NCBI GenBank assembly: GCA_036388595.1
Contig: DASVRN010000100.1
Location: 11,524-75,523 of the forward strand
Length of the DNA stretch: 64,000 nt
DNA from: Chloroflexia bacterium
Lineage (GTDB): Bacteria > Chloroflexota > Chloroflexia > QHBQ01 > JADMIH01
Direction of reading: 5' to 3'
Part shown: positions 1 through 64,000 of the stretch, piece by piece
Numbering within the stretch: position 1 is the stretch's first letter
Layout: every line of letters begins with the position of its first letter
The notes under the pieces: generated by a model
The model's input: the letters and a program-made list of their open reading frames with translations, nothing else
Database searches by the model: none
What the model was told of the DNA's origin: nothing
Program-made: the position numbers and the translations under genes

Positions 1-477
1 GCGCAGCACTTTGGCCGCTTCTTCCAGGTCGAAGGGCACGTGCATCATGCGGGCCACGTTGTTGGCGCTCCCCAGCGGAAGGATGCCCAGGGTGATCTTG
101 CGGCCTATGAGGGCGGTTGCTACTTCGCCTACCGTGCCGTCGCCCCCGCAGGCTATCACGATGTCGTACTTCTCTTTGAGCGCCTGTTGAGCCAGTTCGG
201 TGGCGTGGTTGGCGTACTCGGTTTCGAGGAAGTCAGCCTGGATGCCGTTGGCTTCGAGCACGCGGCGCACGTCGTCAACACCTGCCGCGTTGGTGGTGAT
301 GCCGCCCTTCTTGCCCGCGGCGGGGTTGATTATGACCGCCACTTTGGTGCCCGGCGGGATGTTATCGTGGACCTCTTCGGGCGCGTAGGCTTCCTGTCCC
401 TCCAGGAGCGGTGTGATACCGTCAATGGGGCTTTCCTGCTGCGTCTCGTCTTCTTGCTGCTTCACCAGTTGAACCAT
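1..477 (-). CDS. YegS/BmrU-family lipid (diacylglycerol) kinase, C-terminally truncated by window edge
   Basis: Minus-strand translation from the ATG at 477 gives MVQLVKQQ...KVAVIINPAAGKKGG...IVIACGGDGTVGEV...GILPLGSAN. The GGDGT and GxLPxGSxN motifs are the DAGK_cat signature. The reading frame runs off the window start. The track's plus ORF 40..558 is its antisense shadow. Confidence 0.75.
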   Translation of the reverse strand, partial: MVQLVKQQEDETQQESPIDGITPLLEGQEAYAPEEVHDNIPPGTKVAVIINPAAGKKGGITTNAAGVDDVRRVLEANGIQADFLETEYANHATELAQQALKEKYDIVIACGGDGTVGEVATALIGRKITLGILPLGSANNVARMMHVPFDLEEAAKVLR

Positions 478-671
478 GCTTGCTTCCTTTTCCCATGCGT
501 GAGTAAATGCAAAGTATTGCAAGCGACTGTAATGCAAAAGGCGGGCCAAGCCTTCTGAGTGGGCTGGAAACTACCTGTTATACTACACCAGCAGCAGGCC
601 GGGGCACGCATCGCACCGGCGCATTCTTTATCCATGCACCCACCGGGCAAGCTATTTAGACAGGAGGCAAT

Positions 672-887
672 ATGGGCTGGGACGAACGGGAAGACACTAC
701 GATCTACAAAGTGGTTGTGAATCCTGATGAGCAGTATTCCATCTGGCCCGCCGACCGGGAGAACGCATTCGGCTGGCGTGAGGCAGGCAAGCAAGGCACT
801 AAGAAAGAATGTCTCGCCTATATTGATGAGGTTTGGCCGGAGGGGCGGCGTCCCAGTGGGCGCAAGCAAACGGAGGGAGAGCAGTAA
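672..887 (+). CDS. MbtH-like protein (71 aa)
   Basis: Translation [61 protein letters not shown] matches the MbtH signature (NPxxQYSxWP ... GW ... CLxYI ... W). AGGAGG lies 6 nt upstream of the ATG. Confidence 0.85.
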
Positions 888-988
888 TTTAGCCAGGTGG
901 ACAGGGGAGGAACGGGGAAGCCCTGTGATTTCCATCAAGGCTTCCCCGTAGCTTGGCGATGTGGCAGGTATGAGGTTAGCGGCGTGTT

Positions 989-2521
989 TCAGTCCAGCCG
1001 CCTCATGTGGGGGAAGAGGATCACGTCGCGTATGGAATACTTGTCGGTGAGCACCATCGCCAGGCGGTCGATGCCCACCCCCATGCCGCCGGTGGGAGGC
1101 ATGCCTACCATGAGGGCGGTCACGTAGTCGAGGTCCATCTGGTGGGCCTCTTCGTCGCCGCCGCGCCCGGCCTCCACCTGCTCGCGGAAGCGGTCGTACT
1201 GCTCTAGGGGATCGTTTAGCTCGCTGAAGGCGTTGGCGATCTCGAAGGTGGACACGAACGCCTCGAACCGCTCGACCGCAGCAGGGTCGCCGGGCTTGCG
1301 CTTGGCTAGGGGCGACACTTCTAAGGGGTAGTCGAGCAGAAACGAGGGCTGCACCAACAAAGGCTCAATGAAGTGGCCCTGTAGCTCGTCCAGCACCTTC
1401 GCGCGGCTGGCCCCGGTCTCGACGTCCACGCCCTTGCTCTGGGCGAGCGCTACCAGTGCCTGCGTGTCGGGATAATCGGCTATGTCGATGCCCGATTGTT
1501 CGCGTAAAGTGGCGCGCCAATCGACGCGGGGCCACGGCGGGGTGAAATCTAGGGGCTGGCCCTGGTATTCGATCTGATAGCTGCCGTGGACCGACATCAC
1601 CATGCCGGAAATCATCTCCTCCAGCAAGGACATCATGGTGTTGTAGTCGGCATAGGCCTGGTATAGCTCCAGCATCGTAAATTCGGGATTGTGCTTGATG
1701 TCAACGCCCTCGTTGCGGAAGTCGTGCCCTATCTCATACACGCGCTCGAAGCCGCCCACTATGAGGCGCTTGAGGTAAAGCTCGTCCGCGATGCGCAAGT
1801 AAAGGTCCTGGTCCAACGCGTTGTGATGGGTCACGAACGGGCGGGCGGCGGCACCTCCATACAGCGGCTGCAATACGGGCGTCTCCACTTCGAGGAAGCC
1901 GCGAGAGTCGAGGTAGCTGCGGATGTAGGTAACCATACGGGAGCGCACGCGGAAAGTCTCGCGCACCTCTTCATTGGCTACGAGGTCGAGGTACCGCTGG
2001 CGGTAGCGGGTCTCGGTATCGGTGAGGCCATGCCACTTGTCGGGGAGAGGTTGCAGCGCCTTGGAGAGCAGGTGGTAACGTAGGACGTGCAGGGTCGGCT
2101 CGCCCGTACGTGTGCGGAACATAAAGCCCTCGGCCTGCACGAAGTCGCCCAGGTCGAGCATGGAGTTGACCGCCTCGTAGTCCCACGGCTTCTCCTGCAA
2201 GTCGTTGATGCGGAAGAAGAGTTGCAGACGGCCCGACTCGTCCTCTATGTGCGCGAAGGTGACCTTGCCGCCCGGCCTACGCAGCCTCATACGCCCCACC
2301 ACAGTGACTACCGGGTTGGTGCGCTCCTCACCCTCGGCAGGCTGATTGCCCGCGTTGGCCGCCTCCCACCCCTCGAAGGCGGCGAGGGCTTGAATGGCGG
2401 TGTGGGTGCGGTGGGCGCGGGGCGGGTAGGGTTCTAGGCCCTGCGCGCGTAGCTCCTCCAGCTTGGCAAGGCGCACTCGCTCCTGCTCGCCCATGTTCAG
2501 TTCTTCGCCGTAGTCTCTCAT
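989..2521 (-). CDS. lysS: lysine--tRNA ligase (class II)
   Basis: 510-aa ORF with class-II motifs (FRNEGVDIKHNPEFTMLELYQAYADY, GGMGVGIDRLAM) and an N-terminal OB-fold anticodon-binding region. Confidence 0.95.
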   Translation of the reverse strand: MRDYGEELNMGEQERVRLAKLEELRAQGLEPYPPRAHRTHTAIQALAAFEGWEAANAGNQPAEGEERTNPVVTVVGRMRLRRPGGKVTFAHIEDESGRLQLFFRINDLQEKPWDYEAVNSMLDLGDFVQAEGFMFRTRTGEPTLHVLRYHLLSKALQPLPDKWHGLTDTETRYRQRYLDLVANEEVRETFRVRSRMVTYIRSYLDSRGFLEVETPVLQPLYGGAAARPFVTHHNALDQDLYLRIADELYLKRLIVGGFERVYEIGHDFRNEGVDIKHNPEFTMLELYQAYADYNTMMSLLEEMISGMVMSVHGSYQIEYQGQPLDFTPPWPRVDWRATLREQSGIDIADYPDTQALVALAQSKGVDVETGASRAKVLDELQGHFIEPLLVQPSFLLDYPLEVSPLAKRKPGDPAAVERFEAFVSTFEIANAFSELNDPLEQYDRFREQVEAGRGGDEEAHQMDLDYVTALMVGMPPTGGMGVGIDRLAMVLTDKYSIRDVILFPHMRRLD

Positions 2522-2557
2522 CTGGCTATTACCTCTCGTGTATTGCGGTGCATTTTA

Positions 2558-2591
2558 AGGGAAAACAAAAGAGCCGGGCAAGGCCGGCTCT
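2558..2591 (-). terminator. intrinsic terminator downstream of greA
   Basis: Perfect hairpin agagccgg-gcaa-ccggctct at 2570-2591. On the minus strand it is followed by TTTTGTTTTCC (complement of 2560-2570). It lies directly after the greA stop at 2620. Confidence 0.55.
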
Positions 2592-2619
2592 CCTGACTTT
2601 CGTGTCGGGCACCGGCGGG

Positions 2620-3087
2620 TTATTCTACTTTCAAGATGGCGAATTCTTCAATGCCGCCGGGGGTGTTGGCGCGTACCTTGTCGCCTTTCTTGCGGCCCAT
2701 GAGCGACTGGCCGACCGGCGACTCGTTCGAGATGCGGCCCTGGCGCGGGTTGGCCTCCGCCGAACCGACTATCATCCACTCGTAAGTGTCGCCCTCGGAG
2801 TCTTTGACGGTGACACGAGAGCCGAGGCCGACCATGTCCTTGGGCGCGCTTTCGATTAGCTGGGCGTGCTGCAAGATGTGATCGAGGGTGCGTATGCGGC
2901 CCTCGATGAAGGCCTGCTCGTTCTTGGCGTCTTCGTACTCGCCGCTCTCGCTGACGTCACCATCAAGCTTGGCCTGCTGTATTCGGTATGCCACCTCGGG
3001 GCGGCGCACTTCGATCAAGTTGTGTAGCTCTTCTTCGAGCTTGGCTTTCCCCTCGGCAGTGAGGTGGACCGGCTTATCCATGACCAT
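2620..3087 (-). CDS. greA: transcription elongation factor GreA
   Basis: MVMDKPVHLTAEGKAKLEEELHNL...GRISNESPVGQSLMGRKKGDKV. Start chosen at Met15 of the track ORF (ATG at 3087), which is preceded by GAGAGG on the minus strand. Confidence 0.9.
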   Translation of the reverse strand: MVMDKPVHLTAEGKAKLEEELHNLIEVRRPEVAYRIQQAKLDGDVSESGEYEDAKNEQAFIEGRIRTLDHILQHAQLIESAPKDMVGLGSRVTVKDSEGDTYEWMIVGSAEANPRQGRISNESPVGQSLMGRKKGDKVRANTPGGIEEFAILKVE

Positions 3088-3357
3088 GTTAGTACCTCTC
3101 TTGTTGTACCCGCCCGATGCTGCGAACATTAAGTAAAGAAAAAACTGAGAGGACGGGCGCTCTCAGCTCGGGTGCCTCTTTCGAGGTTGCACGTATTATA
3201 CGAAGAAGGATACAAATGTGCAAGAGTTTCCACAAACCCATTAGTACTACCATAAATAGACCAATAAGGTTTAATAGGTGGACAAGCGGCAGTAGCTTCA
3301 CGCACATGCTCTATTGGCTAGGTGGAGGCCACCTATACGGACCGGCAGGACTCTACT

Positions 3358-3512
3358 CCCCTCTGTCATCCTGAGCGTAGCGAAGGATCTCAAATGTTAC
3401 TCTTGCTCGTGCCCTAGACCTTCAGCACACGGAGCGTTGTTGCTCATTGTTCAGCAGCATCCATATACCACCTTCTTGAGATCCTTCGCTACGCTCAGGA
3501 TGACAGGGGGGA
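3358..3512. repeat. MITE-like palindromic element, copy 1 (arms gtcatcctgagcgtagcgaaggatc)
   Basis: Left arm cccctctgtcatcctgagcgtagcgaaggatctc and right arm gagatccttcgctacgctcaggatgacagggggg are exact reverse complements around a ~90-bp core. Confidence 0.75.
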
Positions 3513-3553
3513 GTGTGGTCGCTGGCTCTTCAGCAGAACGGATTGCGGGGCGT

Positions 3554-4608
3554 TCACTTGTCCTGGGGCGTGAACTGGCGAATGGTGGCCTCAAAGTCGC
3601 GGGCGCTGATTTTCGTGGCAGACATTATGCGCTTGCGGGTGGGGAGGACGCGGGGCCACGTGAACAGGCCGACGAGGATGCCACGTAAGCGAGCGCGGGC
3701 GGCGGCACCACGGATGTTGCGTATCGCCTCTGTCGCGAATCGGAGCTGGGCCTTCACGATGCCCGGCATGTGGCGCAGGACGAAACCCAAGGGGAGGTCT
3801 TTGGCGAGGAGATAGATGAGGTTGCGGCCAACGTAGTAGGAGGCGAGGGTGCCGCCGCCGGTGGCGCTGAGACGATGCCGGGCGCGGGCGGTGGGTACGT
3901 ACACGGTGCGGTAGCCACGCAGGCGGGCGCGCAGGTTGAGGTCCACGTCCTCGGCGTACATCCATAGCTGGGGGTCGAGCACTCTGCCCTTTGGCTCGGT
4001 GCCGCCGGAGCGGGCGAGGTCGGCCAGCATAGTGCGCCTGTAGGCGGCGGCTGCTGCTGTGGGGCCGAACACCTCCTCTTCAGTGTCGTACTGGCCGGTG
4101 TCGGGCTGCCACACCCCCCTGCTGTTGGGCACGCCGTCGAAGCCGTAGTAGTCGCCCGCAGAGTGGAGGGTGTCGGGGCGGTCGTAGAGCACCAGCTTGC
4201 TAGCGGCTAGGGAGGCCCACGGGTTGCGGTCGAGGCCGCCGATTAGCTCAGCCAGCCAGGCGGGGTCGGGCGCCGCGTCGTTGTTCAACAGGACCAGTAT
4301 CTCACCACGTGCCTTTGCCAACCCCAGGTTGCAGGCCGCCACGAAGCCATGACCTTTCTTGCCGGGTATGCGCAGGGTGACTACGTCGGGCGTGCGCGAC
4401 AGCAACTTCTCGGTGCCGTCCGTGGAGGCGTCGTCCACCACAATTGTCTCGAAGTCGCGGTAAGTCTGCCTGCCGAGCGCTTCCAGGCATTCGGCCAGCA
4501 TATCAGCGCCGTTGTGCGTGGGGATGATTACGGAGACACGGTGAGGGTTAGAACGCCCTTCCAGACCTATAGCACCGGCGTTGTAGACCTGCCCTGACGC
4601 GCTCACAG
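3554..4608 (-). CDS. family 2 glycosyltransferase
   Basis: VSVIIPTHNGADMLAECLEALGRQTYRDFETIVVDDASTDGT is the GT2 N-terminal signature. No in-frame ATG precedes the domain, so a GTG start at 4608 is proposed. It overlaps the rmlD stop as GTGA. The long Arg/Pro-rich N-terminal extension of track ORF 3554..4828 is rejected. Confidence 0.7.
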
Positions 4609-5466
4609 GGGAGTTCCGACGTGCGGGGCCGTTGACAGGTAATCGGCCAGGGCTTCTTGCCAGGGGCGCAGTACAATGCCTGCGTCTGCCCCCACTACAT
4701 TCCTGAGGGTGGAGTAGTGGGCGGTGGGGGCGGGACGCTTGTAGTCGGCCAGGGCGGCGGGGGTCATGGGGATGTGCTCGCGGCCCGTGAGGCTCATTAT
4801 CTCGCTGGCGTAATCGAAGCGGGAGCACTCGCCCTCGTTGACTAGGTGGTACCAGCCATAGAGGCCGGTGCCGGAGAGTTGAAATAGAGCTGCGGCGAGG
4901 TCTTCAGCGTAAGTGGGGGTAGAGACTTCGTCGGCTACCACGCTGAGCGCCCCGTTCTTGTCAGCGGCGCGCACGATCTTGTGTATGAAGCTGTCGCCTT
5001 CCTTGCCGTAGAGCCAGGACACGCGGGCGATGTAGAAGCGGGTCATGAGCTGCTCTACGTAAATCTCACCGGCGCGCTTGCTGGTGGCATATGATCCTAC
5101 CGGGCAGGGCGGCTCAAGCTCCGTGAAGGGTGTGCTGCGCGACTGGTCGAAGAAGACCATGTTGGTGCTAACGTAAATAAGGGGTGCATCCACCTGATTG
5201 CAAGCAAGAGCCAGGTTGCGAGTACCCAGGCCGTTCACCTTGAAGGCCACGTCCGGCTCGCTCTCGGCCCCATCGACGTTGGTGTACGCGGCCGGGTGTA
5301 TCACCAGGTCCGGCTGGAACTCGCGCACGGCCGGGATGATGGATGCCGGGCCGGTGATGTCAAGTTCCGGGCGGTTGAGATGCAGGACCTCATGACCGGC
5401 GGCCTCGGCGTAGCGGACTAACGCCTGCCCTAGCGTGCCTCTCGTGCCGCTTATCGCTACCCTCAC
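4603..5466 (-). CDS. rmlD: dTDP-4-dehydrorhamnose reductase
   Basis: 287 aa, MRVAISGTRGTLGQAL...YVSTNMVFFD...YATSKRAGE. This is an NAD(P)-binding RmlD/RfbD-type fold with the YxxxK motif. Confidence 0.85.
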   Translation of the reverse strand: MRVAISGTRGTLGQALVRYAEAAGHEVLHLNRPELDITGPASIIPAVREFQPDLVIHPAAYTNVDGAESEPDVAFKVNGLGTRNLALACNQVDAPLIYVSTNMVFFDQSRSTPFTELEPPCPVGSYATSKRAGEIYVEQLMTRFYIARVSWLYGKEGDSFIHKIVRAADKNGALSVVADEVSTPTYAEDLAAALFQLSGTGLYGWYHLVNEGECSRFDYASEIMSLTGREHIPMTPAALADYKRPAPTAHYSTLRNVVGADAGIVLRPWQEALADYLSTAPHVGTPL

Positions 5467-5469
5467 GCC

Positions 5470-6390
5470 TTACGCCCCCCACCACAGGCCGATAGCCAGC
5501 GCCAGCACCGAGAGGGGCATCGCGGCCGACCAGACCATGCCTGCGGCCCCGCGCTCGCTCCTACCCAGCCACAAGCGTTCGGGTACAAGGCGCATGGCGA
5601 CGTAAGCAAACAGGGCCCCACCAAGCAGCACGAGCACGGCCCAGGGGAACGCACCGGGCACCGGCAGCACCAGCAGCGTCCACAATACCGACATAGCGAC
5701 CTGTTGGAACAGGCCGCCCGCGTAGAAGCCCGCGCTCTCCCCTCGCAAATCGGCTTCACGGCCGCGCCACCAGGGGAGGGAGATAAGGAGCACGCCTCCC
5801 GCCAGCAGCCGGACGAGTGTTTGCGCGGCGGTCTCAGGGGCCGCGCCCAACTCCGACAGCCGTAACGAGCGATTGCCCAGCACCTCTACCAGCGCGGCGA
5901 CTACCAGGAGTGCGGGCAGCAGGCCGGTTAGCAGCCTACCTAGCTCCTGAGCGCCCTTAAGCGCGACAAGCCCGCCCTGACGCAGCCTGGCAGCAGCAGA
6001 GGCCAGGGGCTGCACGCAGATGAGGGCAAGTACCGTGACGATGTCGGTGGTTAGAGCCTGCGAGCCACCCGTGAGGGGATTGCCGGGCAGGGGCATCAGC
6101 ACCAGGGCCAATAGCGGCCCAAGCACAGCCAGCAGGCCCAGGGCGTTCGTGGAGCCGGAGGTTGGGGTGGTCCCACCATCGCGCCCGGCCAGTTTGAGGA
6201 TGTCGTAGGCGGGTTGGAAGAAGCTATAGCGCGGTATGGTTAAACGTGTGCGCTGCCTGCGGAGGAACGGACGCACCACGGAGATTAGCCACTCGCCGGA
6301 GATGGCGAAGAGCAGCCCGAACAGCAGCCCTGGATAGAGCAGCAGGGCGAGCAGCCATTGTTGTAAAGTTGTGAACACCTCTGGCGGCAA
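5470..6390 (-). CDS. solitary complex-I subunit 1 (NuoH/HycD)-like polytopic membrane protein
   Basis: 306 aa, about 8 predicted TM helices. The segment RRQRTRLTIPRYSFFQPAYDILKLAGRD resembles the NuoH/HyfC loop motif (GP...QPxADxxKLxxKE). No other complex-I or hydrogenase subunits are nearby. Confidence 0.45.
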   Translation of the reverse strand: MPPEVFTTLQQWLLALLLYPGLLFGLLFAISGEWLISVVRPFLRRQRTRLTIPRYSFFQPAYDILKLAGRDGGTTPTSGSTNALGLLAVLGPLLALVLMPLPGNPLTGGSQALTTDIVTVLALICVQPLASAAARLRQGGLVALKGAQELGRLLTGLLPALLVVAALVEVLGNRSLRLSELGAAPETAAQTLVRLLAGGVLLISLPWWRGREADLRGESAGFYAGGLFQQVAMSVLWTLLVLPVPGAFPWAVLVLLGGALFAYVAMRLVPERLWLGRSERGAAGMVWSAAMPLSVLALAIGLWWGA

Positions 6391-6495
6391 ACGGCGTACC
6401 CCTCTCTACAAGCAGGGAGTCTATCACATGGGGGTGAGGGTGGCAAGGTGGGTCGGGAGCCACTCACAGTTGTAACAAAGTCGATTAGTGAAGCT

Positions 6496-6545
6496 AACGA
6501 TGGCTCTTGTCATTCTGAACGCAGTGAAGAATCAGGCGGGTAGGG
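6496..6545. repeat. solo left arm of MITE-like element (ttctgaacg variant)
   Basis: cttgtcattctgaacgcagtgaagaatcaggcgggtagggatgctgttgaac. An arm plus partial core sits immediately upstream of the full copy. Confidence 0.55.
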
Positions 6546-6574
6546 ATGCTGTTGAACCATTGGGACCAACTCCA

Positions 6575-6712
6575 CCTTTGTCATTCTGAACGCAGTGAAG
6601 AATCTCGTCCTACAGCACCCAAGTTGCCCCTTTCTTTCACCCACTATCTCCATCAGAAAGGTGAAGCATCCCGGTGGAGGACGAGATTCTTCGCTGCGCT
6701 CAGAATGACAGG
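6575..6712. repeat. MITE-like palindromic element, copy 2 (arm variant gtcattctgaacgcagtgaagaatc)
   Basis: cctttgtcattctgaacgcagtgaagaatctcgtcc ... ggacgagattcttcgctgcgctcagaatgacaggg. Both arms carry the same variant. Confidence 0.75.
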
Positions 6713-6756
6713 GTCCAATAGGGTGCTGCCCTCCGGCTTTGACACGGTTCCGGCCC

Positions 6757-7773
6757 TTAGTCGCCCTTCGTGGTGAGGTACTCTTGCAGGGCGTCGGCGT
6801 AGGCCTCCGCGATTGTTTGCCGGACCTCGTCCCGGTTGAGGTACTCGGCTTCCTGGGGCGAGGTTACGTAGAAGGCTTCTATCAGCACGCCGGGCATCTT
6901 GACGGCACGAGGGTGGCGGGGCATCTCTGCCGGGCCAAGCATGAAGAGATGTCCAGGTGGCTCGCCGGGAGAGTCTGACCAGAAATCGCTGCGCAGCTCC
7001 GATTTCTCTATTGTGTACCCCGCTTCCTCAAGCCTTGCCCACAGGTGATCGAGCACCAGACGACCCACTCGTTTGTTCTGCTGTGGGAAGAGGCAGTCGT
7101 CTGTGGCGCAATAGAGGGCCTGCAATCCCTTACGTTTCGCGGGATTAGAGGCGCTGTTGGCGTGGATGCTAAGAAAGACCTCCGCGCCGAACTCGTTCAT
7201 GATGTCGATGCGGTGCTGCAAGTCGTCGCTTTGGCCTTGCTCTACGCCGTCGCCGTTCGCGTCGTCAGGCCACGGAACGGTGAACTCATCACGCGTTTCC
7301 CTGGTCAGTCCGACCTCGGCACCGCGAGCTACCAGGATGTCGCGCAGACGCAGGGAGATGTCAAGGTTGAGTTCGTGCTCAGCCAGGATTAGCTTGCCGG
7401 TATCCTCGTTGACAAGCACCGCGCCCATATCCTCACGCGGGCCGTGTCCCGGGTCCAGGGCGATGCGCCTGCCCAGCAGGGGCTTCCCGGCGTCCGTCGT
7501 GGGGCTGGGAGGAGGGGTAAGGGTAGCTATAGAAGTAGTCGCAGGCGTGGATGGTGTGGCGGGAGAAGCCGGTGTTAGCGCAACAGGCGGAGTCTCAGCC
7601 TGCGCAAATTCTACAGTCGCTGTGACCGAGACGCCAGCCACCCCGGGAGTGAGCGATGGGGAATTGGCCTCAAATAAGCAGCCCGACAAGAGTGCGGCCA
7701 GCAGAAGCAGACAGATGTACGAAAGCAGGCGCGCGAGTGTGTGTTGAGTGGTCGTGTGGTTGGCGTTAGTCAT
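6757..7773 (-). CDS. N-acetylmuramoyl-L-alanine amidase (Amidase_3) lipoprotein
   Basis: Lipoprotein signal (LLLAALLSGC), a Pro/Thr-rich linker, then RIALDPGHGP...NLDISLRLRDIL...VFLSIHANS (MurNAc-LAA catalytic domain). Confidence 0.85.
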   Translation of the reverse strand: MTNANHTTTQHTLARLLSYICLLLLAALLSGCLFEANSPSLTPGVAGVSVTATVEFAQAETPPVALTPASPATPSTPATTSIATLTPPPSPTTDAGKPLLGRRIALDPGHGPREDMGAVLVNEDTGKLILAEHELNLDISLRLRDILVARGAEVGLTRETRDEFTVPWPDDANGDGVEQGQSDDLQHRIDIMNEFGAEVFLSIHANSASNPAKRKGLQALYCATDDCLFPQQNKRVGRLVLDHLWARLEEAGYTIEKSELRSDFWSDSPGEPPGHLFMLGPAEMPRHPRAVKMPGVLIEAFYVTSPQEAEYLNRDEVRQTIAEAYADALQEYLTTKGD

Positions 7774-8048
7774 GATTGAGGTCGTATTGCGGCGAGATGG
7801 ACGGCACCAACCAACACCCTTGATGATGGCTGAAACCTGCTGTGGAGTTGCGCTCCAGGCGCGCGACTCTCAAGGTGATAGCCGGGTCAAGGGGAACGGT
7901 GCCTTAGAGACTGAGGTCGGGGAATAGGAACGGGATAGTATAGCCGAGGTAGTATAACACAGCCTGCCGAATAGGGCCGTGCTGGTGTATCACCCTGCTG
8001 GACGTGTTTGGTTGAACACGGTTCAAGTAAGAAATTTGGAGCCAAACT

Positions 8049-8195
8049 CCCCTTTGTCATTCTGAACGCAGTGAAGAATCTCGTCCTCCATGCACGTGTT
8101 CCCCTTTTCCATTGGGGAAGTGCTCAGCAAAGAAAGGTGTAACTTGGGTGGTGAGGGACGAGATTCTTCACTGCGTTCAGAATGACAAAATGGGG
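8049..8195. repeat. MITE-like palindromic element, copy 3 (ttctgaacg variant)
   Basis: cccctttgtcattctgaacgcagtgaagaatctcgtcctcc ... ggacgagattcttcactgcgttcagaatgacaaaatgggg. Confidence 0.75.
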
Positions 8196-8249
8196 AGTGG
8201 TCCTTCCAATCGGACGCGCTGTGCGTTCGCTCTAAAGCATGGCTGGACG

Positions 8250-9182
8250 CTAGCGGAGGCGGGGAAGCACTTTGTTGATGAAACGTTCCAGGTTGTCGGT
8301 GCGGGGGTAGTCCATGAAGCGGACCATGAAGTGGTCGGCACCGGCATCGCGGAACGACTCTAGCTCGCGGGTCACTTCGTCCGGGTTGCCCGCTACGATG
8401 TGCAGGTGGTCCCAGCGGGTGGCCTGGGAGGAGTCTTCCTCCACGCTGACCCAGGTGACTTGCCCGTGCACGATGTCCTGGGGGTCGCGGCCTACGTCGG
8501 CGCAGTGCCGGGCCAGCACCGAGACCTTGTGGGCGAACACGTCCACCGGAGCGACGTCGGCGCACCACCAGTCGCCGTACTCAGCTACGAGCTTGAGCAG
8601 TTTCTTCTCGCCCATGCCGCCTATGCAGAGTGGTATCCACTCGTCAGGGCGGGGGGAGCTATAGGCGTTGTCGATGCGGTAGTGCTTGCCGTGGAAGGTG
8701 GCGGGGCTGTCGTTCCACAGCGCCTTGATGATCTTAATCGCCTCTTCGGTCTGTTCTACACGCTCGTCTGGAGGTGCGAACCTGTAACCGAATTCGTGGT
8801 GCTCGCCCGGATTGTTGCCCGCGCCTATACCCAGGATGAATTTGCCCTCGGTGAGCAGGAACATGTTGGTCGCCATCTTGGAGAGGAGCGCGGGGTTGCG
8901 GAATGCCTGTCCGCACACCATCGTGCCGTAGGTGAGGCCGGCATGCCGCCCCGCCAGCCAGGCCATATTGGTGAAGCATTCGAGGTGGGCCTTCTCTCCC
9001 CAGCCCATGTGGTCCTCCACCCAGATGGTGTCGAATCCACCCTCCCGCGCGATCTCGATGTGCTGCTCGTTGGCCTCAATCATCTGGCGAGCGAGGCTGA
9101 TATCTCGGGAGTCCACTCCCTCAGGCGTATTGATGAAAGCCGGATGCATAATCCAGCCGAAGGTCGGGTTGTCGTTAGCCAA
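8250..9182 (-). CDS. LLM-class (luciferase-like) flavin/F420-dependent oxidoreductase
   Basis: 310 aa, luciferase-like TIM-barrel pattern (IWVEDHMGWGE..., ...ILGIGAGNNPGEHHEFGY..., ...HFMVRFMD). Confidence 0.8.
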   Translation of the reverse strand: MANDNPTFGWIMHPAFINTPEGVDSRDISLARQMIEANEQHIEIAREGGFDTIWVEDHMGWGEKAHLECFTNMAWLAGRHAGLTYGTMVCGQAFRNPALLSKMATNMFLLTEGKFILGIGAGNNPGEHHEFGYRFAPPDERVEQTEEAIKIIKALWNDSPATFHGKHYRIDNAYSSPRPDEWIPLCIGGMGEKKLLKLVAEYGDWWCADVAPVDVFAHKVSVLARHCADVGRDPQDIVHGQVTWVSVEEDSSQATRWDHLHIVAGNPDEVTRELESFRDAGADHFMVRFMDYPRTDNLERFINKVLPRLR

Positions 9183-9247
9183 GATAATTCCTCCTAAAAT
9201 ATCGGTACGAACCTCTACAGCAGCAAGCGGGGTGCCAAGAGAGTAAT

Positions 9248-9412
9248 GAGGACTGAGGACTGAGGACTGAGGACTGAGTGTTTACTTGCGAGCTCCTCAG
9301 CCTCATCGCTAGAATTGCCTTGCATCTGATGGGAGTGTGGTGCATAATAGCGAAACGGCGTGTGAGGCTGTGAATGGCCGAGCTACTCAGTCCTCAGTCC
9401 TCAGTCCTCATC
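9248..9412. repeat. heptamer-arm hairpin element: (GAGGACT)n ... (CAGTCCT)n
   Basis: gaggactgaggactgaggactgag at 9248-9277 and its complement tcagtcctcagtcctcagtcctca at 9385-9412, about 105 bp apart. It sits in the divergent LLM/MTase intergenic region. Confidence 0.8.
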
Positions 9413-9434
9413 ACTGGTCAGAAAGGCCGGCTCG

Positions 9435-10505
9435 ATGCGCTACCTGGGTAACAAAGACAGCTTGCTGCCCTTCATCGACGAAGTGCTTGCTATGCACGGA
9501 GTGAAAAGCACGCGGGACAAACCGCTCTGCGTGTGCGACCCTTTCACCGGCACCACCGCCGTCGCCCGCCACCTCAAACGGCTCGAGTGGCAGACCGTCA
9601 CGGGCGACCTGATGACCTACTCCTACGCGCTGCAACACGCGTATATCGCCCTGAACGAAGCCCCGGTATTCGCCAACCTGGTGAACGCGGGCGTGCTAGA
9701 CGGCAGCGTGAACCTCCCGGTGCCCCTCCATCGCGTCATCGCGCACCTGAACAACCTGCGCGGCGTGGAGGGGTTCTTTTATTGGAATTACTCGCCCGAC
9801 GGGCCGGAGGGCAGGCGCTATTTCACGTCCGGGAACGCCCTGCGCATCGACGCTATCAGGAACACCATCAACTGGTGGTGGGAGCGGGGTTGGCTGATCG
9901 AATCGGAGCGATTCCTGCTGACGGCGGCACTGATCGAGGCGGTATCGAGGGTGGCGAACATCGCGGGCACCTATGCGGCGTTCCTCAAGCGGTGGGACTC
10001 GCGGGCGCGCAAGCCGCTGATGCTGGCGGTGCCCCAGGTGGTGCATAGCGCCTACGAGCACAGCATCAACCTGGCCGACGCCAACGAGTTGGTGCCCGAA
10101 ACGGAGTGCGACCTGCTGTACGTGGACCCCCCGTACAACACGCGGCAATACTGCACGAACTACCACCTGCTTGAGACGCTGGCGGTGGGCGATGAGCCTG
10201 AGACGCGGGGTGTCGCGGGGCTACGCACCGACGCCGAGGACAAGAGGTCGGCCTACTCCAAGACCGGGGCCGCAGAAGAAGCGTTATCGAAGCTGGTGAC
10301 AGGCTCCAAGGCGAAATGGGTGCTGGTCAGCTACAACAGCGAGGGCGTGATCCCGCACGACAAGATTGTGGACATCCTGTCTCAGCGCGGCACCGTGGAG
10401 ATTTACGCCTGCGAGTACCGCCGCTTCCGCTCCGACGCCGACGGTGAAAACCGCCAGTACAAGCCTAACACTACGGTGCAGGAGATGCTGTACTGGGTGG
10501 GGTGA
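9435..10505 (+). CDS. D12-class (Dam/FokI-like) N6-adenine DNA methyltransferase
   Basis: N-terminal MRYLGNKDSLLPFI (compare M.FokI MRFIGSKVNLL), motif I CDPFTGTTAV, and later LLYVDPPYNTRQY (motif IV). This is alpha-class order X-I-TRD-IV. Confidence 0.85.
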   Translation: MRYLGNKDSLLPFIDEVLAMHGVKSTRDKPLCVCDPFTGTTAVARHLKRLEWQTVTGDLMTYSYALQHAYIALNEAPVFANLVNAGVLDGSVNLPVPLHRVIAHLNNLRGVEGFFYWNYSPDGPEGRRYFTSGNALRIDAIRNTINWWWERGWLIESERFLLTAALIEAVSRVANIAGTYAAFLKRWDSRARKPLMLAVPQVVHSAYEHSINLADANELVPETECDLLYVDPPYNTRQYCTNYHLLETLAVGDEPETRGVAGLRTDAEDKRSAYSKTGAAEEALSKLVTGSKAKWVLVSYNSEGVIPHDKIVDILSQRGTVEIYACEYRRFRSDADGENRQYKPNTTVQEMLYWVG

Positions 10506-10512
10506 GGCGGAG

Positions 10513-10770
10513 TTCTTAATTCTTAATTCTTAATGTTCAATTCTTAATTGAGGTTTGGAGTAAATAGCAGATTTTGTGTGCGGGCACGATGCGTCGTGCC
10601 CATATGTGTCTGTATGGGTGGGAAACAGTAGCCATATGTGTGCATTCTACTTCGTACTGGGAGGCGGTCGTGCCGCAACGTAAGCTTGATACCTTGCATG
10701 GTGGCAACCGTGCCCCGCAACGAGAAACACAGCCAATTAAGAATTCAAAATTAAGAATTAAGAATTCTCC
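10513..10770. repeat. heptamer-arm hairpin element: (TTAATTC)n ... (GAATTAA)n
   Basis: ttcttaattcttaattcttaatgttcaattcttaattg at 10513-10550 and aattaagaattcaaaattaagaattaagaattc at 10736-10770. It lies between the two MTase genes. The right arm is wrongly included in track ORF 10574..11608. Confidence 0.75.
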
Positions 10771-10825
10771 CCCGCCGTCCGCCCATCCTCGTAACAGGTT
10801 GAACAACCTGACGGGGAGTGAGTGG

Positions 10826-11608
10826 GTGCATTTCCTGTCGTCCGTGGAGGCTACCGCGTTCCCAACTACCGGGCCGCAGTCGTACGGGCACAATTTGCGG
10901 CGAGTCCACCCATCACCCAAGCCGCCCCAGTTGATGCGGCGGCTGGTGGAGTTCTTTACGAAGGAGGGGGAATGGGTGCTTGACCCTTTTATGGGGGTTG
11001 GGGGCACACTGCTGGGGTGCTCGCTGGCGAACCGGGACGCGGTGGGGTTGGACCTATCTCCTGAGTACGTAGAGGTCTACAAGCAGGTGGCACGACAAGA
11101 GGGGTTGGGGACACAAACGGCGCTGATTACGGACGCGCGACGGATGTTGGAGCACCCGGAGGTAGCGGATCGCCTGTTCGACATGGTGCTGACCGACCCT
11201 CCCTATGGGGATATGATGCGGCGTCCGCAGAGCGGGGAGAAGAAGAAAAAGACGGGCCTGTCCTCGCCCACGCCGTTCACGGGCGACCCCGCCGACCTGG
11301 GCAACCTCACCTATGAGACATTCCTGGACGAGTTGGTAGGCATCATGGGCAAGTCGCTGGCGGTGCTCAAACCCTCGGGCTATCTAGTGCTGTTTGCCAA
11401 GGACTTCCAGCCCACCGAGCACCACCACAACCTGCTCCATGCCGACATCGTGGTGCGCCTCTCCAGGCTGCCGGAATTGGCCTACCGTGGCTGCAAAATC
11501 TGGTACGACCAGACCCCGCGCCTGTACCCATTCGGCTATCCCTACCGCTTCGTAGCCAACCAACTGCACCAGTACATCCTCATCTTCCAAAAAGCCAGCA
11601 ACCCTTAG
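10826..11608 (+). CDS. DNA methyltransferase (N6_N4_Mtase/PF01555-like, permuted motif order)
   Basis: VHPSPKPPQLMRRLVEFFTKEGEWVLDPFMGVGGTLLGCSLANRDAVGLDLSPEYVEV matches the HPTxKP + DPFxGSGTT catalytic-domain block, but it is followed (not preceded) by MVLTDPPYGDMM. A GTG start at 10826 with GGAGTGAG upstream is proposed; the repeat-encoded N-terminus of the track ORF is rejected. Confidence 0.65.
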   Translation: MHFLSSVEATAFPTTGPQSYGHNLRRVHPSPKPPQLMRRLVEFFTKEGEWVLDPFMGVGGTLLGCSLANRDAVGLDLSPEYVEVYKQVARQEGLGTQTALITDARRMLEHPEVADRLFDMVLTDPPYGDMMRRPQSGEKKKKTGLSSPTPFTGDPADLGNLTYETFLDELVGIMGKSLAVLKPSGYLVLFAKDFQPTEHHHNLLHADIVVRLSRLPELAYRGCKIWYDQTPRLYPFGYPYRFVANQLHQYILIFQKASNP

Positions 11609-11747
11609 GGGGCAATGAGTAAGAGACGAAACCGCAAAGGCGCAAAGAGCGCAAAGGACGCGCAAAGAGCATGAGGGTACGGGGCATACAAGAGCATGAT
11701 GCCCGTACCCTCGTCGGTGGCCCCGGTATTGGGCCCATAGAACCAAG

Positions 11748-11896
11748 CCCCTTCTGTCATCCTGAGCGCAGCGAAGGATCTCAAGAAGGTGAGTAGGGAT
11801 GCTGTTGAACGGCACGTACCAGGGTGCTGAACCTTCACCACAAGGGGTAAGGCAGCATCCTAGATCCTTCGCTACGCTCAGGATGACAGGGTGGGG
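11748..11896. repeat. MITE-like palindromic element, copy 4 (tcctgagcg variant)
   Basis: ccttctgtcatcctgagcgcagcgaaggatctc ... gatccttcgctacgctcaggatgacagggtgggg. The core shares gtagggatgctgttgaac with the solo arm at 6496. Confidence 0.75.
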
Positions 11897-12074
11897 CTTG
11901 GCCCTGCAAGAGCGGCATGGGGGCTACCCACGAGGGCAGGATACAGAGAGCGCCTACACACTCCAAACCATTATCTACTTAGTGTTACCTCTGAGCGTCC
12001 TTTGCGCTCTTTGCCCCTTTGCGGTTTCGTCTCTTGGGCAAGCCCACCGTCCGGTTTGTTGCAGGGGATACATT

Positions 12075-12083
12075 TGTTATACT
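12075..12083 (+). promoter_or_regulatory. extended -10 promoter (TGtTATACT) for the RHH/PIN operon
   Basis: ttTGtTATACT at 12075-12083. The AGGAGG RBS at 12098-12103 is followed by GTG 12111. Confidence 0.4.
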
Positions 12084-12110
12084 AGGGGGCTATAAACCAG
12101 GAGGATATGA

Positions 12111-12377
12111 GTGAGTAATTATCTAATTGACGTGCATCTCTATATGGAAAAGGGGATGTACGAGCGGCTGGTGGACCGGGCGCAGGAGCTTGGGACACCT
12201 TTGAGCGCGGTGGTACGTGAGGCGGTGGTGGAGTACTTCGCCAACATCCCCGAGGTGTCCGACCGCAGCGGCGATATGCCCCAACCCGAAGACGCCATCT
12301 GGCAGATACCCACATTGAGCCAGTCATTCGGGGCGCTCAACGTGCCTGGAATGGGCGGCAACGGAGGTAATCGCTGA
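12111..12377 (+). CDS. ribbon-helix-helix (CopG/VapB-like) antitoxin-like protein
   Basis: 88 aa, GTG start. ...ERLVDRAQELGTPLSAVVREAVVEYF is the RHH pattern. Its stop overlaps the downstream ATG (TGATG). Confidence 0.6.
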   Translation: MSNYLIDVHLYMEKGMYERLVDRAQELGTPLSAVVREAVVEYFANIPEVSDRSGDMPQPEDAIWQIPTLSQSFGALNVPGMGGNGGNR

Positions 12378-12814
12378 TGCGACGCCAGCACAGGCTTATT
12401 TTTGTGAACACCAGCGGCTGGCTGGCCCTCTACAACCCCAACGACCCCAATCACGCCGCCGCCCGCGCCCTCTGGGACGACCTGCGCAACCAGCCGGTGC
12501 GCTTCGTGACCACCGACTACGTGCTGGACCAGGTGTTCACCGCCATGAAGGTGTTCGGCTCTCTGGATGCGGCCCAGGCGATTTACACGGTGGTCAACAA
12601 CACCTCGCTGTTGCGCTTCTTCATGACCGACAGCGTCATCTTCGAGCGGGCCTGGAAGATCTTCGTGGACGACGAGCACCCCCAGTTCACCTTCACCGAC
12701 TGCATCAACTACGCCGTTATCCAGTACCTCGGCGCCGACGAGGTGTTCACCTTCGACCCCAACTTCACCGCGCCAGGGTTGATTAGAATTCCGTCTTCAG
12801 GTGCCAGGGGGTAG
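12377..12814 (+). CDS. PIN-domain (VapC-like) protein
   Basis: 145 aa, RLIFVNTSGWLAL ... TFTDCINYAVIQ ... FTFDPNF. This is a PIN fold, but the first conserved acidic residue reads Asn (FVNTSG). Confidence 0.7.
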   Translation: MRRQHRLIFVNTSGWLALYNPNDPNHAAARALWDDLRNQPVRFVTTDYVLDQVFTAMKVFGSLDAAQAIYTVVNNTSLLRFFMTDSVIFERAWKIFVDDEHPQFTFTDCINYAVIQYLGADEVFTFDPNFTAPGLIRIPSSGARG

Positions 12815-13160
12815 GGCTGAAACGTGAAACGTGAAACGTGATGCGGCCTGTGTTATTTGGTGCGTGGATTCGAGGGTGCTTCTATAGCAGCAGAACCCCA
12901 CTCCCTTCTGTCATCCTGAGCGTAGCGAAGGATCAGGTGAGTAGGCGAGAGTCCTCAACGTTGTGGATGATGCAGGTACGAGCAGCAGGGCACCTCAACA
13001 TCAAGGGTCAAGAACGGGCTACTGATCCTTCGCTACGCTCAGGATGACAAAGGGGAGCAAGGGTTCCTTACATGAAACAGGGTCGCCTCGTGAGTTGAGG
13101 CGACCCTGTTTCTTTTTGCGTACTAAGCTTCCCCTACCGCATCACGTTTCACGTTTCAGC
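12812..13160. repeat. composite element: (GAAACGT)n / (CACGTTT)n hairpin arms enclosing MITE-like copy 5 (12897-13057)
   Basis: gaaacgtgaaacgtgaaacgtgatgcgg at 12812-12840 and catcacgtttcacgtttcag at 13135-13160. Inside lies cccttctgtcatcctgagcgtagcgaaggatcagg ... ctgatccttcgctacgctcaggatgacaaagggga. Confidence 0.75.
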
Positions 13161-14166
13161 CACCGATGTGCGACATCTCCACCTTCGACCGCCTCACCGT
13201 CTCTAGGGTGCGCAGGTCGGAGTAGCGGTCGGTGCGGCGACGCCAGACTTTGGCGACGAAGGCTGATAGCTCCTCGTCAGTTTTGCCGGAGCGGAGGAGG
13301 GCGCGCAGGTCGTGGCCGTAGTTGCCGAAGAGGCAGGTGAAGAGTTGGCCCTCCGGCGAAAGGCGGGCGCGGGTGCAGGTGCCGCAGAAGGGTTGGGTGA
13401 TGGAGGAGATGATACCGATTTCGCCGCCGCCATCGAGGTAGCGGTAGCGGGAGGCCACTTCGCCCGTGTAGTTCGGCTCGGCGGGTTCGATGGGCATCTC
13501 GGCGTTGATGACGCGCACGATCTCAGAGGCGGGCACCACGTCGTCCATGCGCCAGCCATTGGTGGTGCCCACGTCCATGTACTCGATGAAGCGCAGAATG
13601 TAGCCGGTGCCGTGGAAGTAGCGGGCCATGGGCAGGATGCTGCTTTCGTTCACGCCACGCTGGACCACCATGTTGATCTTGATCGGCCACAGCCCGGCTT
13701 CCCGGGCGGCCTCAAGCCCTTCCAGCACGCGCCCCACCGGGAAGTCCACATCGTTCATCGACCGGAACACCGCATCGTCTAGCGAGTCGAGGCTGACCGT
13801 GAGGCGCTTCAGCCCGGCCTCCTTCAACGCAACGGCCTTCTTCGTGAGGAGCGCGCCGTTGGTGGTAAGAGTGAGGTCCTTGAGGCCATCCAGCGAGGCG
13901 AGCATGGCGATCAGCTTCTCCAGGTCGCGCCGCACCAACGGCTCCCCGCCCGTGATGCGCAGCTTCTCGACGCCGAGGCCGATGAAGACATGGGCCAGGC
14001 GGGTAATCTCCTCGAAGGTCAGCAGGTCGGCGCTGGGCAGGAACTGGAAGTCGCGCCCGAACACCTCCTTGGGCATGCAGTAGGTGCAGCGGAAATTGCA
14101 CCTATCGGTCACCGAGATGCGCAGGTCGTGGAGGGGCCTATTCAGTTGGTCAGTGGGCTTTTGCAT
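13156..14166 (-). CDS. moaA: GTP 3',8-cyclase MoaA (radical SAM)
   Basis: [18 protein letters not shown]...GGEPLVRRD. Start placed at the internal Met (ATG 14166, MQKPTDQL). The track N-terminus translates the GGATTTT repeat. Confidence 0.9.
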
Positions 14167-14167
14167 T

Positions 14168-14247
14168 TTGGATTTTGGATTTTGGATTTTAGATTGGTTT
14201 GGAGTGCTTCTTAATCCAAAATCCAAAACCTAAAATCCAAAATCGAA
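14168..14247. repeat. heptamer-arm hairpin: (GGATTTT)n ... (AAAATCC)n inside the moa operon
   Basis: ggattttggattttggattttagattgg at 14170-14197 and ccaaaatccaaaacctaaaatccaaaatc at 14214-14245. Confidence 0.8.
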
Positions 14248-14248
14248 T

Positions 14249-14725
14249 TTATCCGGCTCCTATTCCTACCCAGTGCTCGCCGTCTTCGAAGTACTCTTTC
14301 TTCCAGATGGGAACGCGTTCCTTTAGGAGGTCGAGGGCTTCGCTGCACGCCTCGAACGCTTCCCGGCGGTGGGGAGATGAAGCGGCTATAACCACGCTTG
14401 CCTCGCCTATCGCCAGTCTGCCTACCCTGTGCCGGATAGCGATGCCGTGCAGGCCCCACTTGTCCGCCATTTCCCGGCCGATGCGCTCCATCTCGGCCAC
14501 GGCCATTTCGTCGTAAGCCTCGTATTCAAGCGAGACGACCTTGCGGCCATCGGTGTTGTCGCGCACGGTGCCGGTGAAGGTCACCACAGCCCCGATGCTG
14601 CCCACTAGCACGACTTTCACCAGGTCGTCCGTGGAGAGCGACTCGCGGGTTATGTCAAACAAGTAGCTAACCTCAGCGGGGCGACTCGCGGGCGAGTTGG
14701 AGACGGGAGTTGTATCGAGAGACAC
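14249..14725 (-). CDS. moaE: molybdopterin synthase catalytic subunit MoaE
   Basis: 158 aa, ...VTFTGTVRD...[16 protein letters not shown]...VPIWKKE. Confidence 0.85.
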
Positions 14726-14726
14726 G

Positions 14727-14972
14727 TTAGCCTCCGCTCACAGGAGGTATGAAGGCTACTTCGTCACCATCGGAAAGCTGAGTGGTGGCACGAGCGTAGG
14801 TGCCGTTCACGGCGAAGGCGGATATGGTGCCCATCGGCTTCAGGGGCGGGTACTGGACCTGGAGCGCGTCCCAAAGCTGCGCCACGGTGGTGCCCGGCTC
14901 CACCTGGGTTACGCTTTCGGACGTGCCCGCTGCCTCGCGGAATGTGGCGAATAATCTTACGGTGACTTTCAT
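14727..14972 (-). CDS. moaD: molybdopterin synthase sulfur-carrier subunit MoaD
   Basis: [16 protein letters not shown]...[12 protein letters not shown]. ThiS/MoaD fold with a C-terminal GG. Start at Met18 of the track ORF. Confidence 0.8.
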
Positions 14973-15039
14973 TGCGCTCTTTCCATAAATGCTGCTATCT
15001 TTGATTCTACCACACATACGCACCCACCACTAGAGCTGT

Positions 15040-15293
15040 GTGATTGCATACAGGGCTGTGACAAAGTCGATGGGTTGCAACCTATAGGACCAGGCACCAC
15101 CCTTGTCATTTCGAACGCAGTGAGAAATCTCGTCCTCCAGCACCCAAAGCCAACCTTTATCCAACTATCCAGCATTATAACAAGATAGTCTCACAAGAAA
15201 CGGCCACAGCCCGGTGAAGGACGAGACTTCTCACTGCGTTCGAAATGACAGGGCGGTGCCTGGTCTCATAATTCGACTTTGTCACAGCCCTGG
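15040..15293. repeat. MITE-like palindromic element, copy 6 (tttcgaacg variant, extended ~60-bp terminal inverted repeats)
   Basis: Inner arms cccttgtcatttcgaacgcagtgagaaatctcgtcc / ggacgagacttctcactgcgttcgaaatgacaggg. Outer arms cagggctgtgacaaagtcga...gaccaggcacc and ggtgcctggtc...tcgactttgtcacagccctg. Confidence 0.75.
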
Positions 15294-15328
15294 ATTGCAT
15301 GGTTAGTCTGAACTGGAGGCATAGAGTG

Positions 15329-16066
15329 ATGAACAAAATGTATACGGAACTCGCCACATGGTGGTTTTTACTCTCTCCTCCTGGCGAGTACGAGGAAGAA
15401 GCCGCCTTTTTCCGGCAGGTGCTTGCGTCAGCAAATCTGCCTCTGCAACCTACGTTGCTTGAGCTGGGTTGCGGAGGTGGAAACAACGCCCTGTACCTCA
15501 AGACCGACTTTACGCAGGTGACGCTTACTGACCTGTCGCCGCAGATGCTGGCACTGAGCCGCCAACTGAATCCAGAATGCGAACACCTCGTTGGAGATAT
15601 GCGCACCCTGCGGCTTGGGCGCACCTTTGACGTGGTATTCGTCCACGACGCTATAGAGTACATGACCTCGGAAGATGATCTTCGGCTGGCGCTTGAGACC
15701 ACATTCCTGCATTGCGCCGCGGGCGGTCTGGCCCTCATAGTGCCTGACTACGTCCGGGAGACTTTTGAGCCATCCACCGATCACGGCGGAAGCGATGACC
15801 CGTCAGGCAACCGAGGCTTACGGTACCTGGAATGGACTTATGACCCGGACGAGACCGATACGACGTACACGGTCGACTACGCATATCTGTTGCACGAACA
15901 GAACAAGCCGGTAAGCCTCGTGCATGACCAGCATATCTGTGGGCTATACCCACGTGGCGAGTGGATGCGTCTCTTACAAGAGGCCGGTTTCGAGCCGGAA
16001 ATCACCCGCGACGAGTACGAGCGCGATATATTTATCGCACGCCGCCCCATCGTCCCCAGCACATAG
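15329..16066 (+). CDS. class I SAM-dependent methyltransferase
   Basis: LLELGCGGGNNALYL motif I and VVFVHDAIEYM. Start placed at MNKMYTEL (15329), which is less certain. Confidence 0.65.
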   Translation: MNKMYTELATWWFLLSPPGEYEEEAAFFRQVLASANLPLQPTLLELGCGGGNNALYLKTDFTQVTLTDLSPQMLALSRQLNPECEHLVGDMRTLRLGRTFDVVFVHDAIEYMTSEDDLRLALETTFLHCAAGGLALIVPDYVRETFEPSTDHGGSDDPSGNRGLRYLEWTYDPDETDTTYTVDYAYLLHEQNKPVSLVHDQHICGLYPRGEWMRLLQEAGFEPEITRDEYERDIFIARRPIVPST

Positions 16067-16101
16067 CTTTAGAAGGATGTCATGGTCGCTTGCCCATCCC
16101 T

Positions 16102-17016
16102 CTATCGCTTTATGCGCCACTGAAGGAGGAAAACGGCAGCGAGTACAAGCAGGCCGCCTAACATCTGGGGCCAGTCTATAACTTCGTGGAGGACGAAAAA
16201 GGCCAGCATAGTAGCCACTACAGGCTCGAAGGTGGCGAGGATGCTGGCAACCCCTGCATCGAGGTAGCGTAGGCCCGTGACGTAGGCTGCCACGGCCCCC
16301 AGCGTTTGCACCAGGGCGAGGACCAGCAAGAGGCCCCAGGCACCGGGGTTGTCGCCTGTGACGAGCAATTGGTCGGGGCCGGTGAGGAAGGCCAGCGCCA
16401 GGAGGCCCAGCACGCCGATGCTGTAGATGTAGAAGCTGGTGGTGGCTACACCATAGCCTCGGTTGAGGGACACCTTGCCCAGGATGCTGTAGAGGGCGTA
16501 CGCGAAGGCCGAACCAAGCCCGCACAGCACGCCCAGGGCGTTCACGCTGAGCAGGGCTGGGTCGTAGGCCCGCGACATCAGCAGCACTCCCAGGAAGGTC
16601 AGCAGCAGGGCGGCCAGTTTGCGCCTGTCGAAGCTCTCACCGAGGAAGCGCCAGGCGAGGACCGCCACTATTATGGGCGCGGTATAGAGCAGCACCACCG
16701 CGACGGCGACGCCCACCAGCAGCACCGAATAGATGTACAGCGGGTAGAAGGCGGTTACACCCAGGAGCCCGAACACCAGGAACATTGGCAGGTCGGCCCG
16801 CCGCACTCGCAATAGGCCCCGCTTCCCCGCGCCGAGGGGTAGGACAAGGCCCATGACCAGGCCGAGCGCGAGCGCTGCCAACCCACCCCGCCAGAAGACA
16901 ATAGCCAGCGGTGTCAGGTGGAACTGCTCCGTGCCGATGCGGTAGAACGTGCCCAGCGTGCCCCACAAACCGGCGGCCAGCAGCACTAAGAAGATGCCTC
17001 GTTGTCTATTGCCCAT
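16102..17016 (-). CDS. EamA/DMT-family transporter
   Basis: 304 aa, 10 TM helices, duplicated EamA pattern. Confidence 0.85.
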   Translation of the reverse strand: MGNRQRGIFLVLLAAGLWGTLGTFYRIGTEQFHLTPLAIVFWRGGLAALALGLVMGLVLPLGAGKRGLLRVRRADLPMFLVFGLLGVTAFYPLYIYSVLLVGVAVAVVLLYTAPIIVAVLAWRFLGESFDRRKLAALLLTFLGVLLMSRAYDPALLSVNALGVLCGLGSAFAYALYSILGKVSLNRGYGVATTSFYIYSIGVLGLLALAFLTGPDQLLVTGDNPGAWGLLLVLALVQTLGAVAAYVTGLRYLDAGVASILATFEPVVATMLAFFVLHEVIDWPQMLGGLLVLAAVFLLQWRIKR

Positions 17017-17021
17017 AGGGA

Positions 17022-17160
17022 ATTGATAATTACGAATTACGAATTACAGATTGCAGGCAGTATCCCATTGATGAGAGTGGAGCGCAAGAACAAAGGGAGC
17101 AGGTGTTGACCTACTCCCTTAGCATCCCCGTAATTCGTAATTCGTAATTCGTAATTCGTA
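17022..17160. repeat. heptamer-arm hairpin: (GAATTAC)n ... (GTAATTC)n
   Basis: gataattacgaattacgaattacag at 17024-17050 and cgtaattcgtaattcgtaattcgtaattac at 17128-17165. It lies between two co-oriented minus-strand genes. Confidence 0.8.
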
Positions 17161-17168
17161 ATTACCCT

Positions 17169-19457
17169 CTACTTGCCGATGAAGACCTTCCAATCGGCTT
17201 CTTCGGGGACCTGGCCGTTGTCGAGGCGCTGCCGCCACTGCTCGTTGGTGAGGCGGTTGCCGGAGGGCTGCACGAACTCGTACTGGCTGTAGATGCCGCC
17301 GCGAGCCAGCACCAGCTTGCCTTCGACTGGCACCACCACGTAGATTTCCATGATGCGGCCGGTGGCTTCTTCGAGGGCCTGGTCGAGTTGAGGGCCGCCC
17401 GTTGCGACGTCGGCTACTACTGCGGCGTCCTGGTCCTGGAGGGTGCCGCGACCCTGGGTGCGCTCATCGACGTCGGAGGCTGCTATGGTCAGGTGCTCGA
17501 TGCGGCCGCCGTAGTACTGGATGAGCGCGTATTCTTCTTCGGTGAGCGCCTTGTTCTCAAGCTCCTTCTCGCTGATGCGCTTCAGGTCGAGGGCCAGGTT
17601 CTCGATCTGGTTAAGCGTGTTGAAGTCGGATATGGCGAACGCGTCCTCGGTCTTTTCGAGCAGGCCGCGTGACAGCAGACCGTCGCGGGTCATGGCAGCC
17701 AGGGCGGCTATGCGAGCGTAGAACTCAGGCTCCGGCTCAACGTAGCCCTTGATAACCTGCGGCGGACCGCCACCGGCCTCGGCCATCACCTGCTTGGCGT
17801 ACAGGATGGTGTCGTGCTTTAGCTCAGTGTAGCTGCCCAGCACGGTGTTCAGGTTCTTGCGCGCCCAGGTATCGCTGGTCATGAAGCTGGGGTAGCCGCT
17901 ATCCGGGGCCTTGGGTTCGAGCAGCGGGCGGAAGGTGTAGAGCCACGACCAGTAGAGGTTCTCCGTCCACTGGGAGGTCTGTAGCCCGCCAATCTGGCCG
18001 CGTACCTTGTCTAACTGCGTGTCGAAGTTGGCGTACTTCGTCTCGCCCATGTCCTTGAGGATTTCGTAAGCTTCCTCGGAGCCGAAGGCCGCGGGCACGT
18101 CGAGGGCTTTGGGCAGGGAGCGCTGTTCGGTGAGGGTGCCCACGTTACGCCATATTAGCTGGCCGAACACGTACTCATCCAGGGTGAAGCGCTGCCCCAT
18201 CATGCGCAGGCCCTTGGTCACGGTCTCTTTGTCCTCATCGATGTACACGAACATGGAGTTGATCTTCGGCCCGGCCAGCGACTTGGCGGCCTCCTGGAAC
18301 TTCTCGACGTTGGCCTCTGAGACGAGATCGGCCAGGCTGGGGCTAGCTCCGATTGACTGCTCGATTACGGGAGAGTAGTCGCGGAAGGTGAGATCGTCAG
18401 CGCCGCCCACGAAGAAGGCGGTCGGTTCGTAGATGCGCGCCCATGCCTCCTGGGCTGTGGTGTCCTGGGCGTCGGCGGTCTCCAGCGCACGAGTCATGAG
18501 CAGGGCCGACCGGGTCTCCTCCACCACCTTGAGGCGGAAGGTGATGCGGCCGTACCACATCATGGCGCGGAAGTAGCGCGACAGGTCCTCGGAGCGAGTG
18601 TAATGACCGCGCGGCTTGTACTGGCCGTAGTCCTCCACGAACTCTTCCGGGTTGCCGATAGCCATGACCGCCGAGGGGGTAAGGCCCTCGTGCCGGTCGA
18701 TCTGCTGAAGCTCCTGGGCCACTTCCTTTTCTACATAGGAAGGTACGGGGGCATTGGCGTCGAGCAGCCGGGCGGCCACGGTGAAGTAGGCGACGTTGCG
18801 GCGGGCCGCCTGCTCGCCATCGGTACCTTTAAGCTCGTCGTACTGGGCCTGGCTTGCCTTGAGCAGACCGTCCGTCAGCTTCTCCAGGTCGGAGATGAGG
18901 TAGGTAGTTTCGGTGGAGCGCAGGATTTTGTCGAATATGAGATGGTAGACGTGCAGCACCGAGTCGGTGGTCACGAACACCGGCTGCTCGGAGTAGCGAC
19001 CGTCTTCGTATAGCTGGTAGAACTGCTTGTGGCTGACATCCTTCGGGAATTGGGCGGCGAAAGCATACTGCTCTATAAGCCCCTTCATCTCATCGGAAAG
19101 CCCAAAAGCATCCGCGTTCGCCACGTTGGACAGGCCAGCTTCGACGGTGTAGGGCGCGACCGCCGGGGTGACGGTAGACGGCTGAAGGTTGTAGTCAGCG
19201 AAGCGCACGGCATGGCGCACTGAGGGGGTTACACCGGCCTGTGGGGTATCTTGTGGCGTGCTTTCGGCAGTAGCCGCAACCGTAGCCTCACCAGTGGTGC
19301 CGGTGGTAACGGTTGGCTGCACCCCGGCCGTCGTAGCCGTAGGATTGACGACTGGCGTGGGGGTGGTGGGGGTATTCAGGTCGCAGCCCACGGTCCCTGA
19401 CAGTACCACGACGCTGAGACCCAGGGCGACCAGGCGATTTCTAACATTGTTGCTCAC
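17169..19457 (-). CDS. large secreted lipoprotein of unknown function (possibly DUF3160-like)
   Basis: 762 aa. Lipoprotein signal (VVVLSGTVGC), Thr/Pro-rich linker, then a long globular region. Family assignment is uncertain. Confidence 0.75.
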   Translation of the reverse strand: MSNNVRNRLVALGLSVVVLSGTVGCDLNTPTTPTPVVNPTATTAGVQPTVTTGTTGEATVAATAESTPQDTPQAGVTPSVRHAVRFADYNLQPSTVTPAVAPYTVEAGLSNVANADAFGLSDEMKGLIEQYAFAAQFPKDVSHKQFYQLYEDGRYSEQPVFVTTDSVLHVYHLIFDKILRSTETTYLISDLEKLTDGLLKASQAQYDELKGTDGEQAARRNVAYFTVAARLLDANAPVPSYVEKEVAQELQQIDRHEGLTPSAVMAIGNPEEFVEDYGQYKPRGHYTRSEDLSRYFRAMMWYGRITFRLKVVEETRSALLMTRALETADAQDTTAQEAWARIYEPTAFFVGGADDLTFRDYSPVIEQSIGASPSLADLVSEANVEKFQEAAKSLAGPKINSMFVYIDEDKETVTKGLRMMGQRFTLDEYVFGQLIWRNVGTLTEQRSLPKALDVPAAFGSEEAYEILKDMGETKYANFDTQLDKVRGQIGGLQTSQWTENLYWSWLYTFRPLLEPKAPDSGYPSFMTSDTWARKNLNTVLGSYTELKHDTILYAKQVMAEAGGGPPQVIKGYVEPEPEFYARIAALAAMTRDGLLSRGLLEKTEDAFAISDFNTLNQIENLALDLKRISEKELENKALTEEEYALIQYYGGRIEHLTIAASDVDERTQGRGTLQDQDAAVVADVATGGPQLDQALEEATGRIMEIYVVVPVEGKLVLARGGIYSQYEFVQPSGNRLTNEQWRQRLDNGQVPEEADWKVFIGK

Positions 19458-19579
19458 TAAATTTCCTCCTATTACCTTTCTATGGTATGAATGGTTAGTT
19501 GTTTATCATTATGTCTACTATCAAGGCTGCCATACTCAGGAGTGCCAGGTGAGCGTAGGATTCCTACACCCCCGACCTC

Positions 19580-19733
19580 CCCCGTGTCATCCTGAGCGCA
19601 GCGAAGGATCTCAGATGCTGCCTTTATCCCTGTGCTGAACCCTCCGCGTCATGTTCGCTACCATTCAGCCGTATCCCTGTTCACCTTCTTGAGATCCTTC
19701 GCTACGCTCAGGATGACAGGGGCACTCTTGGTC
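19580..19733. repeat. MITE-like palindromic element, copy 7 (tcctgagcg variant)
   Basis: cccccgtgtcatcctgagcgcagcgaaggatctcagatgctgcctttatccctgtgctgaaccctccgcg...gagatccttcgctacgctcaggatgacaggggc. The core is nearly identical to copy 8. Confidence 0.75.
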
Positions 19734-19751
19734 GCTTCGCACCAACACCTG

Positions 19752-19795
19752 TCACATCGCGCTACTCAGTCCTCAGTCCTCAGTCCTCAGTCCTC
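19752..19795. repeat. unpaired (CAGTCCT)n tandem array
   Basis: tactcagtcctcagtcctcagtcctcagtcctcagcac. Same unit as the hairpin arm at 9385, with no complementary arm nearby. Confidence 0.7.
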
Positions 19796-19810
19796 AGCAC
19801 TCATTACTCG

Positions 19811-21499
19811 TCACTTCACCAGAAGCATCTTGCCTTCGCCCCACACGGCCGAGTAGGTGCCGGGGAGGGACTTTAGAAGCTCGAAGCCGAAGCTGCCGGT
19901 CCAGTGCCACAGGTTGACGTTGCCGGGGGCCTGCTCCTGGGCGGGGTTGGCGCTGTCGAACACGGCCAGCGCGGGCTTCGCGTTCGGGGCGAGGGGCACG
20001 ACCGCGAGGTTGAGTATGGGTGAAGGGCGAGGCGAGCCGTGCCACAGGGGCGTGAGCGTGCCGTCGCGCCAGGTGTTAATGTAAATGTGCGGCAGGAAGT
20101 CGCCTCCCTCCATGTCTACCTTCATACCGCCGTCGTCCGGGCGTTCCCAGGTCAGGCGGTGTTTCCAGAGCGAGTAGACCAGGTCGGGCTTGCCGTCGGC
20201 GTTGGCATCGCCCACCGTGTAGCCGGTGACGCGCCAGGTCGGTTCGCTCTGCCAGACCGTCTTCCAGGGGCCTTTGCCCCCGCCCGTCTGCACAGACAGC
20301 ACGCCGCCGAGCAGTTGAGCGCGGGTGGTAACCCCCAGCCCCAACTCTTCGATTGAGGCGCGTTCCGGTGAGGTTGCCGCACGCCGGTACCCTATGCCGA
20401 GACCTGCCTGGGGCTGGTTGGCGTCCCAGAGGGCTTTCCATTGCAGTTCGGCGGGCGTGCTCAGGGCCGCGCGTTTGAGTGTCGGTTGGCCGGAGGCATC
20501 GTCTGCCACGCGCATTTTGTAGCTGCCCGCCGTTATCTCCATTGGGATGAGCCGGGCGCTCTTCACACCCTGCTTGTCCACACGCACCGACAGAGCGAGA
20601 CCCTGCCGCGTTTCCATACGGGCCATCTGGTCGAACAAGGCATTGCCGAGCGAGTAGGCCACGACAGTTGAACGTGCGGGGCCGCCCTCAAGTTCCACCT
20701 TCAGACCCTGCGCTACGTGTGGGTGCGCGCCCACCACCAGGTCAGCACCGGAGCGGGAAGCGAGCTTGCCTAGCTCCACCACCCAGCTATCGGGCTGCGT
20801 TTTGTACTCGTTGCCCCAGTGCATGAACACGACTACTATGTCCGCCTTCGTCCTGGCGGAAGCGATTTGCGCCGCGAACAGGTCCTTGTCGGCCTTGCTC
20901 GTGGGGTTGATATAGCCTATACCGGGTCGAAGCGCGCCGTTGCGCCACATGCCGTCAGTGATGATGTTAAGTAGGGTCGTGTAGCCGAGGAAGGCTACCT
21001 TCACCCCGCGCACCTCGCGTATGACGGGCAACTGCCTGCCCTGCGCGTCAGCAAGCCCGAACGAGGTCATACCAGAGGCTCGGAGCGCGCTCACCGTCGA
21101 TTGCAGGCCCGCCGCGCCGGAGTCGAGAGCGTGGTTGTTGGCGAGCGATAGCAGGTCGAACCCGGCGCGCGAAAGGGCGGGAGCGGCGCGGTCGTCGCCG
21201 GTGAGGTTCAGCTCGTTGGGTGCGGGAGGCGGTATCCTGATAGAGCCACGTCGCACCAACGGCCCCTCCAGGTTGCCCACGGCAAGGTCGGCGGACTGGA
21301 GCAGCGGGCGCACGGTCTCGAATGGGGTGTCGTAACCCCTGGCGGCCACCGTGCTACCCACGTACCGGCCAAGCATAATGTCGCCCACGAACGCCAGGCT
21401 CACCTCGTCAATGGAGGGCGCGGCGGTGCCACCCGCCCGGGTGAAAGCCCCAGCGAGCGCGGCAATTACCAGCGATATGGCGATGGCGACTCTTATCAA
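19811..21499 (-). CDS. CapA/PGA_cap metallophosphoesterase-family protein with C-terminal FG-GAP-like extension
   Basis: LAFVGDIMLGR...ADIVVVFMHWGNEY...VVGAHPHVAQG is the CapA pattern. A ~200-aa tail contains GDANADGKPDLV. Confidence 0.8.
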   Translation of the reverse strand: MIRVAIAISLVIAALAGAFTRAGGTAAPSIDEVSLAFVGDIMLGRYVGSTVAARGYDTPFETVRPLLQSADLAVGNLEGPLVRRGSIRIPPPAPNELNLTGDDRAAPALSRAGFDLLSLANNHALDSGAAGLQSTVSALRASGMTSFGLADAQGRQLPVIREVRGVKVAFLGYTTLLNIITDGMWRNGALRPGIGYINPTSKADKDLFAAQIASARTKADIVVVFMHWGNEYKTQPDSWVVELGKLASRSGADLVVGAHPHVAQGLKVELEGGPARSTVVAYSLGNALFDQMARMETRQGLALSVRVDKQGVKSARLIPMEITAGSYKMRVADDASGQPTLKRAALSTPAELQWKALWDANQPQAGLGIGYRRAATSPERASIEELGLGVTTRAQLLGGVLSVQTGGGKGPWKTVWQSEPTWRVTGYTVGDANADGKPDLVYSLWKHRLTWERPDDGGMKVDMEGGDFLPHIYINTWRDGTLTPLWHGSPRPSPILNLAVVPLAPNAKPALAVFDSANPAQEQAPGNVNLWHWTGSFGFELLKSLPGTYSAVWGEGKMLLVK

Positions 21500-21667
21500 C
21501 GTAGTTAGCCCAGGGGTGCGAAGCGAAATCTGCTGTGACGTCCACGTGTATGTATATGTAATTGTAAGTACATGCTGGGAGTATTCTTCCCGACGCTGCT
21601 ATTGTACCCTGCCTGGGAATGTGGATAAAGGGCAGGTCGGCTTACGGAGGCTACGACAAAGGGAGTA

Positions 21668-21735
21668 AGGATGAGGAGGATGGAGGATGGACGATGGACG
21701 ATGGACGATGGACGATGGACGATGGACGATAGGAT
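21668..21735. repeat. unpaired (GGAGGAT)(GGACGAT)n tandem array
   Basis: ggaggatggaggatggacgatggacgatggacgatggacgatggacgatggacgatagg. The same GGACGAT unit recurs at 36098 and 57963. Confidence 0.7.
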
Positions 21736-21792
21736 TGTGTATTTCGCTTGGCCCTGGTATCCAACATTGCATCTCCCTGGCGAATACCAGGA

Positions 21793-21958
21793 CCAACGCT
21801 CCCCTTTGTCATCCTGAGCGTAGCGAAGGATCTCAGATGCTGCCTTTATCCCTGTGCTGAACCCTCCGCGCCATGTTCGCTACCATTCAACAGCCTCCCT
21901 ACTCACCTTCTTGAGATTCTTCGCTACGCTCAGGATGACAAAGGGGAGCGTTGGTACT
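21793..21958. repeat. MITE-like palindromic element, copy 8 (tcctgagcg variant, longer TIRs)
   Basis: accaacgctcccctttgtcatcctgagcgtagcgaaggatctc...gattcttcgctacgctcaggatgacaaaggggagcgttggt. The core is over 90% identical to copy 7. Confidence 0.75.
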
Positions 21959-22046
21959 CATAGCCGAGTCTGCATCTGCCCCGCCGGGGCCGTTCGCCGG
22001 ATTGACCAAACATAGGTATTGTATTACCATTGGGCCGCTAGCTTAC

Positions 22047-23678
22047 ATGAGTAAAAGAGATACATCTATGAGTCCAACAGTGATGCGGCGGGGCCGGTGG
22101 GTCCTGGCTATCATTGTTGGCCTGTACTTGCTGCTGTTCGGGTACACGTCGCTGACGTACACTCGCAGCTTTACGAGCGATAGCATGAACTATGTGGATG
22201 TCGCTAGCAACCTGCTCGCGGGACGGGGGCTTGTCCAGTCTACCCTGGGCTTCAACACGCCGGATTTCTCACCTGACGCGCCAATTCCCGTACCCTTCAC
22301 CGCCCAGCCACCACTGTACCCGGCCAATATCGCGCTACTGAGTGTCACAGGCATAAGCGGGGCCGATGCCGCGTTACTCGTGGCCCTGCTGGCTTACGGG
22401 TTGGTGCTGCTGTTGAGCTATCTGCTTGCGCGCAACCTGTATGACGAGACGGCAGCCCTGATGGTTGTGGCGGCGCTGCTATTCTACGAACCCCTGGCGT
22501 TTGTGGCCGACCACGCCTGGAGCGAGACACTGGCTGTGTCCTTCGTGCTCTTATCTCTCTGGCTGTTGGTCCTGGTCATGCGAGGCAGATGGGGCGTGTT
22601 CGCTGGGTCGCTTCTGAGCGGTATCGCCGGGGGGCTTGCGTTCGCCACAAGGTATTCATTCGCCATGATAGTTGTGGTGGTAGTGGCCGGTACTGTCGTG
22701 ACAGCCCTGATGAGCCGGGACCGCAAGCTCAGGACGGAGAGGCTGGTAACCGGCACCCTGTACGCCGTCGGCTTTCTGGTGGTGGCCGGGCCGGTGTTGC
22801 TGCACAATTGGCTGACTACACATGACCTGTTGCCTTCTTACAACCCCGCCACGACCGGGTTGGTGGAGAATATCGGCAGGGCGCTTGAGACGCTGTTCGG
22901 GGGCTACCTACCGGTAGGAGAAGTCCCGCACCAGGCGGTGGCCCTTGCACTCTGTTTGATTGCACTGTTCATGCTGGTGCTCTTCCGGCACCGGGCGGCA
23001 AGCGGCGAGTGGTTGGCGAGCACCTTCTTGCAACAGGGGCGTTATTTGCTGGCAGGATGGACGATAGCATATACCGCCCTGGTGGTATACCAGCGGTCGG
23101 TCCACCATTTTGACGAGCTAGATGCCCGGCTGTTGGTACCTGCGGGCATCACCCTGGTGATTGCGATTGTGGCTTTCGCCGTTCGCGCGCTGACCGTAGG
23201 TCCGAGAGTGGCTGTGGTGCTAGCAATGATTGTGGCGATTGCCGCGCTAGGCCAGCAGTTCGCGAGAGTGTGGGTACATGCAAGCAGGGAGGCCGGGCCG
23301 GAAAGAACTTTGCCCGCGCACCTGGAGTGGTTGGCACGAAACACCACTGACGAAGACTTGATCATCTCCAAAGACGCGGTGGATGTACCCTTCTGGCTGG
23401 GGCGCTCAGGTGCGGTCTCGTACTCGCCCTATCCTTACACGGTACACCTGCAACACAACAAAGTGCAGGAGCTAGCGGGCCACAAGTGTGCCGAGTACCG
23501 GCATATATTCCTCGTGGCTAGCGTCACCAACCCCGATGGGCAGCGCAACAGGGCCGATTACGGGCCATACATTACAGATCTGGCGTCTGCGCGTTACGAG
23601 CAATACCCCGACCTTGTACTGAAGGCACAATTGAAGGGTACAGCCATTTACGAGGTTGAGTGCAAATCGCCTGGCTGA
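22047..23678 (+). CDS. GT-C fold membrane glycosyltransferase (ArnT/PMT-like)
   Basis: More than 10 TM helices and a periplasmic loop with a QPPLYP motif. Start is ambiguous (ATG 22047, 22068 or 22083). The track N-terminus from 21951 lies inside MITE copy 8 and is rejected. Confidence 0.55.
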   Translation: MSKRDTSMSPTVMRRGRWVLAIIVGLYLLLFGYTSLTYTRSFTSDSMNYVDVASNLLAGRGLVQSTLGFNTPDFSPDAPIPVPFTAQPPLYPANIALLSVTGISGADAALLVALLAYGLVLLLSYLLARNLYDETAALMVVAALLFYEPLAFVADHAWSETLAVSFVLLSLWLLVLVMRGRWGVFAGSLLSGIAGGLAFATRYSFAMIVVVVVAGTVVTALMSRDRKLRTERLVTGTLYAVGFLVVAGPVLLHNWLTTHDLLPSYNPATTGLVENIGRALETLFGGYLPVGEVPHQAVALALCLIALFMLVLFRHRAASGEWLASTFLQQGRYLLAGWTIAYTALVVYQRSVHHFDELDARLLVPAGITLVIAIVAFAVRALTVGPRVAVVLAMIVAIAALGQQFARVWVHASREAGPERTLPAHLEWLARNTTDEDLIISKDAVDVPFWLGRSGAVSYSPYPYTVHLQHNKVQELAGHKCAEYRHIFLVASVTNPDGQRNRADYGPYITDLASARYEQYPDLVLKAQLKGTAIYEVECKSPG

Positions 23679-23720
23679 AACCCATCTCACAAACAAGAAT
23701 GAGGAGATGAGCACCCAAAG

Positions 23721-23868
23721 CCCCTACCTTGTCATTTCGAACGAAGTGAGAAATCTCGTCCCTCACCACCCAAATAGCACCTTTCCTTCAGCAACAGAAA
23801 CCCATAAGGAAAAGGTGACATCTCGGTGTAGGACGAGATTTCTCACTTCGTTCGAAATGACAAGGGGA
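23721..23868. repeat. MITE-like palindromic element, copy 9 (tttcgaacg variant)
   Basis: ccccctaccttgtcatttcgaacgaagtgagaaatctcgtcc ... ggacgagatttctcacttcgttcgaaatgacaagggg. Confidence 0.75.
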
Positions 23869-23935
23869 GGATTTTGTCGCCAGCAATCGGAGCTGCTATT
23901 TAATAGATGGCTTCTAGCCGATGGACCTGGAATAG

Positions 23936-25390
23936 CTACCTTGGCGGATTTTGGAGCCGAAGCAGGATGGTTATGCCGGAGCCGCTGGAACTGGTCTGGA
24001 AATCGACCAGAGCGCCGGTGTTGAGGTCGTAGGTAAACAGGGAGCGGTTGCCGGGTAGCTCGCTGATGATGCTGGCGCTCTTGACGCCTGAACCACTCCG
24101 CACGGAGTCTACGGCGAGAGTCTCCTGGGTGAACGGGTCTTCGTCAAGCACCTGGCCGCGCTTTAGTTTAGAGAGCGCTTTGGGGTCTACCCAGAACTGG
24201 CCGGTGCTGCCTGTGACGCCGGTGCCCGCCGACTCCTGGGCATAGTCGCTGGAGAAGTGGATGGCCGATCTAGAGGTAAACGGCACCCAGTTCTTGTCGC
24301 CTCTGCCGAAGGCGACCGAGAGGTCCATTGGGTAGACCATAGCTTCGTTGGGGTTGCCGCCCATGGGGTTTATGAAGGTCCAGGTGCCGTTGTAATTTAG
24401 CTGCTTGGTGCGTGCCACCCAGGCGGGGTTGGTGCCGGTCAGCCCCGGTACGTTGCGCTGCCTGTATCCCAGCAGACGCCTCACGTATAGCTGCGCGTTG
24501 CCGCTGGCGGCGGTCTGCGGGGGTGTGAGCAGCGTAGTGTTGTGGGTGGTCCTCGTAGTGGCGGCGATGAGCAGCCCGGTCTCGGTGTCGTAAGCGTAAG
24601 AGTGGTACGAGCCGGGCTTCATGCTCACGAAGCTGATCGCTTTGTAGGTGTTGCCCTCGACCTCGTAGTTGCCCCTAAGGATGCGCATGCCCTCGATGTT
24701 CGACTCAGCGATCTCAGCCAATCGCGTGGGGTGGATCCAGACTTCGTCAATTACGTCGCCCGGGGCCTTGCCGCCGCCCAGTGGGGCAATCGTGTACTGC
24801 CTGTCTATACGGCTGTAGCTGTAAAGTGTCGTCGCGAGCACCACGTCGGTGCCCTCCACCGCCAGCACGTCTACCTGGCTCAGGCCCTCGCCCGCGGAAC
24901 TACCGTCGGGGTCGCCAGGCATGCCCGTGCAGGTGAATTTGTTACCATTGTCGTCTTCCCACTCGCCGTTGGGGTCCTCTTTACACTTGGGTTCGCCTTT
25001 CGACACGACCGTGGCGGCCGCGGCGTAGAAGGTAATACGCATACCCGGCTTGACCCATTTAGGCGCGCCAAGCTCCCTCGTATTGGGCAGGTCGGTGCTC
25101 CTGATTTGCCCTTGATGCGGAAGTACCTGCTGAGGCTGTCCCTGTTGTACTGCCGTCGTCTGGCTATTGCTAAACACACCCATCGGCAAACCCGCCACCG
25201 TGCCCATGTCGCCCTCGGCCAGTACGACGTCAGGTGCCGCGCTGGGTGGGGCCAAGGTCAGTGTGGGCGTGGAGGAGAGGCCGACAGTGGGTGGCGAGGT
25301 AGGCACAATGGTGGGCGTGGGTGGGGTCTCGCCCGCGCACGCGGACAAGGCCGGTGCCAATAGCGACACCAGCAGGATGCTACGAAGCAT
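23936..25390 (-). CDS. secreted lipoprotein, unknown function
   Basis: Signal MLRSILLVSLLAPALSACAG, then a Pro/Thr linker and a ~430-aa domain. Start may instead be 25426. Confidence 0.6.
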   Translation of the reverse strand: MLRSILLVSLLAPALSACAGETPPTPTIVPTSPPTVGLSSTPTLTLAPPSAAPDVVLAEGDMGTVAGLPMGVFSNSQTTAVQQGQPQQVLPHQGQIRSTDLPNTRELGAPKWVKPGMRITFYAAAATVVSKGEPKCKEDPNGEWEDDNGNKFTCTGMPGDPDGSSAGEGLSQVDVLAVEGTDVVLATTLYSYSRIDRQYTIAPLGGGKAPGDVIDEVWIHPTRLAEIAESNIEGMRILRGNYEVEGNTYKAISFVSMKPGSYHSYAYDTETGLLIAATTRTTHNTTLLTPPQTAASGNAQLYVRRLLGYRQRNVPGLTGTNPAWVARTKQLNYNGTWTFINPMGGNPNEAMVYPMDLSVAFGRGDKNWVPFTSRSAIHFSSDYAQESAGTGVTGSTGQFWVDPKALSKLKRGQVLDEDPFTQETLAVDSVRSGSGVKSASIISELPGNRSLFTYDLNTGALVDFQTSSSGSGITILLRLQNPPR

Positions 25391-25672
25391 AATCTTAAGT
25401 TCGGCCACGAGGGTCTCCTGTTGCAAAGCCTAAAATGGCACCACAGAACAGGCCCAGGTTCGTGGTGCCGAGAACAGCATTATTATAGCGTAGAGGAAGC
25501 TAGCTGCATAGTTACGTGCCGGCGGGACCAGGATTGGGTCATTGACTGCAACTATGGACCGTAGATTGCGTTCCACACCCGCTTCGTGTAGAATGAGCGT
25601 CGGCACGGCTCTTCGGAGCACCTTTCGATTTCCAGCGCCGCATGCGATATGCGACTAGAAAGAGCAGCAAAC

Positions 25673-26752
25673 ATGGCTCTTGAGCCATACACACCCGAAG
25701 ACCAGGGCACCGACCCCGCCTCCGCCGCTTCCTCCCAACCTGTGTACGTACTGATAGACCACCAGCTCGATGCCAAATACATCGAGCAGATTGAGGCTGC
25801 CGCCCCTAATGTGCGCGTGCTCACTACCTTTCCCAACACGGGCGTGGCCGACCCGATGCGCGGTGATGCGAACGCTCGCAGGTTCGAGGGGGAGCAGCTT
25901 GACGAACTGCTGGCCCAGGCCGAGGTGCTGTTCGCGTTCGGCTTCCCGGTGGAATGGGTACAGAAGGCCCCGCGCCTCAAGTGGGTGCAACTGGCAAGCG
26001 CCGGGTCGGACCAGATGCAACGGGCGGGCATATTCGACCTGCGCCCCGACTTGATACTCACCACCTCCAGCGGCGTGCACGAAGTGCCTATCTCGGAGCA
26101 CATAGTGGGGATGCTGCTATACTTCGCGCGCAGGTTCCAGGTAGCGGTGCGCAACCAGCCCACCCACACCTGGCAGCGGTACCAGGCGAGCGAGGCGGCG
26201 GGCAGGACCGTCTGCTTCGTGGGCTACGGCCCCATCGCGCGGCGGGCGGCTTTCCTGTGCAAAACGCTAGGTATGAACGTGCTGGTAGTGAGGGCGTCCA
26301 TAACGGAGGAGCAGCCGGGCACCGAGCACGTTGACCGCTACTACCCCGGCGCTATGTTGAACCGGGCGCTGTCGCAGAGTGACTATATAGTAGTAGCCGC
26401 GCCGCGCACCTCGGCCACCGAGGGTATGATAGGCAGGGAGCAGTTCGCCGCCATGAAAGCAGGGGCCGTGCTCATCAACATCAGCCGTGGGGCGCTGGTG
26501 GACGAGGACGCCATGATTGAGGCGCTACGGGAGGGCAAATTGGGCGGCGCTGGCCTGGACGTGTTCAGGGAGGAGCCGCTACCTCCCAACAGTCCACTGT
26601 GGGACATGCCCAACGTGCTTGTCACTCCCCACGTATCGGGATCGTCGCCCCACTACAACGAACGCGCCACCGCCATCTTCGCCGACAACCTGTCCCGCTA
26701 CACCCGCGGCGACCCACTGAGAAACCGCGTCATCAAAGAGAGAGGATACTGA
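25673..26752 (+). CDS. D-isomer-specific 2-hydroxyacid dehydrogenase (NAD-binding)
   Basis: VCFVGYGPIARRAAFL (GxGxxG), LINISRGALVDE, and VTPHVSGSS with the catalytic His. An alternative start lies at 25649. Confidence 0.85.
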   Translation: MALEPYTPEDQGTDPASAASSQPVYVLIDHQLDAKYIEQIEAAAPNVRVLTTFPNTGVADPMRGDANARRFEGEQLDELLAQAEVLFAFGFPVEWVQKAPRLKWVQLASAGSDQMQRAGIFDLRPDLILTTSSGVHEVPISEHIVGMLLYFARRFQVAVRNQPTHTWQRYQASEAAGRTVCFVGYGPIARRAAFLCKTLGMNVLVVRASITEEQPGTEHVDRYYPGAMLNRALSQSDYIVVAAPRTSATEGMIGREQFAAMKAGAVLINISRGALVDEDAMIEALREGKLGGAGLDVFREEPLPPNSPLWDMPNVLVTPHVSGSSPHYNERATAIFADNLSRYTRGDPLRNRVIKERGY

Positions 26753-26756
26753 CGGA

Positions 26757-26834
26757 TTTGGGAATTGGGATTTCGGATTTCGGATTTTGTTCCGATTTCC
26801 AGCTAAATCCGAATTCCGAATTCCGAAATCCCAA
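26757..26834. repeat. hairpin element ggatttgggaattgggatttcggatttcgg ... ccgaattccgaattccgaaatcccaaat
   Basis: Near-palindromic arms end 1 nt before the ATG at 26835. The left arm is about 90% identical to the element at 39304. Confidence 0.75.
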
Positions 26835-29800
26835 ATGGTAAGAACTTACATCGCGTTTGACCTCGAAGCTACCGGGATGCAGCCGGAACGGGACGAGGTA
26901 ATCGAGATAGGGGCTGTGAAGTTCCGGGACGGCCAGATTATTGGCCGTTGGGAGAGCTTCGTGCGGCCTTCGCAGCAGATCCCCTACAAGGTGCAACAGC
27001 TTACGGGCATCAAGCCCGCCGACGTGGCGCGCGCTCCTCATATCTCCCAGGTGGCTAGCGATTTCATAAAGTTCGTGGGCGACTCGCCGGTGATTGGGCA
27101 ATCGGTGGAGCTTGACCTGGCGATGCTGGAGCGGCACGGGGTTAGGCTGCCCAACGTGGCGTGGGACACCTTCGAGCTTGCCACCTTGCTGGTGCCTGAG
27201 GCGGCGGTGTACAACCTGCGCAACGTGGCCGACAAGCTGGGCGTGAAGCAGGAGGTGCGCGCCCACCGAGCGGTGGCCGACGCCGAGCTGACGATGCGGG
27301 TCTTCCTGGCGCTGCGGGAGCGGATAGAAGAGTTGCCGCTGGAGGTGCTGAGCGAAATAGGCAAGGCCACCAACCGTAGCGAATGGCCCTTGCGTCTGCT
27401 GTTCCAGGAAGTCGAGCACGAGAAGGCCCGCACAGCGTTTTCAGGGGGTATAGGCTCTTCGATACGCGCGCAGTTGCAGGCCAAGGGGCTGACCGACGCC
27501 GAGTTGGACGTGGGGATATTGCGCCAGCCGGACGAGGACATACAGTACGCACCCGTCGCCGCCGGGCATGAGGGCAAGTTCCCGCTGGACCACACCGAGC
27601 TAGAGAACATCCTCAAGCCGGGCGGGGCGATGTCGAAGGCGTTCGCGGGCTACGAGTACCGGCCCCAGCAGCTTGAGATGACCAAAGCGGTGGCAAGCGC
27701 GCTGAACAAGGGGCGTCACCTGATAGTGGAGGCGGGCACCGGCACGGGCAAGAGCCTGGGCTACCTCCTCCCAGCCGTGCTCTACGCCCTGCGCACCGGC
27801 GAGCAAGTGGTGATTTCCACCAACACCATCAACCTGCAAGACCAACTCTTCACCAAAGACCTCCCCCTCCTCCACCGCGTACTGGAAGGCCCCCCTGCGG
27901 GCAGCAAGTCCGGCAAGAATCAAATCCAAAATCCAAAACCCAAAATCCAAAATGGCGACGCCATCATCCAGGAGCCGTTCCACGACGCGCTGATGAAGGG
28001 TAAGGGCAACTACATTTGCTTGCGGCGGTGGTACCAGTTCCGGCGCAGCGTGCCCTCCTCCGTGGAGCAGTTGCGAGTGATGGTGAAGGTGCTCATCTGG
28101 CTGCCGCAGACTGAGACCGGGGACCGCAACGAACTGCTGCTGCTCAACGAAGAGAACGACGTATGGGGCCACCTCAAGGTGAGCGAGGAGGGGTGCCCGC
28201 CGTTCGAGTGCCGGGTGCGCCAGAAGGGGCTCTGCTTCTTCGACCGGGCGCGCCGCCGTGCCTACGGGGCCAACGTCATAGTGGTGAACCACGCGCTGCT
28301 GCTGGCCGACCTGGCGATGGGCGGGGGTGTGCTGCCGGAGTACGACAACCTCATCATTGACGAGGCGCACAATCTGGAGGACGAGGCCACCGACGCGCTC
28401 GGCTTCACGGTAGACCGCCGGGGGCTGGTGAGGCTGCTGGAGGACCTGAGCAGCGGCTCGGCGGCCCGTTACAGGGAGGACGATTTCCTCACCGCCCTAC
28501 GCAACGCCCTGGCCGCTGACATCTCTAAGGGGCTGAAGGTGAAGGGTGGCAGCCGGGTGGAGGCAGGGGCCACGCGCAACCTGCTCACGGGCGTGGACGA
28601 CGTTATAGCGAAGCTGCGGCCCAGCATAGAACGGGCGCGGCAGTCTACTGTGGAGTTGTTCGGGCAGCTAAACTCGGTCATGGAAGTGTACCAGGACGAG
28701 CAAAACGTGTACGACCTACGGCAGCGCATCACCAACGAGGTGAGACGGCACCCATCTTGGGGCCAGGTGGAGATGGTCTGGGACAACCTGGGCCTGCAAC
28801 TGAAGGAGATCGAGGACGGGCTGTCGCGCATCGGCACCGTGTTGGGCGACGTGGACTGGGACAACATCCCCCGCTCCGGCACCGGCGATGTGCCCGCCTA
28901 CGCCGACATGCTGATAGAGCTGCGCGGCCTCATCACCAATGTGCACAAGCTGCGCGCCGACGCCAACGCCGCCATTACCAACCCCGACGAAGGGGCGGTA
29001 TACTGGCTGGAGGCTAGGGTGAAAGGCGGGGATGTGGCCCTCAAGTGCGCGCCGTTGCACGTGGAGGAGCTGCTGGACCGCTACCTCTTCTCCAAGAAGC
29101 GGGCGGTGGTGCTCACCTCGGCCACCCTCTCCACCGACAACGACTTCTCGTACATATTGGAGCGTCTGGGGCTGCACAGCAGCGAGCAGTTGCAGCTATC
29201 GTCGCCGTTCGACTACCAGAAATCGGCCCTGGTGTACGTGCCCACCGACATGCCGGAGCCTGCCACCGCCGGGTACCAGCGCAGCCTCGAACAGGCGCTC
29301 ATCGAGTTATGTAAAGCCTCACAGGGGCGGGCGCTGGTGCTCTTCACCTCTCACAGCGCGGTGCGTACCACGTACCGGGCGATACAGCGTCCGCTGGAAG
29401 AGGCGGGCATCATGGTGCTGGGGCACAACATCGACGGCTCGCGGCGGCAGTTGCTGGAGCGGTTCAAGAACAACCCCAGGACGGTGCTGCTGGGCACGTC
29501 CTCCTTCTGGGAGGGTATAGACGTGGTGGGGGATGCGCTGTCGGTGCTGGTGATCGCCAAGCTGCCGTTCGCGGTGCCCACCGACCCGGTATTCGCGGCC
29601 CGCGCTGAGGGGTTCGAGGACGCCTTCCTGCAATACTCGGTGCCCCAGGCCATCCTCAAGTTCAAGCAGGGCTTTGGCCGCCTCATCAGGAGCCGCAACG
29701 ACCGGGGAGTGGTGGCCGTGCTCGACCGCCGCGTCATCTCCAAGCGGTACGGCCAGGCCTTCCTCAACTCCCTCCCCGAAGCCACGGTGAAGCACGGGCT

Positions 29801-29846
29801 GACGGCCAATCTACCGGGTGCGGTGGCGAACTGGCTGCGACAGTAA
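26835..29846 (+). CDS. dinG: bifunctional DnaQ-like 3'-5' exonuclease / DinG-family (XPD-like, Fe-S) ATP-dependent DNA helicase
   Basis: N-terminal YIAFDLEATGMQPERDEVIEIGAV (DEDD exonuclease motif I). Walker A AGTGTGKSLGYLLP and DEAH box IIDEAHNLED. Cys cluster C..C...C...C between them (Fe-S). C-terminal helicase domain. Start at MVRTY (26835). Confidence 0.9.
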   Translation: MVRTYIAFDLEATGMQPERDEVIEIGAVKFRDGQIIGRWESFVRPSQQIPYKVQQLTGIKPADVARAPHISQVASDFIKFVGDSPVIGQSVELDLAMLERHGVRLPNVAWDTFELATLLVPEAAVYNLRNVADKLGVKQEVRAHRAVADAELTMRVFLALRERIEELPLEVLSEIGKATNRSEWPLRLLFQEVEHEKARTAFSGGIGSSIRAQLQAKGLTDAELDVGILRQPDEDIQYAPVAAGHEGKFPLDHTELENILKPGGAMSKAFAGYEYRPQQLEMTKAVASALNKGRHLIVEAGTGTGKSLGYLLPAVLYALRTGEQVVISTNTINLQDQLFTKDLPLLHRVLEGPPAGSKSGKNQIQNPKPKIQNGDAIIQEPFHDALMKGKGNYICLRRWYQFRRSVPSSVEQLRVMVKVLIWLPQTETGDRNELLLLNEENDVWGHLKVSEEGCPPFECRVRQKGLCFFDRARRRAYGANVIVVNHALLLADLAMGGGVLPEYDNLIIDEAHNLEDEATDALGFTVDRRGLVRLLEDLSSGSAARYREDDFLTALRNALAADISKGLKVKGGSRVEAGATRNLLTGVDDVIAKLRPSIERARQSTVELFGQLNSVMEVYQDEQNVYDLRQRITNEVRRHPSWGQVEMVWDNLGLQLKEIEDGLSRIGTVLGDVDWDNIPRSGTGDVPAYADMLIELRGLITNVHKLRADANAAITNPDEGAVYWLEARVKGGDVALKCAPLHVEELLDRYLFSKKRAVVLTSATLSTDNDFSYILERLGLHSSEQLQLSSPFDYQKSALVYVPTDMPEPATAGYQRSLEQALIELCKASQGRALVLFTSHSAVRTTYRAIQRPLEEAGIMVLGHNIDGSRRQLLERFKNNPRTVLLGTSSFWEGIDVVGDALSVLVIAKLPFAVPTDPVFAARAEGFEDAFLQYSVPQAILKFKQGFGRLIRSRNDRGVVAVLDRRVISKRYGQAFLNSLPEATVKHGLTANLPGAVANWLRQ
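27917..27957 (+). repeat. in-frame (ATCCAAA)n half-hairpin repeat inside dinG-like CDS
   Basis: aatcaaatccaaaatccaaaacccaaaatccaaaatgg encodes [13 protein letters not shown] between helicase motif Ia and the Fe-S region. No complementary arm lies within several hundred bp. Confidence 0.7.
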
Positions 29847-30058
29847 CCTTCCCCACAGAACTCCCCACCTACCCCGCTAATTAACTCTTCCCTAATACAG
29901 ACGTAGGCCCGTGACTTTGTTGGGCATTTCAGTCATTTAAGTGAGAGGAAGGCCAAGCATACGAGCGGAACAAAAGACTGCTGGTAAAGCGGCCCATACA
30001 AACGCGAAATACTGCCCCTAGTTGGGGTGTACTAGCATACCTAATACTTGACAAGTTG

Positions 30059-30067
30059 TGCTATACT
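30059..30067 (+). promoter_or_regulatory. extended -10 promoter (TGcTATACT) upstream of S-layer protein gene
   Basis: cttgacaagttgTGcTATACTaagg. The implied 5'UTR is about 170 nt, and an AGGAGA RBS lies before ATG 30246. Confidence 0.45.
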
Positions 30068-30245
30068 AAGGCACGTTGTCTTCAGCTTTGTAGTTCCCTG
30101 CATAGCTTCCGACCTACCCCCAGGGCGTACGAAAACTGAATAGATCCTATACGAAAGGTGGTGGTGTATCTCTAACATCCTTTTGGGGCATGCTATTGCC
30201 CGTAACTTGGGATTATTTCGCAGCGAGGAAAGGAGATAGGAAGCT

Positions 30246-33200
30246 ATGTCAAACGGGAATGACAGATTCCCAATTCGGCGCGTACTGCTTGCGCTAGCCC
30301 TGCTTCTTGGCGTCATTACCACGGCCCTGGTGATGCGCATGCAAGATTCGCAGAGCAAGAATGCCGCAGCAGGCACACCAGCAGGCACCCTGGCGGGCGC
30401 AGACCTGCGTGGTGTGGCTGTGCCGAACGGTACCGGGAGCGAGATGGAGAATCGCGCCAAGCGCGAGGCGGCCGACTTTATTCGATGGGGTAACCCCGGC
30501 CAGCAGATAGACTCCCAGTGGGTACTAGACGCACAAAAGCATATTGCTAAAATGCCGTCCGGCATCCCTGCCGGTAAGGTCGTTTACAACAAGTCACAGA
30601 ACAACGCGCCCTTCGCGCTTGACCCCAACGCAATGATTAGCCTGGGGGCGCAGCCCGCTCAGTCCGACGGCTGCTTCCTGTGCTTCAACTACGGTATAGT
30701 CAGCGGTCGCATCAACTCTATCGCCATCGACCCGGTGGTAACCACCACCGTCTACCTGGGCGTGTCCAACGGTGGCGTGTGGAAGAGCACCAACTGCTGC
30801 ACCGAGGGCACCGTCTGGTTCCCGACCACCGATGACCCGGACATGACTACCCTGACCATTGACGAAGTAACGATTGACCCCAACAATCACGAGATTATTT
30901 ATGCCGCGACAGGCGACTTCCGCCCGTCCGGCGCTTCTCGTGGATCGCAGGGTGTCCTGCGCAGCACCGACGCCGGCGCAAGCTGGGTAGTGCTGGGCGA
31001 GAATATCTTCCCGCCGTTCCGCAACAACGGCCTGCCCATCGGCGGCTCCAGCCAGTACCAGGCGGTGAGCGCCGTCAAGGTGGACCCCAACAACAGCAAC
31101 ACGCTCATCGCGGGCACCAAGACCGAGCTCTGGATGTCCTATGACATGGGCGATAACTGGACCGGCCCTTGTTACACAAACTCCTTCACCACCACCGCCG
31201 CTAACCAGCGCCAGGACAACACCGAAATCCTGGTACGCGATGAAGGCACCACCACCACCATTTACTATGCGATTGGTGCTCCCTTCAACAACGCGGCAGC
31301 GGGCGGCAACGGCGCTAACGGCGTCTACACTGCCACCATGCCGAGCAGCGGCTGCCCCACTCCCTGGACGCTCATTTCAAGGGGCGACAATGGTTGGCCC
31401 GCGGGCCAGGGTAACGGCACCGCCGACAACACCAAGGGCGGCCGCATCGACCTGGCAATCGCGCCTAGCAACCAAACTGTAGTTTATGCCGCGCAGGCGT
31501 CACTTACCAGCAGCCTGATCGGTATCTATCGCTCGAGCAACAGCGGCGTATCCTGGACTCTGGTTGCCACACCTACGAAGTTCGTAGACTGCGTGGGCGG
31601 GGCAGGCATCCAGGGGCAGACCCAGTACGACCAGTATCTTGAGGTCGATCCTACTAACCCCGACTACCTATGGTACGGTGAAGTAGACATCTTCCGCTCG
31701 TCGAACGGCGGCGCTAACTGGAGAGACGCAAGCTGCGTGTACTCCGGCGGCGACTACATTCACCCCGACCAGCACGATGCACGCTACTTCCCCGGCCAGA
31801 ACAATGAACTGCTGTTCGCTAACGACGGCGGCATCTGGTATACCAACCGCGCGTACAGCGTGACCGCTTCCCTACCCAGGCTGCCCATCCTCTCGCTGAA
31901 CCATACGCTGAACACCCTGGAGTTCTACAACGGCCAGACCACGGGCAACTTTGCGACCAGCGACCAGCCCGGCGCCAACGGCGGTACCCAGGACAACGGC
32001 TCGTTCGTCAACATCTGGGAAGGCGGACAGGAGAGCCTCGGCCCCGAGCAGTGGGACCTGCGCATCGGTGGTGACGGCTTCTACGCCGCCATCGAGCCGG
32101 TGCACAACCAAATCTGGTACCAGGAGAACAACTCCAGCCAGATATGGCGCTCGACCTCCGGACCTTATGGTGTATACCAGAACGTCTCCGGCTTCGCGAC
32201 CAACAACCCGTGGGCGAACGACGGCCGTAACTTCTCGATGCCTTTCGAGATCTACAAATACGACTGCCCGCCGACAGGTTGTACTCACCTCATCGCGGGT
32301 ACGTACCGCGTGTGGGAGACCCAGAACGGCGCTCAGAACAGCGCGAGCTGGTACATCAACAGCCCACCGCTGACCAAAGCCGTACCGGGTCCCGGCTGGG
32401 GTGCCGCGCCGAACATCACCCAGCTTAGCTACGCTGTAAACATGTCGACCACGGCTATCGTTGGTACCACCGACGGTAACGTGCAGTACGGCTTCAACCT
32501 CGGCACGACGCCGGGCAGCGCGGTCTGGGTGAACGTGACAGGCGGCAACACGGTACTGCCTAACCGCCCTATCCTGGACGTGACTACCGACCCGGCCAAC
32601 CCCATCATAGGTTATGCCGCGGTGGGTGGCTTCAGTAAGGCCACGCCGGCCACACCGGGCCACGTGTTCCAGGTGACATGCGCCAACGCGCCTAGCCCCT
32701 GCGCAAGCTTCAACTGGGTTGACAAGACCGGCAACCTGCCCGACTATCCTATGACGGCAATTGTCGTAAATCCGAACTTCAGGCAGCAGGTGTTTGTGGG
32801 TAGCGATGCAGGCCTGTACTTCACCAACGACATCGACGCGGCCGTCCCTGTGTGGACCCGCTTCACCAATGGCATACCTAACGTATGGGTTGGCGACCTG
32901 AACATCGACCGGGGCTTCACCACATTGGCCGTATGGACCCGCAACCGCGGCGCCTACGTATGGCCTCTGCCGAGCGCTCCGTTTGTTCAGCCCACTCCTA
33001 CCAACACACCTATCATTATCGGCACACCGCCTACCGCTACGCCTACCGAAACGGTTGTCCCTGTGACTTGTAATACCACGGTGATGACGAGTACGGGGGC
33101 TTCACTGGTGCCCGGTGTCAATGGCAACACAGGCGTGTTTGCTGACGATGGCGTGGCAGTGGTCCAGTTGCCGTTCGCGGTACCTGTGTTCGACCGCTAC

Positions 33201-34466
33201 TTCACCCAGGCATACGCCACGACCAACGGCCACCTGCTGTTTGGCGCGGCGAGCGTGGGCAGTTTCAGTTGCATAACAACCAGGGGTGAAACCTACGCGA
33301 TCCATGCGAACGCGGGTGACCTGTGCACCAACGACTGCTCAGGCCCGACCGACGTATGTACATCCTGCGGTATCTACACCGCCACGATAGGCACTGCCCC
33401 CAACAGGCAGTTCGTGGTGCGCTGGTTGGCAGGCTACTACAACTTCGCCGGTCTAACCGAGTTCGAGGTAGTGCTCACGGAAGGCTCTAACAATATCCAG
33501 GTGATAATCGGCTCCGATGCCTACGGAGGAGCTAACACCAACTCGGGTATCCAGAGAGGCTACCAGGACAACGCCACACTGGTCCACTGCTACGAGGGTG
33601 GAGTGATTACCAACACCATGTCGATCACTTACTCGATAAGTGGTTGCGCAGCACCTACCCTCACGCCTACTCCTCAAAACACCGCTACGGCCACCGCCAC
33701 AGCACCCACCGCCACAGCTACGACTACGGCGTGCCCGATTGAGTTCCAGGACGTGCCGCCTAGCAACGCCGCAAGCTCGTTCTACCCGTACGTGAAGTGC
33801 CTGGCCTGCCGCAACATCATAGGTGGTTACCCTTGCGGTGACGTCAATCCTGTGAGCGGAAAGCCTGAGCCATGCGGAGCTACCGGCAATGCGTACTACA
33901 GGCCCGATAATCCTGTGACACGCGGTCAGATAGCCAAGATCGTGGCCCAGTCCGCCGGCTATGACGGTGAGGCAGGTCCTCAGATCTACGCCGACGTACC
34001 GCCCGACCAGGTCTTCTGGATTTACGTCCAGCAGCTGTCCAACGACGGCGTAATGGGCGGCTATCCGTGCGGTGGTACCAACCCGCAGACCGGCGAAGAC
34101 GAGGAGTGCGACGTTGAAGATCGCCCGTACTTCCGAGTGAACAACACCGCCACCAGAGGGCAGCTTGCCAAGATCGTGTTCAACGCTGCTGGGATTACGT
34201 ACAATGGGTCTTCTCAGACCTACGCGGACGTACCGCCCAGCAATAGCCCCAGCTCGTTCTACCCGTACATCGAGGGTCTTTCGCAGCTGGGTGTGATGAG
34301 CGGCTACGCCTGCGGCACGTCCGATCCCAGGAGCGGACCGTGCACCGCGCCAAGCAACCGCCCGTACTTCCGGCCTTCGAATAACGTCACCAGGGGCCAG
34401 GCAGCGAAGATAGTGGCTAACACCTTCTTCCCTAACTGCCAGACACCTGCTAGACCCAGCGAGTAG
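30246..34466 (+). CDS. S-layer-anchored BNR/Asp-box beta-propeller protein (1406 aa)
   Basis: N-terminal TM/signal, multiple SxDxGxxW motifs (STDAGASW, SYDMGDNW, SNSGVSW, SSNGGANW), a Thr/Pro linker, and three C-terminal SLH-like domains (FQDVPPSNAASSFYPYV..., YADVPPDQVFWIYVQQL..., YADVPPSNSPSSFYPYI...). Confidence 0.8.
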   Translation: MSNGNDRFPIRRVLLALALLLGVITTALVMRMQDSQSKNAAAGTPAGTLAGADLRGVAVPNGTGSEMENRAKREAADFIRWGNPGQQIDSQWVLDAQKHIAKMPSGIPAGKVVYNKSQNNAPFALDPNAMISLGAQPAQSDGCFLCFNYGIVSGRINSIAIDPVVTTTVYLGVSNGGVWKSTNCCTEGTVWFPTTDDPDMTTLTIDEVTIDPNNHEIIYAATGDFRPSGASRGSQGVLRSTDAGASWVVLGENIFPPFRNNGLPIGGSSQYQAVSAVKVDPNNSNTLIAGTKTELWMSYDMGDNWTGPCYTNSFTTTAANQRQDNTEILVRDEGTTTTIYYAIGAPFNNAAAGGNGANGVYTATMPSSGCPTPWTLISRGDNGWPAGQGNGTADNTKGGRIDLAIAPSNQTVVYAAQASLTSSLIGIYRSSNSGVSWTLVATPTKFVDCVGGAGIQGQTQYDQYLEVDPTNPDYLWYGEVDIFRSSNGGANWRDASCVYSGGDYIHPDQHDARYFPGQNNELLFANDGGIWYTNRAYSVTASLPRLPILSLNHTLNTLEFYNGQTTGNFATSDQPGANGGTQDNGSFVNIWEGGQESLGPEQWDLRIGGDGFYAAIEPVHNQIWYQENNSSQIWRSTSGPYGVYQNVSGFATNNPWANDGRNFSMPFEIYKYDCPPTGCTHLIAGTYRVWETQNGAQNSASWYINSPPLTKAVPGPGWGAAPNITQLSYAVNMSTTAIVGTTDGNVQYGFNLGTTPGSAVWVNVTGGNTVLPNRPILDVTTDPANPIIGYAAVGGFSKATPATPGHVFQVTCANAPSPCASFNWVDKTGNLPDYPMTAIVVNPNFRQQVFVGSDAGLYFTNDIDAAVPVWTRFTNGIPNVWVGDLNIDRGFTTLAVWTRNRGAYVWPLPSAPFVQPTPTNTPIIIGTPPTATPTETVVPVTCNTTVMTSTGASLVPGVNGNTGVFADDGVAVVQLPFAVPVFDRYFTQAYATTNGHLLFGAASVGSFSCITTRGETYAIHANAGDLCTNDCSGPTDVCTSCGIYTATIGTAPNRQFVVRWLAGYYNFAGLTEFEVVLTEGSNNIQVIIGSDAYGGANTNSGIQRGYQDNATLVHCYEGGVITNTMSITYSISGCAAPTLTPTPQNTATATATAPTATATTTACPIEFQDVPPSNAASSFYPYVKCLACRNIIGGYPCGDVNPVSGKPEPCGATGNAYYRPDNPVTRGQIAKIVAQSAGYDGEAGPQIYADVPPDQVFWIYVQQLSNDGVMGGYPCGGTNPQTGEDEECDVEDRPYFRVNNTATRGQLAKIVFNAAGITYNGSSQTYADVPPSNSPSSFYPYIEGLSQLGVMSGYACGTSDPRSGPCTAPSNRPYFRPSNNVTRGQAAKIVANTFFPNCQTPARPSE

Positions 34467-34510
34467 CTGGGATAAGCACCGGCGAGTACCGGTAAGGTAC
34501 GACGAGGGGA

Positions 34511-34545
34511 GTAGAGGAGGCATATGCCTCCTCTACTTTTTTGTT
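34511..34545 (+). terminator. intrinsic terminator after S-layer protein gene
   Basis: gtagaggaggcatatgcctcctctac is a perfect 11-bp stem, followed by TTTTTTGTT. Confidence 0.65.
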
Positions 34546-34651
34546 CGCTTTTCGCCCACTTGCCAAGCAAGGCCGTTGTCCATTACAGTAATAGACAGCC
34601 TGAACCGCGGGCACGGCAGGACCAGGGCTTAACAAGGGAGGAAGTACCGGT

Positions 34652-36094
34652 ATGGCAGACAAGGTACGCCTGCGCATCGCGCCGTCGCCAACGGGCGACC
34701 CGCACGTCGGCACGGCATATATGTCGTTGTTTAACAAGGCTTTCGCACACAGGCACGGGGGCAGGTTCGTGCTGCGCATCGAGGACACCGATCAGACGCG
34801 CTACAACCCCACCTCGGTAGGCGAGATAATTGACAGCCTGCGCTGGCTCGACCTTTTGCCGGATGAGGGGCCGGGAATAGGCGGAGAGTACGGGCCGTAC
34901 GTGCAGACTGAACGTCGCGAATTATATATAAGGCACGCTCACGAACTGGTTGAGCAGGGTCACGCTTACCGCTGCTTCTGCACCGCCGCACGGCTGGAGG
35001 AGATGCGCCGCGAGCAGGCAGCCCGGCACGAGCCGCCACGCTACGACCGGCTCTGCCTCAGGCTCTCTCCCGAAGAGATTGAGCGCAACCTGTCGGAAGG
35101 CAAGACCTACACGATACGCATGCTGGTGCCCGACGAGGGTACGACCAGCTTCCAGGACCTCATACGCGGGGAGATCAGCTTCGAGAACAAGGTGCTGGAC
35201 GACCAGATTATCCTGAAGTCGGACGGTCTGCCCACGTACCATCTTGCGGTGGTGGTGGACGACCACTACATGGAGATCAGCCACATTACCCGCGCCGAGG
35301 AGTGGATCAGCAGCACGCCCAAGCATATCCTGCTTTACAACTATTTCGGGTGGGAGCTGCCGAAGTTCGCGCACTTTCCCCTGCTGCGCAACGCCGACCG
35401 CTCCAAGATATCGAAGCGCAAGAACAACACCTCGCTCAAGTGGTACCGCGAGCAAGGCTATTTGCCGGAGGCGATGATCAACTTCCTGGCGCTGATGGGC
35501 TGGTCGATGCCCAACGGTGAGGAGACATTTACGTTCGAGGACGTGAAGCGAGAGTTTACTTTCGAGCGGATGGCGACCAGCGGGCCGATATTCGACCTGG
35601 TGAAGCTGACCGCTATCAACGGCAAGTACATCCGCAACCTCTCGGACGAAGAGCTTTACGCGCGCCTGCTGCCCTACCTGCCTGAGGGGCTGGACCAGGA
35701 GCGCGTACGTAGCACGGTGCCCGTAATCAAGGACCGGCTGACGCGGCTGGGTGAGTTCGTGGAGCTTACGGCCTATCTGTTCGGCCCACCCCCTGATTAC
35801 GACGCCGCGGGGCTGGTCCCGAAGAAGGGCACGCCAGAGATAGCGCGCGCCGCCCTCGAGCGAATACGCGACTTCCTGGCCGGGTTGCCGGAGCCGTGGG
35901 CGCACGAGGAGTGGGAGAGCGGTATGCGCGCGCTGGCAGCCGACCTGGGGCTGAAGGCGGGCGACATCTTCATGGTGCTGCGCGTGGCGGTCACGGGCAG
36001 CCCGGTATCGCCGCCGCTGTTCGAGAGCCTAGACATCCTGGGTAAAGAGGAGACGTTGGGGCGGGTGGACGCGGCGCTGGCGAAGCTGGGGTAG
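34652..36094 (+). CDS. gltX: glutamate--tRNA ligase
   Basis: RIAPSPTGDPHVGTAYM (HIGH-class motif) and KISKRKN (KMSKS). Confidence 0.95.
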   Translation: MADKVRLRIAPSPTGDPHVGTAYMSLFNKAFAHRHGGRFVLRIEDTDQTRYNPTSVGEIIDSLRWLDLLPDEGPGIGGEYGPYVQTERRELYIRHAHELVEQGHAYRCFCTAARLEEMRREQAARHEPPRYDRLCLRLSPEEIERNLSEGKTYTIRMLVPDEGTTSFQDLIRGEISFENKVLDDQIILKSDGLPTYHLAVVVDDHYMEISHITRAEEWISSTPKHILLYNYFGWELPKFAHFPLLRNADRSKISKRKNNTSLKWYREQGYLPEAMINFLALMGWSMPNGEETFTFEDVKREFTFERMATSGPIFDLVKLTAINGKYIRNLSDEELYARLLPYLPEGLDQERVRSTVPVIKDRLTRLGEFVELTAYLFGPPPDYDAAGLVPKKGTPEIARAALERIRDFLAGLPEPWAHEEWESGMRALAADLGLKAGDIFMVLRVAVTGSPVSPPLFESLDILGKEETLGRVDAALAKLG

Positions 36095-36097
36095 GGA

Positions 36098-36185
36098 CGA
36101 TAGTGGACGATGGACGATGGGTCCTGAGCCTGCGAAGGATGGACGATGGGTCCTGAGCCTGCGAAGGATGGACGATGGGTGATAT
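36098..36185. repeat. (GGACGAT)n array with 35-bp tandem duplication
   Basis: ggacgatagtggacgatggacgatgg, then [gtcctgagcctgcgaaggatggacgatgg] x2. Confidence 0.7.
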
Positions 36186-36208
36186 AAGCCTGCAAAGAGG
36201 AGGCTTGT

Positions 36209-36703
36209 GTGGTGGCAGAGGGTGTGGCTCAACTCTTATACATGATGGATGGGGCGTTTGACGGCAAGGACTGGCACTCGCTGCTGGGCAATCTGCGCTC
36301 GTTGAGAGACGAGGACTGGGGGTGGGTCCCGCCGGGCGGCAACCGCTCCATACGGGACATTGTCCAGCACGTTGGCGGCAGCAAGCTGATGTACCAGGAC
36401 CACGCTTTTGGTGACGCGAAGCTCACTTGGGACGCCTCGCTGGTTGACGGTGGGGAGGCGCTGGCGACCGTTTCTTCGGCTATTGCCTGGCTGCAAGAGG
36501 CCCACGAGCGCCTGCGGCAGAGCGTAGTCGCACTTGATGACGCGGAACTGCTTCGCCCGCGCATGACCAATTGGGGCGAGTTGCAGGAGACCCGGTGGAT
36601 AATCGCGGTGATGGTCCAGCACGACCTCTACCACGCGGGGGAGATCAACCACATCCGGTGCCTGCGCCAGGAAAACGATAGATGGGCGTATGAGGCTGGA
36701 TAA
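36209..36703 (+). CDS. DinB/YfiT-like (DinB_2) metal-dependent family protein
   Basis: 164 aa, conserved His positions (VQHVGG, DLYHAGEINH). AGAGGAGG RBS lies 5 nt before GTG 36209. Confidence 0.55.
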   Translation: MVAEGVAQLLYMMDGAFDGKDWHSLLGNLRSLRDEDWGWVPPGGNRSIRDIVQHVGGSKLMYQDHAFGDAKLTWDASLVDGGEALATVSSAIAWLQEAHERLRQSVVALDDAELLRPRMTNWGELQETRWIIAVMVQHDLYHAGEINHIRCLRQENDRWAYEAG

Positions 36704-36749
36704 CGAGGAAAGCTGCCCGCACGACCCCTACACGAGGCTGAAGCGTCGT

Positions 36750-37490
36750 CTAGATCAGCGCCTTGTTCCTGTAGGACTCCCACTCGCCGTTGGTGAAGCG
36801 GGCGACGTAGAATATGCGCTCCAGGTAGCGGGAGTGGGCCACCAGCACATCATCGCCTGCCTCCAATATGGCGTGGGAGGTGGGATCGACTCGGAAAATA
36901 CGCCTGGGAGGGGGCGTGTCGCTGTCCGCGGCGGCGCTTGCCGAAATGCGGTCCGCCGACAGGTAGCCGCCCGACTTGCCTCGCGCAGGTTCGCCCCCAC
37001 GTTCTGCCCCCCTGGAACGGTCGAGGTAGGCCGACGAACCTAGCGGTTGAAGGTTGGGAGCTTGGGCTGCCACTGCCAGGTCGGGGCCGGAGTAGCTGGG
37101 GAAGACGCCCAGCCATGTGCCGGTATTGCGCCCCCCTATCACGCGCTTGTCTGCTACGACGCCCCGTGTGTAATAGAGCGGCGTGAACAGATCACGCGTG
37201 CCTTTGATAACCGTCCAGCCGAAGTAAATGGTCCCTACCAGGCAGATCAGGCTACCCAGGCCGCACACTCCCAGCGTTACCAGGGAGCCTCGGGCATCGT
37301 TGTTGCTGACCCTGCCGAACTGCGTAACAGCAGCCAGTCCGGTGATCAGGGTGAGCAGACCAAGCACAACTAGCAGCAACACCGTCGCGGAGAGGGTGCC
37401 TAGCACCGGCGTGACATAGTTCACATGGGGCAGCCCTTTTTCGGCACCGCCTTTGATTTTTGGCTTCATGGAGCGTGCGCGCGTGCTCAT
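36750..37490 (-). CDS. hypothetical membrane protein (2 TM + ~120-aa soluble domain)
   Basis: 246-aa ORF with coding-like periodicity in a high-GC context. No recognisable family. Confidence 0.5.
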   Translation of the reverse strand: MSTRARSMKPKIKGGAEKGLPHVNYVTPVLGTLSATVLLLVVLGLLTLITGLAAVTQFGRVSNNDARGSLVTLGVCGLGSLICLVGTIYFGWTVIKGTRDLFTPLYYTRGVVADKRVIGGRNTGTWLGVFPSYSGPDLAVAAQAPNLQPLGSSAYLDRSRGAERGGEPARGKSGGYLSADRISASAAADSDTPPPRRIFRVDPTSHAILEAGDDVLVAHSRYLERIFYVARFTNGEWESYRNKALI

Positions 37491-37504
37491 AGGCTTGATT
37501 ATAG

Positions 37505-38010
37505 CAGAGTGGTTAGTGGTTAGTTGTTAGTTGTTAGTTGTTAGTTGTTAGTTGTTAGTTGTTAGTGCGGTTGGCCGTTCGGCATGTTCTAGCGGCTAAT
37601 AGTGATACATGCTTTGGAGCCGGAAGGTTCAAAGTGGAGAGCAGGCACATACAATACTGTATATCCTATTACTAACCCAGGGTACGAGCATCGTCGGCAG
37701 GAGAGAGGCAGAAAAGAGTAGACGCATTATATGTTATTGGGTCCATAGGAGACGCCCGTCGATTAAAATCGAGGGCTACACCTTGCGAAGTCTGCCACAG
37801 GGCAGACTGATTCATCTAGCAGCATCTATGAGAACTTAATGAGATGCTCCAGTCCCGCAGGGACTTTACAAAGTGTAGCCCTCGATTTCAATCGACGGGC
37901 GTCCCCTGCCGAGAAGGACCTCTCCCTACCACCAACCACCAACCACCAACCACCAACCACCAACCACCAACCACTAACCACTAACCACTAACCACTAACC
38001 ACTAACCACT
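37505..38010. repeat. large composite element: (TTAGTTG)n left arm, imperfect (CCAACCA)n(CTAACCA)n right arm, enclosing a 32-bp inverted repeat pair
   Basis: gttagttgttagttgttag... at 37511-37570 and accaaccacc...ctaaccactaaccactaacc at 37925-38010. Inner IR ggagacgcccgtcgattaaaatcgagggctacacc (37748-37782) / ggtgtagccctcgatttcaatcgacgggcgtcccc (37870-37904). Confidence 0.7.
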
Positions 38011-38017
38011 CCCCCCT

Positions 38018-38027
38018 GTGCTATAAT
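38018..38027 (+). promoter_or_regulatory. extended -10 promoter TGTGcTATAAT
   Basis: cccccctgTGcTATAATgtgcc lies immediately after the repeat arm. The implied TSS is ~38034, so the downstream gene start must be later than the track call 38028. Confidence 0.5.
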
Positions 38028-38072
38028 GTGCCAGCCTGGAACCGTGGGCCATACCATTCGCGGAGAGAATGC

Positions 38073-39305
38073 GTGCCACTTTACCTGAACATCAGCGTGG
38101 CGCTGGTCGTGTTCATGGGGCTTACGAGCGGCGGCATCCTGTCGCTGGTGCTCATGTCCGAGAGGCGACAACAGACGAACTTCGTCATAATGCTTGGCCT
38201 AACGCTGCTGCTGGCGCTTGGCGGGGGCGCGGGCATGATCGCCGTGCTGCCGAACGTCGCCTCCAGCCTCACCAACGTGCTCGTACTGCTGGTGCTCTCC
38301 ATGTCACTGGGCTACACGCTGACCAGCTTCTCGGTGCTCTCGCCCAGCAGAAAAAAGTGGGCCGTACAGGTGCCGGATAGCAACGCGCGCCCCGAGCGCA
38401 CCGCGGTAGTCCTCTTCATGCCCGGCGAACCGCCCGAATACTCCGTGTGGAGCGCGGCCCGGCGGCTGGAATTGGCCGACGACCCAAAGGACGTGCCGCC
38501 CATCCTGCTGCGCCCGTTCTACATGCGCGACTTGAAGCATAAGTACGCGAGTATAGGCAGCAGCCCCTACCGCCAGCACCAGCACAACCTGGCCGAGGAG
38601 ATACGTGGGCGGCTGGAGTCGGGCTACCGGGTGTACGAGGCGTACTACAGCGACCGGCCCACGCTGGCCGAGGCTGTCGTCACGGCGATAGGGGAAGGCG
38701 CCAGACACATCATCCTGGCCCACATCCGAGTAACCGACCCACCCGACCCCGTCATCCAGGGCGAGTTGCTGGAAGGGTTAGACCTGAACGACCTGGGCGT
38801 GAAGGTGACACAGGTGGGGCCGGTATGGGTATCCAGCTTGCTACCGCAGATATACGTGCGCCGGGTGATAGAAGCGGTCCCACAGGCAGATAGCGCGTCA
38901 GAGGACATGGGCCTGCTGCTGGTGGGCCGGGGGCACGGCACCGAAGGGGAGTCGGGCAGGGCCAGGCAGGAGCAAGAGGAGAGCTTCCAGCGCAAGGTGC
39001 GCCAGGCCCTGCTGCGGGTAGGCTTCGGGGAGAACCGCGTAGCAATAGGCTGGGTGCGTCGTTCGCCCAACTGCGCCGAGGCCCTGCAAACGCTGGTCGA
39101 GGCGGGTTGCAAGACCGTCTATGTAATACCCTCTGCCTTCGTAGCCGACGGCATCACCACCCTGTTCGACATCCCCGCGCAGGTCCAGTCTCTCGCGGCC
39201 GAGCGAGGGGTGAAACTCAACTTTCTACCGGCCTGGAACGCCGACAGCCTAGCCGCCGAGGAAATAGCCGTATACGTCAGGGCCGTAAGCGCGCCACCGT
39301 TATAG
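38073..39305 (+). CDS. CbiX/SirB-like (sirohydrochlorin chelatase fold, tandem) protein with N-terminal 3-TM anchor
   Basis: GTG 38073 preceded by GGAGAG. TM region, then two chelatase-like halves (AVVLFMPGEPPEYS...ARHIILAHI; LLLVGRGHGTEGESGRA...VYVIPSAFVADGITTLFDIP). Confidence 0.5.
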   Translation: MPLYLNISVALVVFMGLTSGGILSLVLMSERRQQTNFVIMLGLTLLLALGGGAGMIAVLPNVASSLTNVLVLLVLSMSLGYTLTSFSVLSPSRKKWAVQVPDSNARPERTAVVLFMPGEPPEYSVWSAARRLELADDPKDVPPILLRPFYMRDLKHKYASIGSSPYRQHQHNLAEEIRGRLESGYRVYEAYYSDRPTLAEAVVTAIGEGARHIILAHIRVTDPPDPVIQGELLEGLDLNDLGVKVTQVGPVWVSSLLPQIYVRRVIEAVPQADSASEDMGLLLVGRGHGTEGESGRARQEQEESFQRKVRQALLRVGFGENRVAIGWVRRSPNCAEALQTLVEAGCKTVYVIPSAFVADGITTLFDIPAQVQSLAAERGVKLNFLPAWNADSLAAEEIAVYVRAVSAPPL

Positions 39306-39394
39306 GGATTTGGGAATTGGGATTTCGGATTGCGGATTTGTTGGACACCTACTAAGTCCTAAATCCGAAATCCGAAATCCCAATTCCCAAATCG
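39304..39394. repeat. hairpin element gggatttgggaattgggatttcggattgcggatttg ... aaatccgaaatccgaaatcccaattcccaaatc
   Basis: Arms are reverse-complementary around ttggacacctactaagtcct. Same family as 26757. Confidence 0.75.
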
Positions 39395-39436
39395 GTTATA
39401 ATGTGCTGATTTGGCATGTGGGAGAGTAGTGAGAGC

Positions 39437-40857
39437 ATGGCGAACGCGGGTGGAATGAGCAATATGGAGCGGTGGCTCCCCAGCGGCTACGGCTTCCGGC
39501 GATGGGCGCTGGTGTTCGCCGCCGGGGTAGCGATAGTGGGGCTTGCGCTCTCGATGGGCATAACCAACCTGTATCGCGCCTACGTGCTGCCCCAGAGTGG
39601 CACCCCTTTTATGTACGCGGCCACATTGCAGTTCATCCCGCACCCCTGGCGCGAGGTCCTGGTAGGTCTGGTCGGCCTGGCCGTGGGTATACTGGGGGCC
39701 AGGGGCATGTATCGCGCCGCCGAGAGGGCCGCCGCCAGGGGCAGGCAGTACGAAGTGCCGATGCTCGCGCCGCTCAGGGCCGCCCGGCGAGCTGAAGGGC
39801 CGCGCATCGTCGCTGTCGGGGGTGGCACCGGCATGCCCACCCTGCTGCGCGGCCTCAAGGGGGTCACCGACAATATCGCGGCGGTCGTGAACGTGGTGGA
39901 CGACGGTGGCTCATCGGGCAGGCTGCGCCGCGATATGGGCGTGCTCCCTCCCGGCGACTTCCGCAACAACCTCGTGGCGCTCTCCGAGTCCGAGCCGCTG
40001 CTTTCCGAGCTTTTCCAGCACCGATTCACGGGGCCGGGAGAGCTTGAGGGGCACTCGTTCGGCAACATCTTCCTGGTCGCCATGAACGAGATTACGGGCA
40101 ACTTCGAGCAGGCTATACGCGAGTGCTCCCAGGTGCTCAACGTGCGCGGCAAGGTGCTGCCCTCCTCCCTCACCAACATAGAGCTTTACGCCGAGTTGCA
40201 GAACGGGCAGGTGGTGCAGGGCGAGTCGGTCATACCGCGCGCCCCTTCGCCCATCAAGCGGATATTCATGCAGCCCGCTCACGCGCCCGGCTACCCTGAA
40301 GCCATTGCGGAGATACTGGGCGCCGAGTTGATAGTGCTGGGGCCGGGTTCTCTCTATACCAGTATTATGCCCCCCCTGCTGGTGGAAGATATAGCCAAGG
40401 CGGTCAAGAACAACAAGTCGGCGGTGAAAGTCTACGTGTGCAACGTCGCCACGCAGCCGGGCGAGACGGACGGCTACGGGGTGGTGGAGCACGTGCGGTC
40501 GCTGCACAACCATATCGGGCCGGGCCTCTTCGATTACGTCATTTACAACGCCAACCAGGCCGTGCAGGACCAGATACAGCCGGAGTGGGGCGTCACACCC
40601 GTCACGCTGGACGTGGAGGCCGCCGCCCGCTTCCCCAACCTTGAGTTCGTGCCCGCCGACGTGGTGCGCGAGGATAACCCCCTACGACACGACCATCACA
40701 AGCTGGCCGACGCCGTCATGCGCCTGTACGAGAACCGGGGCGGAAGGGGCGCTCCTGGTCGGGTGCGCAACCGCGACCGCGCAAGCATACCCTCACGCAA
40801 CGGCACAGGACATGCGGAGATTAGCGAGAGGGAGAAGTTAGAGACCGGGGTTGAAAC

Positions 40858-40861
<4 letters not shown>
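39437..40861 (+). CDS. YvcK/CofD-family (gluconeogenesis factor-like) protein with N-terminal TM extension
   Basis: RIVAVGGGTGMPTLLRGLKGVTDNIAAVVNVVDDGGSSGRLRRD is the UPF0052/YvcK signature. Preceded by about 100 aa with 2-3 TM helices. Start placed at MANAGG (39437) because a TATAAT at 39397-39402 precludes 39416. Confidence 0.8.
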
Positions 40862-42002
<1,141 letters not shown>

Positions 42003-42005
<3 letters not shown>

Positions 42006-42090
42006 AGAGTGGTTAGTGGTTAGTGGTTAGTGGATAGAAGCTCTTTGCTAACCACTAACCACTAACCACTAACCACTAACCACTAACCAC
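42003..42090. repeat. heptamer-arm hairpin: (GTGGTTA)n ... (TAACCAC)n
   Basis: gtggttagtggttagtggttagtgg at 42008-42033 and ctaaccactaaccactaaccactaaccactaaccac at 42048-42085. Same unit as the right arm at 37981-38010. Confidence 0.8.
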
Positions 42091-42111
42091 TCATAACTTA
42101 AAGAGGTAGGC

Positions 42112-43326
42112 ATGGCAAAGCTGACGGTCCGGGATGTAGATGTCGCCGGTAGAAAAGTGCTGGTGCGAGTGGACTTCAACGTGCCCCTGGACGCAGGGGG
42201 GCAGATCACGGACGACACGCGCATCGTGGCATCGCTGCCGACCATCCAGTACCTGCTGGAGAACGGGGCGGCGGTGATTCTCATGTCGCACCTGGGCAGG
42301 CCCAAGGACGGACCGGACCCGAAATTCAGTCTCGCGCCCACGGCGGCCAGGCTGCAAGAGCTTTTGGGCAGTAATAGCACAGTCAGGTTCGCCGGGGACT
42401 GCGTGGGCGACGAGGTGAAGCATGCGGCGCGCGACCTGCAACCGGGCGAAATCCTGCTGCTGGAGAATGTGCGCTTCCACAAGGAAGAGGAAGCCAACGA
42501 CGCCGATTTTGCCGGGCGGCTTGCGAGCATAGCCGACCTGTACGTGAACGATGCGTTCGGCTCGGCCCACCGCGCGCACGCCTCTACCGAGGGAGTGGCC
42601 CACATTCTGCCCGCGTACTCGGGCCTGCTGATGGAACGCGAGATAAGCATCATGGGCAAGGCGCTGGAGGACCCGGAGCGACCCTTCGTGGCGATCCTGG
42701 GCGGGGCCAAGGTGTCGGACAAGATGGGGGTGATAGGCAACCTGCTGAACAAGGTAGATGTGCTGGTAATCGGCGGAGGCATGGCTAATACGTTCCTCAA
42801 GGCGATAGGCATACCCATCGGGCAGTCGCTGGTCGAGAACGACCGCGTGAGGGATGCCGAGGCGCTGAACGGGCGGGCCAACCTGCAAAACGTGCGCCTG
42901 ATGCTGCCCAGGGACGCCGTAATCGCCAGCGAGGTGAGCGCCACCGCTATGCCGAGCACGGTGGACCTGCACAACCTGCCGCCTGACATCGACCAGCAAG
43001 GCTGGCGCATCCTCGACATCGGACCTGAGACGGCGGCTGAGTACGCTGCGGTCATACGTGAAGCCAGGACCGTTGTGTGGAACGGGCCGATGGGCGTGTT
43101 CGAGATCCCGGCCTTCGCGGCGGGCACGCTGGCGGTGGCGCAGGCCGTGTGCGACGCCACCCGCGAAGGCGCTACCAGCATCGTGGGCGGCGGCGACTCG
43201 GTGGCGGCCATCGAGCAGATGGGCTTGGCCGACTGCATCACCCACGTATCCACGGGGGGAGGCGCGTCGCTGGAGTTCCTGGAAGGCCAGACGCTGCCCG
43301 GCGTGGCGGCCCTGCGGGATGCGTAA
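42112..43326 (+). CDS. pgk: phosphoglycerate kinase
   Basis: 404 aa, FNVPLD, ...[11 protein letters not shown]..., GGGASLE. Confidence 0.95.
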
Positions 43327-43352
43327 CAAGGCCGCGTTTCTGAAATGTAACC

Positions 43353-43396
43353 CCAATCGGTTATAATTGTGAGGGCGTCATGGTACGCCCTCACAA
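43353..43396 (+). promoter_or_regulatory. TATAAT -10 box (aatcggttataat) fused to a perfect 11-bp inverted repeat
   Basis: aatcggTTATAATtgtgagggcgtcatggtacgccctcacaat. The same aatcggttataat 13-mer occurs at 39390-39402. Confidence 0.45.
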
Positions 43397-43435
43397 TGCA
43401 TTGTCAAGTGAATATAGGAGAGGCTCACATCATTC

Positions 43436-44275
43436 ATGAATAAAGAAGCGAACCCACGTCCCACCGGCACCCCGACCCGCCCTACCGGCAACTCCACCGG
43501 GAGCCCTACCCGACCTACAGGAGCGGGTGCGAACACCAAGCAGGCCGCGTCCAACCGTCCCGGAGGTACCGTACGCACCGGCTCCACAGGCTCCCAGAAC
43601 CGCAACTCCAGCGGGACCGCACGCAGGCAGCCGCCGAAACAGCAATCCATTGGACTCAAGCCCTTAGACATCGGCCTGCTGGTGCTCGGCGTGGCGGTTG
43701 TGGTGGGCGTGATATTCTGGGTGCTGGCAGGCCAGAACACGTCGCCTACCCTCACGACCGGCACCGGCACGCAGCAGCAAAATCCCGGCCAGATCGACCC
43801 GGCGAACCCGCCCAAGCTGGCCGAGGGCAGCCCCGCGCCCGACTTTACCCTGCCCGGCGTTGACGGTCAGACCTACAAGCTGAGCGACTATAGGGGCAAG
43901 GTGGTGCTGCTTGAGTTCATGGCCCCCTGGTGCCCGCATTGCCAGGCAGACGCGCCAATATTCAACCAGGTCGCTCAGAACTTCCAGGGGCAGGACGTAC
44001 AGGTGCTGGCGGTGAGCGCGACAACCGAGAACAAGGACCGCAACGGCCCCATCAGCATGACCGACATGACGTGGTTCCGCGACCAGTTCGGCGTAACCCA
44101 CCCGCTGCTGTTCGACCAGTCGGTTGCCGCCGCCCAGGCTTACCAGGTCTACTACTACCCTACGGTGTACATAGTGGACAAGGAAGGCAAGATCGCCAAG
44201 TTCGTCCTGAGCGAGCAGGGCAATCCCCTCACGGTAGAGCGCCTGACCAACGAGATCAACAGCGTCCTTCAGTAA
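43436..44275 (+). CDS. TlpA/ResA-like thiol:disulfide oxidoreductase (membrane-anchored)
   Basis: Pro/Thr-rich N-terminus, one TM helix, then FTLPGVDGQTYKLSDYRGKVVLLEFMAPWCPHCQ (CxxC thioredoxin fold). Confidence 0.8.
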   Translation: MNKEANPRPTGTPTRPTGNSTGSPTRPTGAGANTKQAASNRPGGTVRTGSTGSQNRNSSGTARRQPPKQQSIGLKPLDIGLLVLGVAVVVGVIFWVLAGQNTSPTLTTGTGTQQQNPGQIDPANPPKLAEGSPAPDFTLPGVDGQTYKLSDYRGKVVLLEFMAPWCPHCQADAPIFNQVAQNFQGQDVQVLAVSATTENKDRNGPISMTDMTWFRDQFGVTHPLLFDQSVAAAQAYQVYYYPTVYIVDKEGKIAKFVLSEQGNPLTVERLTNEINSVLQ

Positions 44276-44342
44276 GTTATGAGTTGTGAGTTATGAGTGT
44301 TGAGTTAGCCTGCTACGGCTGATTCAGCACTCATAACTTTAG
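44275..44342. repeat. imperfect hairpin: gttatgagttgtgagttatgagtgttgag ... cagcactcataac
   Basis: Decamer-like gttatgagt(t/g) repeats with a partial complementary arm. Confidence 0.5.
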
Positions 44343-44356
44343 GAAGGCGGAAAAGA

Positions 44357-45055
44357 GTGGAAGACGCGACGCAACTCAAGACTGAAAGCACAACGTACAG
44401 GACGCTGCGGTATCTCACGCTCGTGTCGCGGTTGGTGCTGGGGGTGATATTCGCGCTTGCGGGGCTGGCTAAGCTGGGCCTGCCGTTCGCCATGGCCGAG
44501 AGCATCAGGGCTTACGAGATGGGTCTGCCGCCATTCATGGTAGACTTCATGGCTAACGTGCTGCCGCCCGTCGAGTTGGGCGTGGGCATATGGCTGCTCA
44601 TGGGCCTGTTCACACGCTTTTCGGCGGGTATAACGGCGGCGCTCATGGTGGTGTTCACCATCGCGGTGACGCAGGCGTGGGTACGGGGGCTGGACATCAA
44701 CTGCGGGTGCTTCGGAGGGCCGATGGGCGCGGACGCTTCCACCACCCCGGCGGCGCGGGCCATCATCGGCGCGATGGGTCCGGTGGGCGTGTTCCTCACC
44801 AACGAGAAGGCCGACCTGATGACAATTGGGCGCGACCTGGTCTTCTTACTTATGTCAATTCACCTGATACTCGTACCCAGCGTCTTCTCGATTGACCAGT
44901 TGCGGCAGTCGCGGCGGCAGCCTACGTACGAGGAAGATACCTACTACGACGAGGACGAAGCGTATGAGAAGGCCGATGATAGCCGGGAACTGGAAGATGA
45001 ACACCGACCCGGACAGCGCGTTCGAGTTGATGGACTCGATGCTGGAAGACCTTGA
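44357..45055 (+). CDS. DoxX/MauE-family membrane protein
   Basis: 4 TM helices, ...LDINCGCFGG... (MauE-type CGCFG). The acidic C-terminal tail overlaps the tpiA start by 92 nt. Confidence 0.65.
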   Translation: MEDATQLKTESTTYRTLRYLTLVSRLVLGVIFALAGLAKLGLPFAMAESIRAYEMGLPPFMVDFMANVLPPVELGVGIWLLMGLFTRFSAGITAALMVVFTIAVTQAWVRGLDINCGCFGGPMGADASTTPAARAIIGAMGPVGVFLTNEKADLMTIGRDLVFLLMSIHLILVPSVFSIDQLRQSRRQPTYEEDTYYDEDEAYEKADDSRELEDEHRPGQRVRVDGLDAGRP

Positions 45056-45725
45056 CGCCTTTTCCGATATCGACATAGTCATCTGCCCGCCATTCGTCTC
45101 GATAGAGACATTCGCGGACCTATTCGACGGCACGAGCCTCTACCTGGGCGCGCAGAACATGCACTGGGAGGAGCGCGGTGCCTTCACGGGCGAAATCTCG
45201 CCGCTGATGCTCCAGAACAGGTGTGACTACGTAATCCTGGGGCACTCGGAGCGTCGCCAGTACTTCCATGAGACCGACGAGGACGTGCAACGTAAGGTGA
45301 TAGCTGCCCTTCGCCACGACCTGCGGCCCATCGTGTGCGTGGGCGAGAGCCTGGCCGAGTACGAGGCGGGCGACACCTGGCACACGGTAAGCAGGCAGGT
45401 GGGCCTGGCGCTTGGCGGGCTGGACATGCAGCAGGTGGTGATCGCCTACGAGCCGGTATGGGCCATAGGCACGGGCAGGGCGGCCACCCCGGAGATCGCC
45501 AACGAGGTGATAGCCCAGATCCGCGAGAAGGTGCGCAACATGCATGGCGACGAGATAGCCGACGACACCCGCATCCTGTACGGCGGCAGCGTCAACGCCA
45601 ACAACATAGCAGAGTTCGTGTCGATGCCGGAGATAGACGGCGCGCTGGTGGGCGGGGCCTCGCTGGACGCGGAGCAGTTTGTGCGGATTGTGGCGGTGAC
45701 GAACGAGGCGAGAAATAGGATGTAG
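44964..45725 (+). CDS. tpiA: triosephosphate isomerase
   Basis: MRRPMIAGNWKMN and ...AYEPVWAIGTG.... Start at Met25 of the track ORF. Confidence 0.9.
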   Translation: MRRPMIAGNWKMNTDPDSAFELMDSMLEDLDAFSDIDIVICPPFVSIETFADLFDGTSLYLGAQNMHWEERGAFTGEISPLMLQNRCDYVILGHSERRQYFHETDEDVQRKVIAALRHDLRPIVCVGESLAEYEAGDTWHTVSRQVGLALGGLDMQQVVIAYEPVWAIGTGRAATPEIANEVIAQIREKVRNMHGDEIADDTRILYGGSVNANNIAEFVSMPEIDGALVGGASLDAEQFVRIVAVTNEARNRM

Positions 45726-45819
45726 GGAGAAGAGGAGAATGGATAGCTTACCGAGCGGGAGTGCTCGGCAGGGGCACCGCCTCTTTGTTAGTACCTGAAC
45801 GCTGCGGAAACGATCTTTC

Positions 45820-48339
45820 CTATGACGTATTTTGACTGCTTAGCCTTATGGCGTCTTCAAGCCACTTTCCTGCAGTAGTTGTCTTTGGATGTTCAGGCCC
45901 TAGGTACTTGTGAAATGTTCTGTACGCACTTGTCAGGCATCCCTGTGCCTCTTGAAAATTGCCTCCTTCTAGTAGGGCTACACCCAAGTTGGCCAGCCAT
46001 GTAGCTGCTTCTGGGTGGTCTGGACCATATACTGCTTCGCCAATAGCAAATGCTCTCTCGAAGTTAGAACGTGCCCCTTGCAGGTCTCCAAGTTCTCGTA
46101 GTACGGTGCCTAACATGCTTAATCTCACTGCCACATTTGGATGATTAGGACCGTACACGGACTTATCAATGGCAAGTGCCCTCTCTAAGTTGGAGCGTGC
46201 CCCTTGCAGGTCTCCAAGTGCTCGTAGTATAGCGCCCAAGTTATTTAAGCCTACAGCTACATGAGGGTGATCAGGGCCATGCACAGACTTGATTATAGCA
46301 AGTGCTCTCTCGAAGTTGGAGCGTGCCCCTTGCAGGTCTCCAAGTTCTCGTAGTACGGTACCTAAGTTATTCAACCTTGCAGCCACAGTAGGATGGTCTG
46401 GACCATACATAGACTTACCTATAGCAAGGGCTCTCTCGTGGTTGGAGCGTGCCCCTTGTAAGTCTCCAAGTACTCGTAGTACCGTGCCTAAGTTATTCAA
46501 CCGTATAGCCACTGTAGGATGGTCTGGACCATACACTGCTTCGCCAATCACTATTGCTCTTTCAAGCTGGTCTCTTGCCTCCTTGTACTGTGCTCTATGC
46601 TCCAGATATAAGCCCACCTCGTTCAAAACATGCGATAGTAATTCACCAATTCCCTTAGTAGTAGGTATTTGTAAGTCAAAAAAGGAGATCACTGCTAACG
46701 CGTGCGGCAACACACTAGCTGCAATAGGCCATGTACCCATGCCGTCTATTCTATAGCTGAAGCCATCTCCCACTACACGTAAGGCTGCCTCTATCCACGT
46801 CTGCCTCGCATCAGGTGACAGTTTATCGCGTACTACAGCTTGTACCAGACGGTGGATTGATATACTGCGTCTATCTTTGTCTACCTCAACCAGCGAATAC
46901 TTGCCTAACTCTCCAACTACGTCATCCAACTTAAGAGGTTCCGATACTGCTTTCTTGAGGCTCTCCGGCAAGTGGTCAGCCCCTGCTACGATCATGTCTA
47001 ACGGAATGTCCTCAGGAGCGAAGAAAGCGCACAGATTCAGCAGGTCGGCTGCCGCCGGTGAGTGCCCGCGCACGGCTTGGAATGTTAGCTCCCAGGTAGC
47101 AGCTATGGTGGCTGGATAATCGTCCGAAGGGATGAATGCCTTATCTCTGTACTCCTGGAACAAGGGCAGATAGTCGGCTAGCGATTTCTGTTTCTGCTCC
47201 ATGTATGCACCTGCCTGTGCCAGGGCTATGGGCAGAAAACCCAACCCCTCCGCGAGTTTGCCTGCTGTGGCTCGGTCCTTCTCCCCCGTGCGTTTCAGCA
47301 GGAAATCAACGGCTTCCTCCGGCTCCAGCACTTCTACAACTACGGGTTGAGCGTATTGCCGCCAGTTCGGGTTGCGGGACGTAATGAGCACATGCCCGGT
47401 GCCGACTTGAGGCAGATACTTCGCTATTTGCTTGCCATCCTCCGCATTGTCAAACACAAGCAGCCACCTGGTGTTCTCCCTCAGCCAGCGTAAGACTGCC
47501 TTAACATCAGCATCCTGGTCCCTGGTGTCTAGCTGAGATATTCCCAGTTCGCCCGCTAAAGCTGCAAAATCGGCTGCGAGCGTGGTAGGTTCCTCAGCAC
47601 GCACCCACAACACAGCATCATATTCGCCTGCATAACGGTAGGCATATTCATTGGCAAGCTGTGTCTTGCCAACACCACCCAACCCGTGTAGGGCTTGAGG
47701 CTGCGTCAAGGCGGCGTGCTGGCCGGAGGTAAGTTTCTCAAGTAGGTCTTGAAGCAATTCCTCACGCCCGGTGAAATTGAGGTTGCGGGAGTGTGGCACC
47801 GTCCAAACCCTCGGGAGGGCGGGCCTCGGGGGTAGGGGCGGCGTAGTGCTGGAACGCGTCGCAGAACCACTTTGCCTGCTTCGCCTTAGTGCCTCCGCTA
47901 CTTTCGCTATTCCTTGTGCGACATTGGTAAAGGCTTCATCTATATCCGGCCAACTCCTGACAGGCTTCCCATCGGTTGGTAAGAAGTTTAGCTTTCCGAA
48001 TATCGCACCCTTCCAGTACACGGAACGTATGATGATGGGAATAACACTCGCTTTGCGGGCCTCGTGCCGTTCCATAGCTCGCTTCAACTCCACGCTGGAG
48101 CAGTAACGGGAGGCAAGGAAGTCAGAACTGATAAGAAGGAGTATTATATCTGCGCTATTAAGGTGCTCATCTATCTCGTGCTCCCACTCTGTGCCCGCGC
48201 TGATGTTGCGGTCGTGCCAATTACTGATCACACCGTTGGTTCTCAATATGCTAAGATGCTTTTCAAGTTTGTCGCGAAGGTCCTCATCCTCATGTGCATA
48301 TGAGTAGAACACCTCCAATGGCTTTTCTGCGTCAGACAT
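45820..48339 (-). CDS. TIR - NB-ARC (STAND P-loop NTPase) - TPR-repeat protein
   Basis: Start MSDAEKPLEVFYSYAHEDEDL (ATG 48339). TIR-like domain (...SADIILLLISSDFLASRYCSSVELKRAMERH...). Walker A GLGGVGKTQLANEYAYRY. NB-ARC-like region (LLVFDNAED...ITSRN). About 7 near-identical 42-aa TPR units (ERALAIGKSMYGPDHPTVAARLNNLGTVLRELGDLQGARSNF). Codon usage is visibly AT-richer than that of neighbouring genes. Confidence 0.85.
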   Translation of the reverse strand: MSDAEKPLEVFYSYAHEDEDLRDKLEKHLSILRTNGVISNWHDRNISAGTEWEHEIDEHLNSADIILLLISSDFLASRYCSSVELKRAMERHEARKASVIPIIIRSVYWKGAIFGKLNFLPTDGKPVRSWPDIDEAFTNVAQGIAKVAEALRRSRQSGSATRSSTTPPLPPRPALPRVWTVPHSRNLNFTGREELLQDLLEKLTSGQHAALTQPQALHGLGGVGKTQLANEYAYRYAGEYDAVLWVRAEEPTTLAADFAALAGELGISQLDTRDQDADVKAVLRWLRENTRWLLVFDNAEDGKQIAKYLPQVGTGHVLITSRNPNWRQYAQPVVVEVLEPEEAVDFLLKRTGEKDRATAGKLAEGLGFLPIALAQAGAYMEQKQKSLADYLPLFQEYRDKAFIPSDDYPATIAATWELTFQAVRGHSPAAADLLNLCAFFAPEDIPLDMIVAGADHLPESLKKAVSEPLKLDDVVGELGKYSLVEVDKDRRSISIHRLVQAVVRDKLSPDARQTWIEAALRVVGDGFSYRIDGMGTWPIAASVLPHALAVISFFDLQIPTTKGIGELLSHVLNEVGLYLEHRAQYKEARDQLERAIVIGEAVYGPDHPTVAIRLNNLGTVLRVLGDLQGARSNHERALAIGKSMYGPDHPTVAARLNNLGTVLRELGDLQGARSNFERALAIIKSVHGPDHPHVAVGLNNLGAILRALGDLQGARSNLERALAIDKSVYGPNHPNVAVRLSMLGTVLRELGDLQGARSNFERAFAIGEAVYGPDHPEAATWLANLGVALLEGGNFQEAQGCLTSAYRTFHKYLGPEHPKTTTAGKWLEDAIRLSSQNTS

Positions 48340-48540
48340 ACGTTGCTCCCCAAGGCGAGGTATGAGAACACAGTGGCTTGTGTATAGCCACATTATAGCT
48401 GTACTAATGTTTGTAGGGAAGTGATAGCGCGTGCTTACAGATCGGGCAATAGTTGTAGAGGAATGGACAGGGTCTAATCGCGAGCAAAGCCAACAAGCAT
48501 CCACCTTCTAGGATGCTCGTTGGCTTTGTTCAGACGATAC

Positions 48541-49995
48541 TTACTTGTATCTTATTACCGCGAAGTCGGTGTCGAACATGTCTTCCTGGCGCAGGGTGGC
48601 GGAGCCGACTACTATCACCTTGCCGTCGGGCTGCACCGTCATTGCCAGGCCGATATCGTGAAAGTCGTCGAACTGGGTTGCTACCAGGCCCTCGTCGCCG
48701 AAGCTTTCGACCTTTGTGCCGTCCGGGTTCAGCAGCATGAGCGCGATAGCGTCGTTGTCGTCAATCGAGCCTGCGGTGAGCAGCTTGCCATCCGGCAGCC
48801 TCACAACGTCGTAGTTGAGGTCGGTGCCCTGCCTGTAGCCTACCTTGCCGTCGCCCCCAAAGCTTTCGTCGGGCGTGCCGTCGGGGTTGTACTGCGCCAG
48901 CCCGAAGCCGGGAGAGGCACAGGCGTCGGTCTCGCAGAAGGTCACATCGATGTACACGGGACCCGCGGCAACAATTTTACCGCCGGGCAGCACTAAGAGA
49001 GCTTCGATATAGTCACGGTCCTGGCGGAAGTCGGTCATCACCACGCCGTCCCTGCCGAACTCATCGTCCAGGCTGCCATCTTCGTTGTAGCGCACCAGCG
49101 TGTAGTCGTGCCCTTCCATCCCGGTGCTAGGATCGTCCGAACCATAGCCACCTACTAACACCTTGCCGTCGGGCTGCACCGCCACCGCGTGCGCCATCGC
49201 ATCGTTGGGGAACGAGGTGACCACACGCCCGCCGTCACCGAAACTCTCGTCAAGCGTACCATCTACGTTGAGCCGCACGGTCGCAAAGCTGTGTGGGTAG
49301 CGCCCCGTCATGCCCGCGAGCACAATCTTGCCATCGGGTGCCAGGGTGACCGCGTGCGCCTCCTCCTCCGAGGAGCTGCCCTCGGTCTGGTCAACAGCCA
49401 CGAGCGCCTTGCCGTCCTCACCGAAGCTCTCGTCCGGGCTGCCGTCCGGATTGTAGCGAAGGGCCGCAAATACCAGGTGGCCGGCATCAAAATCCAGCGT
49501 GGTGCCTACCGCTATGTACTTGCCGTCGGGCTGCTGGATAAGGGCGTGTGGCTCGCTATAGTCGTACTCAGAGTCGGTGACGTTGACCACCAACTTGCCG
49601 TCTTCTCCGAAGGTGGTGTCCAGGTTGCCCCTAGAATCGTAGCGGGTAAATGCAAACTGCGCCTTGGTCTTAGGCCACGTCTCACCCAGCACCACGATCT
49701 TGCCGTCTGCCTGCACAATTGCACCAACGGCCTCTTCGGGGCTGCCTCCTATGTTAGTGGTTACCTTCCCGCCTTTGCCGAATGACGTATCAAGTGTGCC
49801 GGCAAACGGGGACGCATCAACATGGGGAGTCCTGGTGGCACGGGCTGCCGTTCTAGTTTCAGAGGACTGTGGGGCGGGTTGAGGTGTGCCCTGGGTGGGG
49901 CTGACTTCACCGCAGGCTGTGTTCAGGATGAGGGGCAGCACCGCGAAGGCGGCAACGATAAGCTGAGTTGGTCTCGTGGGGTACTTGTTTGGCAT
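48541..49995 (-). CDS. secreted delta-60-repeat beta-propeller lipoprotein
   Basis: Signal ...LPLILNTACGE, then about 9 repeats of the form FGxDGKVVTxF...(P/Q)DGKIVVxG. Confidence 0.7.
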   Translation of the reverse strand: MPNKYPTRPTQLIVAAFAVLPLILNTACGEVSPTQGTPQPAPQSSETRTAARATRTPHVDASPFAGTLDTSFGKGGKVTTNIGGSPEEAVGAIVQADGKIVVLGETWPKTKAQFAFTRYDSRGNLDTTFGEDGKLVVNVTDSEYDYSEPHALIQQPDGKYIAVGTTLDFDAGHLVFAALRYNPDGSPDESFGEDGKALVAVDQTEGSSSEEEAHAVTLAPDGKIVLAGMTGRYPHSFATVRLNVDGTLDESFGDGGRVVTSFPNDAMAHAVAVQPDGKVLVGGYGSDDPSTGMEGHDYTLVRYNEDGSLDDEFGRDGVVMTDFRQDRDYIEALLVLPGGKIVAAGPVYIDVTFCETDACASPGFGLAQYNPDGTPDESFGGDGKVGYRQGTDLNYDVVRLPDGKLLTAGSIDDNDAIALMLLNPDGTKVESFGDEGLVATQFDDFHDIGLAMTVQPDGKVIVVGSATLRQEDMFDTDFAVIRYK

Positions 49996-50505
49996 TCTTG
50001 TATAGAGTCCTTTTCTATGTACGTCATTGTTGAGACTTTCTATATAGTCGCCGGTATGTGATCTTTATTGCAGGAGCATACAAGGATGCTCAGGCTAACG
50101 CATCAGCCTAAGAGTGGAATGCGGTACATACAATGATGTAGCGGAGAGTGTAGAACGATCGGAGCCAGAGGCTGCGACCCACGCTGCTACCGCTACTGGG
50201 ACCTATCTCCCATAGCTCATTACAACTGCATGTAGTATCCTAGACCCAGGAAACGTTCGTGCAGGGGCGGAACGTGAAGGCTATGTCCCGACCTTGCCTG
50301 TGCTATGCGATGTATGAAAAGCAGGACATTTGCGTGCGTCTCGCCACAACACGAAGACAGGTAGTGCCAGCAGTCCTACTCGTGGCGCATGCATGTACTC
50401 CCGGAGAAGCGGTGATCTGAGGTATTTGAGTCAGTCAATAGCTGGATTTGAAGGTGTAATGGCGGAGCAAAGGAAAGCCGCCTGGTTTCATCTCGACAGT
50501 AACCC

Positions 50506-51069
50506 TTGGGAGATCGCCCCTACGTGAATGGCTCGCGTCATTTGAAAGCACACCCACAACGGTCCGCATTCTGGAAGCTGCTGGTGCGTGTTCATGTGCT
50601 GCTGTGGCTGGGCATCATCGCAGGTGTAACGCTAGCCATTGCCTTTGGGGTGAGCGGTGTTGGAGAGACCGGTGTGCTCCTATGCTTGATCATATACCTG
50701 ACCACCGTAGCACTTGTGGGCTTGCTTGTCGGGCGAGCGTTGGGCCGCTCCAAACAGCGTCCGATCCTTCAAGGCTCTAGTGCAACGGAAGCACTAATCT
50801 TCGTCACCGATGCGGTAGCTGCGTCTGCGCTTATGATGGGTTTTGTCCTGCAAGCAGCGTCAGCAACCTACGGCCAGGTTTACGGCCGCTTAGGCTTTGC
50901 CTTCATGCTTACGGCCGGTGTAGCCTGGCTAGCGAGCTTCATTGCTGCTTTGAGGATCTACTTCCGCACCGGAAATAGGATGCTCGTTGCTCTCGTCTGC
51001 TGTTTCATCTGGATCAGCATAGTGTTTGTATATGAGATTCTGACCGGTCGCCAGTATTGGGGCTTCTGA
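50506..51069 (+). CDS. hypothetical 4-TM membrane protein
   Basis: 187-aa ORF with hydrophobic segments. No family recognised. Confidence 0.4.
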   Translation: MGDRPYVNGSRHLKAHPQRSAFWKLLVRVHVLLWLGIIAGVTLAIAFGVSGVGETGVLLCLIIYLTTVALVGLLVGRALGRSKQRPILQGSSATEALIFVTDAVAASALMMGFVLQAASATYGQVYGRLGFAFMLTAGVAWLASFIAALRIYFRTGNRMLVALVCCFIWISIVFVYEILTGRQYWGF

Positions 51070-51191
51070 AGTAACCATTTCGGTATCTAGAGTCATCCTC
51101 TTGCTCCGGTTGTTCGGCCTGCATACCAAGAGTAAGGCTGGTAAGAGATTTGAACTATTCTATGCTGCGGTAGATGCTAGAGGGGCCGGGG

Positions 51192-54191
51192 CTACTCTTC
51201 GTCGTCCAAGGGTGAGGCTTCCGGCTCCTCTTCTTCATCCTGCCTATCAGCTTCATTTTCATTTTGGCCTGTGTCTGCCCTGGGGGCGAAGCCTATCATA
51301 CCCGCCATCTCCACCACGCCCCGGCGCATCAACTTGTCGGCCTCGGATAGGGTGGCGCGGAGGGGGTTTTGGGGGTCCTGGTGGGCCAGCATGTCGCGCA
51401 CCTGGCGCATGAGGTCGAGGGTCTTGTTGAAGGTCATCACGAGGTCGCCCTCGCTCATCTGCATCTGGTCGAGCAGGTCGGCTATGGAGGTGCCTTTACA
51501 CCAGGCGCGGGCGGCCCCGTAGAAGTAGGGGTTGTAGCCGCGTGTGAGGGCGAGGTCCTGGCGGCGCTCGGCGGAGAAGATGGCGTTTTGCAGGCTGTCG
51601 AGATCGCGGCGCAGGTTGAGCAGGTAGCGCGGCAGCAGCAGGCGGTTGAGGAAGTCGATGTCGCGGTCGTAGGCGAACCAGGAGAAGACTTCCGCCAGGT
51701 CCTGCGGCTTCAGCCCGTCAAAGTAGCCCCCCTCCACCATCTCGGTGATCATCAGGGTGTTGGTGTCGAAGATGTCGGCCAGCTTGCGCGCCTTGTAGGT
51801 TGGCTCGCCCTTGCGCAGGTACGCGAACTGCACCAGCACAGTGGTAAGACCCTTAAGTGTGTTCTGAAGGCGGGTTTCCTCGTAATGCCGGCGCTCGGAC
51901 AGGCGCTTCTCGGCGGCGTCCCGGTCGAGCAGGAGGCGGGCGCGGAGGCGGCGGTTGCTGCGGTGCTCCTTGCGCACTGGGCAGTGGTGGCAAACGTGCT
52001 CCCTCTCGGCTTTAGTAGCCACAGCAAGCTCGGCCCGCGCTTCCTCCAGGTTGGCCTTCGCCTTAGTAGAAACCTCCTCTATATGCTCCAACTGCGCCGC
52101 CCGGTACTCCTCTATCCAGGCCTGGATGTCGGGGACAGCCTGTAGACCCAGGCCCGCGCTCTCCCGCAGTTGCCCTAGCTCCTCGGCGGGTAGTAGTTCC
52201 TCCAGGGGCATGGTGGGGGGCACCGCAAGCGTGGTGAGGGCAAAGGGCAGGTCTACCGTGACGGTGACGGTATGCAGGTAGTCTATCTGCCGGTACTCGG
52301 TGAGCGCGAAAATTTCCCCAAGCCGCACGCCCTCTTCTCCCCGGCTCACAGGCAGGAACAGCCCAATCACTGCCCCGCCCAACCCTCTCCCCAGGTATGC
52401 CGCCCAGCCTTGCCCCTCGATGTGCACCAACGCACCTTGTGGCAAGCTGCGGAAGGCTTTGCGGAGTTGGTCGCGCTCAGGTCGTCGCCAGGGCAATTCG
52501 GTGCGGCGCGACTCGATATAGCTCACGTTCTGCTCGGCCTTGCGCTCTCGGCGGCGCAGGTCGTCCACCTCGCGGCCCCGGTGCTCGTATTCGTCCAGCA
52601 GTTCCTCGCCGTTGTCGTAGCCGATAAGGCAACCGGCGGGCACCTCGGCCAGGCGGGCTTCCTCGTCCTCAAGCTCCTGCTCCAGGTCGCGCAGGCGGCG
52701 GCTCTGCTGGAAGTTGAGGAGGGAGGCCCGCATGACGGTGAGCACCCGCTCTCCCCTCGGCGCGTCCCACAGGTTGAGCACCGAGTTGTAGCGCATGGTG
52801 AAGGCGCTCTCCACCGGGCGTAGAGGTCCCGTGGCGATGTTCAACGCCTCGTGGAAGGTCACCCAGGGGGAATAAGGCAGCACCACGTGCCCCTGCTCGT
52901 CAATACCCCGGCGGCCCGCCCGGCCGGACATCTGCTGGAACTCGTTGGGGATGAGGGGGCGGCGAGATACACCGTCGTACTTGCTCATGCCGCCGATGAC
53001 TACAGTGCGAGCGGGCATGTTTACGCCGAGGGCCAACGTATCGGTGGCGAACACCACACGCATAAGCGACTTGTTGAAAAGCTCCTCCACAAGCTGCTTA
53101 AGGATGGGCAGCAGGCCCGCGTGGTGGAAGCCGAAGCCCCGCCGCGCCAGGTACGTGATGAACTCCACCTGTTGCAGCCTGCGGTCTTCGGGGGTGAGAC
53201 GCTCCAGGTAGCTGGCGAGCACCTCGTTGATACGCTGCACGATCCGGCGGTCGCGCATCGCCTTGAGGCGGGTCATGGAGCAAATTTCGGCGGCGGCCTC
53301 GCAGTCGCGGCGGGAGAACTGGAAGTAGATGGCGGGGAGCAGGTCAGCCCGCTCTAGCTCCTCCACGATCTCGCGGGGGCCGGGTTCGCGACGCTCTCGC
53401 TGGGTGTTGGTGTCTTCCTCCAGAGTGGGGCCACGGTAGCGCCCGCCCTGCATCTTGCGCTTTAGCTCGCCGCCCACGTTGAAATCGACCACCTGCTGGC
53501 CCTGGGCGTTGATGACCATGTTGAGCGTGCCGTCGAGGAAGTAGTAGAGGGAGAGAGGCACGGCGCGTTGCAGGTGGGTGACCAGGTGCACCGGCTGGTG
53601 GGTGCGGGTAATCCAATCCGCGATTTCGGGGGCGTTGGTCACCGTGGCGGAGAGGCAGACCAGTTGCACGTGCTTGGGGCACATGATGATCGACTCTTCC
53701 CAGGTGGTGCCGCGCTCCGGGTCGGCCAGGTAGTGGACCTCATCGAAGATGATGCAGCCAACACCCCAAAGCTCCGAGGGCGTCTGGAGGAGCATGTTGC
53801 GCAGCACCTCGGTGGTCATGACGATGATGGAGCCTTCGCGGTTCTCTATCACGTCGCCGGTGAGGAGGCCCACGGCGTCGCCGTACTGTTCGCGGAGGTC
53901 GCGGAACTTCTGGTTGGAAAGGGCTTTGATGGGGGTGGTGTACATCACCTTGAAGCCCTGGCGCGCCGCGCGGAAGATGCCGAACTCGGCCACAACGGTC
54001 TTGCCGGTGCCGGTGGGGGCCGCCACCATGACACTCTCGCCCGCCGCGAGGTGCGCGATAGCCTCCTCCTGGAACGGGTCGAGGGGGAAGGGATAGCGCC
54101 CGCGAAACTCCTCTACGAGGTGTTGGGCTTCGGGGGTGAGGTTGCCGGGTTGCGGTTCGGCTTGGGTGGTCTGCTTGGGTTTGCGGGGCAT
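51192..54191 (-). CDS. helY: Ski2-like DEAD/DEAH-box helicase (HelY family)
   Basis: FPLDPFQEEAI...MVAAPTGTGKT (motif I), IFDEVHYLAD (DExH), SATV, ...HHAGLLP...QQMSGRAGRRG (motif VI), and a long C-terminal domain. Confidence 0.85.
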   Translation of the reverse strand: MPRKPKQTTQAEPQPGNLTPEAQHLVEEFRGRYPFPLDPFQEEAIAHLAAGESVMVAAPTGTGKTVVAEFGIFRAARQGFKVMYTTPIKALSNQKFRDLREQYGDAVGLLTGDVIENREGSIIVMTTEVLRNMLLQTPSELWGVGCIIFDEVHYLADPERGTTWEESIIMCPKHVQLVCLSATVTNAPEIADWITRTHQPVHLVTHLQRAVPLSLYYFLDGTLNMVINAQGQQVVDFNVGGELKRKMQGGRYRGPTLEEDTNTQRERREPGPREIVEELERADLLPAIYFQFSRRDCEAAAEICSMTRLKAMRDRRIVQRINEVLASYLERLTPEDRRLQQVEFITYLARRGFGFHHAGLLPILKQLVEELFNKSLMRVVFATDTLALGVNMPARTVVIGGMSKYDGVSRRPLIPNEFQQMSGRAGRRGIDEQGHVVLPYSPWVTFHEALNIATGPLRPVESAFTMRYNSVLNLWDAPRGERVLTVMRASLLNFQQSRRLRDLEQELEDEEARLAEVPAGCLIGYDNGEELLDEYEHRGREVDDLRRRERKAEQNVSYIESRRTELPWRRPERDQLRKAFRSLPQGALVHIEGQGWAAYLGRGLGGAVIGLFLPVSRGEEGVRLGEIFALTEYRQIDYLHTVTVTVDLPFALTTLAVPPTMPLEELLPAEELGQLRESAGLGLQAVPDIQAWIEEYRAAQLEHIEEVSTKAKANLEEARAELAVATKAEREHVCHHCPVRKEHRSNRRLRARLLLDRDAAEKRLSERRHYEETRLQNTLKGLTTVLVQFAYLRKGEPTYKARKLADIFDTNTLMITEMVEGGYFDGLKPQDLAEVFSWFAYDRDIDFLNRLLLPRYLLNLRRDLDSLQNAIFSAERRQDLALTRGYNPYFYGAARAWCKGTSIADLLDQMQMSEGDLVMTFNKTLDLMRQVRDMLAHQDPQNPLRATLSEADKLMRRGVVEMAGMIGFAPRADTGQNENEADRQDEEEEPEASPLDDEE

Positions 54192-54347
54192 AGGGTGGGT
54201 TTTCTAGGTGTTTGTGGAGGTATGAGCAAGAGGTGGGCCGTGAGTTGCACAAGAATGGGCCACAAGTGGAGTGGGCAGCAACATGCAGGGTCCGACACTG
54301 GCAGTGCTATAATAGAACCATCAACGTGATCGAGGCAGGGATAACAC

Positions 54348-54578
54348 ATGAGCGCAGACTACCAGGATATCATCACCATCGAACCCGGCAAGCGCAGTGG
54401 GAAGCCCACGATTCGAGGCATGCGAATCACCGTATACGACGTACTCTCCTATCTGGCAGCCGGTATGACCCATGAGGAGATATTAGAGGACTTCCCTTAC
54501 CTGACTGAGCGGGATATATTGGCCTGCCTCAGTTACGCCGCTGACCGAGAGGCTCATGTGGTAGTCACGCATACGTGA
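54348..54578 (+). CDS. DUF433-family small protein (antitoxin-like)
   Basis: 76 aa, ...IEPGKRSGKPTIRGMRITVYDVLSYLAAGMTHEEILEDFPYLTERDI. Its stop overlaps the next gene's GTG (GTGA). Confidence 0.7.
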   Translation: MSADYQDIITIEPGKRSGKPTIRGMRITVYDVLSYLAAGMTHEEILEDFPYLTERDILACLSYAADREAHVVVTHT

Positions 54579-54907
54579 AATTGCTTTTCGACCACAACCT
54601 CTCACCGCGTCTCGTTCAGAAACTCTCCGACCTTTATCCTCAAAGTGAACACGTATACAACATTGGCTTAGATAGGGCTACGGACGATGAAGTTTGGCAT
54701 GTAGCTCAGGATAGTGGCTATGTAGTTGTAACGCGAGATGCCGACTTCAGTGACTTGAGTACGCTAAGAGGATTTCCACCCAAAATTATCTGGATACGTA
54801 TTGGCAACTGCCCTACTAGCCGAATAGAGGCAGCTTTACGTGCCCAGGAGGAGCAGATCAGCGCATTCGGCGACGACAGCGGCAGCGGTATACTTATGAT
54901 ACTTTAG
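54575..54907 (+). CDS. DUF5615-family (PIN-like) protein, putative toxin partner
   Basis: 110 aa, ...DHNLSPRLVQKL...DDEVWHVAQDSGYVVVTRDADF. Confidence 0.6.
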   Translation: MKLLFDHNLSPRLVQKLSDLYPQSEHVYNIGLDRATDDEVWHVAQDSGYVVVTRDADFSDLSTLRGFPPKIIWIRIGNCPTSRIEAALRAQEEQISAFGDDSGSGILMIL

Positions 54908-54999
54908 TTCCGGCTACAAGAATTCACCACGTCGTACAGCCACGTCAGCAACAGCAGTGGTGAAGTTTATCAGATTGACCTACTGGATTAGGATGTCGC

Positions 55000-55608
55000 A
55001 TGCAAGAGTCTGTTCAGGGTTACGAGCCTGTAATCATAACCAGGAAAACGGGCGACGAGCCTTTCCACTTGGACAACAGCCCGCTAGAACACAAATTGCT
55101 GGACTTCTGGAGGTGGGCGGCTTCCGATCTCGTAGGCAACACCGCAAGGGGCGTACTTGCTGAGTACATCGTGGCTATGGCTCTTGGGGTGGCAGAGGGA
55201 GTGCGCCTTAGCTGGGATGCCTTCGATCTAACAACTCCGTCAGGTGTGAAAATTGAAGTGAAGTCAGCCGCTTACCTGCAGGCCTGGTACCACAAGAAGC
55301 TATCTGCTGCCATCTTTACGATACGGCCAACCCGCGTCTGGAATCCCGACACAAACGAGTTAGATCCGGAAATTAAACGGCAGGCAGACCTTTATGTGTT
55401 CTGCGTGCTCAAGCATAAGGACAAGGCCTCTCTTGACCCACTCAATCTCAAGCAATGGGACTTTTACCTGTTGCCTGTTGGGGTACTGAATGCACGGATG
55501 CCAGTCCAGAAGACGCTTTCGCTGTCGAGCTTGCTTAGGCTTAGTCCTGTTCAAGCTACATACGAGACCTTGCGTGATGCTGTGCTAGCTATGGATTGCA
55601 GGCGATGA
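55000..55608 (+). CDS. hypothetical protein with PD-(D/E)xK-like motif
   Basis: 202 aa, WDAFDL...GVKIEVKS (D-x9-E-V-K) preceded by GVLAEYIVAMALG. Lower GC than flanks. Confidence 0.4.
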   Translation: MQESVQGYEPVIITRKTGDEPFHLDNSPLEHKLLDFWRWAASDLVGNTARGVLAEYIVAMALGVAEGVRLSWDAFDLTTPSGVKIEVKSAAYLQAWYHKKLSAAIFTIRPTRVWNPDTNELDPEIKRQADLYVFCVLKHKDKASLDPLNLKQWDFYLLPVGVLNARMPVQKTLSLSSLLRLSPVQATYETLRDAVLAMDCRR

Positions 55609-56027
55609 TAGCTAAACCCCGCACCGACGGCCTATACCGCACCGTCGAATCCAAGACGCTAGACACCGAGGGTGAGGAGGGCACGCCCTACTGGAACTAC
55701 CTGCGCTTCTACCCGGACGGCCACGTAATCAGCACCTCCACCACCGGCACGCCAGCGCAGATCGTCACGTGGTTCGCCCAGGAGGGTGTGAACGACACCT
55801 ACTTACCGATGGGTGACTACCGGGCTGATGGGCCTACCGTTAGCTTCACTACGCAAGCCAGGGCGGAGAACGTTGATAGAGACGGCTATGAGTACGAAAC
55901 AAGGGTGGACTACACGGTAACAATTCAGGACGAGAACGCTAATCTGCTACTGGTGACAACGCACAGTCACATCAACGGGCATGTGGGCACCGAGTTGTAC
56001 GAGTTCGTGAGCATGGAGGACAACTAG
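55596..56027 (+). CDS. hypothetical protein
   Basis: 143-aa ORF overlapping the previous gene by 13 nt. No family recognised. Confidence 0.4.
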   Translation: MQAMIAKPRTDGLYRTVESKTLDTEGEEGTPYWNYLRFYPDGHVISTSTTGTPAQIVTWFAQEGVNDTYLPMGDYRADGPTVSFTTQARAENVDRDGYEYETRVDYTVTIQDENANLLLVTTHSHINGHVGTELYEFVSMEDN

Positions 56028-56111
56028 AGGCACGACGGGCCTAGAATGCGAACAGCCCGGCTAGCTCAGATGGAGGGCGCAGCCGGGCTGTTTTCGCTTC
56101 AGCCAGTTAGA

Positions 56112-56639
56112 TTATGGCTTAGGGGCGTTGGGGTTCTTATTTTTGTTGCCCGGATGGTTGGGGTTGTTCTTGGGGCCGCCCGCCCAGGGTGGCTTACCGG
56201 GGCCACGTATCGTCTCGCCGTTGATGGTGTACACTTCCAGGCTGGGCACGGTCGATTGTGGCGGCTGGGCGGCTGGGTTGCCCTTGTTCTTGTTCTTGGC
56301 CTTCCCGAACGCCTTGCCCTTCTCGGCTTCGACCACGCCCGTCACCGTCACCTGCCGGCCCGCGTACTTATCGAGGGGGTACGCGCCATTGGCGTAATAC
56401 CAGGGCGGGCCGGCGGAGAGGCGATAAAGTGTCGCGCCGCTGCCGTTCTTGAGCAGGTAGCTCTTCTCGCCGCCTGCCGTTTCGACCACCAGCGTGCCGG
56501 TGGTGGTGATTACGTTTTCGGGGGCCTTGGGCGGCTTGGGTTTGTTGGGCTTGGCCTGGGCGCTCGAACCACTTACGAGCAGCGCCAGTACCACCAGGGT
56601 AGCACCAAACGCGGCCCAGAATCTGAATGTGCGTGACAT
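56112..56639 (-). CDS. small secreted Lys/Pro/Asn-rich protein
   Basis: Signal peptide ...LVSGSSAQA, then Lys/Pro-rich N- and C-terminal tails around a ~90-aa core. Confidence 0.5.
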   Translation of the reverse strand: MSRTFRFWAAFGATLVVLALLVSGSSAQAKPNKPKPPKAPENVITTTGTLVVETAGGEKSYLLKNGSGATLYRLSAGPPWYYANGAYPLDKYAGRQVTVTGVVEAEKGKAFGKAKNKNKGNPAAQPPQSTVPSLEVYTINGETIRGPGKPPWAGGPKNNPNHPGNKNKNPNAPKP

Positions 56640-56801
56640 GAACTCGGTTCTCCTTACAGTCTGCTACGCCCGCGTGACGAAAAGTATTGCTATTGTGATT
56701 GTATATGCAGCAGGCAGGCCGGGGAATAGCTCATTCGGGCTATGAAGCGCTGCCGGTTACGCGCCCACAGCAGCTTCATAGATAGAAGCAGGCCCCTACA
56801 G

Positions 56802-57140
56802 CTAAGGCATGTCACTCGTTCTAGACTGTTTCTGCCCCCTATGGAGCCTATAGATGAGGTAAGCCGAGAAGAATAGAACCACGATGAACGCGACGAATAC
56901 GGCAAGCACCGTTAATAGAGTAGTTATGGGGATGTAAGCAGTGCCAAAAGGTTTTAGCTCGACAAAGTTGTCGCTGCTGATCGAGCCAGAGCCACCAATA
57001 TGGATGTGCCACCCTTCCACAATGGTAGATGGTCTAAACGAAGAGTAGATGGAAATCTCGAACGCAGTAAGGAGCAAGATGAAGAGGAGGAACGTAACAC
57101 CGATACCTAAACGCTTTGCAAGTGTAGGGGATTTGCTCAT
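56802..57140 (-). CDS. small 2-TM membrane protein in AT-rich islet
   Basis: 112-aa ORF. The surrounding 56640-57340 is about 48% GC versus ~63% in the flanks. Confidence 0.4.
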   Translation of the reverse strand: MSKSPTLAKRLGIGVTFLLFILLLTAFEISIYSSFRPSTIVEGWHIHIGGSGSISSDNFVELKPFGTAYIPITTLLTVLAVFVAFIVVLFFSAYLIYRLHRGQKQSRTSDMP

Positions 57141-57341
57141 GTCAGGAACACCGCTGAATCAGGCGTAGTAAGCACTCGTCGTTTAGCCTATTTTACTACC
57201 ACTTACCTGTAGTGCCAAATAAAGAAAGATTACTCAAGATGGCAGATTCAGAAGTAAAGCAGTAGGCAAGGCTTCTCAGGATGCCCTTAATACCGGCTTG
57301 CACAGGCATATTACAGGACAAGCTGTAACACGCACTAGAGA

Positions 57342-57962
57342 TTATGCAGGCGGGTAGGGACAGTGTGCCCATATCAGCTTCATCGGCAGGAGCAGCCCGC
57401 GCCTGTTCTCCACCCGCTCGACCCGCAACCCTGCCTCACGAATAAGCTTCTCGGTATCCTGGTTCAATCTACATCCGCCCGCGAGCCTCGACCACACAGG
57501 GGCAAGCGCGTCCTGCATCTTCGCCTGCACGCGGTTCCCGGCCCTGACGTGTTCGAGGAAGCGGGCGGTAGCGCCGGGCTTTAGCACCCGCCTGACTTCG
57601 GCCAGCGCCGTGTGAGGGTCGGGGATGGTGCAGAGTGCCAGGTTACACACCAGTGCGTCGAAGGTGGCGTCGGGGAAGGGCAGGCGCATGGCATCGGCGG
57701 CCGCTACGACTACCCCGGCACGCGCCGATTTCGCCCTGCTGCTCAGGCGAGGCAGGCTGGCGGGGTCGAACTCGGTGGCGACCACCCGCGCGGCAGGCGA
57801 GTAATATCGCAGGCTCAGCCCGGTACCCGCCCCAATCTCCAGCACCAGGCCATCGAGCGGAGCTATTAGTTTACGCCTGCGCGGCCCAATGAAGAACATC
57901 TCCGGCGGCCCCTGTAGCGCCAGGTCGTAGAAGAATGGGTTGGTGGCTGGTGAAGTAGGCAT
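57342..57962 (-). CDS. class I SAM-dependent methyltransferase (Methyltransf_11-like)
   Basis: VLEIGAGTGLSLRYY and ...FDALVCNLAL.... Confidence 0.8.
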   Translation of the reverse strand: MPTSPATNPFFYDLALQGPPEMFFIGPRRRKLIAPLDGLVLEIGAGTGLSLRYYSPAARVVATEFDPASLPRLSSRAKSARAGVVVAAADAMRLPFPDATFDALVCNLALCTIPDPHTALAEVRRVLKPGATARFLEHVRAGNRVQAKMQDALAPVWSRLAGGCRLNQDTEKLIREAGLRVERVENRRGLLLPMKLIWAHCPYPPA

Positions 57963-57995
57963 CGGGAGACGACGGACGACGGACGATGGACGTTA
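57963..57995. repeat. (GACGACG/GGACGAT)n tandem array
   Basis: gacgacggacgacggacgatggacg lies directly upstream of the methyltransferase start. Confidence 0.6.
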
Positions 57996-58058
57996 GGAGT
58001 GAGGAAGACTGTGCAGTGGATTATACCCCTCCCCAGCAGAACCCCGCAGATGGTTCAT

Positions 58059-59696
58059 CTACCTGCCGTTGGGGTACTTCTGGTTGTATCTCAGGGTGCC
58101 TAGCTGGGTAAGCAACACGTCGTAGGGGCGGGGGTTCTCCGGGTGAGACTCGAATACAGAGCGCTCGAAATATTGCACCGTGTAGGTCTTGCCATCGATA
58201 TCCGACTTCTCCTGGAACGGCTCGCTGATGGGATAGCCCTGCTGAGCCAGCCCGCCGTTCTGCTGCCAGTACTCGAAGAACCGGCCGGACACCGTCTTGC
58301 CGGTCTCAGGGAAGGTGCGGGAGGTCTCCACGGTGGCGGCCTGGTCGGAAGGCTCCACCTTGAAGAAGCCCTTCATGGCCGAAGCGTGGTCCTGGAAGTG
58401 GCAGTGGTACATCCACATGCCGGGGCCAACCCCCTCACCCGCGATGACCATGAAGCCAAAGCTATCGCCGGGAGCCAGGATGTGGTTGTCTTCGCGCCCG
58501 CTGCTGGCGTTGGCCGGATTGGCGGGGTTGCCGTCGATGGGCCTGCTGGGAGTGACCCAGCGGTGGGCGTGCAGGTGGAACGTGTGCACTCGGTTGCCGT
58601 GCGAGATCACCAGGAACTCCACAAGCTCACCCTGGCGGGCCGTGGGCGTGGGAGTGTCGGGGTAGATGCGGCCGTTGAGTGTCCTGTCGTGGCCGACGAT
58701 GACGAACGTCCTGGCGGGGCGGACCTCCCCGGCCTTCCTGACGATGAGGCCGCCGTAGAGACCCACCAGGATGCCGGTGGAGCCTTCGTCGTCGCCCATC
58801 ACGTGGTCGTGGTAGTGCCAGTACCCGGCGGTACCGGCAGCCGCACGCCACTGGTAGGTGCGGGAAGCGCCCGGCTTCACGAACGAGCCGGAATGGCGGG
58901 TGCCATCGCTGTCCTGGTTATAGTGCACGCCGTGTACGTGCAGGCTGACATCGTCGCTCAGCTCGTTCTTTACGTTGATGTTCAGCGTCTCCCCTTCGGT
59001 CATTTCGATAGTGGGACGCATGCCGTTGTTGCCGAAGTCGGGGGCCACGAAGGCCATATTGCCGTCGGGCAGCTTGCGAGCGATAAGGTTGAGGCTGCCC
59101 TTGGGGTGGATCACCTGGTCGGGAAAGCTGGTTTGCGCGGCTACCGGGCCGGTACCTGCGAACATAAACGCTGGCATCAGCCCGACCACCACGGCGACGG
59201 GCAGAGCGATGCGAGCAAAGCGCCCCGGCACCGGCAAGCGCTCAAGTCTTCCGTTCTCTACGCGGTCCAGTGCCCCCAAGAGCAGGTCCACAACGTAGGC
59301 GTAGGCACCGGCAACGACCATAACCACGAGCACGTGCTGTAGCAGCGCGGCGGTGGAAACAGCGGTCGCGTCATGCGCGGGGTGACTATCGCCGGGGAAG
59401 AGGCCACGCAGCAACGTGCCCCCACTCATAGCGGCGGCATACAGGGCTGCCAGGCCGAGCCGATTGTTCTGCATGCCCCGGCCCGCGAGGAGCACCGCCA
59501 GGCACACGAACGGCAGTGACATTGCGCTGTCCCGCAGCCAGCCAAGCGTGCCGTAGTCTGCCTGTGTGTGTTCGAGGCCCGCCAGCACGGTCATGTGCAG
59601 CCACTGGATAAGGGCCACGCCGCCGAATGCCAGGAACACGATGCGTACGAACGTATTCTGGTTGAGGACCGAGGTTGAGGGGGCCGGAGCTTTCAA
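58059..59696 (-). CDS. membrane-anchored two-domain multicopper oxidase with C-terminal LGFP-like module
   Basis: 4-5 N-terminal TM helices. Copper ligand motifs LHVHGVHY, WHYHDH, HTFHLHAHRW and MYHCHFQDHASAM. C-terminal ...VSGRFFEYWQQNGGLAQQGYPISEP.... Confidence 0.75.
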   Translation of the reverse strand: MKAPAPSTSVLNQNTFVRIVFLAFGGVALIQWLHMTVLAGLEHTQADYGTLGWLRDSAMSLPFVCLAVLLAGRGMQNNRLGLAALYAAAMSGGTLLRGLFPGDSHPAHDATAVSTAALLQHVLVVMVVAGAYAYVVDLLLGALDRVENGRLERLPVPGRFARIALPVAVVVGLMPAFMFAGTGPVAAQTSFPDQVIHPKGSLNLIARKLPDGNMAFVAPDFGNNGMRPTIEMTEGETLNINVKNELSDDVSLHVHGVHYNQDSDGTRHSGSFVKPGASRTYQWRAAAGTAGYWHYHDHVMGDDEGSTGILVGLYGGLIVRKAGEVRPARTFVIVGHDRTLNGRIYPDTPTPTARQGELVEFLVISHGNRVHTFHLHAHRWVTPSRPIDGNPANPANASSGREDNHILAPGDSFGFMVIAGEGVGPGMWMYHCHFQDHASAMKGFFKVEPSDQAATVETSRTFPETGKTVSGRFFEYWQQNGGLAQQGYPISEPFQEKSDIDGKTYTVQYFERSVFESHPENPRPYDVLLTQLGTLRYNQKYPNGR

Positions 59697-59786
59697 AGGC
59701 TTACCTTTCTGAGTTTGTGCATATGGATCGGAGGCCGCGCTCTATAGGTAAAGCACAGCCTCCGACCCTCGTCATGTCAGACCTTG

Positions 59787-61145
59787 TTAGCTTATTCTAG
59801 CGGATTTCCTCATGCGGAGAGCGGTGCCGCCAGCAGCCAGCGCCAGCCCGAGGGCCAACAAACCATACAGCCAGCCTGCCGCGTCACCGCTGCCGGTGCG
59901 AGGCATGCCTACCGTGCCACCGGCACCCACCGTCACAAAGCCTGCCATGCCCTGCGAGTAGTGGATGGAGCAGATGTACTCGTACCGCCCCGGCTGGGTG
60001 AAGGTAAGCGAGTACTTTTCGACCACCGGGAAGGGTCCGCCTTCGGCCTGCGCGGCAGTACCGGGAGGCGTCAGGATGCCGGAGTTGTAGAAGCCGCTGC
60101 CCGTGTGAGCCGGTTGGCCGGTCGGCAGGAAGTTGATCAGGTTGAGCAACACCTGCGGCTGGCCGTCAGGCCCCGGCACGATATCCACTAACGTCGGCTC
60201 CGCACCGAATATGACGTTGTGAAACCCACCTACGGGATCGACCCACTCAATCGTATCGCCCACGTTGAGGTTTACTTCGTGAGGCGCAAAGCGCACGTAG
60301 GTGAGTGGGAACGCGGGGTCCTGGCTGCCGTAGCCAGCGAGCACGTGGTACGTCTTGGTGCCGCCTGCGTCGGTATGGGGCGACTTGACCGCGTTGCGGG
60401 CCTCAGCCTCAAGCTCAAGCGCCTTGGCTTCCTCGGCCTGCATCAGGGCGGCAACGTCCGCGTCGTACTGGGCCTGCGTCTTAGGGAGGGCGCTGCCTGG
60501 GGCCTGCACGACCACATTCTGCACCATGCCCCGGACCTGACCCGTCGGGTCTACGCCCGCGTGCAGGGTACATATGGCAAGGTAGGTACCTGCCTTCGGG
60601 AAGGACAGCGTGTAGGACTTGGGGCCGGGGGTATCGGCGGCGATTACGCCGGAGTTCACAAACTGCGAGCCGTCGTAAGAGTTACCGCCCTGCCGGTTCC
60701 AGAACTTGGGGTTGCCGGGGATCTGCGGGGGCGGGCCACCTGCACCGGGACCGCCCGGACCACCAGGAGGGCCACCGGGAGGGCCACCAGGAGGAGGTCC
60801 GCCTGCCTCACCACCCGGAGCACCTGGCGGCGGGCCTGCCACCTGCTCCGGGAACGGATCGGGGCCGAGGAACACAACATTATGGGGTTCATTGCCCGCG
60901 TTGAAGTTCCAGGTGATCGAGTCGCCCTGGTTGACGGTGATGGTCTCCGGGAAGAAGCGTATCGACTGCCAGGAGGCGGGCCGGCCTTGCTCCGTCTGTA
61001 TCGCGTTGCCGACCAATACCTTCCAGTTCGTGCCACCCGCGGGCTGGCTCGGCTGAGAGGCCGCGGCGGGACCCGCGCCCACGGTCAGGGCCAGCAGAGA
61101 GGCTGCGAGCACCGAAGAGTTGATTACTCTTAATTTTCGGGACAT
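59787..61145 (-). CDS. tandem-cupredoxin (type-1 blue copper) protein with Gly/Pro linker and C-terminal TM anchor
   Basis: Signal MSRKLRVINSSVLAASLLALTVGA. Two cupredoxin-like domains ending ...YLAICTLHAGVDPTGQVRGM... and ...YEYICSIHYSQGMAGF... (C-x2-H-x4-M). Start at ATG 61145. Confidence 0.7.
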   Translation of the reverse strand: MSRKLRVINSSVLAASLLALTVGAGPAAASQPSQPAGGTNWKVLVGNAIQTEQGRPASWQSIRFFPETITVNQGDSITWNFNAGNEPHNVVFLGPDPFPEQVAGPPPGAPGGEAGGPPPGGPPGGPPGGPGGPGAGGPPPQIPGNPKFWNRQGGNSYDGSQFVNSGVIAADTPGPKSYTLSFPKAGTYLAICTLHAGVDPTGQVRGMVQNVVVQAPGSALPKTQAQYDADVAALMQAEEAKALELEAEARNAVKSPHTDAGGTKTYHVLAGYGSQDPAFPLTYVRFAPHEVNLNVGDTIEWVDPVGGFHNVIFGAEPTLVDIVPGPDGQPQVLLNLINFLPTGQPAHTGSGFYNSGILTPPGTAAQAEGGPFPVVEKYSLTFTQPGRYEYICSIHYSQGMAGFVTVGAGGTVGMPRTGSGDAAGWLYGLLALGLALAAGGTALRMRKSARIS

Positions 61146-61837
61146 TACTTCCAATCCTCCACGAGATAACCAAGTAGTTGTTTTGCATTTTGCACGTGCA
61201 TTCTCAAGTTGTGCGAGCATAACGCCCTGTGTAGAGCGGAGAAACACCACCTCCTTGTCTAACGTCCTGCGCTCCCCCTGATTATTCAACCGAGTGCTAT
61301 TCACCATCCAGACCAAATGCTGTTCATTTTATGCTCAGCATGTGCGGACATAGGCGAGGCGTTCCGGCGTAATAATCAGCTGCCACATAGGGTATGACGT
61401 GGGAGCGCAAACAGCAAAATACTGGTTTGCGCCGATCTGATAGCAGTAGCGACACAGAGTGTAGCGCGAAGAGAAGGATATGTCAATATATTCTCGCCAT
61501 TTTTGCACAGCATCCCTGCTACACGGGTCACCGTTCCGCCACCTATATCTAACCACAAAAAGGCGGGTTTGGGGTCGCACAAAAACTCGCACAAGAAGCG
61601 ACACGCGTATGTGCCAAGCAGAAGATGCGGAGGGATTTGGGCTGTTATGGATGAGATTGACGGAAAACGTAGTGCGCGAGGGTTATCTTGTTACCGGCAA
61701 GAGCGGTGTCTCCCAGGAGCAAGGCATCCGCTACCTAGACAAGCAAGGCGATGCCACCAAAAGAACAAGGCCCAACAAGTGGCGTCTATTTCTGCTGTAT
61801 CCATGTGCGGTGAAACTGTTTAGCTCCATGCTCGTCC

Positions 61838-62098
61838 TCACGTCGTTGCACCTTCCTGTCCGGTGGTTTCATCATTGTTGAGAGTGGGGGACATCATCCT
61901 GACCAGCAGGCTCAGGAGGGTGGGCCAGTCGTTGAAGTTGCTGCCCTGGCCGCTCAGGACGTGCATCACCCGGCCGTGGAGTTGGTTCGTTCTGCTCTCC
62001 GGCGCATTCTGTTCTTCCATTCCGGTAGTGCCATCGGTCCACAGCCTCACCAGGAAAACCTGCGAGGTGTCGGGGTCTTGGCCTGGAACAGCGTCCAT
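61838..62098 (-). CDS. small hypothetical protein (86 aa)
   Basis: GGAGGT lies 5 nt upstream of the ATG at 62098, in a lower-GC region. No family recognised. Confidence 0.3.
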   Translation of the reverse strand: MDAVPGQDPDTSQVFLVRLWTDGTTGMEEQNAPESRTNQLHGRVMHVLSGQGSNFNDWPTLLSLLVRMMSPTLNNDETTGQEGATT

Positions 62099-62240
62099 TC
62101 TGTACCTCCGCGAGCAATATGCGTCGCCCATGCGTGCTGAGGGCCATCAACACGCACAGGCCCGCAGTTTCATTCTAGGAGTTATCGGGCTATAATGGGC
62201 GTTACAGAAACCGTACAAGAACCGTACAAGAGCAAGTGCG

Positions 62241-64000
62241 ATGGACCCCACGAAGCAGTTCGGCCTATGGCTAAGGGAGAAACGCAGAGCGCTCGATCTC
62301 ACGCAGCTTGAGCTTGCGGAGAAGGTCGGCTGCTCCGATTCGGCCATCCGCCTGATTGAAGCGGGGCAACGCAGACCCTCCCGCCAGGTAGCCGCATTGC
62401 TGGCCGTGCACCTGGGCATCCCATCTCACGAGCGTGACAGGTTCTTGAGTTGGGCGCGCGAGCCGCATGGCTCCGACGGGCATAGTGCCCAACCCACTCC
62501 ACAAGCCACGGAGTTAGGCGAGGTCCCCACCAACCTCAAGGAAGAGCCGACCCGCTTTATTGGCCGCACTGAGGAGATAGCGGCGATTGAGCGGCTTCTA
62601 CTGCACGGTAACATGCGGCTGCTCACCCTTACCGGACCTCCCGGCGTCGGTAAGACCCGGCTCGCGCTGTCAGTGGCGGCCAGGATACTCCATGGCCGCT
62701 CAGCGGTAGGCGTAGGAGAAGCGGCATCGCCCCAAGATGCTCCCCCCAGAGATTTCAGGGACGGGGTATTTTTCGTCGGGCTGGCGGCGATAAGCGACCC
62801 CGACCTTGTAGCGGCGGGCATCGCGCACGGAATCGGCCTTCGCGAGTCCACTACCACACCGTTCGAGCTGTTGAAGGGACACCTCAAGGGTAAGCGATTA
62901 CTCCTGGTGCTCGACAACTTCGAGCACGTGTTGGAGGCGGCCGCACTCATTTCCGGCTTGATGCCCGAAAGCCCCGGCGTCTGCTGGCTCGTCACCAGCC
63001 GGGAGCCACTGCGCGTGCGCGGCGAGCAGCAATTCGAGGTGCCCGCGCTGCCGTGGCCTGGTGAGGAAACTCTGCCCGTCGGGGAGATGCTGCAATACCC
63101 GGCCATCGCGCTCTTCGTGGAACGAGCGCAAGCGGTGGACGCGGGTTTCCGGCTCTCGGAGGAGAACGCCCCGGCTGTAGCCACCCTGTGCGAGGCCGTT
63201 GACGGGCTGCCGCTGGCGATAGAGTTGGTGGCGGCACGGGTCAAGTTGCTGCCCCCCGCGGCCATGTCGCAGAGGTTCAGGCCGGGGCATGGCGGCGCGT
63301 CGCTACCCCTCCTCTCCGGCGGGCACAGAGACTTGCCGGAGCGCCACCGTACGTTGCGCGGGGCTATCGGCTGGAGCTACGACCTGCTGAACAAGGAAGA
63401 GCGCGCGCTCTTCGCCAGGCTGGGGGTGTTCGCCGGGGGATACACGCTGCCTTCGGTGGAGGCGGTGTGCAACGCCAGGGGCGACCTGGATACGCCCATG
63501 CTCGATGGGTTGGCCTCGCTGCTCGATAAGAGCCTCGTCAAGCGCGAGGACGAATGGGGGGACGAGCCGCGTTATTCAATGCTCGCCACTATACGCGAGT
63601 ACGCGGCAGAGCGACTGGAGGAGAGCGGCGAAGCCGAAATGGTCAGAAGCTGGTACCTCGAATATTACCTGGCGCTGGCCCAGGCCGCACGTCCCCACCT
63701 GTTAAGTGCGGACCAGAGGGCCTGGCTGGCGAAACTGGACGCGGAACAGGCCAACGTCCGGTCGGCACTACGTTGGGCTATAGATGCGGGCAGGATAGAG
63801 GTAGCCGCTCGTATAGCAGTGGCGCTCCTTGCCTACTGGTACGTGCGGGGCAACATCAGCGAAGGGCGCGCCTGGCTGGAGGAGATTGCCGGACGTGACG
63901 AAATGCACTCGCTGCCTGTGAGCCTTCGGGCAGAGGTGACTGGTGCCGCAGGTGCCCTGGCGAGCGCCCAGTGCGACCTTCAGCCTGCAATACGGCTGCT
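62241..64000 (+). CDS. HTH(XRE)-NB-ARC STAND ATPase regulator, 3'-truncated by window edge
   Basis: Manual translation from ATG 62241 is open to the window end. It gives LTQLELAEKVGCSDSAIRLIEAGQRRP (HTH), Walker A LTGPPGVGKTRLAL, LLLVLDNFEH (Walker B) and VDGLPLAIELVAARV (GxP/NB-ARC motif). It is not in the ORF track because it has no stop codon. Confidence 0.75.
   Translation, partial: MDPTKQFGLWLREKRRALDLTQLELAEKVGCSDSAIRLIEAGQRRPSRQVAALLAVHLGIPSHERDRFLSWAREPHGSDGHSAQPTPQATELGEVPTNLKEEPTRFIGRTEEIAAIERLLLHGNMRLLTLTGPPGVGKTRLALSVAARILHGRSAVGVGEAASPQDAPPRDFRDGVFFVGLAAISDPDLVAAGIAHGIGLRESTTTPFELLKGHLKGKRLLLVLDNFEHVLEAAALISGLMPESPGVCWLVTSREPLRVRGEQQFEVPALPWPGEETLPVGEMLQYPAIALFVERAQAVDAGFRLSEENAPAVATLCEAVDGLPLAIELVAARVKLLPPAAMSQRFRPGHGGASLPLLSGGHRDLPERHRTLRGAIGWSYDLLNKEERALFARLGVFAGGYTLPSVEAVCNARGDLDTPMLDGLASLLDKSLVKREDEWGDEPRYSMLATIREYAAERLEESGEAEMVRSWYLEYYLALAQAARPHLLSADQRAWLAKLDAEQANVRSALRWAIDAGRIEVAARIAVALLAYWYVRGNISEGRAWLEEIAGRDEMHSLPVSLRAEVTGAAGALASAQCDLQPAIRL

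Follow-up and report, generated by a model that had tools for sequence, protein, structure and literature searches.

What are the short palindromic elements that crowd one part of this Chloroflexota locus, and which of their possible folds does selection maintain? Within the window (the whole 64-kb stretch of DNA that was analyzed), nine arm-core-arm copies and one solo arm lie between 3.3 and 23.9 kb, and no arm was found from 24 to 64 kb. Because 0 arm matches are expected in shuffled sequence, the copies recognized in the initial annotation are real; nine random positions would all fall inside 20.5 of the 64 kb with a chance of about 6e-4. The view of these repeats as a REP/MITE-like palindromic family is also supported, and all copies are strictly intergenic, in nine different intergenic regions. 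The three arm variants have the sequences quoted in that annotation, and the cores fall into two subfamilies that the variant follows, A (copies 1, 4, 5, 7 and 8) and B (copies 2, 3, 6 and 9).

In subfamily A, copy 1 (3355..3514) has identical arms at 3365-3389 (+) and 3480-3504 (-), a 90-nt core and a 39-nt inverted repeat (97%), and folds as ssDNA at -40.5 kcal/mol (z -9.4). The arms of copy 4 (hairpin at 11742..11902), located at 11756-11780 (+) and 11863-11887 (-), differ solely at a free loop base, and its core runs opposite to those of copies 7 and 8. Copy 5 (12901..13057; identical arms at 12910-12934 (+) and 13024-13048 (-)) carries a divergent A-like core that is also present in locus L031 (5336-5510). 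Copy 7 (19581..19722) has arms at 19586-19610 (+) and 19693-19717 (-) with different loop bases, and copy 8 (21789..21958) has arms at 21808-21832 (+) and 21915-21939 (-) with one uncompensated stem mismatch, and matches L031 (906-1073) at 79% identity over 168 nt. The cores of copies 7 and 8 are 91% identical and directly oriented, with a PGA_cap gene between the two copies, in agreement with the likeness of over 90% given earlier. The earlier suggestion of recent activity rests solely on this pair.

Subfamily B comprises copy 2 (6562..6719; arms at 6580-6604 (+) and 6685-6709 (-)), copy 3 (8042..8200; identical arms at 8056-8080 (+) and 8162-8186 (-) and a 45-nt inverted repeat), copy 6 (15088..15266; arms at 15105-15129 (+) and 15225-15249 (-) with one mismatch) and copy 9 (23716..23876; identical arms at 23731-23755 (+) and 23837-23861 (-) and a 52-nt inverted repeat, 87%). 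Adjoining copy 2, the solo arm element (6501..6557 (+), arm at 6509-6533) continues into about 24 nt of A-type core, AGGCGGGTAGGGATGCTGTTGAAC, and is a truncated A copy. The longer terminal repeats attributed to copies 6 and 8 are present: the inverted repeat of copy 8 spans 47 nt, and copy 6 is enclosed by a further one (15052-15071 / 15274-15293). At most element ends a conserved outer module of about 18 nt, GGACCAAnnCTCCCCTTT, extends beyond the arm, such that the elements, first sized at about 150 bp, reach about 160-170 bp (e.g., 21789-21958; overall about 135-170 bp).

Terminal inverted repeats in the window are 28-52 nt long, and the cores measure 80-95 nt with a G+C content of 0.48-0.55, versus 0.60 for the genome. 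Whole doublets fold very strongly as ssDNA (z -8 to -13). Over their whole length they share 76-81% identity with copies from a Chloroflexota MAG, PEA bin11; the nearest relatives found have only about 50% identity at the protein level.

Each arm is itself a small hairpin. Specifically, the 25-nt sequence GTCATCCTGAGCGTAGCGAAGGATC forms a 5-bp stem, a tandem G.A/A.G, a 2-bp stem and a C-GNA-G closure, preceded by an unpaired 5′ tag, TGTC; the palindrome begins with AT and is followed directly by an unpaired C. Among 140 locus-unique arms, the variable stem pairs are 96-99% Watson-Crick, versus 50-89% expected under independence, and the free loop base is A in 57, C in 45, T in 20 and G in 18. 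Among 50 distinct arms, four of the seven stem pairs covary, and double-sided changes number 62 versus 25 +/- 7 in shuffles, a value reached by 0 of 500. Stem positions are 94.9% paired, versus 12-54% in slid controls.

The initial annotation held that both arms of every copy carry the same variant, such that each copy is a perfect inverted repeat. Over the 25 nt this is true of four of the nine copies (1, 3, 5 and 9); the arms differ at one position in copies 4, 6, 7 and 8, and at two in copy 2, where the changed positions, 11 and 17 (A..T vs G..C), are pairing partners within the arm and are thus compensated. Likewise, 10 doublets whose arms are unlike have 23 differing stem positions, 22 of them compensated inside the arm, and arm-to-arm pairing is broken. 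Compensatory variation and selection for a folded structure, both proposed earlier, therefore exist, but selection acts on the small hairpin that each arm forms by itself and not on the long hairpin between arms. Because unlike arms keep the former pairing and lose the latter, hairpin-templated propagation is unnecessary. Once the whole element is single-stranded, the long hairpin would compete with the arm hairpin.

By nearest-neighbor DNA energies the isolated arm hairpin is weak (-0.9 to -2.7 kcal/mol, z not significant). The commonest apex, however, is GCGAAGC flanked by a sheared-type tandem G.A, and Hirao, Yoshizawa and colleagues reportedly described d(GCGNAGC) DNA mini-hairpins with GNA loops in the 1990s as biophysical model oligonucleotides. 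The arm apex resembles these in its C-GNA-G closure and free N, whereas the mini-hairpins are not a genomic repeat family; their stability is not captured by the standard energies applied to the arms.

At least 119 loci carry the same arm, in genomes from a broad range of phyla, including Acidobacteriota, Chloroflexota, Nitrospirota, Bacteroidota, Patescibacteria, Bacillota, Pseudomonadota and Planctomycetota, and it is kept while its surroundings change. About half of the arms have an inverted partner 10-110 nt away. Near-identical genomes are separated by 99- and 104-nt indels, each one unit long, with end points inside arms, and one synteny break lies inside an arm array. A lineage-specific terminal repeat was considered for the arm and rejected, as the motif is pan-bacterial and already in the literature (PMC3733652, PMC11893778).

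Two descriptions in that literature bear on the arm. The first is the superfamily of CGTC-tagged REPs, in many of which CGTC is changed to TGTC (Di Nocera, De Gregorio and Rocco, 2013, BMC Genomics 14:522, PMC3733652). These have a short unpaired tail and form mostly inverted dimers, both homodimers and heterodimers, with 20-100 bp spacers that are often conserved and have complementary ends; the Neisseria repeat dRS3 is CGTC-1 (PMC3733652). The window doublets share the terminal tag, the unpaired tail and the inverted-dimer layout. Unlike the arm, the four described families have uninterrupted 8-9 bp stems and 4-5 nt loops, and the authors caution that bulged variants may have escaped detection (PMC3733652). 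The superfamily was reported in Proteobacteria, Chlorobi, Bacteroidetes, Spirochaetes and Thermotogae but not Chloroflexi, and its dedicated enzyme was not found (PMC3733652).

The second is the NTS, CGTCATTCCCGCGMAVGCGGGAATCYRG, the SRM-type motif recognized by SsnA, a GIY-YIG nuclease of about 95 aa that binds it as ssDNA and cuts just upstream (Chenal et al., 2025, Nat Commun 16:2388, PMC11893778). The activity is confined to ssDNA; dsDNA, the RNA form and the opposite strand are not bound (PMC11893778). Binding depends critically on the C that follows the palindrome, and cleavage on the three nucleotides before it; motifs of this kind lie near 71% of ssnA homologues (PMC11893778). The arm and the NTS/SRM share an unpaired 5′ tag (C/T)GTC, a palindrome of the form AT(T/C)C ... 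G(A/G)AT, the unpaired C right after it, a similar length (20 vs 21 nt), hundreds of clustering intergenic copies, and a position on both sides of a single-domain GIY-YIG gene of about 95 aa. They differ in the stem, which is continuous over 8 bp with a GMAV tetraloop in the NTS/SRM and interrupted by the tandem G.A/A.G with a C-GNA-G triloop in the arm. The published SRM search pattern does not allow for the G.A internal loop and thus matched 0 of the 19 window arms. Also unlike the NTS/SRM, the window arms stand in fixed doublets that have conserved cores of 80-95 nt and carry the extra 18-nt outer module, in a Chloroflexota MAG and in a window that lacks an ssn gene.

The gene neighborhoods of arms elsewhere point to the same enzyme. 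G.A-type arms lie close to the gene in eight of eight Ssn-like loci examined, mostly in convergent flanking positions, where Ssn-like denotes a match at the level of Pfam PF01541 rather than a placement in cd10448 or against N. meningitidis SsnA. Loci L005, L040 and L019 hold GIY-YIG ORFs (PF01541, 92-102 aa) between convergent arms; at four further Ssn-homologue loci (P0014, P0029, P0046 and P0065) such arms lie no more than 100 nt from the gene. At P0118, where Ssn holds a seemingly fixed, operon-like position, the first G.A-type arm is 69 nt from the gene and the first strict arm 316 nt downstream. The arm loci (827 kb) contain 3 strong Ssn-like ORFs and the control loci (795 kb) none, and canonical Neisseria-type NTS co-occurs in eight arm loci and no control locus. 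NCBIfam gave no specific match for the GIY-YIG proteins beside G.A-type arms; database Ssn proteins bear read-through peptides such as ...DSSLRSE*. The search for a cognate enzyme suggested earlier was the right test, but the enzyme associated with the arms is a single-domain GIY-YIG Ssn and not an IS200/IS605 TnpA; in the 64-kb window no transposase, Y1 / Y1_Tnp or GIY-YIG (Ssn) gene was found.

Judged by sequence, the arm appears to be a structural variant of the SRM and a member of the CGTC/TGTC-tagged REP superfamily, represented in Neisseria by dRS3/NTS, and the arms are very likely Ssn-type recognition hairpins. Each element would be a convergent pair of 25-nt ssDNA hairpin signals with a lineage-specific core between them, in the position that the ssn gene holds in arm-ssn-arm units, of which the window elements would be the gene-less, non-autonomous form. 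A putative Ssn would nick a few nucleotides 5′ of the tag, an ssDNA-based process that depends on Ssn would spread the doublets among intergenic regions without target duplication, and recombination between arms of the same orientation would make local arrays grow and shrink. The conserved unit runs about 18 nt past the tag, and a cut a few nucleotides upstream would not set its ends. We consider this reading as a whole probable, with mobility and function in the source organism inferred. That Ssn itself mobilizes the doublets is a tentative proposal; to our knowledge, no Ssn has been demonstrated to transpose anything, and the role demonstrated in Neisseria is restriction of transforming ssDNA.

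The elements might instead be immobile, domesticated sites that control recombination or transformation, as proposed for Neisseria NTS/NIME, with copies spread by recombination only. The cluster at 3-24 kb would then mark genes whose ssDNA-mediated exchange is modulated by a chromosomal Ssn. The significant clustering in one 20-kb stretch, its richness in envelope-related genes (GT2, amidase_3, PGA_cap, PMT_2, EamA), the Neisseria precedent, the change of array units through recombination between arms and the apparently fixed P0118 Ssn all agree with this possibility. However, nine dispersed units share one consensus of about 165 bp that includes the termini, which array recombination alone would hardly yield, the window lacks Ssn, and the source organism gives no sign of natural competence. 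We regard this explanation as possible but rather unlikely.

A function in RNA, as a transcribed terminator, mRNA stabilizer or processing site whose structure causes the covariation, is improbable. Tandem G.A and GNA loops are stable RNA motifs too, whole doublets fold strongly, and several of the strictly intergenic copies lie just 3′ of stop codons (e.g., copy 1, 40 nt past a gene ending at 3554); Di Nocera et al. argued for an RNA function of many REPs. Nevertheless, the genes on either side of copies 6 and 8 are transcribed away from each other, neither strand has a U-run after the hairpin (flanks ATGACAGGGG / CCCCTTTGTCAT), the motif is oriented, tagged and found beside a DNA nuclease gene, and SsnA does not bind the RNA form. 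The structured-RNA gene raised earlier as an alternative was checked, and no Rfam family matched the elements. A secondary effect of the elements on transcripts may exist.

It is very improbable that the elements are conventional MITEs, internally deleted derivatives of a DDE-transposase IS with TIRs of about 45 bp bound as dsDNA and arm variants that merely mark subfamilies. Such an origin fits the long terminal repeats, the dispersal of single copies, the tracking of arm variant by core subfamily and, only with the tag counted as the end, the termini TG...CA. It fits poorly with target-site duplications, sought at nine copies and found at none, with a window devoid of transposase, and with a 25-nt arm conserved across phyla when its surroundings are not. 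Moreover, dsDNA recognition does not require covariation inside the arm, non-complementary arms are tolerated in doublets elsewhere, and any gene between arms encodes the GIY-YIG nuclease. A REPIN, a REP doublet mobilized on ssDNA hairpins by a RAYT (an IS200/IS605-like Y1 transposase), has the same architecture of two inverted tagged hairpins, conserved spacer, intergenic position and no target duplication, but is scarcely credible here given the tag TGTC rather than GTAG, the lack of a Y1_Tnp domain in the window, the GIY-YIG gene in eight of eight arm-flanked loci, and the failure of Di Nocera et al. to find RAYT or other transposase genes flanked by CGTC/TGTC repeats (PMC3733652).

By analogy, the doublets are best read as comparable to Neisseria NIME units or REPINs. 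NIMEs are dRS3-RS-dRS3 units, in which inverted hairpins of about 20 nt surround RS sequence families of 50-150 bp (Bentley et al., 2007, PMC1797815). Like them, the arm units have cores with a G+C content below that of the genome and vary in number between strains when in arrays; unlike them, the window units mostly stand singly in their intergenic regions rather than in long arrays, have only two core families, and carry an inverted repeat that reaches well outside the hairpin. In the REPIN/RAYT precedent (Bertels and Rainey, 2011, PMC3337134), which is alike in outline, a non-autonomous doublet of tagged ssDNA hairpins without target duplication reportedly accompanies a single-copy gene that has these hairpins on either side, although the tag is GTAG and the enzyme an HUH Y1 transposase rather than a GIY-YIG nuclease.

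Since the arm appears to be a variant of a known GIY-YIG recognition hairpin, one of a described pan-bacterial group of ssDNA motifs (TGTC-tagged REP / NTS / Ssn-related), the doublets represent a Chloroflexota version of a known repeat system rather than a novel type of transposon. Where Ssn is expressed, the arms would, by the Neisseria precedent, render single-stranded flanking DNA cleavable, whether it arises from transforming DNA, replication or repair.

A search of the window with the three arm sequences quoted in the initial annotation, allowing up to three mismatches, recovers 19 arm occurrences, and no match is seen in dinucleotide-preserving shuffles. These arms form nine convergent pairs, located at 3365-3504 (copy 1), 6580-6709 (copy 2), 8056-8186 (copy 3), 11756-11887 (copy 4), 12910-13048 (copy 5), 15105-15249 (copy 6), 19586-19717 (copy 7), 21808-21939 (copy 8) and 23731-23861 (copy 9), and leave one unpaired solo arm at 6509-6533. 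The repeated palindromic element with nine copies is thus confirmed. All arms are confined to the 3.3-23.9 kb interval, an unusually narrow span for nine random positions (P ~6e-4), and none is found in the other 40 kb of the window. Every copy resides between ORFs bearing Pfam domains, in tandem, convergent and divergent intergenic settings.

The arms of each copy enclose a core of 80-95 nt. Two core subfamilies can be distinguished, A (copies 1, 4, 5, 7 and 8) and B (copies 2, 3, 6 and 9), which the arm variants follow, and the cores of copies 7 and 8 are 91% identical, in agreement with the earlier estimate of more than 90%. Because a conserved outer module, GGACCAAnnCTCCCCTTT, extends most element ends, the full unit spans approximately 160-170 bp. 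Copy 6 is enclosed by an additional inverted repeat (15052-15071 and 15274-15293), and the solo arm together with copy 2 constitutes a mini-array (6509-6709), long arrays being absent from the window. We do not claim that copy 2 is nested in a truncated subfamily A copy at 6509, since the right-flank alignment is too weak (score ~34) to sustain this. An apparent copy-specific compensation of the outer flanks proved to be mostly the shared conserved module with indels (ungapped identity 0.51 within copies versus 0.46 between copies). Whole elements, including core and outer module, share 76-81% identity with copies in the metagenome-assembled genome (MAG) 'Chloroflexota bacterium PEA bin11', a similarity that assigns the window to Chloroflexota. 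The two independent assemblies of the region are 100% identical and so show no polymorphism.

Each arm forms a hairpin on its own. The GTC tag is unpaired, A4-T8 pair with A20-T24, and C25 is again unpaired, such that all 19 window arms read tGTC-AT...AT-C. Specifically, the geometry is that of a 5-bp stem, a 2x2 internal loop of tandem G.A (G9A10 opposite G18A19), and a 2-bp upper stem (R11C12 with G16Y17) closed by a 3-nt loop (G13-N14-A15). The arm variants ATCCT/AGGAT, ATTCT/AGAAT and ATTTC/GAAAT, and GC..GC versus AC..GT, keep Watson-Crick pairing through compensating changes inside a single arm. It had been proposed that both arms carry the same variant in every copy, making each copy a perfect inverted repeat, but the arms are identical in only four of the nine. 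The two arms of copy 2 differ at precisely positions 11 and 17, so that each preserves its own hairpin while pairing between the arms is broken. Compensation is therefore real, as had been recognized, but it operates inside each arm and not between arms: in ten doublets with unlike arms, the stems differ at 23 positions, of which 22 are compensated within the arm.

The same pattern holds across phyla. Watson-Crick combinations occupy the four variable stem pairs in 96-99% of 140 arms taken from a cross-phylum sample, compared with 50-89% expected under independence, and the loop is GNA with N free. When 50 distinct arms are counted, 94.9% of stem pairs are formed, four of the seven pairs exhibit double-sided changes, and double-sided cells number 62 versus 25 +/- 7 in shuffles (0/500); the first pairs, A-T and T-A, are invariant. 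Sliding the partner column as a control leaves only 12-54% paired. Because variation is compensated within the arm at the expense of arm-to-arm pairing, we conclude that selection acts on each small hairpin. The earlier proposal of selection for a folded structure thus survives, although the selected fold is not the long arm-to-arm hairpin. This long structure is a by-product of two like arms being paired, and as single-stranded DNA (ssDNA) it folds at -33 to -47 kcal/mol (z -8 to -13). Nearest-neighbour DNA energies, which do not model GNA/G.A mini-hairpins, rate the isolated arm as weak.

The REP-like part of the original REP/MITE reading holds, and the arms prove to be of a known kind. Judged from sequence, they belong with the TGTC-tagged REP, Neisseria NTS and Ssn-related motif (SRM) hairpins, the putative recognition sites of Ssn GIY-YIG ssDNA nucleases. 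Ssn enzymes bind hairpins of this kind in ssDNA, nick 5′ of them, and lower the integration of motif-bearing transforming DNA in Neisseria and Wolbachia. SsnA, a 94-aa single-domain GIY-YIG protein, binds the Neisseria NTS CGTCATTCCCGCGMAVGCGGGAATCYRG, which contains the classical dRS3, as ssDNA but not as dsDNA, RNA or the reverse strand, and introduces its nick a few nucleotides 5′ of the motif (Chenal 2025, PMC11893778). Binding depends critically on the C immediately after the palindrome, and cleavage on the three bases in front of the palindrome (PMC11893778). Window arms share these features, namely the tag, the AT-initiated palindrome ends and the trailing C. However, the published SRM pattern, HGTCWYN(0-2)YYVSBRHN(0-5)WNVSBRGN(0-2)RNCYNB, recognizes the NTS itself and matches 0 of the 19 window arms, the G.A internal loop being incompatible with it. 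Since the pattern misses all 19 arms and the neighbouring proteins in other genomes are only putative members of CDD cd10448 (the Ssn clade), we file the arm as an SRM/CGTC-REP variant rather than counting it among the SRMs as operationally defined in the literature.

The CGTC-tagged REPs, whose tag is often TGTC and whose first two stem positions are AT, occur as inverted homodimers and heterodimers with 20-100 bp spacers that are often conserved (Di Nocera 2013, PMC3733652). The window elements resemble them in the TGTC tag, the A-T/T-A stem start, the C(TC) tail, the arrangement as nine dimers and the 80-95 nt spacers. Families CGTC-1 (which is dRS3; PMC3733652) through CGTC-4 have an uninterrupted 8-9 bp stem and a 4-5 nt loop, whereas the window arm has an interrupted stem and a 3-nt loop and would be a fifth family of the superfamily. 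The unit architecture, with inverted hairpins flanking a short core, is also that of the dRS3-RS-dRS3 units known as NIMEs, whose RS elements measure 50-150 bp (Bentley 2007, PMC1797815). NIMEs typically occur in long arrays, unlike the window units, and arrays with the G.A-type arm are present in other genomes.

A scan of 185,579 species genomes with GTCATYYYGARCGNAGYGARRRATC yields at least 119 loci. Hosts among the matches listed include Acidobacteriota, Chloroflexota, Nitrospirota, Bacteroidota, Patescibacteria, Bacillota, Pseudomonadota, Planctomycetota, Gemmatimonadota, Omnitrophota and one Nanoarchaeota bin. Among these same matches, about half are accompanied by an inverted partner at 10-110 nt, and outside the window the inverted repeat mostly stops 0-4 nt past GTCAT. 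Syntenic relatives were sought by a single metagenome scan with the DUF3160 protein of the window, which returned only ~50%-identical relatives; the surrounding 795 kb served as a negative control. No arm occurs in these control loci, so the arm expansion is lineage-specific.

Two further observations concern the arm loci. Sequences like the NTS consensus (CGTCATTCCCGCGAAGGCGGGAATCCAG), nearly identical to those of Neisseria, lie alongside G.A-type arms in loci from the arm scan (L010 at 4009; L020 at 2756 and 2853; L041 at 333, 2598 and 5353; L071 at 5240; L094 at 3429 and 7641; L098 at 397 and 459; L099 at 1508; L101 at 7251). Their hosts are Dehalococcoidia, Chloroflexota, Nitrospirales, Gammaproteobacteria, Terriglobia MAGs and a Nanoarchaeota bin; the canonical Neisseria-type NTS is thus found in eight arm loci with G.A-type arms and in no control locus, and its nucleotide conservation across phyla is striking. 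In addition, some full arms are preceded by two to three tandem ~20-nt partial copies of their own first half, for example TGTCATCCTGAGCACTTAC repeated three times (L082 at ~380-420; also L039, L096, L010 and L084). These partial copies could be slippage products or extra binding sites.

Genes related to ssn lie next to G.A-type arms. SRMs are found near 71% of ssnA homologues, and on both sides in 42% (PMC11893778). In a Saccharibacteria locus (L005) and a Gracilibacteria locus (L040), a 93-102-aa GIY-YIG ORF occurs exactly between a (+) arm and a (-) arm, and in a Cyclobacteriaceae locus (L019) the gene likewise sits between arms but on the opposite strand. A profile built from 120 Ssn-like proteins identifies strong ORFs three times in 827 kb of arm-selected loci, all between arms, and not at all in the 795 kb of control loci. 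The contexts of five further homologues (P0014, P0029, P0046, P0065 and P0118), from hosts that include Dehalococcoidia, Thermodesulfovibrio, Parcubacteria and Chloroflexota, all contain GTCAY-5 bp-GA...GA-5 bp-ATC arms near the gene, mostly within 100 nt; at the P0118 loci the first arm is 69 nt downstream. G.A-type arms therefore flank or adjoin single-domain GIY-YIG genes of ~95 aa in 8/8 loci, as SRMs do, most commonly as arm(+)-gene-arm(-) and often inside arrays of alternating arms. Where present, the Ssn-like gene fills the slot held in the window by the 80-95-nt core. In the window itself, by contrast, the profile detects no GIY-YIG or Ssn-like ORF.

The arm-adjacent proteins match Pfam PF01541, and no specific NCBIfam model matches them. 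Their similarity to the UPF0213 structure 1ZG2 is weak, and UPF0213/YhbQ was rejected as their identity because the match is distant. Some database Ssn proteins end in ...DSSLRSE*, their stop codon lying inside the right arm, and several contigs carrying the gene (L203-L206) end directly after it. An Ssn-like GIY-YIG gene together with its arms is lodged inside a diversity-generating retroelement (DGR) in Parcubacteria and related contigs (L217-L219, gene at 1501-1800), with bAvd on one side and the reverse transcriptase on the other. This layout recurs in several assemblies and suggests that an arm-ssn unit inserted into the DGR spacer.

For function, the serious alternative is that the elements might be domesticated recombination-control sites, as in Neisseria. 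Clustering near envelope genes is compatible with such a role, but the dispersal of a single 165-bp consensus is left unexplained. It is improbable that the elements are RNA terminators or stabilizers: there is no Rfam match beyond generic miRNA-hairpin noise, at gathering and permissive thresholds alike, neither strand has a U-tract, and two copies occupy divergent promoter regions. A secondary effect on transcripts is nevertheless conceivable. A hammerhead-like or k-turn RNA reading of CUGA...GA was discarded, given the misfit of the core and an enzyme link that points to DNA; no tRNA was found, and a literature search by sequence string returned nothing relevant. We give slightly less credence still to a conventional MITE mobilized by a DDE transposase. 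The terminal inverted repeats are MITE-like, but target-site duplications are absent at 9/9 copies, the window holds no transposase with matching ends, and dsDNA binding has no need of within-arm covariation. A REPIN mobilized by a RAYT is the least credible, given a TGTC tag in place of GTAG, the lack of a Y1 gene in the window, GIY-YIG rather than Y1 genes between arms elsewhere, and no report of a RAYT adjoining CGTC repeats, for which a dedicated transposase was not found (PMC3733652).

The initial annotation had also proposed a search for a cognate transposase, such as an IS200/IS605 TnpA. No TnpA, TnpB or Y1_Tnp domain and no transposase is detected in the window, and the genes flanked by arms in other genomes are GIY-YIG genes. 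Elements derived from IS200/IS605 (PATE-like) carry unlike left and right subterminal hairpins on one strand, with a TnpA or TnpB close by, whereas the window elements end in inverted copies of one hairpin.

Our preferred reading is that the window elements are gene-less doublets, which would depend on an Ssn encoded elsewhere and would spread by an ssDNA-based route that generates no target duplication. A nick a few nucleotides upstream would not alone define the unit ends, because the conserved unit of the window lineage runs ~18 nt beyond the tag. Arrays appear to evolve by recombination between arms of the same orientation. The difference between two Thermodesulfovibrio MAGs is exactly one 99-nt array unit (L215 versus L216, 1780-2170), that among three further assemblies is one 104-nt unit whose end points lie inside arms (L212 and L214 versus L213, ~1080-1190), and synteny between two Chloroflexota contigs of 99.4% identity breaks off within an arm array (L201 after 4662, L202 after 3437). 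Because near-identical genomes differ by one unit with end points inside same-orientation arms, arm arrays behave as recombination or rearrangement hot spots. We know of no Ssn that has been shown to transpose anything, and GIY-YIG nickases are, to our knowledge, not an enzyme class that mobilizes prokaryotic insertion sequences. We advance only tentatively, and as a rather doubtful proposition, that arm-ssn-arm units and gene-less doublets might form a pan-bacterial ssDNA mobile superfamily with a ~95-aa GIY-YIG nickase as 'transposase', that G.A/GNA arms might be a major specificity class missed by the published census, and that the window might record a burst of the miniature form in a Chloroflexota genome.

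Other sequences in the window also merit description. Many intergenic hairpins are built of three to eight tandem heptamers followed by an inverted heptamer array, with a different heptamer at each site (TGAGGAC, TTCTTAA, TTTTGGA, AATTACG, CGGATTT, GGATTTC, GAAACGT and AGTGGTT). Such palindromes lie at 9247-9410, 10513-10766, 14159-14244, 17028-17163, 26753-26836, 39305-39393, 40873-40971 and 42008-42091, and single arrays at 19765-19803, 21675-21730, 37508-37566 and 37928-38009; some of the same arrays recur in PEA bin11 loci. Together with the Ssn-type doublets, they place a large palindrome in most intergenic regions of the first 24 kb. An unrelated palindrome at 37747-37907 (AGGAGACGCCCGTCGATTAAAATCGAGGGCTACACC...) has 46-nt arms that are 89% complementary, and its right arm region partially matches 4933-4994 of arm-scan locus L066. 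Just downstream of gltX, a 29-nt tandem repeat, GATGGACGATGGGTCCTGAGCCTGCGAAG, is present in 2.5 copies that are 100% identical (36109-36180); its unit holds an arm-like core, TCCTGAGCCTGCGAAGGAT, which resembles a degenerate arm beside an Ssn gene at L019 3799-3822. A contig from an independent assembly of the same population, k141_650096 (ENA), ends at window position 21713, 75 nt before copy 8.

Among coding regions, ~218 nt overlapping the 3′ part of a multicopper-oxidase ORF (58098-58313) are 71-73% identical to two tandem copies in the Chloroflexia MAG SMAG_U3210 (L119, 315-530 and 605-826), and represent either a further shared repeat or a conserved stretch coding for a domain. In the intervals 9435-11608 and 12377-12814, two adjacent DNA methyltransferase genes (D12-class N6-adenine and N6_N4_Mtase) are separated and flanked by heptamer palindromes, and copies 4 and 5 have a PIN-domain ORF between them. 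On the minus strand, 45820-48504 encodes an 894-aa TIR, NB-ARC/STAND NTPase and TPR protein, with a 126-nt tandem period (46016-46548) and the lowest G+C content of the window (0.53 versus 0.60). The gene is a candidate for anti-phage or NLR-like defence.

Four aspects are new: a G.A/GNA hairpin variant that is widespread yet invisible to the published SRM pattern; arm doublets as MITE-like elements with long termini in Chloroflexota; clear within-arm covariation; and a gene-in-core architecture across phyla. Because this widespread variant escapes the published search pattern, censuses of Ssn motifs are probably undercounts. The repeats also fragment short-read assemblies and yield spurious ORFs and peptide extensions (...DSSLRSE, MSLRAKRSNL...). 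Should every hairpin variant correspond to a distinct Ssn specificity, the variants would be ready substrate-enzyme pairs for the ssDNA tools envisaged by the Ssn authors. An abundant repeat of an uncultured Chloroflexota genome is tied to the recently characterized Ssn/NTS enzyme-motif system, and the presence of an Ssn-like gene in the doublet core slot in several phyla sharpens the idea that these may be IS-like and MITE-like elements driven by a GIY-YIG ssDNA nickase.

Follow-up and report, generated by a model that had tools for sequence, protein, structure and literature searches.

What kind of element are the heptamer hairpins scattered through the window, a 64,000-nt stretch of DNA from an uncultured soil Chloroflexia genome, and what keeps them there? 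The original prediction described a multi-copy class of intergenic hairpins with tandem-heptamer arms, some of them identical at unlinked loci, together with unpaired arms. Every listed example was present within a few bases of where it had been placed, an additional pair was found (HH11), and the class is genuinely multi-copy: the window holds 24 period-7 tandem arrays, compared with 0-1 for each other period from 4 to 12 and a mean of 0.07 in 30 dinucleotide-preserving shuffles. All but one of these arrays (23/24) lie in non-coding DNA, which makes up 16% of the window. They sort into 11 inverted pairs and 5 single arrays (Table 1), and the four single arrays other than the intragenic one are the predicted unpaired arms. 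At least nine unrelated unit types coexist, most of them not G4-capable, and arrays are nearly absent from the variable part of the window (45-57 kb). Heptamer-repeat inverted pairs are a real, little-studied kind of simple-sequence DNA.

Table 1 Heptamer arrays of the window, with their settings, contents and folding energies (kcal/mol).
Element	Position	Strand	Arrays	Setting and contents	Fold
HH1	9241-9410		(GAGGACT)x5 9241-9278, 105-nt spacer, (AGTCCTC)x3.9 9384-9410	Divergent luciferase-like (-) and Dam-type methyltransferase (+) genes	Arm duplex of 25 Watson-Crick pairs, -53.7
HH2	10511-10766		(TTCTTAA)n 10511-10549 / (TTAAGAA)n 10735-10766; spacer 185-207 nt, varying with arm-end calls	Two co-oriented DNA methyltransferase genes; AT-rich, without G-first polarity	
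HH3	12818-13158		(GAAACGT)x3 + GATGCGG 12818-12846 / mirror 13137-13158	Convergent PIN (+) and moaA (-), both TGA stop codons in first unit; loop holds MITE-like inverted repeat 12890-13067 and canonical terminator 13074-13112	
HH4	14156-14244		(GGATTTT)x5 14156-14195 / (AAAATCC)x4.6 14213-14244	moaA and moaE, both - strand	-32.9, z -6.2
HH5	17028-17163		(GAATTAC)x2.9 17028-17047 / (GTAATTC)x5 17129-17163	DUF3160 and EamA genes, - strand; loop holds canonical terminator-like hairpin 17120-17093 (-)	-59.3, z -9.0
HH6	26754-26836		GGATTT-type heterogeneous (SGGAWTK)x5 26754-26787 / mirror 26803-26836	2-hydroxyacid dehydrogenase and DinG-like helicase genes (+)	z -4.4
HH7	37508-38010		(GTGGTTA)x2(GTTGTTA)x6 37508-37566 / (CAACCAC)x6(TAACCAC)x5.6 37925-38010; interior 358 nt	Divergent genes; TGCTATAAT extended -10 box outward of each arm, ~38015 and ~37500 on - strand	Arms only partly complementary, diverged without compensation
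HH8	39305-39390		GGATTT-type, five heterogeneous units, 39305-39339 / 39350-39390	From within TAG stop codon of CbiX-like gene to 25 nt before CofD-like start; then GGTTATAATG / GGTTATAAT at 39395, strong -10 box invariant in 5 genomes	33-bp stem, -57.9, z -11.4
HH9	40873-40971		(GAAACGT)x3.3 + GATGCGG 40873-40900 / mirror ACGTTTC 40944-40971	CofD-like gene and gap; ribosome-binding site directly after C-arm	-56.5, z -8.8
HH10	42005-42091		(GTGGTTA)x4 42005-42033 / (TAACCAC)x6.3 42048-42091; loop 14 nt	gap and pgk	-53.5, z -11.0
HH11	44275-44341		(GAGTTAT/GAGTTGT)x4.7 44275-44307 / shorter ATAACTC partner 44325-44341	Begins in TAA stop of AhpC-like gene	4 G-U pairs on sense strand, -36.5, z -7.7
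Single	19763-19803	- (sense)	(GAGGACT)x5; no partner array found	7 nt after stop of PGA_cap gene	
Single	21675-21730	+	(GGAGGAT)x2(GGACGAT)x6	Divergent intergenic region, adjoins MITE-like element	
Intragenic	27922-27953	+	(AAATCCA)x4.6	Inside DinG-like coding sequence	
Single	36098-36120	+	(GGACGAT)x2-3	Begins at gltX stop codon	
Single	57968-57992	+	(GACGACG/GGACGAT)x3.6	5 nt upstream of start of - strand gene 57342-57962	

Paired arms form near-perfect stems of 22-35 bp, and the folding energies agree: z-scores of the seven short hairpins run from -4.4 to -11.4, with none of 200 shuffles folding as well. Arm copy numbers are often unequal (2.9 vs 5.0; 4.1 vs 6.3), and the spacers between arms, 11 to ~360 nt long, are empty or hold a promoter, a classic terminator or a MITE-like element. 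The excess of G-U pairs in sense over antisense was weak (12 vs 6), one element driving the difference. As predicted, the elements occupy convergent (HH3), divergent (HH1 and HH7) and co-oriented settings, including the moa operon (HH4). On one side the G-rich array begins in a coding boundary or no more than ~11 nt from it, and on the opposite side 3-33 nt separate the end of the C-rich array from the gene; array-to-gene distances are -3 to +11 nt at stop codons and 3-58 nt at start codons, and the hairpins fill spacers from the upstream stop codon to just short of the next start. This hugging of coding boundaries appears to be a new point.

The arms are also ordered. Nine window pairs carry the G-rich arm 5′, one is neutral and one is weakly C-first; G-first loci outnumber C-first loci 25:1 in metagenomes and 22:0 and 10:0 in viral sequences (57:1 over these independent loci), and in a regex test 31 loci had the C-arm downstream while 2 had it upstream. 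The order is the same next to start and stop codons (HH1, HH3, HH7). Such near-invariant polarity likewise seems not to have been noted before.

We compared six sites with their counterparts in 3-7 related Chloroflexia genomes (MAGs, ~88% nucleotide identity). All six keep the hairpin in place, including in the L001-L005 alignments, while the unit sequence turns over, with changes mirrored in both arms. At HH8, 7 of the 33 base pairs differ in both bases among five genomes, 96.4% of cells are paired, and columns 8, 15, 22 and 29, spaced by the period of 7, all switch from G-C to A-U in the same genomes; this covariation fits RNA-pairing selection and DNA-level correction of the arms alike. HH6 orthologues in L026 and L027 retain the hairpin with changed units. 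The gap-pgk junction is graded: L021 and L025 have 15-34 nt without a hairpin, L024 has a plain 12-bp hairpin, and L023, L019, L002/L003 and the window have heptamer hairpins built on four different units. The hairpin sites are probably inherited vertically.

Sequence is also shared between loci. Exact copies of GAAACGTGAAACGTGATGCGG lie at 12826(+), 13137(-) and 40880(+), with 0 expected, and 97% matches join the G-arms of HH6 and HH8 (26754-26787 vs 39306-39339, order of variant units included), the HH4 C-arm and the DinG-like intragenic array (14213-14243 vs 27923-27953), and the HH1 C-arm and the flank of the 19763-19803 array (9379-9410 vs 19758-19789), so the predicted identity of arms at unlinked loci holds. 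Each genome also has one and the same unit at a pair of sites separated by 4 kb: in the window it is TAACCAC, in L002 ATAACTC. The DinG-like intragenic array encodes a variable linker of the protein, and three relatives have three different arrays at this site, L026 with units of AAATCCG type and L027 with AAAACTC. At the gltX stop, GGACGAT arrays recur in L002 and L003 and reach x9 in L022; in the window, a window-specific 29-nt tandem duplication (x2.5, 36109-36180) overlaps the array. Array cassettes appear to be exchanged between loci, even inside coding sequence, which is apparently a new observation. The most economical account of mirrored arm changes and cassette swapping would be template switching or gene conversion.

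Mazel et al. reportedly described cyanobacterial STRR sequences in 1990, and Vioque (1997) is said to have found STRRs inside a helix of the RNase P RNA gene. The window elements, which the original prediction left without a family name, match the class of heptameric SSRs that comprises STRR, Xanthomonas (GGGANTN)n (PMC4692102) and Chloroflexus (GATAGRA)n (PMC6749651). The Xanthomonas GGGAATC / (GGGANTN)n repeats are heptameric with heterogeneous variants (Rehm et al. 2015, PMC4692102), 89-93% intergenic and near the 5′-neighbouring ORF, with about three quarters in inverted pairs that are 'always' convergent, i.e. G-first; X. campestris has 186 repeats and 70 convergent pairs, conserved in location and variable in length and sequence, and no function has been identified (PMC4692102). 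Window arrays are likewise heptameric, variant-rich, intergenic, paired convergently and close to ORFs, and the SGGAWTK units of HH6 and HH8 match the GGGANTN consensus. They differ in their Chloroflexota host, in the number of unrelated, mostly not G4-capable units and in abutting stop codons even more tightly, and of the two only the window arrays have documented mirrored turnover of their units and cassette exchange between loci. Cyanobacterial STRRs and Nostoc heptamers share with them tandem, intergenic arrays of many unit types per genome (PMC2408588; PMC4692102; bioRxiv 10.1101/2022.06.06.494920), although Nostoc repeats are rarely paired, more often intragenic and set in an AT-rich genome; the Nostoc heptamers ATTGCGAATTG and TTGTTAGTTGTTAG are units also found in the window (PMC2408588), the two common units being ATTGCGA (= GAATTGC) and TTGTTAG (= GTTGTTA). 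From the same class, Chloroflexia, the genome-scattered, heptamer-derived (GATAGRA)n satellites of Chloroflexus aurantiacus (Subirana & Messeguer 2019, PMC6749651) resemble the GGACGAT/AGACGAT arrays of the window and L019, but form one unit family there, described without hairpin pairing, polarity or gene context. The Beggiatoaceae TAACTGA repeats (MacGregor 2015, PMC4679880) are also intergenic heptamer arrays, found across phyla (Cyanobacteria and Bacteroidetes as well) and suspected of horizontal spread without a mechanism; unlike the window arrays, nearly all run in direct orientation and lie immediately before start codons, with 1 inverted pair among 170 sets.

The explanation we prefer, with a probability of about 0.55, is that these are STRR / Xanthomonas-(GGGANTN)n-class arrays, mostly in convergent pairs, that are vertically inherited and function as read-through intercistronic RNA stem-loops. 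Units would be gained and lost through replication slippage in 7-nt steps, and template switching or gene conversion, not transposition, would keep arms mirror-identical and let loci swap sequence. RNA polymerase would pass through operon-internal hairpins, which may then work as intercistronic or 3′-proximal double-stranded RNA stem-loops, plausibly as RNase III processing or mRNA-stabilising elements positioned like T7 RNase III sites or E. coli REP. E. coli REPs are ~35-nt imperfect palindromes of conserved sequence, mobilised by RAYT transposases, and T7 RNase III sites are unique sequences with internal loops; REP/BIME and T7 sites lack the tandem heptamers and G-first polarity of the window, but are, like its hairpins, stable stem-loops between cistrons of read-through operons. 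A role in mRNA processing or 3′ protection is the functional analogy we favour, and we infer read-through, RNase III cleavage and an effect on mRNA stability from sequence and position. An RNA role cannot explain the two hairpins between divergent genes, because no normal transcript runs through both arms. The often unequal arm copy numbers, the uncompensated divergence of the HH7 arms and the weakness of the G-U excess also speak against this explanation.

Alternatively, the hairpins could be non-autonomous mobile foldback/MITE-like elements with heptamer TIRs and a transposase encoded elsewhere, their polarity being inherited TIR sequence, since a TIR family would show uniform polarity. Identical arms with variant order and non-repeat flanks at unlinked loci would suit such elements, as would the composite arm GGGAATTSGGATTKCGGATT, which at least 120 metagenomic contigs (GC 35-70%) contain, often with common outermost CGATTT...AAATCG ends, the arrays in viral contigs, and a single array after pgk that is present in L017 and absent from the window and L022. 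We consider this unlikely, however: every compared orthologous site is occupied in all close relatives, with sequence changing in place; interiors are unrelated, the arms of a pair differ in length, which changes a whole unit at a time, many arms stand alone, and unit types differ wholly between elements. No target-site duplications were seen, the apparent direct repeats at HH8 and HH9 being self-complementary stem extensions, and a Pfam scan of 40 window proteins for transposases returned none. Drosophila Foldback (FB) transposons, which are eukaryotic, kilobase-scale and demonstrably mobile with target-site duplications, have similar inverted, short-tandem-repeat arms of unequal and variable length around an arbitrary central region, but neither mobility nor such duplications are in evidence for the window elements. 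Of the original prediction of a mobile or template-switch-generated class, the second half is the likelier, on the mirrored changes and swapped cassettes, and transposon-like mobility is not supported.

The hairpins are not canonical terminators, in line with the prediction, because classic stem-plus-U terminators are present (2595-2566(-), 13074-13112(+), 17120-17093(-) and 34505-34542(+)) and hairpins sit inside the gap-pgk (HH10) and moaA-moaE (HH4) operons. They might still act as U-tract-independent bidirectional terminators or insulators at gene ends: G-arms begin at stop codons or no more than 11 nt away, strong -10 boxes directly follow three arms (two at HH7, one at HH8), and canonical terminators are not enriched between 36 and 45 kb (1 found vs 5.4 expected). 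We find this doubtful, since classic terminators are used at operon ends and two of them even lie in the HH3 and HH5 loops, whereas hairpins also occur after secY in a Pyrinomonadaceae contig and between the TerL, portal, protease and capsid genes of phage contig L214, without a downstream promoter at these or the operon sites; at HH10, the C-arm abuts the pgk ribosome-binding site and so leaves no room for a pgk promoter. Moreover, the T-rich arm is the 5′ arm in 7/11 pairs, whereas a bidirectional terminator has its A-tract upstream and its T-tract downstream, and two hairpins lie between divergent genes.

A distinctly improbable reading makes the elements functionless by-products of directional DNA synthesis that persist only where insertions are tolerated. 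When a double-strand break opens between genes, for example, slippage or templated synthesis might extend each of its 3′ ends with G-rich heptamers; rejoining would then yield a G-array, a junction and a C-array, the arms being unequal and the 'loop' arbitrary. This would fit a polarity that is independent of boundary type and near-universal across phyla and phages, the unequal arm copy numbers, the unrelated material in spacers, single arrays as one-sided events, and the near absence of arrays from 45-57 kb. We know of no enzyme for such break-end addition, though, and the heterogeneous units of HH6 and HH8 run in mirrored order, which independently made arms should lack if the two ends did not share a template. 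Nor does this reading explain long-term pairing at orthologous sites. Very improbable is an array for protein binding (cold-shock/OB-fold proteins with one heptamer per monomer, or CsrA-type proteins recognising a GGA core) or G-quadruplexes with the hairpin incidental: many units do have a GGA/GAA core (GGATTTN, GGAATTG, GGACGAT, GGACTGA, GGAGTCA), SGGAWTK arrays contain enough G-runs (four or more) for a G4, G4 formation by GGGAATC has been demonstrated biophysically (PMC4692102) and protein binding has been proposed for heptamer repeats (PMC4679880; bioRxiv 10.1101/2022.06.06.494920), but GAAACGT, GAATTAC, GTGGTTA and TTCTTAA lack GGA and are G4-incapable, predicted folds leave no part of the G-arm unpaired, and sequence-specific recognition is argued against because relatives differ freely in the units that they carry at a given site.

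For read-through RNA stem-loops, the reading we prefer, G-first polarity means that the G/U-rich arm is transcribed first and the C-rich, G-poor arm is therefore never single-stranded. Speculatively, G-first pairs alone may survive for that reason, for example through avoiding Rho loading. Such a rule might predict a strand bias of single arrays, which, in a noisy test against adjacent ORF stops, divided 20 vs 15 without clear bias. Pairing extends to 'only a few' of the repeats in Nostoc, which lacks Rho (PMC4692102).

We searched the whole window for tandem arrays with Tandem Repeats Finder and an independent period scan, and mapped genes from long ORFs, codon-position GC and Pfam. At the threshold used, 24 arrays had a period of 7 and each other period from 4 to 12 gave 0-1, compared with a mean of 0.07 period-7 arrays in 30 dinucleotide-preserving shuffles, in agreement with the original prediction of a genuine element class. 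These arrays contained 2.4-12 copies of at least nine unit types, and 23 of the 24 lay in the 16% of the window that is non-coding (coding share 84%). In total, the arrays make up 11 inverted pairs (HH1-HH11) and five single arrays. Every example named in the prediction was found at or near its expected position, near-identical arms recurred at unlinked sites as it had claimed, and its list lacked only HH11 and the one array in coding sequence. The arms of each pair, in general one G-rich (G-arm) and one C-rich (C-arm), form stems of 22-35 bp with few or no mismatches and arm-arm energies of -28 to -67 kcal/mol. Folding energies also stood up to comparison, with z-scores of -4.4 to -11.4 for seven short hairpins and folds as good in 0 of 200 shuffles. 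An Rfam 15 scan of the whole window at gathering threshold gave 0 matches, and a tRNA scan of the window gave 0 hits.

Positions in the window of heptamer arrays and other features discussed
Feature	Position	Strand	Remark
HH1	9241-9410		inverted pair
HH2	10511-10766		inverted pair
HH3	12818-13158		inverted pair
HH4	14156-14244		inverted pair
HH5	17028-17163		inverted pair
HH6	26754-26836		inverted pair
HH7	37508-38010		inverted pair
HH8	39305-39390		inverted pair
HH9	40873-40971		inverted pair
HH10	42005-42091		inverted pair, gap-pgk
HH11	44275-44341		inverted pair
Single array	19763-19803		
Single array	21675-21730		
Single array	27922-27953		in coding sequence
Single array	36098-36120		
Single array	57968-57992		
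DinG-like helicase gene	26840-29846		
Variable site in DinG-like gene	27867-27986		
Classic terminator	2595-2566	-	after greA
Classic terminator	13074-13112	+	after PIN gene, inside HH3 loop
Classic terminator	17120-17093	-	after DUF3160, inside HH5 loop
Classic terminator	34505-34542	+	after SLH protein gene
-10 box TGCTATAAT	37495-37503	-	flanks HH7
-10 box TGCTATAAT	38016-38024		flanks HH7
-10 box GGTTATAAT	39395-39403		after HH8
-10 box GGTTATAAT	43361-43369		after pgk
29-nt tandem repeat	36109-36180		
Inverted repeat	37745-37905		inside HH7
MITE-like copy	3345-3523		
MITE-like copy	6507-6728		
MITE-like copy	8036-8205		
MITE-like copy	11736-11906		
MITE-like copy	12890-13067		in HH3 loop
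MITE-like copy	15094-15253		
MITE-like copy	19566-19736		
MITE-like copy	21788-21958		
MITE-like copy	23720-23865		
Methyltransferase gene	9435-10505		D12-class N6-adenine
Methyltransferase gene	~10800-11608		N6_N4 type
Variable island	45820-51273		
126-nt tandem repeats	46016-46548		in TIR-NB-ARC-TPR gene
Segment absent in L001	48466-51273		

Over-representation of heptamer SSRs in bacteria was reportedly first recorded for cyanobacterial STRRs in 1990 and is said to have been seen again in a 2007 survey of prokaryotic genomes; we know of no established mechanism or function. The window hairpins belong to this known but unexplained kind, and the class is already in the literature: like heptameric SSR/STRR-type arrays, they have tandem 7-nt units and no other period, a non-coding bias, dispersal, several unit variants, and a kept location with variable copy number and sequence (six sites; L001-L005, L017 and L022, loci of related Chloroflexia MAGs). 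The closest described system, Xanthomonas (GGGANTN)n, has in common with them the length of the unit, a bias to intergenic DNA, closeness to the ORF on the 5' side, convergent pairing, conserved location with variable sequence and no identified function, and the HH6 and HH8 units fit its consensus (PMC4692102). GGG or CGG runs occur only in the HH6 and HH8 units, with none in GAAACGT, GAATTAC, GTGGTTA, GAGTTAT or TTCTTAA, and the G-quadruplex-forming runs (GGG, four or more times) of Xanthomonas-type pairs would thus not be a general trait of the window pairs. Cyanobacterial STRR/Nostoc heptamers have two exact units in common with the window lineage (PMC2408588), Chloroflexus aurantiacus, which belongs to the same bacterial class as the window, was reported to carry 22 satellites derived from (GATAGRA)n (PMC6749651), and the TAACTGA repeats of Beggiatoaceae are mostly direct repeats upstream of starts (PMC4679880). 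REP/BIME elements are conserved imperfect palindromes of ~35 nt with a RAYT (Y1) transposase; the window has no palindrome conserved across elements and no Y1 transposase. A CRISPR-like reading fails because the units are contiguous, without spacers, and a universal 'three-frame stop' property fails on GGATTTT, GGGATTT, GGACGAT and GAATTAC, which have no stop trinucleotide on the G-rich strand. In a full-text literature search, no paper dealt with heptamer hairpins in Chloroflexi and none contained the array sequences.

We examined how the pairs are placed relative to genes. Inverted pairs fill their intergenic spacers: on the stop-codon side the array starts -3 to +11 nt from the stop, which is often within the first unit as TGA, TAG or TAA (HH3 on both sides, HH8, HH10, HH11 and the gltX array), and on the start-codon side it ends 3-58 nt ahead of the start (3-33 nt in tandem junctions). 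Over the first 46 kb, pairs occupied 8 of 21 tandem, 1 of 6 convergent and 2 of 5 divergent junctions. The arms enclose arbitrary material, ranging from 11-20 nt of nothing in some pairs, through a classic terminator in the HH5 loop and a MITE-like inverted repeat with a classic terminator in the HH3 loop, to 358 nt with promoter-like sequences in HH7.

Comparison of orthologous sites bears on whether the elements move. Six sites were aligned between the window and L001-L005, and a hairpin occupied the same position in every genome; no empty site was found for any hairpin among these relatives of ~88% nucleotide identity. Of the presence-or-absence check proposed originally, presence was thus borne out at all six sites, and absence of a whole hairpin was not seen in L001-L005. 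Clear variation by presence or absence was limited to one single array, AATTACG, which follows pgk only in L017. Inspection of the sequence on either side of each of the 11 pairs showed no consistent direct repeat that could be a target-site duplication (what looks like one at HH8 and at HH9 is a self-complementary extension of the stem), the pair interiors are unrelated, with no conserved internal sequence, and Pfam recognised no transposase domain among the 40 window proteins scanned. A MITE or foldback element is not supported on these grounds, and neither is transposon-like mobility, the mobile reading having been one of two suggested originally. Together, full occupancy, the lack of target-site duplications, unrelated interiors and no transposase in those 40 proteins suggest that the sites are inherited vertically and their sequence is remodelled in place. 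The gap-pgk junction offers a graded series: its heptamer hairpin is built of GTGGTTA in the window, L001 and L022, GAGTTAT in L002 and L003, GAAGTTA in L019 and AGGAGTC in L023, and the outer edge in the window carries CTCATAACT, a remnant of the GAGTTAT type. A plain 12-bp hairpin is found in L024, and 15 nt and 34 nt without structure in L021 and L025. In L017 (9795-10000), a 190-nt near-perfect palindrome of another kind (-174.5 kcal/mol) replaces the heptamer hairpin.

To follow this remodelling, we aligned HH8 orthologues in repeat-unit register (five distinct sequences). The 33-bp stem is Watson-Crick paired at 32/33 positions in the window and 33/33 in L001/L022, even though five pairs differ on both sides between them; across the five sequences, both sides changed in 7/33 pairs, pairing is kept in 96.4% of cells, and all slid controls collapse. 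Changed columns 8, 15, 22 and 29 lie 7 apart: the same position of successive units switched from G-C to A-T, with differences between units kept. Such a pattern is unlikely to have arisen by selection on independent point mutations; more plausible are replacement from a paralogous array, arm-to-arm correction, or motif-specific mutation acting on identical duplex motifs of both arms. Arrays also appear to trade places. One unit is used at two sites 4 kb apart in each genome (TAACCAC in the window, ATAACTC in L002), and the array at the variable site of the DinG-like helicase gene consists of (AAATCCA)n in the window, AAATCCG-type units in L026 and (AAAACTC)n in L027. Its translation product is a hypervariable linker that separates helicase motifs, and the protein sequence on either side is nearly unchanged. 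Near-identical arms at unlinked sites, the units shared over 4 kb and the DinG-like site support exchange of arrays between loci, probably including exchange inside coding sequence. Because mirrored turnover and array exchange offer other routes, the HH8 covariation is no proof of a functional RNA; as a test of RNA-level selection, the sense-strand G-U versus A-C asymmetry was 12 versus 6, dominated by HH11, in stems too perfect to be informative. Mirrored arm changes and cassette exchange leave the template-switch origin that had been suggested plausible.

We next consider how far the arrays reach. In L001-L005, L017 and L022 (90-96% protein and ~88% nucleotide identity) they again have period 7, other periods giving only three isolated short arrays. 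Where PGK identity is ~75% (L019, L023, L024), 4-9 period-7 arrays occur per 21 kb; L020 (PGK 74%) has 1 and L025 (PGK 66%) has 3, compared with 0 in L021 (PGK 66%, 72% GC) and 0 in the distant Dehalococcoidales and Clostridia loci. The composite arm GGGAATTSGGATTKCGGATT occurs in at least 120 metagenome contigs of 35-70% GC. One of these contigs, L044 (Ga0070740_10002702, 1-14065), has 16 arrays in 14 kb, with seven G-first inverted pairs, that is, with the G-rich arm 5' (GGATTGC, GTTTTCG, GTGAGCG, CAGAGGT, CAGTTTT twice, GTGATGA), one of them directly after secY, and two further arrays for which no partner was detected; its SecY matches a Pyrinomonadaceae (Acidobacteriota) protein at 96% identity, and the locus shows what reads as the same hairpin syndrome in another phylum. 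Among IMG/VR contigs, 45 contain (GTGGTTA)3 and 24 contain (GGGGATT)3. One of these, the phage contig L214 (IMGVR_UViG_3300037843_000663, 1-14211, 65% GC), codes for TerL, portal, S49 protease and major capsid and has 23 arrays in 14 kb, mostly as hairpin pairs between successive module genes.

Arm order proved strongly biased. In the window, 9 of 11 pairs are G-first, one shows no preference and HH2, which is AT-rich, has a weakly reversed order; G-first holds on both strands by symmetry. External loci were found with patterns searched on both strands and counted in a unit-agnostic census, so partner position is unbiased in them, and the G-first:C-first ratio was 57:1 (metagenome 25:1, first viral set 22:0, second viral set 10:0). 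In a regex test, 31 loci had the C-arm exclusively downstream and 2 had it exclusively upstream. The same unit on opposite strands with G-rich strands facing inward, as in those nine window pairs, also marks the Xanthomonas type, where the same 'convergent orientation' was described for 70-75 pairs in each of two genomes (Rehm et al., PMC4692102). The order is the same between two starts (HH1, HH7), between two stops (HH3) and between a start and a stop, and thymine-first or purine-first was rejected as the primary rule, only G versus C being consistent.

Duplex thermodynamics are indifferent to which arm is 5', so the polarity must reflect either common descent or some directional process, such as DNA synthesis or transcription. 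With a probability of roughly 0.2, and hence as a bold and doubtful proposal, heptamer-armed hairpins would be one self-maintaining cross-phylum DNA element class (Chloroflexota, Acidobacteriota, Pseudomonadota, tailed phages), with an inward G-strand polarity that records an undescribed directional process and with arrays acting as cassettes open to exchange and to insertion even within coding sequence. Candidate processes for such a class are templated repeat synthesis at 3' ends or strand-biased arm-to-arm template switching. The other candidate is selection, acting universally, for an order that keeps C-rich nascent RNA hidden from Rho, which loads on C-rich, G-poor, unstructured RNA (rut sites). 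Speculatively, in a G-first hairpin a transcript from either side would make the G/U-rich arm first, and the C-rich, nearly G-free arm (TAACCAC, AAATCCC, ATAACTC) would be captured while emerging; a C-first order would expose a C-rich, G-poor, unstructured stretch of 25-85 nt for Rho loading, which inside operons would be polar. A single published datum speaks for the Rho explanation: Nostoc lacks Rho, and pairing is described there for 'only a few' of the heptamer repeats, with the C-rich strand serving more often as the mRNA strand (PMC4692102). We found 3 arrays and 0 pairs in the first 50 kb of Nostoc plasmid alpha, and none of 5 loci with STRR1 (CCCCAGT)3 on viral contigs was paired. Strand bias of single arrays versus adjacent ORF stops was 20 versus 15 in 83 metagenomic loci, an unreliable test given how common spurious antisense ORFs are in GC-rich DNA. 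On a rival, purely mechanistic view, G-rich repeats could be added to the 3' end on each side of a break before the ends are rejoined, which would yield the same polarity and unequal arms, but we know of no enzyme for such addition.

As to function, a consensus scan of the window found four classic long-stem-plus-U terminators and did not pick up the heptamer arms, which are not G+C-rich stems followed by a U-tract. With two of the four inside hairpin loops, the genome would seem to have ordinary terminators where needed. These terminators are separate from the arms, and hairpins lie inside gap-pgk, moaA-moaE, the secY operon (L044) and the phage late operon with its morphogenesis module (L214); both points argue against a canonical terminator reading, in keeping with the original prediction ('not simply terminators'). 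Such operons are generally co-transcribed in most bacteria, and the hairpins within them would be read through by transcription. At HH10, the loop is 14 nt and the C-arm abuts the ribosome-binding site, with no room for a promoter. Since a perfect RNA duplex of at least 25 bp in a polycistronic transcript is a canonical RNase III substrate, and stable 3' stem-loops protect upstream messages, we prefer, on anatomy, to see the hairpins as putative intercistronic processing or stabilising stem-loops, with E. coli REP elements and T7 RNase III sites as positional analogues. The two divergent-gene cases, the unequal arm lengths and the uncompensated drift in HH7 agree equally well with a neutral by-product and with a function.

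Four features seem to be new: the reach of the polarity rule over several phyla and phages, the close abutment on coding boundaries, mirrored substitutions with period 7, and cassette exchange, including within coding sequence. With a dozen hairpins and graded relatives, the window is an unusually clean natural experiment, in which sites are stable while units turn over, arms change together and arrays swap between loci; the polarity rule first seen in Xanthomonas has hardly any exceptions among unrelated bacteria and phages. A vague repeat curiosity thereby becomes a set of testable questions on polarity without Rho, RNase III sites and arm co-mutation. In practice, short-read assemblies break at heptamer arrays, and gene callers can be misled by them, as in spurious ORFs that are lengthened and real proteins into which variable linkers are inserted.

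Several further features accompany the hairpins. In L214, hairpins of (AGGAGTT)n/(AACTCCT)n and GGATTTT have Shine-Dalgarno-like G-arm units and anti-Shine-Dalgarno-like C-arm units. In other organisms (metagenome loci L042, L104, L141), many SGGAWTK hairpins have the common outermost ends CGATTT...AAATCG, and several end a few bases from tRNA genes. Strong -10 boxes directly outside arms or after pgk lie ~2-30 nt ahead of annotated starts (~8 nt for the minus-strand gene beginning at 37490), a spacing that points to mRNAs with very short leaders or none. The motif AATCGGTTATAAT is found at two loci and is invariant in relatives. The 29-nt unit GATGGACGATGGGTCCTGAGCCTGCGAAG, repeated x2.5 in tandem at 100% identity, incorporates GGACGAT heptamers and is absent at the orthologous site in L002 and L003. 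HH2 lies between two adjacent DNA methyltransferase genes, near which no restriction enzyme domain was recognised.

A second, unrelated dispersed family is MITE-like, of ~150-220 nt, with ~27-nt terminal inverted repeats GTCATCCTGAGCG(Y)AGCGAAGGATC or the variant GTCATTCTGAACGCAGTGAAGAATC. All copies are intergenic and within the first 24 kb, and 19577-19718 and 21799-21940 are 92% identical. The inverted repeat inside HH7, with ~45-nt arms (GGAGACGCCCGTCGATTAAAATCGAGGGCTACACCTTGCGAAGTC...), is kept in L002 and L003 and resembles in architecture the 190-nt palindrome at gap-pgk in L017; such long nested palindromes may be a third repeat family. The variable island comprises a TIR-NB-ARC-TPR gene (STAND-type, defence-like), whose 126-nt tandem repeats encode TPR units and which L001 has at only 77% identity and L003 lacks, followed by a DUF5122 beta-propeller gene. 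This island and most of 45-64 kb have lower GC and almost no heptamer arrays.

Follow-up and report, generated by a model that had tools for sequence, protein, structure and literature searches.

FokI (R.FokI and M.FokI) is a Type IIS system directed at GGATG (9/13), and its methylase, M.FokI, is a protein of 647 aa with two domains. Type IIS systems of the BstF5I and BtsCI/BseGI type also act on GGATG and have separate strand-specific methylases and a non-FokI nuclease. Dam of E. coli and CcrM of Caulobacter are single enzymes that modify palindromes, and roles in replication, repair or the cell cycle have been demonstrated for them. In principle, an asymmetric site calls for two methylase activities, one for each strand (PMC12898733). 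DNA methylases without a restriction partner are known under the general concept of orphan methylases (PMC7544214).

We have analyzed a pair of methylase genes, M1 and M2, in a window of Chloroflexia DNA (the whole stretch analyzed, 64 kb in length). The two genes are intact, adjacent and codirectional, as summarized in Table 1. We consider the locus to be probably the methylase half of a FokI-family Type IIS system, the nuclease of which was lost long ago, while the pair was kept as chromosomal orphans. As with FokI, relatives of the pair adjoin full-length FokI homologues, and M1 matches the N-terminal half of a two-domain methylase profile. Unlike FokI, the window has no nuclease, the two activities reside on separate rather than fused proteins, and the second is provided by a PF01555-related enzyme instead of a second D12-type domain. 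The likeness to Dam and CcrM lies in the missing cognate nuclease, the chromosomal location, the conserved synteny and the purifying selection; the difference is that the window has two putatively strand-specific enzymes and presumably an asymmetric site. Both protein families are already represented among the PADLOC Type II methylase profiles.

Table 1. Features of the methylase locus, in window coordinates.
Feature	Position	Strand	Basis or remark
Hairpin with TGAGGAC/CTCAGTC heptamer-repeat arms	9242..9415	.	between divergent luciferase-like gene and M1
M1: D12/alpha-class N6-adenine DNA methyltransferase (predicted), 356 aa	9435..10505	+	PF02086
Long M1-M2 junction hairpin	10501..10776	.	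inverted repeat, TRF, RNA fold
Probable RBS (GGAGG, 10660-10664) and GTG start (10670) of M2	10660..10672	+	read from sequence
M2: PF01555-related amino-methyltransferase (predicted), motif order X-I...IV, 312 aa from GTG	10670..11608	+	PF01555, PADLOC
Intergenic hairpin with CGCAAAG-type arms (11621-11667 and 11989-12035)	11621..12035	.	inverted repeats
Neighbour: probable ribbon-helix-helix (RHH) antitoxin, VapB-like, 88 aa	12111..12377	+	weak RHH structure matches
Neighbour: PIN-domain (VapC-like) toxin, 145 aa	12377..12814	+	PF01850, 33.5 bits (cut-off 23.6)

The M1 protein begins with MRYLGNKDSLLPFI and matches the MethyltransfD12 family with E = 1.7e-28 (100.5 bits, well above the gathering cut-off of 22). 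Its FxGT SAM-binding motif (DPFTGTTAV, aa 35-43) lies ahead of both the recognition region and DPPY (aa 231-234), as is characteristic of the alpha class. These two observations bear out the proposal of the first-pass annotation that the first methylase is a D12 enzyme of alpha-class arrangement. M1 is matched by the PADLOC Type II methylase profile PDLC03257 at 1.9e-77 and, at 1.6e-76, by the N-terminal half of PDLC03287 (its positions 1-328), a two-domain profile whose 646 positions come close to the length of M.FokI; the latter profile is absent from the best 25 of the 55 PADLOC matches of M2. There were 906 M1 homologues and no match to M1 in a sequence search of the PDB. Identity to the M1 proteins of nuclease-linked loci is only 37-51%, and aa 81-100, part of the putative recognition region, are poorly conserved; the specificity of M1 may have drifted.

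M2 displays the motifs HPSPKPPQL (aa 80-88), DPFMGVGGT (aa 105-113) and DPPYG (aa 176-180). It thus shares the HPxxKP...DPFxGxG block and DPPY with beta-class amino-methyltransferases such as TTHA0409 (PDB 2zie), M.RsrI, M.MboIIA and CcrM. The beta class is defined by the linear order motif IV (DPPY)-TRD-motif I (FxGxG) (PMC7544214), and M2 departs from this order, since motif I precedes motif IV; nor does its structural model contain a separate recognition domain. The match to PF01555 is well above threshold (E = 3.7e-24; 86.4 bits, the cut-off being 26.7) and falls into two stretches; in the better of these the last part of the profile (144-220 of its 221 positions) falls on protein residues 84-170, ahead of DPPYG. 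The alignment to 2zie likewise consists of two pieces in swapped order. Judging by these swapped matches the permutation of the motifs is real, and the earlier description of a permuted PF01555-like methylase was accurate. The PADLOC MTase_II profile PDLC03391 matches M2 over its full length at 4.7e-84, and 4481 homologues were found. The AlphaFold2 model has a mean pLDDT of 80.5. When M2 is compared with nuclease-linked homologues, the segments outside the Rossmann fold are about as conserved as the core.

The connection to restriction comes from more distant relatives. In at least 8 loci, from several phyla (L005, L006, L035, L038, L076, L080, L081 and L082), homologues of M1 and M2 are followed by a full-length homologue of FokI. 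For example, the L005 nuclease matches the FokI structure 1FOK over its full length (E = 1e-139) and a PADLOC REase_II profile at 5e-149. The closest complete system, L035, is from a Chloroflexota genome and shares 51% identity with the window in M1 and 63% in M2; its nuclease carries all four FokI Pfam domains. Over all nuclease-linked relatives, M2 identity to the window ranges from 48 to 63%. Nucleases of a second family (REase_II profile PDLC03445; 453-467 aa), which we presume may be of the BstF5I/BtsCI/BseGI kind, stand beside the pair in L061, L079, L088 and the Streptococcus prophage Javan105. Two genomes encode M1 and M2 as a single fusion protein, namely L067 (679 aa) and L088 (628 aa). 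This placement directly before FokI homologues or other Type II nucleases, together with the fusions, identifies the pair as the methylase half of a FokI-family Type IIS system. In some loci the nuclease is incomplete or missing: L073 retains a 163-aa remnant of its C-terminus, and L075 and L029 have none.

No linked nuclease of the kind found in complete FokI-family systems is present at the window locus. A tblastn search of the 64-kb window with three FokI-like nucleases (L005, L006 and L007) and other neighbour proteins found no FokI-like or other relative-associated nuclease at E <= 10. A second search, with the L035 and L005 nucleases as queries against the window and 30 related loci (383 kb), gave no nuclease or remnant at E <= 0.5. 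The suggestion that the pair belonged to a Type IIS system that lost its endonuclease is therefore upheld: a cognate enzyme is missing from the window and from the 30 related loci and present in more distant relatives. GGATG/CATCC is neither avoided nor enriched, occurring 149 times in the window against 146 expected (observed/expected 1.02; rank 298 of 512 words), and the two strands show no bias beyond expectation (85 observed against 80, and 64 against 66). Such lack of avoidance is expected when no cognate nuclease is active.

The nuclease-less pair is found in 21 species-representative Chloroflexia genomes, with 67-99% identity to the window in M1 and 69-95% in M2, as well as in other assemblies beyond these. 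Both ORFs are intact in all loci of this group (clade A; 21 species-level genomes) in which the contig covers them, and all catalytic motifs are invariant. The dN/dS ratios, 0.03-0.16 for M1 and 0.06-0.17 for M2, with dS reaching values above 1, are similar to those of the neighbouring genes. The surroundings are also preserved: even relatives of only about 70% identity still have the RHH/PIN genes and MoaA/MoaE/MoaD around the pair. Since both genes are intact, keep their synteny and evolve under strong purifying selection, M1 and M2 are retained orphans and not decaying relics. The locus thus has the attributes of lineage-conserved orphan methylases, namely no linked nuclease, conserved presence and synteny, and purifying selection, and these are compatible with the orphan alternative offered initially.

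Several other explanations were weighed against the loss of a nuclease. It is highly improbable that the genes are a functionless, neutrally decaying relic of a dead restriction system. The nuclease is gone and gene callers disagree on the start of M2 (products of 224, 258 and 310 aa), as such decay might produce, but the intact ORFs, the low dN/dS and the invariant catalytic motifs largely refute this reading. A system that still restricts, either through a nuclease elsewhere in the genome or through a neighbour such as the PIN protein in the nuclease position, is quite unlikely. Our nuclease search at this locus covers 64 kb of the genome, and the RHH/PIN genes come directly after M2 in the window and likewise in many clade-A loci. 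Against this, every complete relative found has its nuclease gene next to its methylase genes, GGATG/CATCC is not avoided, and the PIN protein is a VapC-type match, the start of which is overlapped by the stop codon of its partner at 12377, as is typical of toxin-antitoxin genes. Moreover, in L021, L022, L024 and L026 a gap of 4-5 kb separates this probable toxin-antitoxin pair from the methylases, and in L003, L017, L027 and L028 it does not occur within 6 kb of them. That a PIN protein is encoded downstream had been predicted correctly; its proposed RHH partner has no Pfam match and only weak similarity to RHH proteins in the PDB (AvtR, E = 0.04; ORF56, E = 0.79), and is co-conserved with the PIN gene among relatives. 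The view that the pair is a recently acquired mobile cassette delimited by hairpin repeats has next to no likelihood. Hairpins do flank and split the pair, and the methylase family rides on mobile DNA elsewhere, as in Streptococcus prophages. However, hairpins with heptamer arms recur at some 11-15 places in the window, copies of the palindromic family are likewise found elsewhere in it, the GC content of the pair (0.58-0.60) equals that of its flanks, and no integrase or transposase is adjacent to it. The synteny described above has also been kept across relatives with dS above 1. The description of the pair as an accessory-looking block bounded by repeats is therefore not sustained, since the repeats are window-wide, the composition is that of the flanks and the chromosomal neighbourhood is conserved.

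The function of M2 and the direction of events allow two further explanations. M2 could be an RNA (m2G) methyltransferase of the Trm11/TrmN/RlmL type that merely lies beside a solitary Dam-like M1, as the first-pass annotation recognized. It shares their motif order, aligns collinearly to an archaeal Trm11 (5e71, E = 2e-11), has homologues called Trm11 in some databases, and scores 22.2 bits with PF01170, just below the cut-off of 22.3. Foldseek matches to the M2 model are all methylases of canonical order, mostly RNA methylases (TM 0.43-0.47); since Foldseek follows sequence order, permuted beta-class enzymes are out of its reach, and we do not read these matches as RNA function. M2 misses the family thresholds, by a wide margin for TIGR01177 (33.4 bits against 316.55), and a Pfam search detected no THUMP or other RNA-binding domain. 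Its best sequence match is the HPxxKP...DPFxGxG block of beta-class DNA methylases, and the full-length Type II methylase match, its position beside M1 and a restriction nuclease across many phyla, and the fusions with M1, tie it to DNA restriction-modification. We consequently regard an RNA methyltransferase as very improbable. A reversed history, in which M2 (alone or with M1) is ancestral in Chloroflexia and was later recruited with FokI-like and other nucleases into mobile restriction-modification systems that spread to other phyla, would make the window the original state and not the product of loss. M2 is found alone in 41 of the fetched loci, from Chloroflexus, Chloroploca, Oscillochloris, Roseiflexaceae, Kouleothrix, Herpetosiphonaceae and Thermomicrobiales. 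Twenty of these 41 have it directly downstream of carA (in L043 with a 4-nt overlap), and within Chloroflexales the M2 tree roughly tracks taxonomy. The same neighbour-joining tree, which is unbootstrapped and midpoint-rooted, has nuclease-linked pairs from many phyla on its basal branches, and one such pair, L035, inside the group of Chloroflexota sequences nearest to those of the window. This placement, and the stages of decay seen in L073, L075 and L029, make the reversed history unlikely. The unbootstrapped, midpoint-rooted neighbour-joining tree suggests loss of the nuclease. Present-day genomes display three stages: the complete M1-M2-nuclease system, the nuclease-less pair (about 21 Chloroflexia species) and M2 alone (Chloroflexales).

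In our reading, the two proteins would divide their work as follows. M1 is a Dam-like enzyme of the alpha class, akin to the N-terminal domain of M.FokI, and M2 a small PF01555-related enzyme with its SAM-binding half placed first. We infer that both are active enzymes with m6A chemistry; each most likely methylates, with SAM as the donor, a single adenine at N6 in one strand of an asymmetric target. If FokI is a guide, GGATG would be methylated by M1 and CATCC by M2, so that both strands would be modified; target and base are here extrapolated from nucleases with no more than 34-50% identity to one another or to FokI. Without a cognate nuclease the two would act as an orphan pair, kept intact by selection in this Chloroflexia clade, presumably for epigenetic marking of the host or as standing protection against incoming isospecific nucleases.

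By itself, the pair is one more case of methylases that outlive their restriction enzyme. If it does have a host role, Chloroflexia would possess a conserved methylation at an asymmetric site, unlike the palindromic Dam and CcrM paradigms. Nothing relevant to Chloroflexi methylomes or to a GGATG orphan methylase turned up in our searches of the literature. We also entertain, as a speculative and rather doubtful extension, that M2-type enzymes have become a domesticated, lineage-wide epigenetic methylase of Chloroflexia, comparable to Dam or CcrM in Proteobacteria but with a non-palindromic site of which a single strand would be modified. Were this so, Chloroflexales with M2 alone would carry permanently strand-asymmetric marks, whereas the clade of the window would mark both strands. 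An orphan system would then have arisen from FokI-type halves, with a host role (strand discrimination, gene regulation or replication timing) and not defence.

The junction of the two genes is occupied by a long hairpin, which was inserted there and within which M2 probably starts. Its arms (10513-10550, TTCTTAA units; 10734-10766, AATTAAG units) are 94% complementary, and its stem reaches both the stop codon of M1 and codons of M2. The predicted RNA fold has an energy of -117 kcal/mol (z = -5.6). GAATTC is found at 10741 and 10762, both in the right arm. A hairpin with GAATTC between the methylases had thus been noted correctly; as a mere separator it was misjudged, because the 183-nt loop holds the probable ribosome-binding site and start codon of M2 and the right arm is coding, being translated as IKNSKLRIKNS. 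The loop also contains a small GC hairpin (GGGCACGATGCGTCGTGCCC). The ORF containing M2 spans 10574-11608 on the forward strand. From the local sequence, the start of M2 is most likely the GTG at 10670, inside the loop: GGAGG lies 5 nt upstream, relatives L008-L013 and L085 have GGAGG and an ATG at the corresponding position, and called homologues begin MP(R/Q)RKLD. The conserved protein opens at HPRNRLNNLTGSEW (about nt 10787), its conserved core beginning at aa 40, and the N-terminal ~32 aa, which include the translated right arm, are predicted to be disordered in the AlphaFold2 model. The stem is found in 7 close relatives with its pairs almost invariant, and hence provides no evidence of covariation. 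An Rfam scan of 9000-13300 returned only sub-threshold, spurious matches (a microRNA and a lncRNA model). For the heptamer repeats at the 5' end of M2, phase variation is not supported, as the number of repeats in the right arm is constant in the window, L008-L013 and L085; in the same sequences the left, non-coding arm varies between 4 and 5 units. Of the two outer hairpins, the one upstream of M1 contains a 30-nt inverted repeat that is 97% complementary (TRF period 7; 4.6 and 3.6 copies). The one downstream of M2 has a palindromic element nested in it (arms 11754-11781 and 11862-11889) and occupies the slot taken by the nuclease gene in complete systems.

Two methylase ORFs, M1 and M2, lie on the same strand, where the first-pass annotation had placed them. 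The M1 product, whose N-terminus is MRYLGNKDSLLPFI, matches the D12-class N6-adenine methylase family PF02086 in Pfam (E 1.7e-28; 100.5 bits, cut-off 22). The motif that binds SAM, DPFTGTTAV at aa 35-43, stands ahead of DPPY at aa 231-234, giving the alpha-class order claimed for M1. Type II methylase profiles in PADLOC also recognise M1; in one of them, a two-domain profile of 646 positions, the match (E 1.6e-76) covers the N-terminal half, positions 1-328. M2 scores 86.4 bits against PF01555 (cut-off 26.7), with the match split into two stretches: the C-terminal end of the family (HPxxKP...DPFxGxG) comes first and DPPYG later. Both aligned pieces are swapped relative to the beta-class structure 2zie, and the alignment to archaeal Trm11 (5e71) is collinear. 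The split match and the swapped pieces therefore bear out the reversed motif order noted earlier for M2, and the original observation on the two genes is confirmed; M2 falls outside the beta class as defined in PMC7544214. Both families are already among the PADLOC Type II methylase profiles, so the locus belongs to a known kind of system. The closest is FokI, from which the pair differs in lacking a nuclease, in having separate methylases where that of FokI is fused, and in its second methylase, which is PF01555-related with motif I before motif IV.

The mechanical M2 ORF opens at TTG 10574, and gene-caller products for M2 or near-identical homologues are 224, 258-260 or about 310 aa long. 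In an alignment of 30 homologues, conservation extends from (H/D)PRN(R/K)LN(D/N)LTGxEW, at about nt 10787, so the short starts truncate conserved residues. A GGAGG stands upstream of GTG 10670, separated from it by 5 nt; the close relatives L008-L013 and L085 have GGAGG and ATG at that place, and called homologues open with MP(R/Q)RKLD. GTG 10670 is thus the most likely start as judged from these signals; the N-terminal ~32 residues are predicted to be disordered.

Features of the methylase locus and repeats of the window
Feature	Position	Remarks
M1	9435-10505 (+)	356 aa
M2	10670-11608 (+)	most likely start; 312 aa
Junction hairpin, TTCTTAA/AATTAAG	10513-10550 and 10734-10766	arms 94% complementary
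Paired heptamer arrays	9247/9386	
Paired heptamer arrays	10513/10735	M1-M2 junction
Paired heptamer arrays	11633/11995	period 8-9 at 11633
Paired heptamer arrays	12818/13142	
Paired heptamer arrays	14159/14213	
Paired heptamer arrays	17028/17129	
Paired heptamer arrays	26753/26805	
Paired heptamer arrays	37508/37928	
Paired heptamer arrays	39306/39357	
Paired heptamer arrays	40873/40948	
Paired heptamer arrays	42008/42048	
Palindromic element	3355-3514	
Palindromic element	6579-6710	
Palindromic element	8042-8200	
Palindromic element	11754-11889	inside heptamer-hairpin loop
Palindromic element	12901-13057	inside heptamer-hairpin loop
Palindromic element	15101-15253	
Palindromic element	19581-19722	
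Palindromic element	21789-21958	
Palindromic element	23716-23876	
29-bp tandem repeat	36109-36180	perfect, 2.5 copies
126-bp tandem repeat	46016-46548	4.2 copies, 79% matches

At E <= 1e-3 there are 906 homologues of M1 and 4481 of M2. A scan of species-representative genomes with the M2 alignment gave 302 relatives, of which 80 loci were kept and sorted by tblastn, together with other fetched loci, into three groups. Group A comprises 21 species-level Chloroflexia MAGs with adjacent M1 (67-99% identity) and M2 (69-95%) and no nuclease; they commonly share the neighbours found here, moaA/moaE/moaD and a probable ribbon-helix-helix antitoxin and PIN-domain toxin pair (RHH/PIN). Group B has M2 without M1 in 41 loci (50-64% identity) from Chloroflexus, Chloroploca, Oscillochloris, Roseiflexaceae, Kouleothrix, Herpetosiphonaceae, Thermomicrobiales and others. 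M2 is directly 3' of carA (carbamoyl-phosphate synthase small chain) in 20 of these 41, Chloroflexales loci among L043-L086; this arrangement is that of the solitary gene in Chloroflexaceae and Oscillochloridaceae. In L043 (4886-6849) the two genes overlap by 4 nt, suggesting an operon with this housekeeping gene. A Druantia DruA-like gene lies ~1.8 kb 3' of M2 in Chloroflexus locus L057 (7887-10180; PADLOC E 5.5e-97), and also in L049, L050 and L059, where M2 adjoins a predicted defence locus.

In group C, M1 and M2 are followed directly by a 549-589-aa protein carrying all four FokI Pfam domains. These loci come from Chloroflexota (L035), Armatimonadaceae, Zixibacteria, Aerophobetes, Ignavibacterium and unclassified genomes; the L005 nuclease aligns with PDB 1FOK over its full length (E 1e-139). 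L073 keeps only a 163-aa C-terminal FokI fragment, and L075 and L029 have no nuclease left. Elsewhere the homologues stand beside nucleases of another family, 453-467 aa long (PADLOC REase_II PDLC03445, E 1.6e-63), one such locus being in a Streptococcus prophage. This phage locus (Javan105, L089, 2779-7930) encodes an M1-like methylase (33% identity), a second Dam-like methylase, an M2-like methylase (47% identity) with a ~100-aa N-terminal extension and, on the opposite strand, a 463-aa PDLC03445-family protein 43-46% identical to the L079 and L088 nucleases. M1 and M2 are a single fused protein in L067 and L088. The nuclease-linked pairs, fusions and stages of decay mark M1 and M2 as a predicted functional unit of FokI-like Type IIS restriction-modification systems.

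The first-pass annotation had seen no endonuclease with the pair. In the 64-kb window we detected neither a FokI-like nuclease nor any other nuclease associated with the relatives, nor a remnant of one; a search of the window together with 30 related loci (383 kb in all) likewise gave none at E <= 0.5. The nuclease-gene position 3' of M2 is filled by a nested hairpin element of 415 bp, with the RHH/PIN pair described earlier next in line. The proposal of a Type IIS pair that lost its endonuclease holds in both its parts, FokI-type origin and nuclease loss. Both genes are under strong purifying selection: against 13 group A loci, M1 has dN/dS 0.03-0.16 and the M2 core 0.06-0.17, values comparable to those of neighbouring genes and low even where dS exceeds 1. 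When nuclease-linked homologues are included in the alignments, the catalytic motifs do not vary. Compared with these homologues, the segments of M2 outside the Rossmann fold are conserved to about the same degree as its core, and this suggests that its specificity was kept. Counts of GGATG/CATCC show neither avoidance nor enrichment (149 observed, 146 expected). The most under-represented 5-mers of the window are GAATC/GATTC (O/E 0.50, z -5.8) and GCGCC/GGCGC (O/E 0.73, z -8.1), whose scarcity may be due to other restriction systems or to composition.

We infer the site, base and strand assignment, as well as the reason for retention, as follows. At an asymmetric site, M1 would methylate one strand and M2 the other; since both have DPPY, N6-adenine is the suggested target. 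The N-terminal domain of M.FokI reportedly modifies GGATG and its C-terminal domain CATCC; by the likeness of M1 to the former, M1 would act on GGATG and M2 on CATCC. The orphan pair could persist because it marks host DNA epigenetically or shields it from isospecific nucleases. That it forms a lineage-wide domesticated methylation system in Chloroflexia, directed at an asymmetric site, is a tentative proposal and the most novel of the readings.

The reverse history, in which an ancestral Chloroflexia orphan was later recruited into restriction-modification systems, is favoured by the carA-linked M2 of Chloroflexales, but nuclease-linked pairs are both basal and nested in a neighbour-joining tree and decay stages are visible among relatives; we consider it unlikely, and no less probable than that because the tree is unbootstrapped. 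With 64 kb in view, an unlinked or unrecognised nuclease might still exist; the tight linkage in all complete relatives makes this improbable. The first-pass annotation had allowed that M2 might be a Trm11/RlmL-type RNA methylase, and its motif order and structure matches, the latter from an order-dependent method, point that way. However, M2 misses the RNA-methylase family cut-offs, and gene context and M1-M2 fusions contradict this assignment, which is very improbable. Neutral decay is contradicted by the selection analysis and deserves scarcely any weight, and a mobile cassette, contradicted by conserved synteny, even less.

The nuclease-less pair is surrounded by repeats. A hairpin does occur between M1 and M2, but it is more than a separator: its 183-nt loop contains the M2 ribosome-binding site and start codon, and its right arm, with two GAATTC, translates as IKNSKLRIKNS. 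At one end the stem extends to the M1 stop codon, at the other into M2 codons (RNA fold -117 kcal/mol, z -5.6). M2 of L016 begins at or overlaps the stop codon of M1, without a hairpin loop, and the same is probable for L021 and L023, so the loop-borne start looks like a later insertion. The right-arm tract places 4.6 heptamer units in the 5' coding region of M2 (10670-10790), where a one-unit change would shift the frame; unit number is constant in close relatives, with no sign of phase variation.

Tandem heptamer arrays occur at about 11-15 sites in the 64 kb, 11 of them paired with a reverse complement 10-400 nt away and four without a mapped partner. The paired arrays (3-12 copies) could form long hairpins. 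The unit changes between sites, and across related species the orthologous junction carries TTCTTAA, AAAATCC, GGTTCAA, AACTCAA, GTGATAA, ATCCGCA or ATCTGAA, the arms remaining complementary wherever both are present. The only literature parallel found was the heptamer satellites of Chloroflexus aurantiacus (PMC6749651). Since similar hairpins are window-wide and the pair does not differ from its flanks in GC content, its description as an accessory block bounded by repeats is unsupported, and the earlier interpretation stands in part only. A second family consists of palindromic elements of 130-170 bp with arms TGTCATCCTGAGCG..GAAGGATC, of the form TGTCAT(C/T)CTGA(G/A)CG..GAAGGATCT, nested in several heptamer-hairpin loops; the palindrome nested at 37747 is a different one. 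Five copies of the family carry CATCC in one of their arms with GGATG in the opposite arm, and some frames read through the elements, giving spurious peptides such as CHPERSEGS and FATLRMT. Two other tandem repeats were seen, with units of 29 and 126 bp, the latter lying in the lowest-GC part of the window (0.49).
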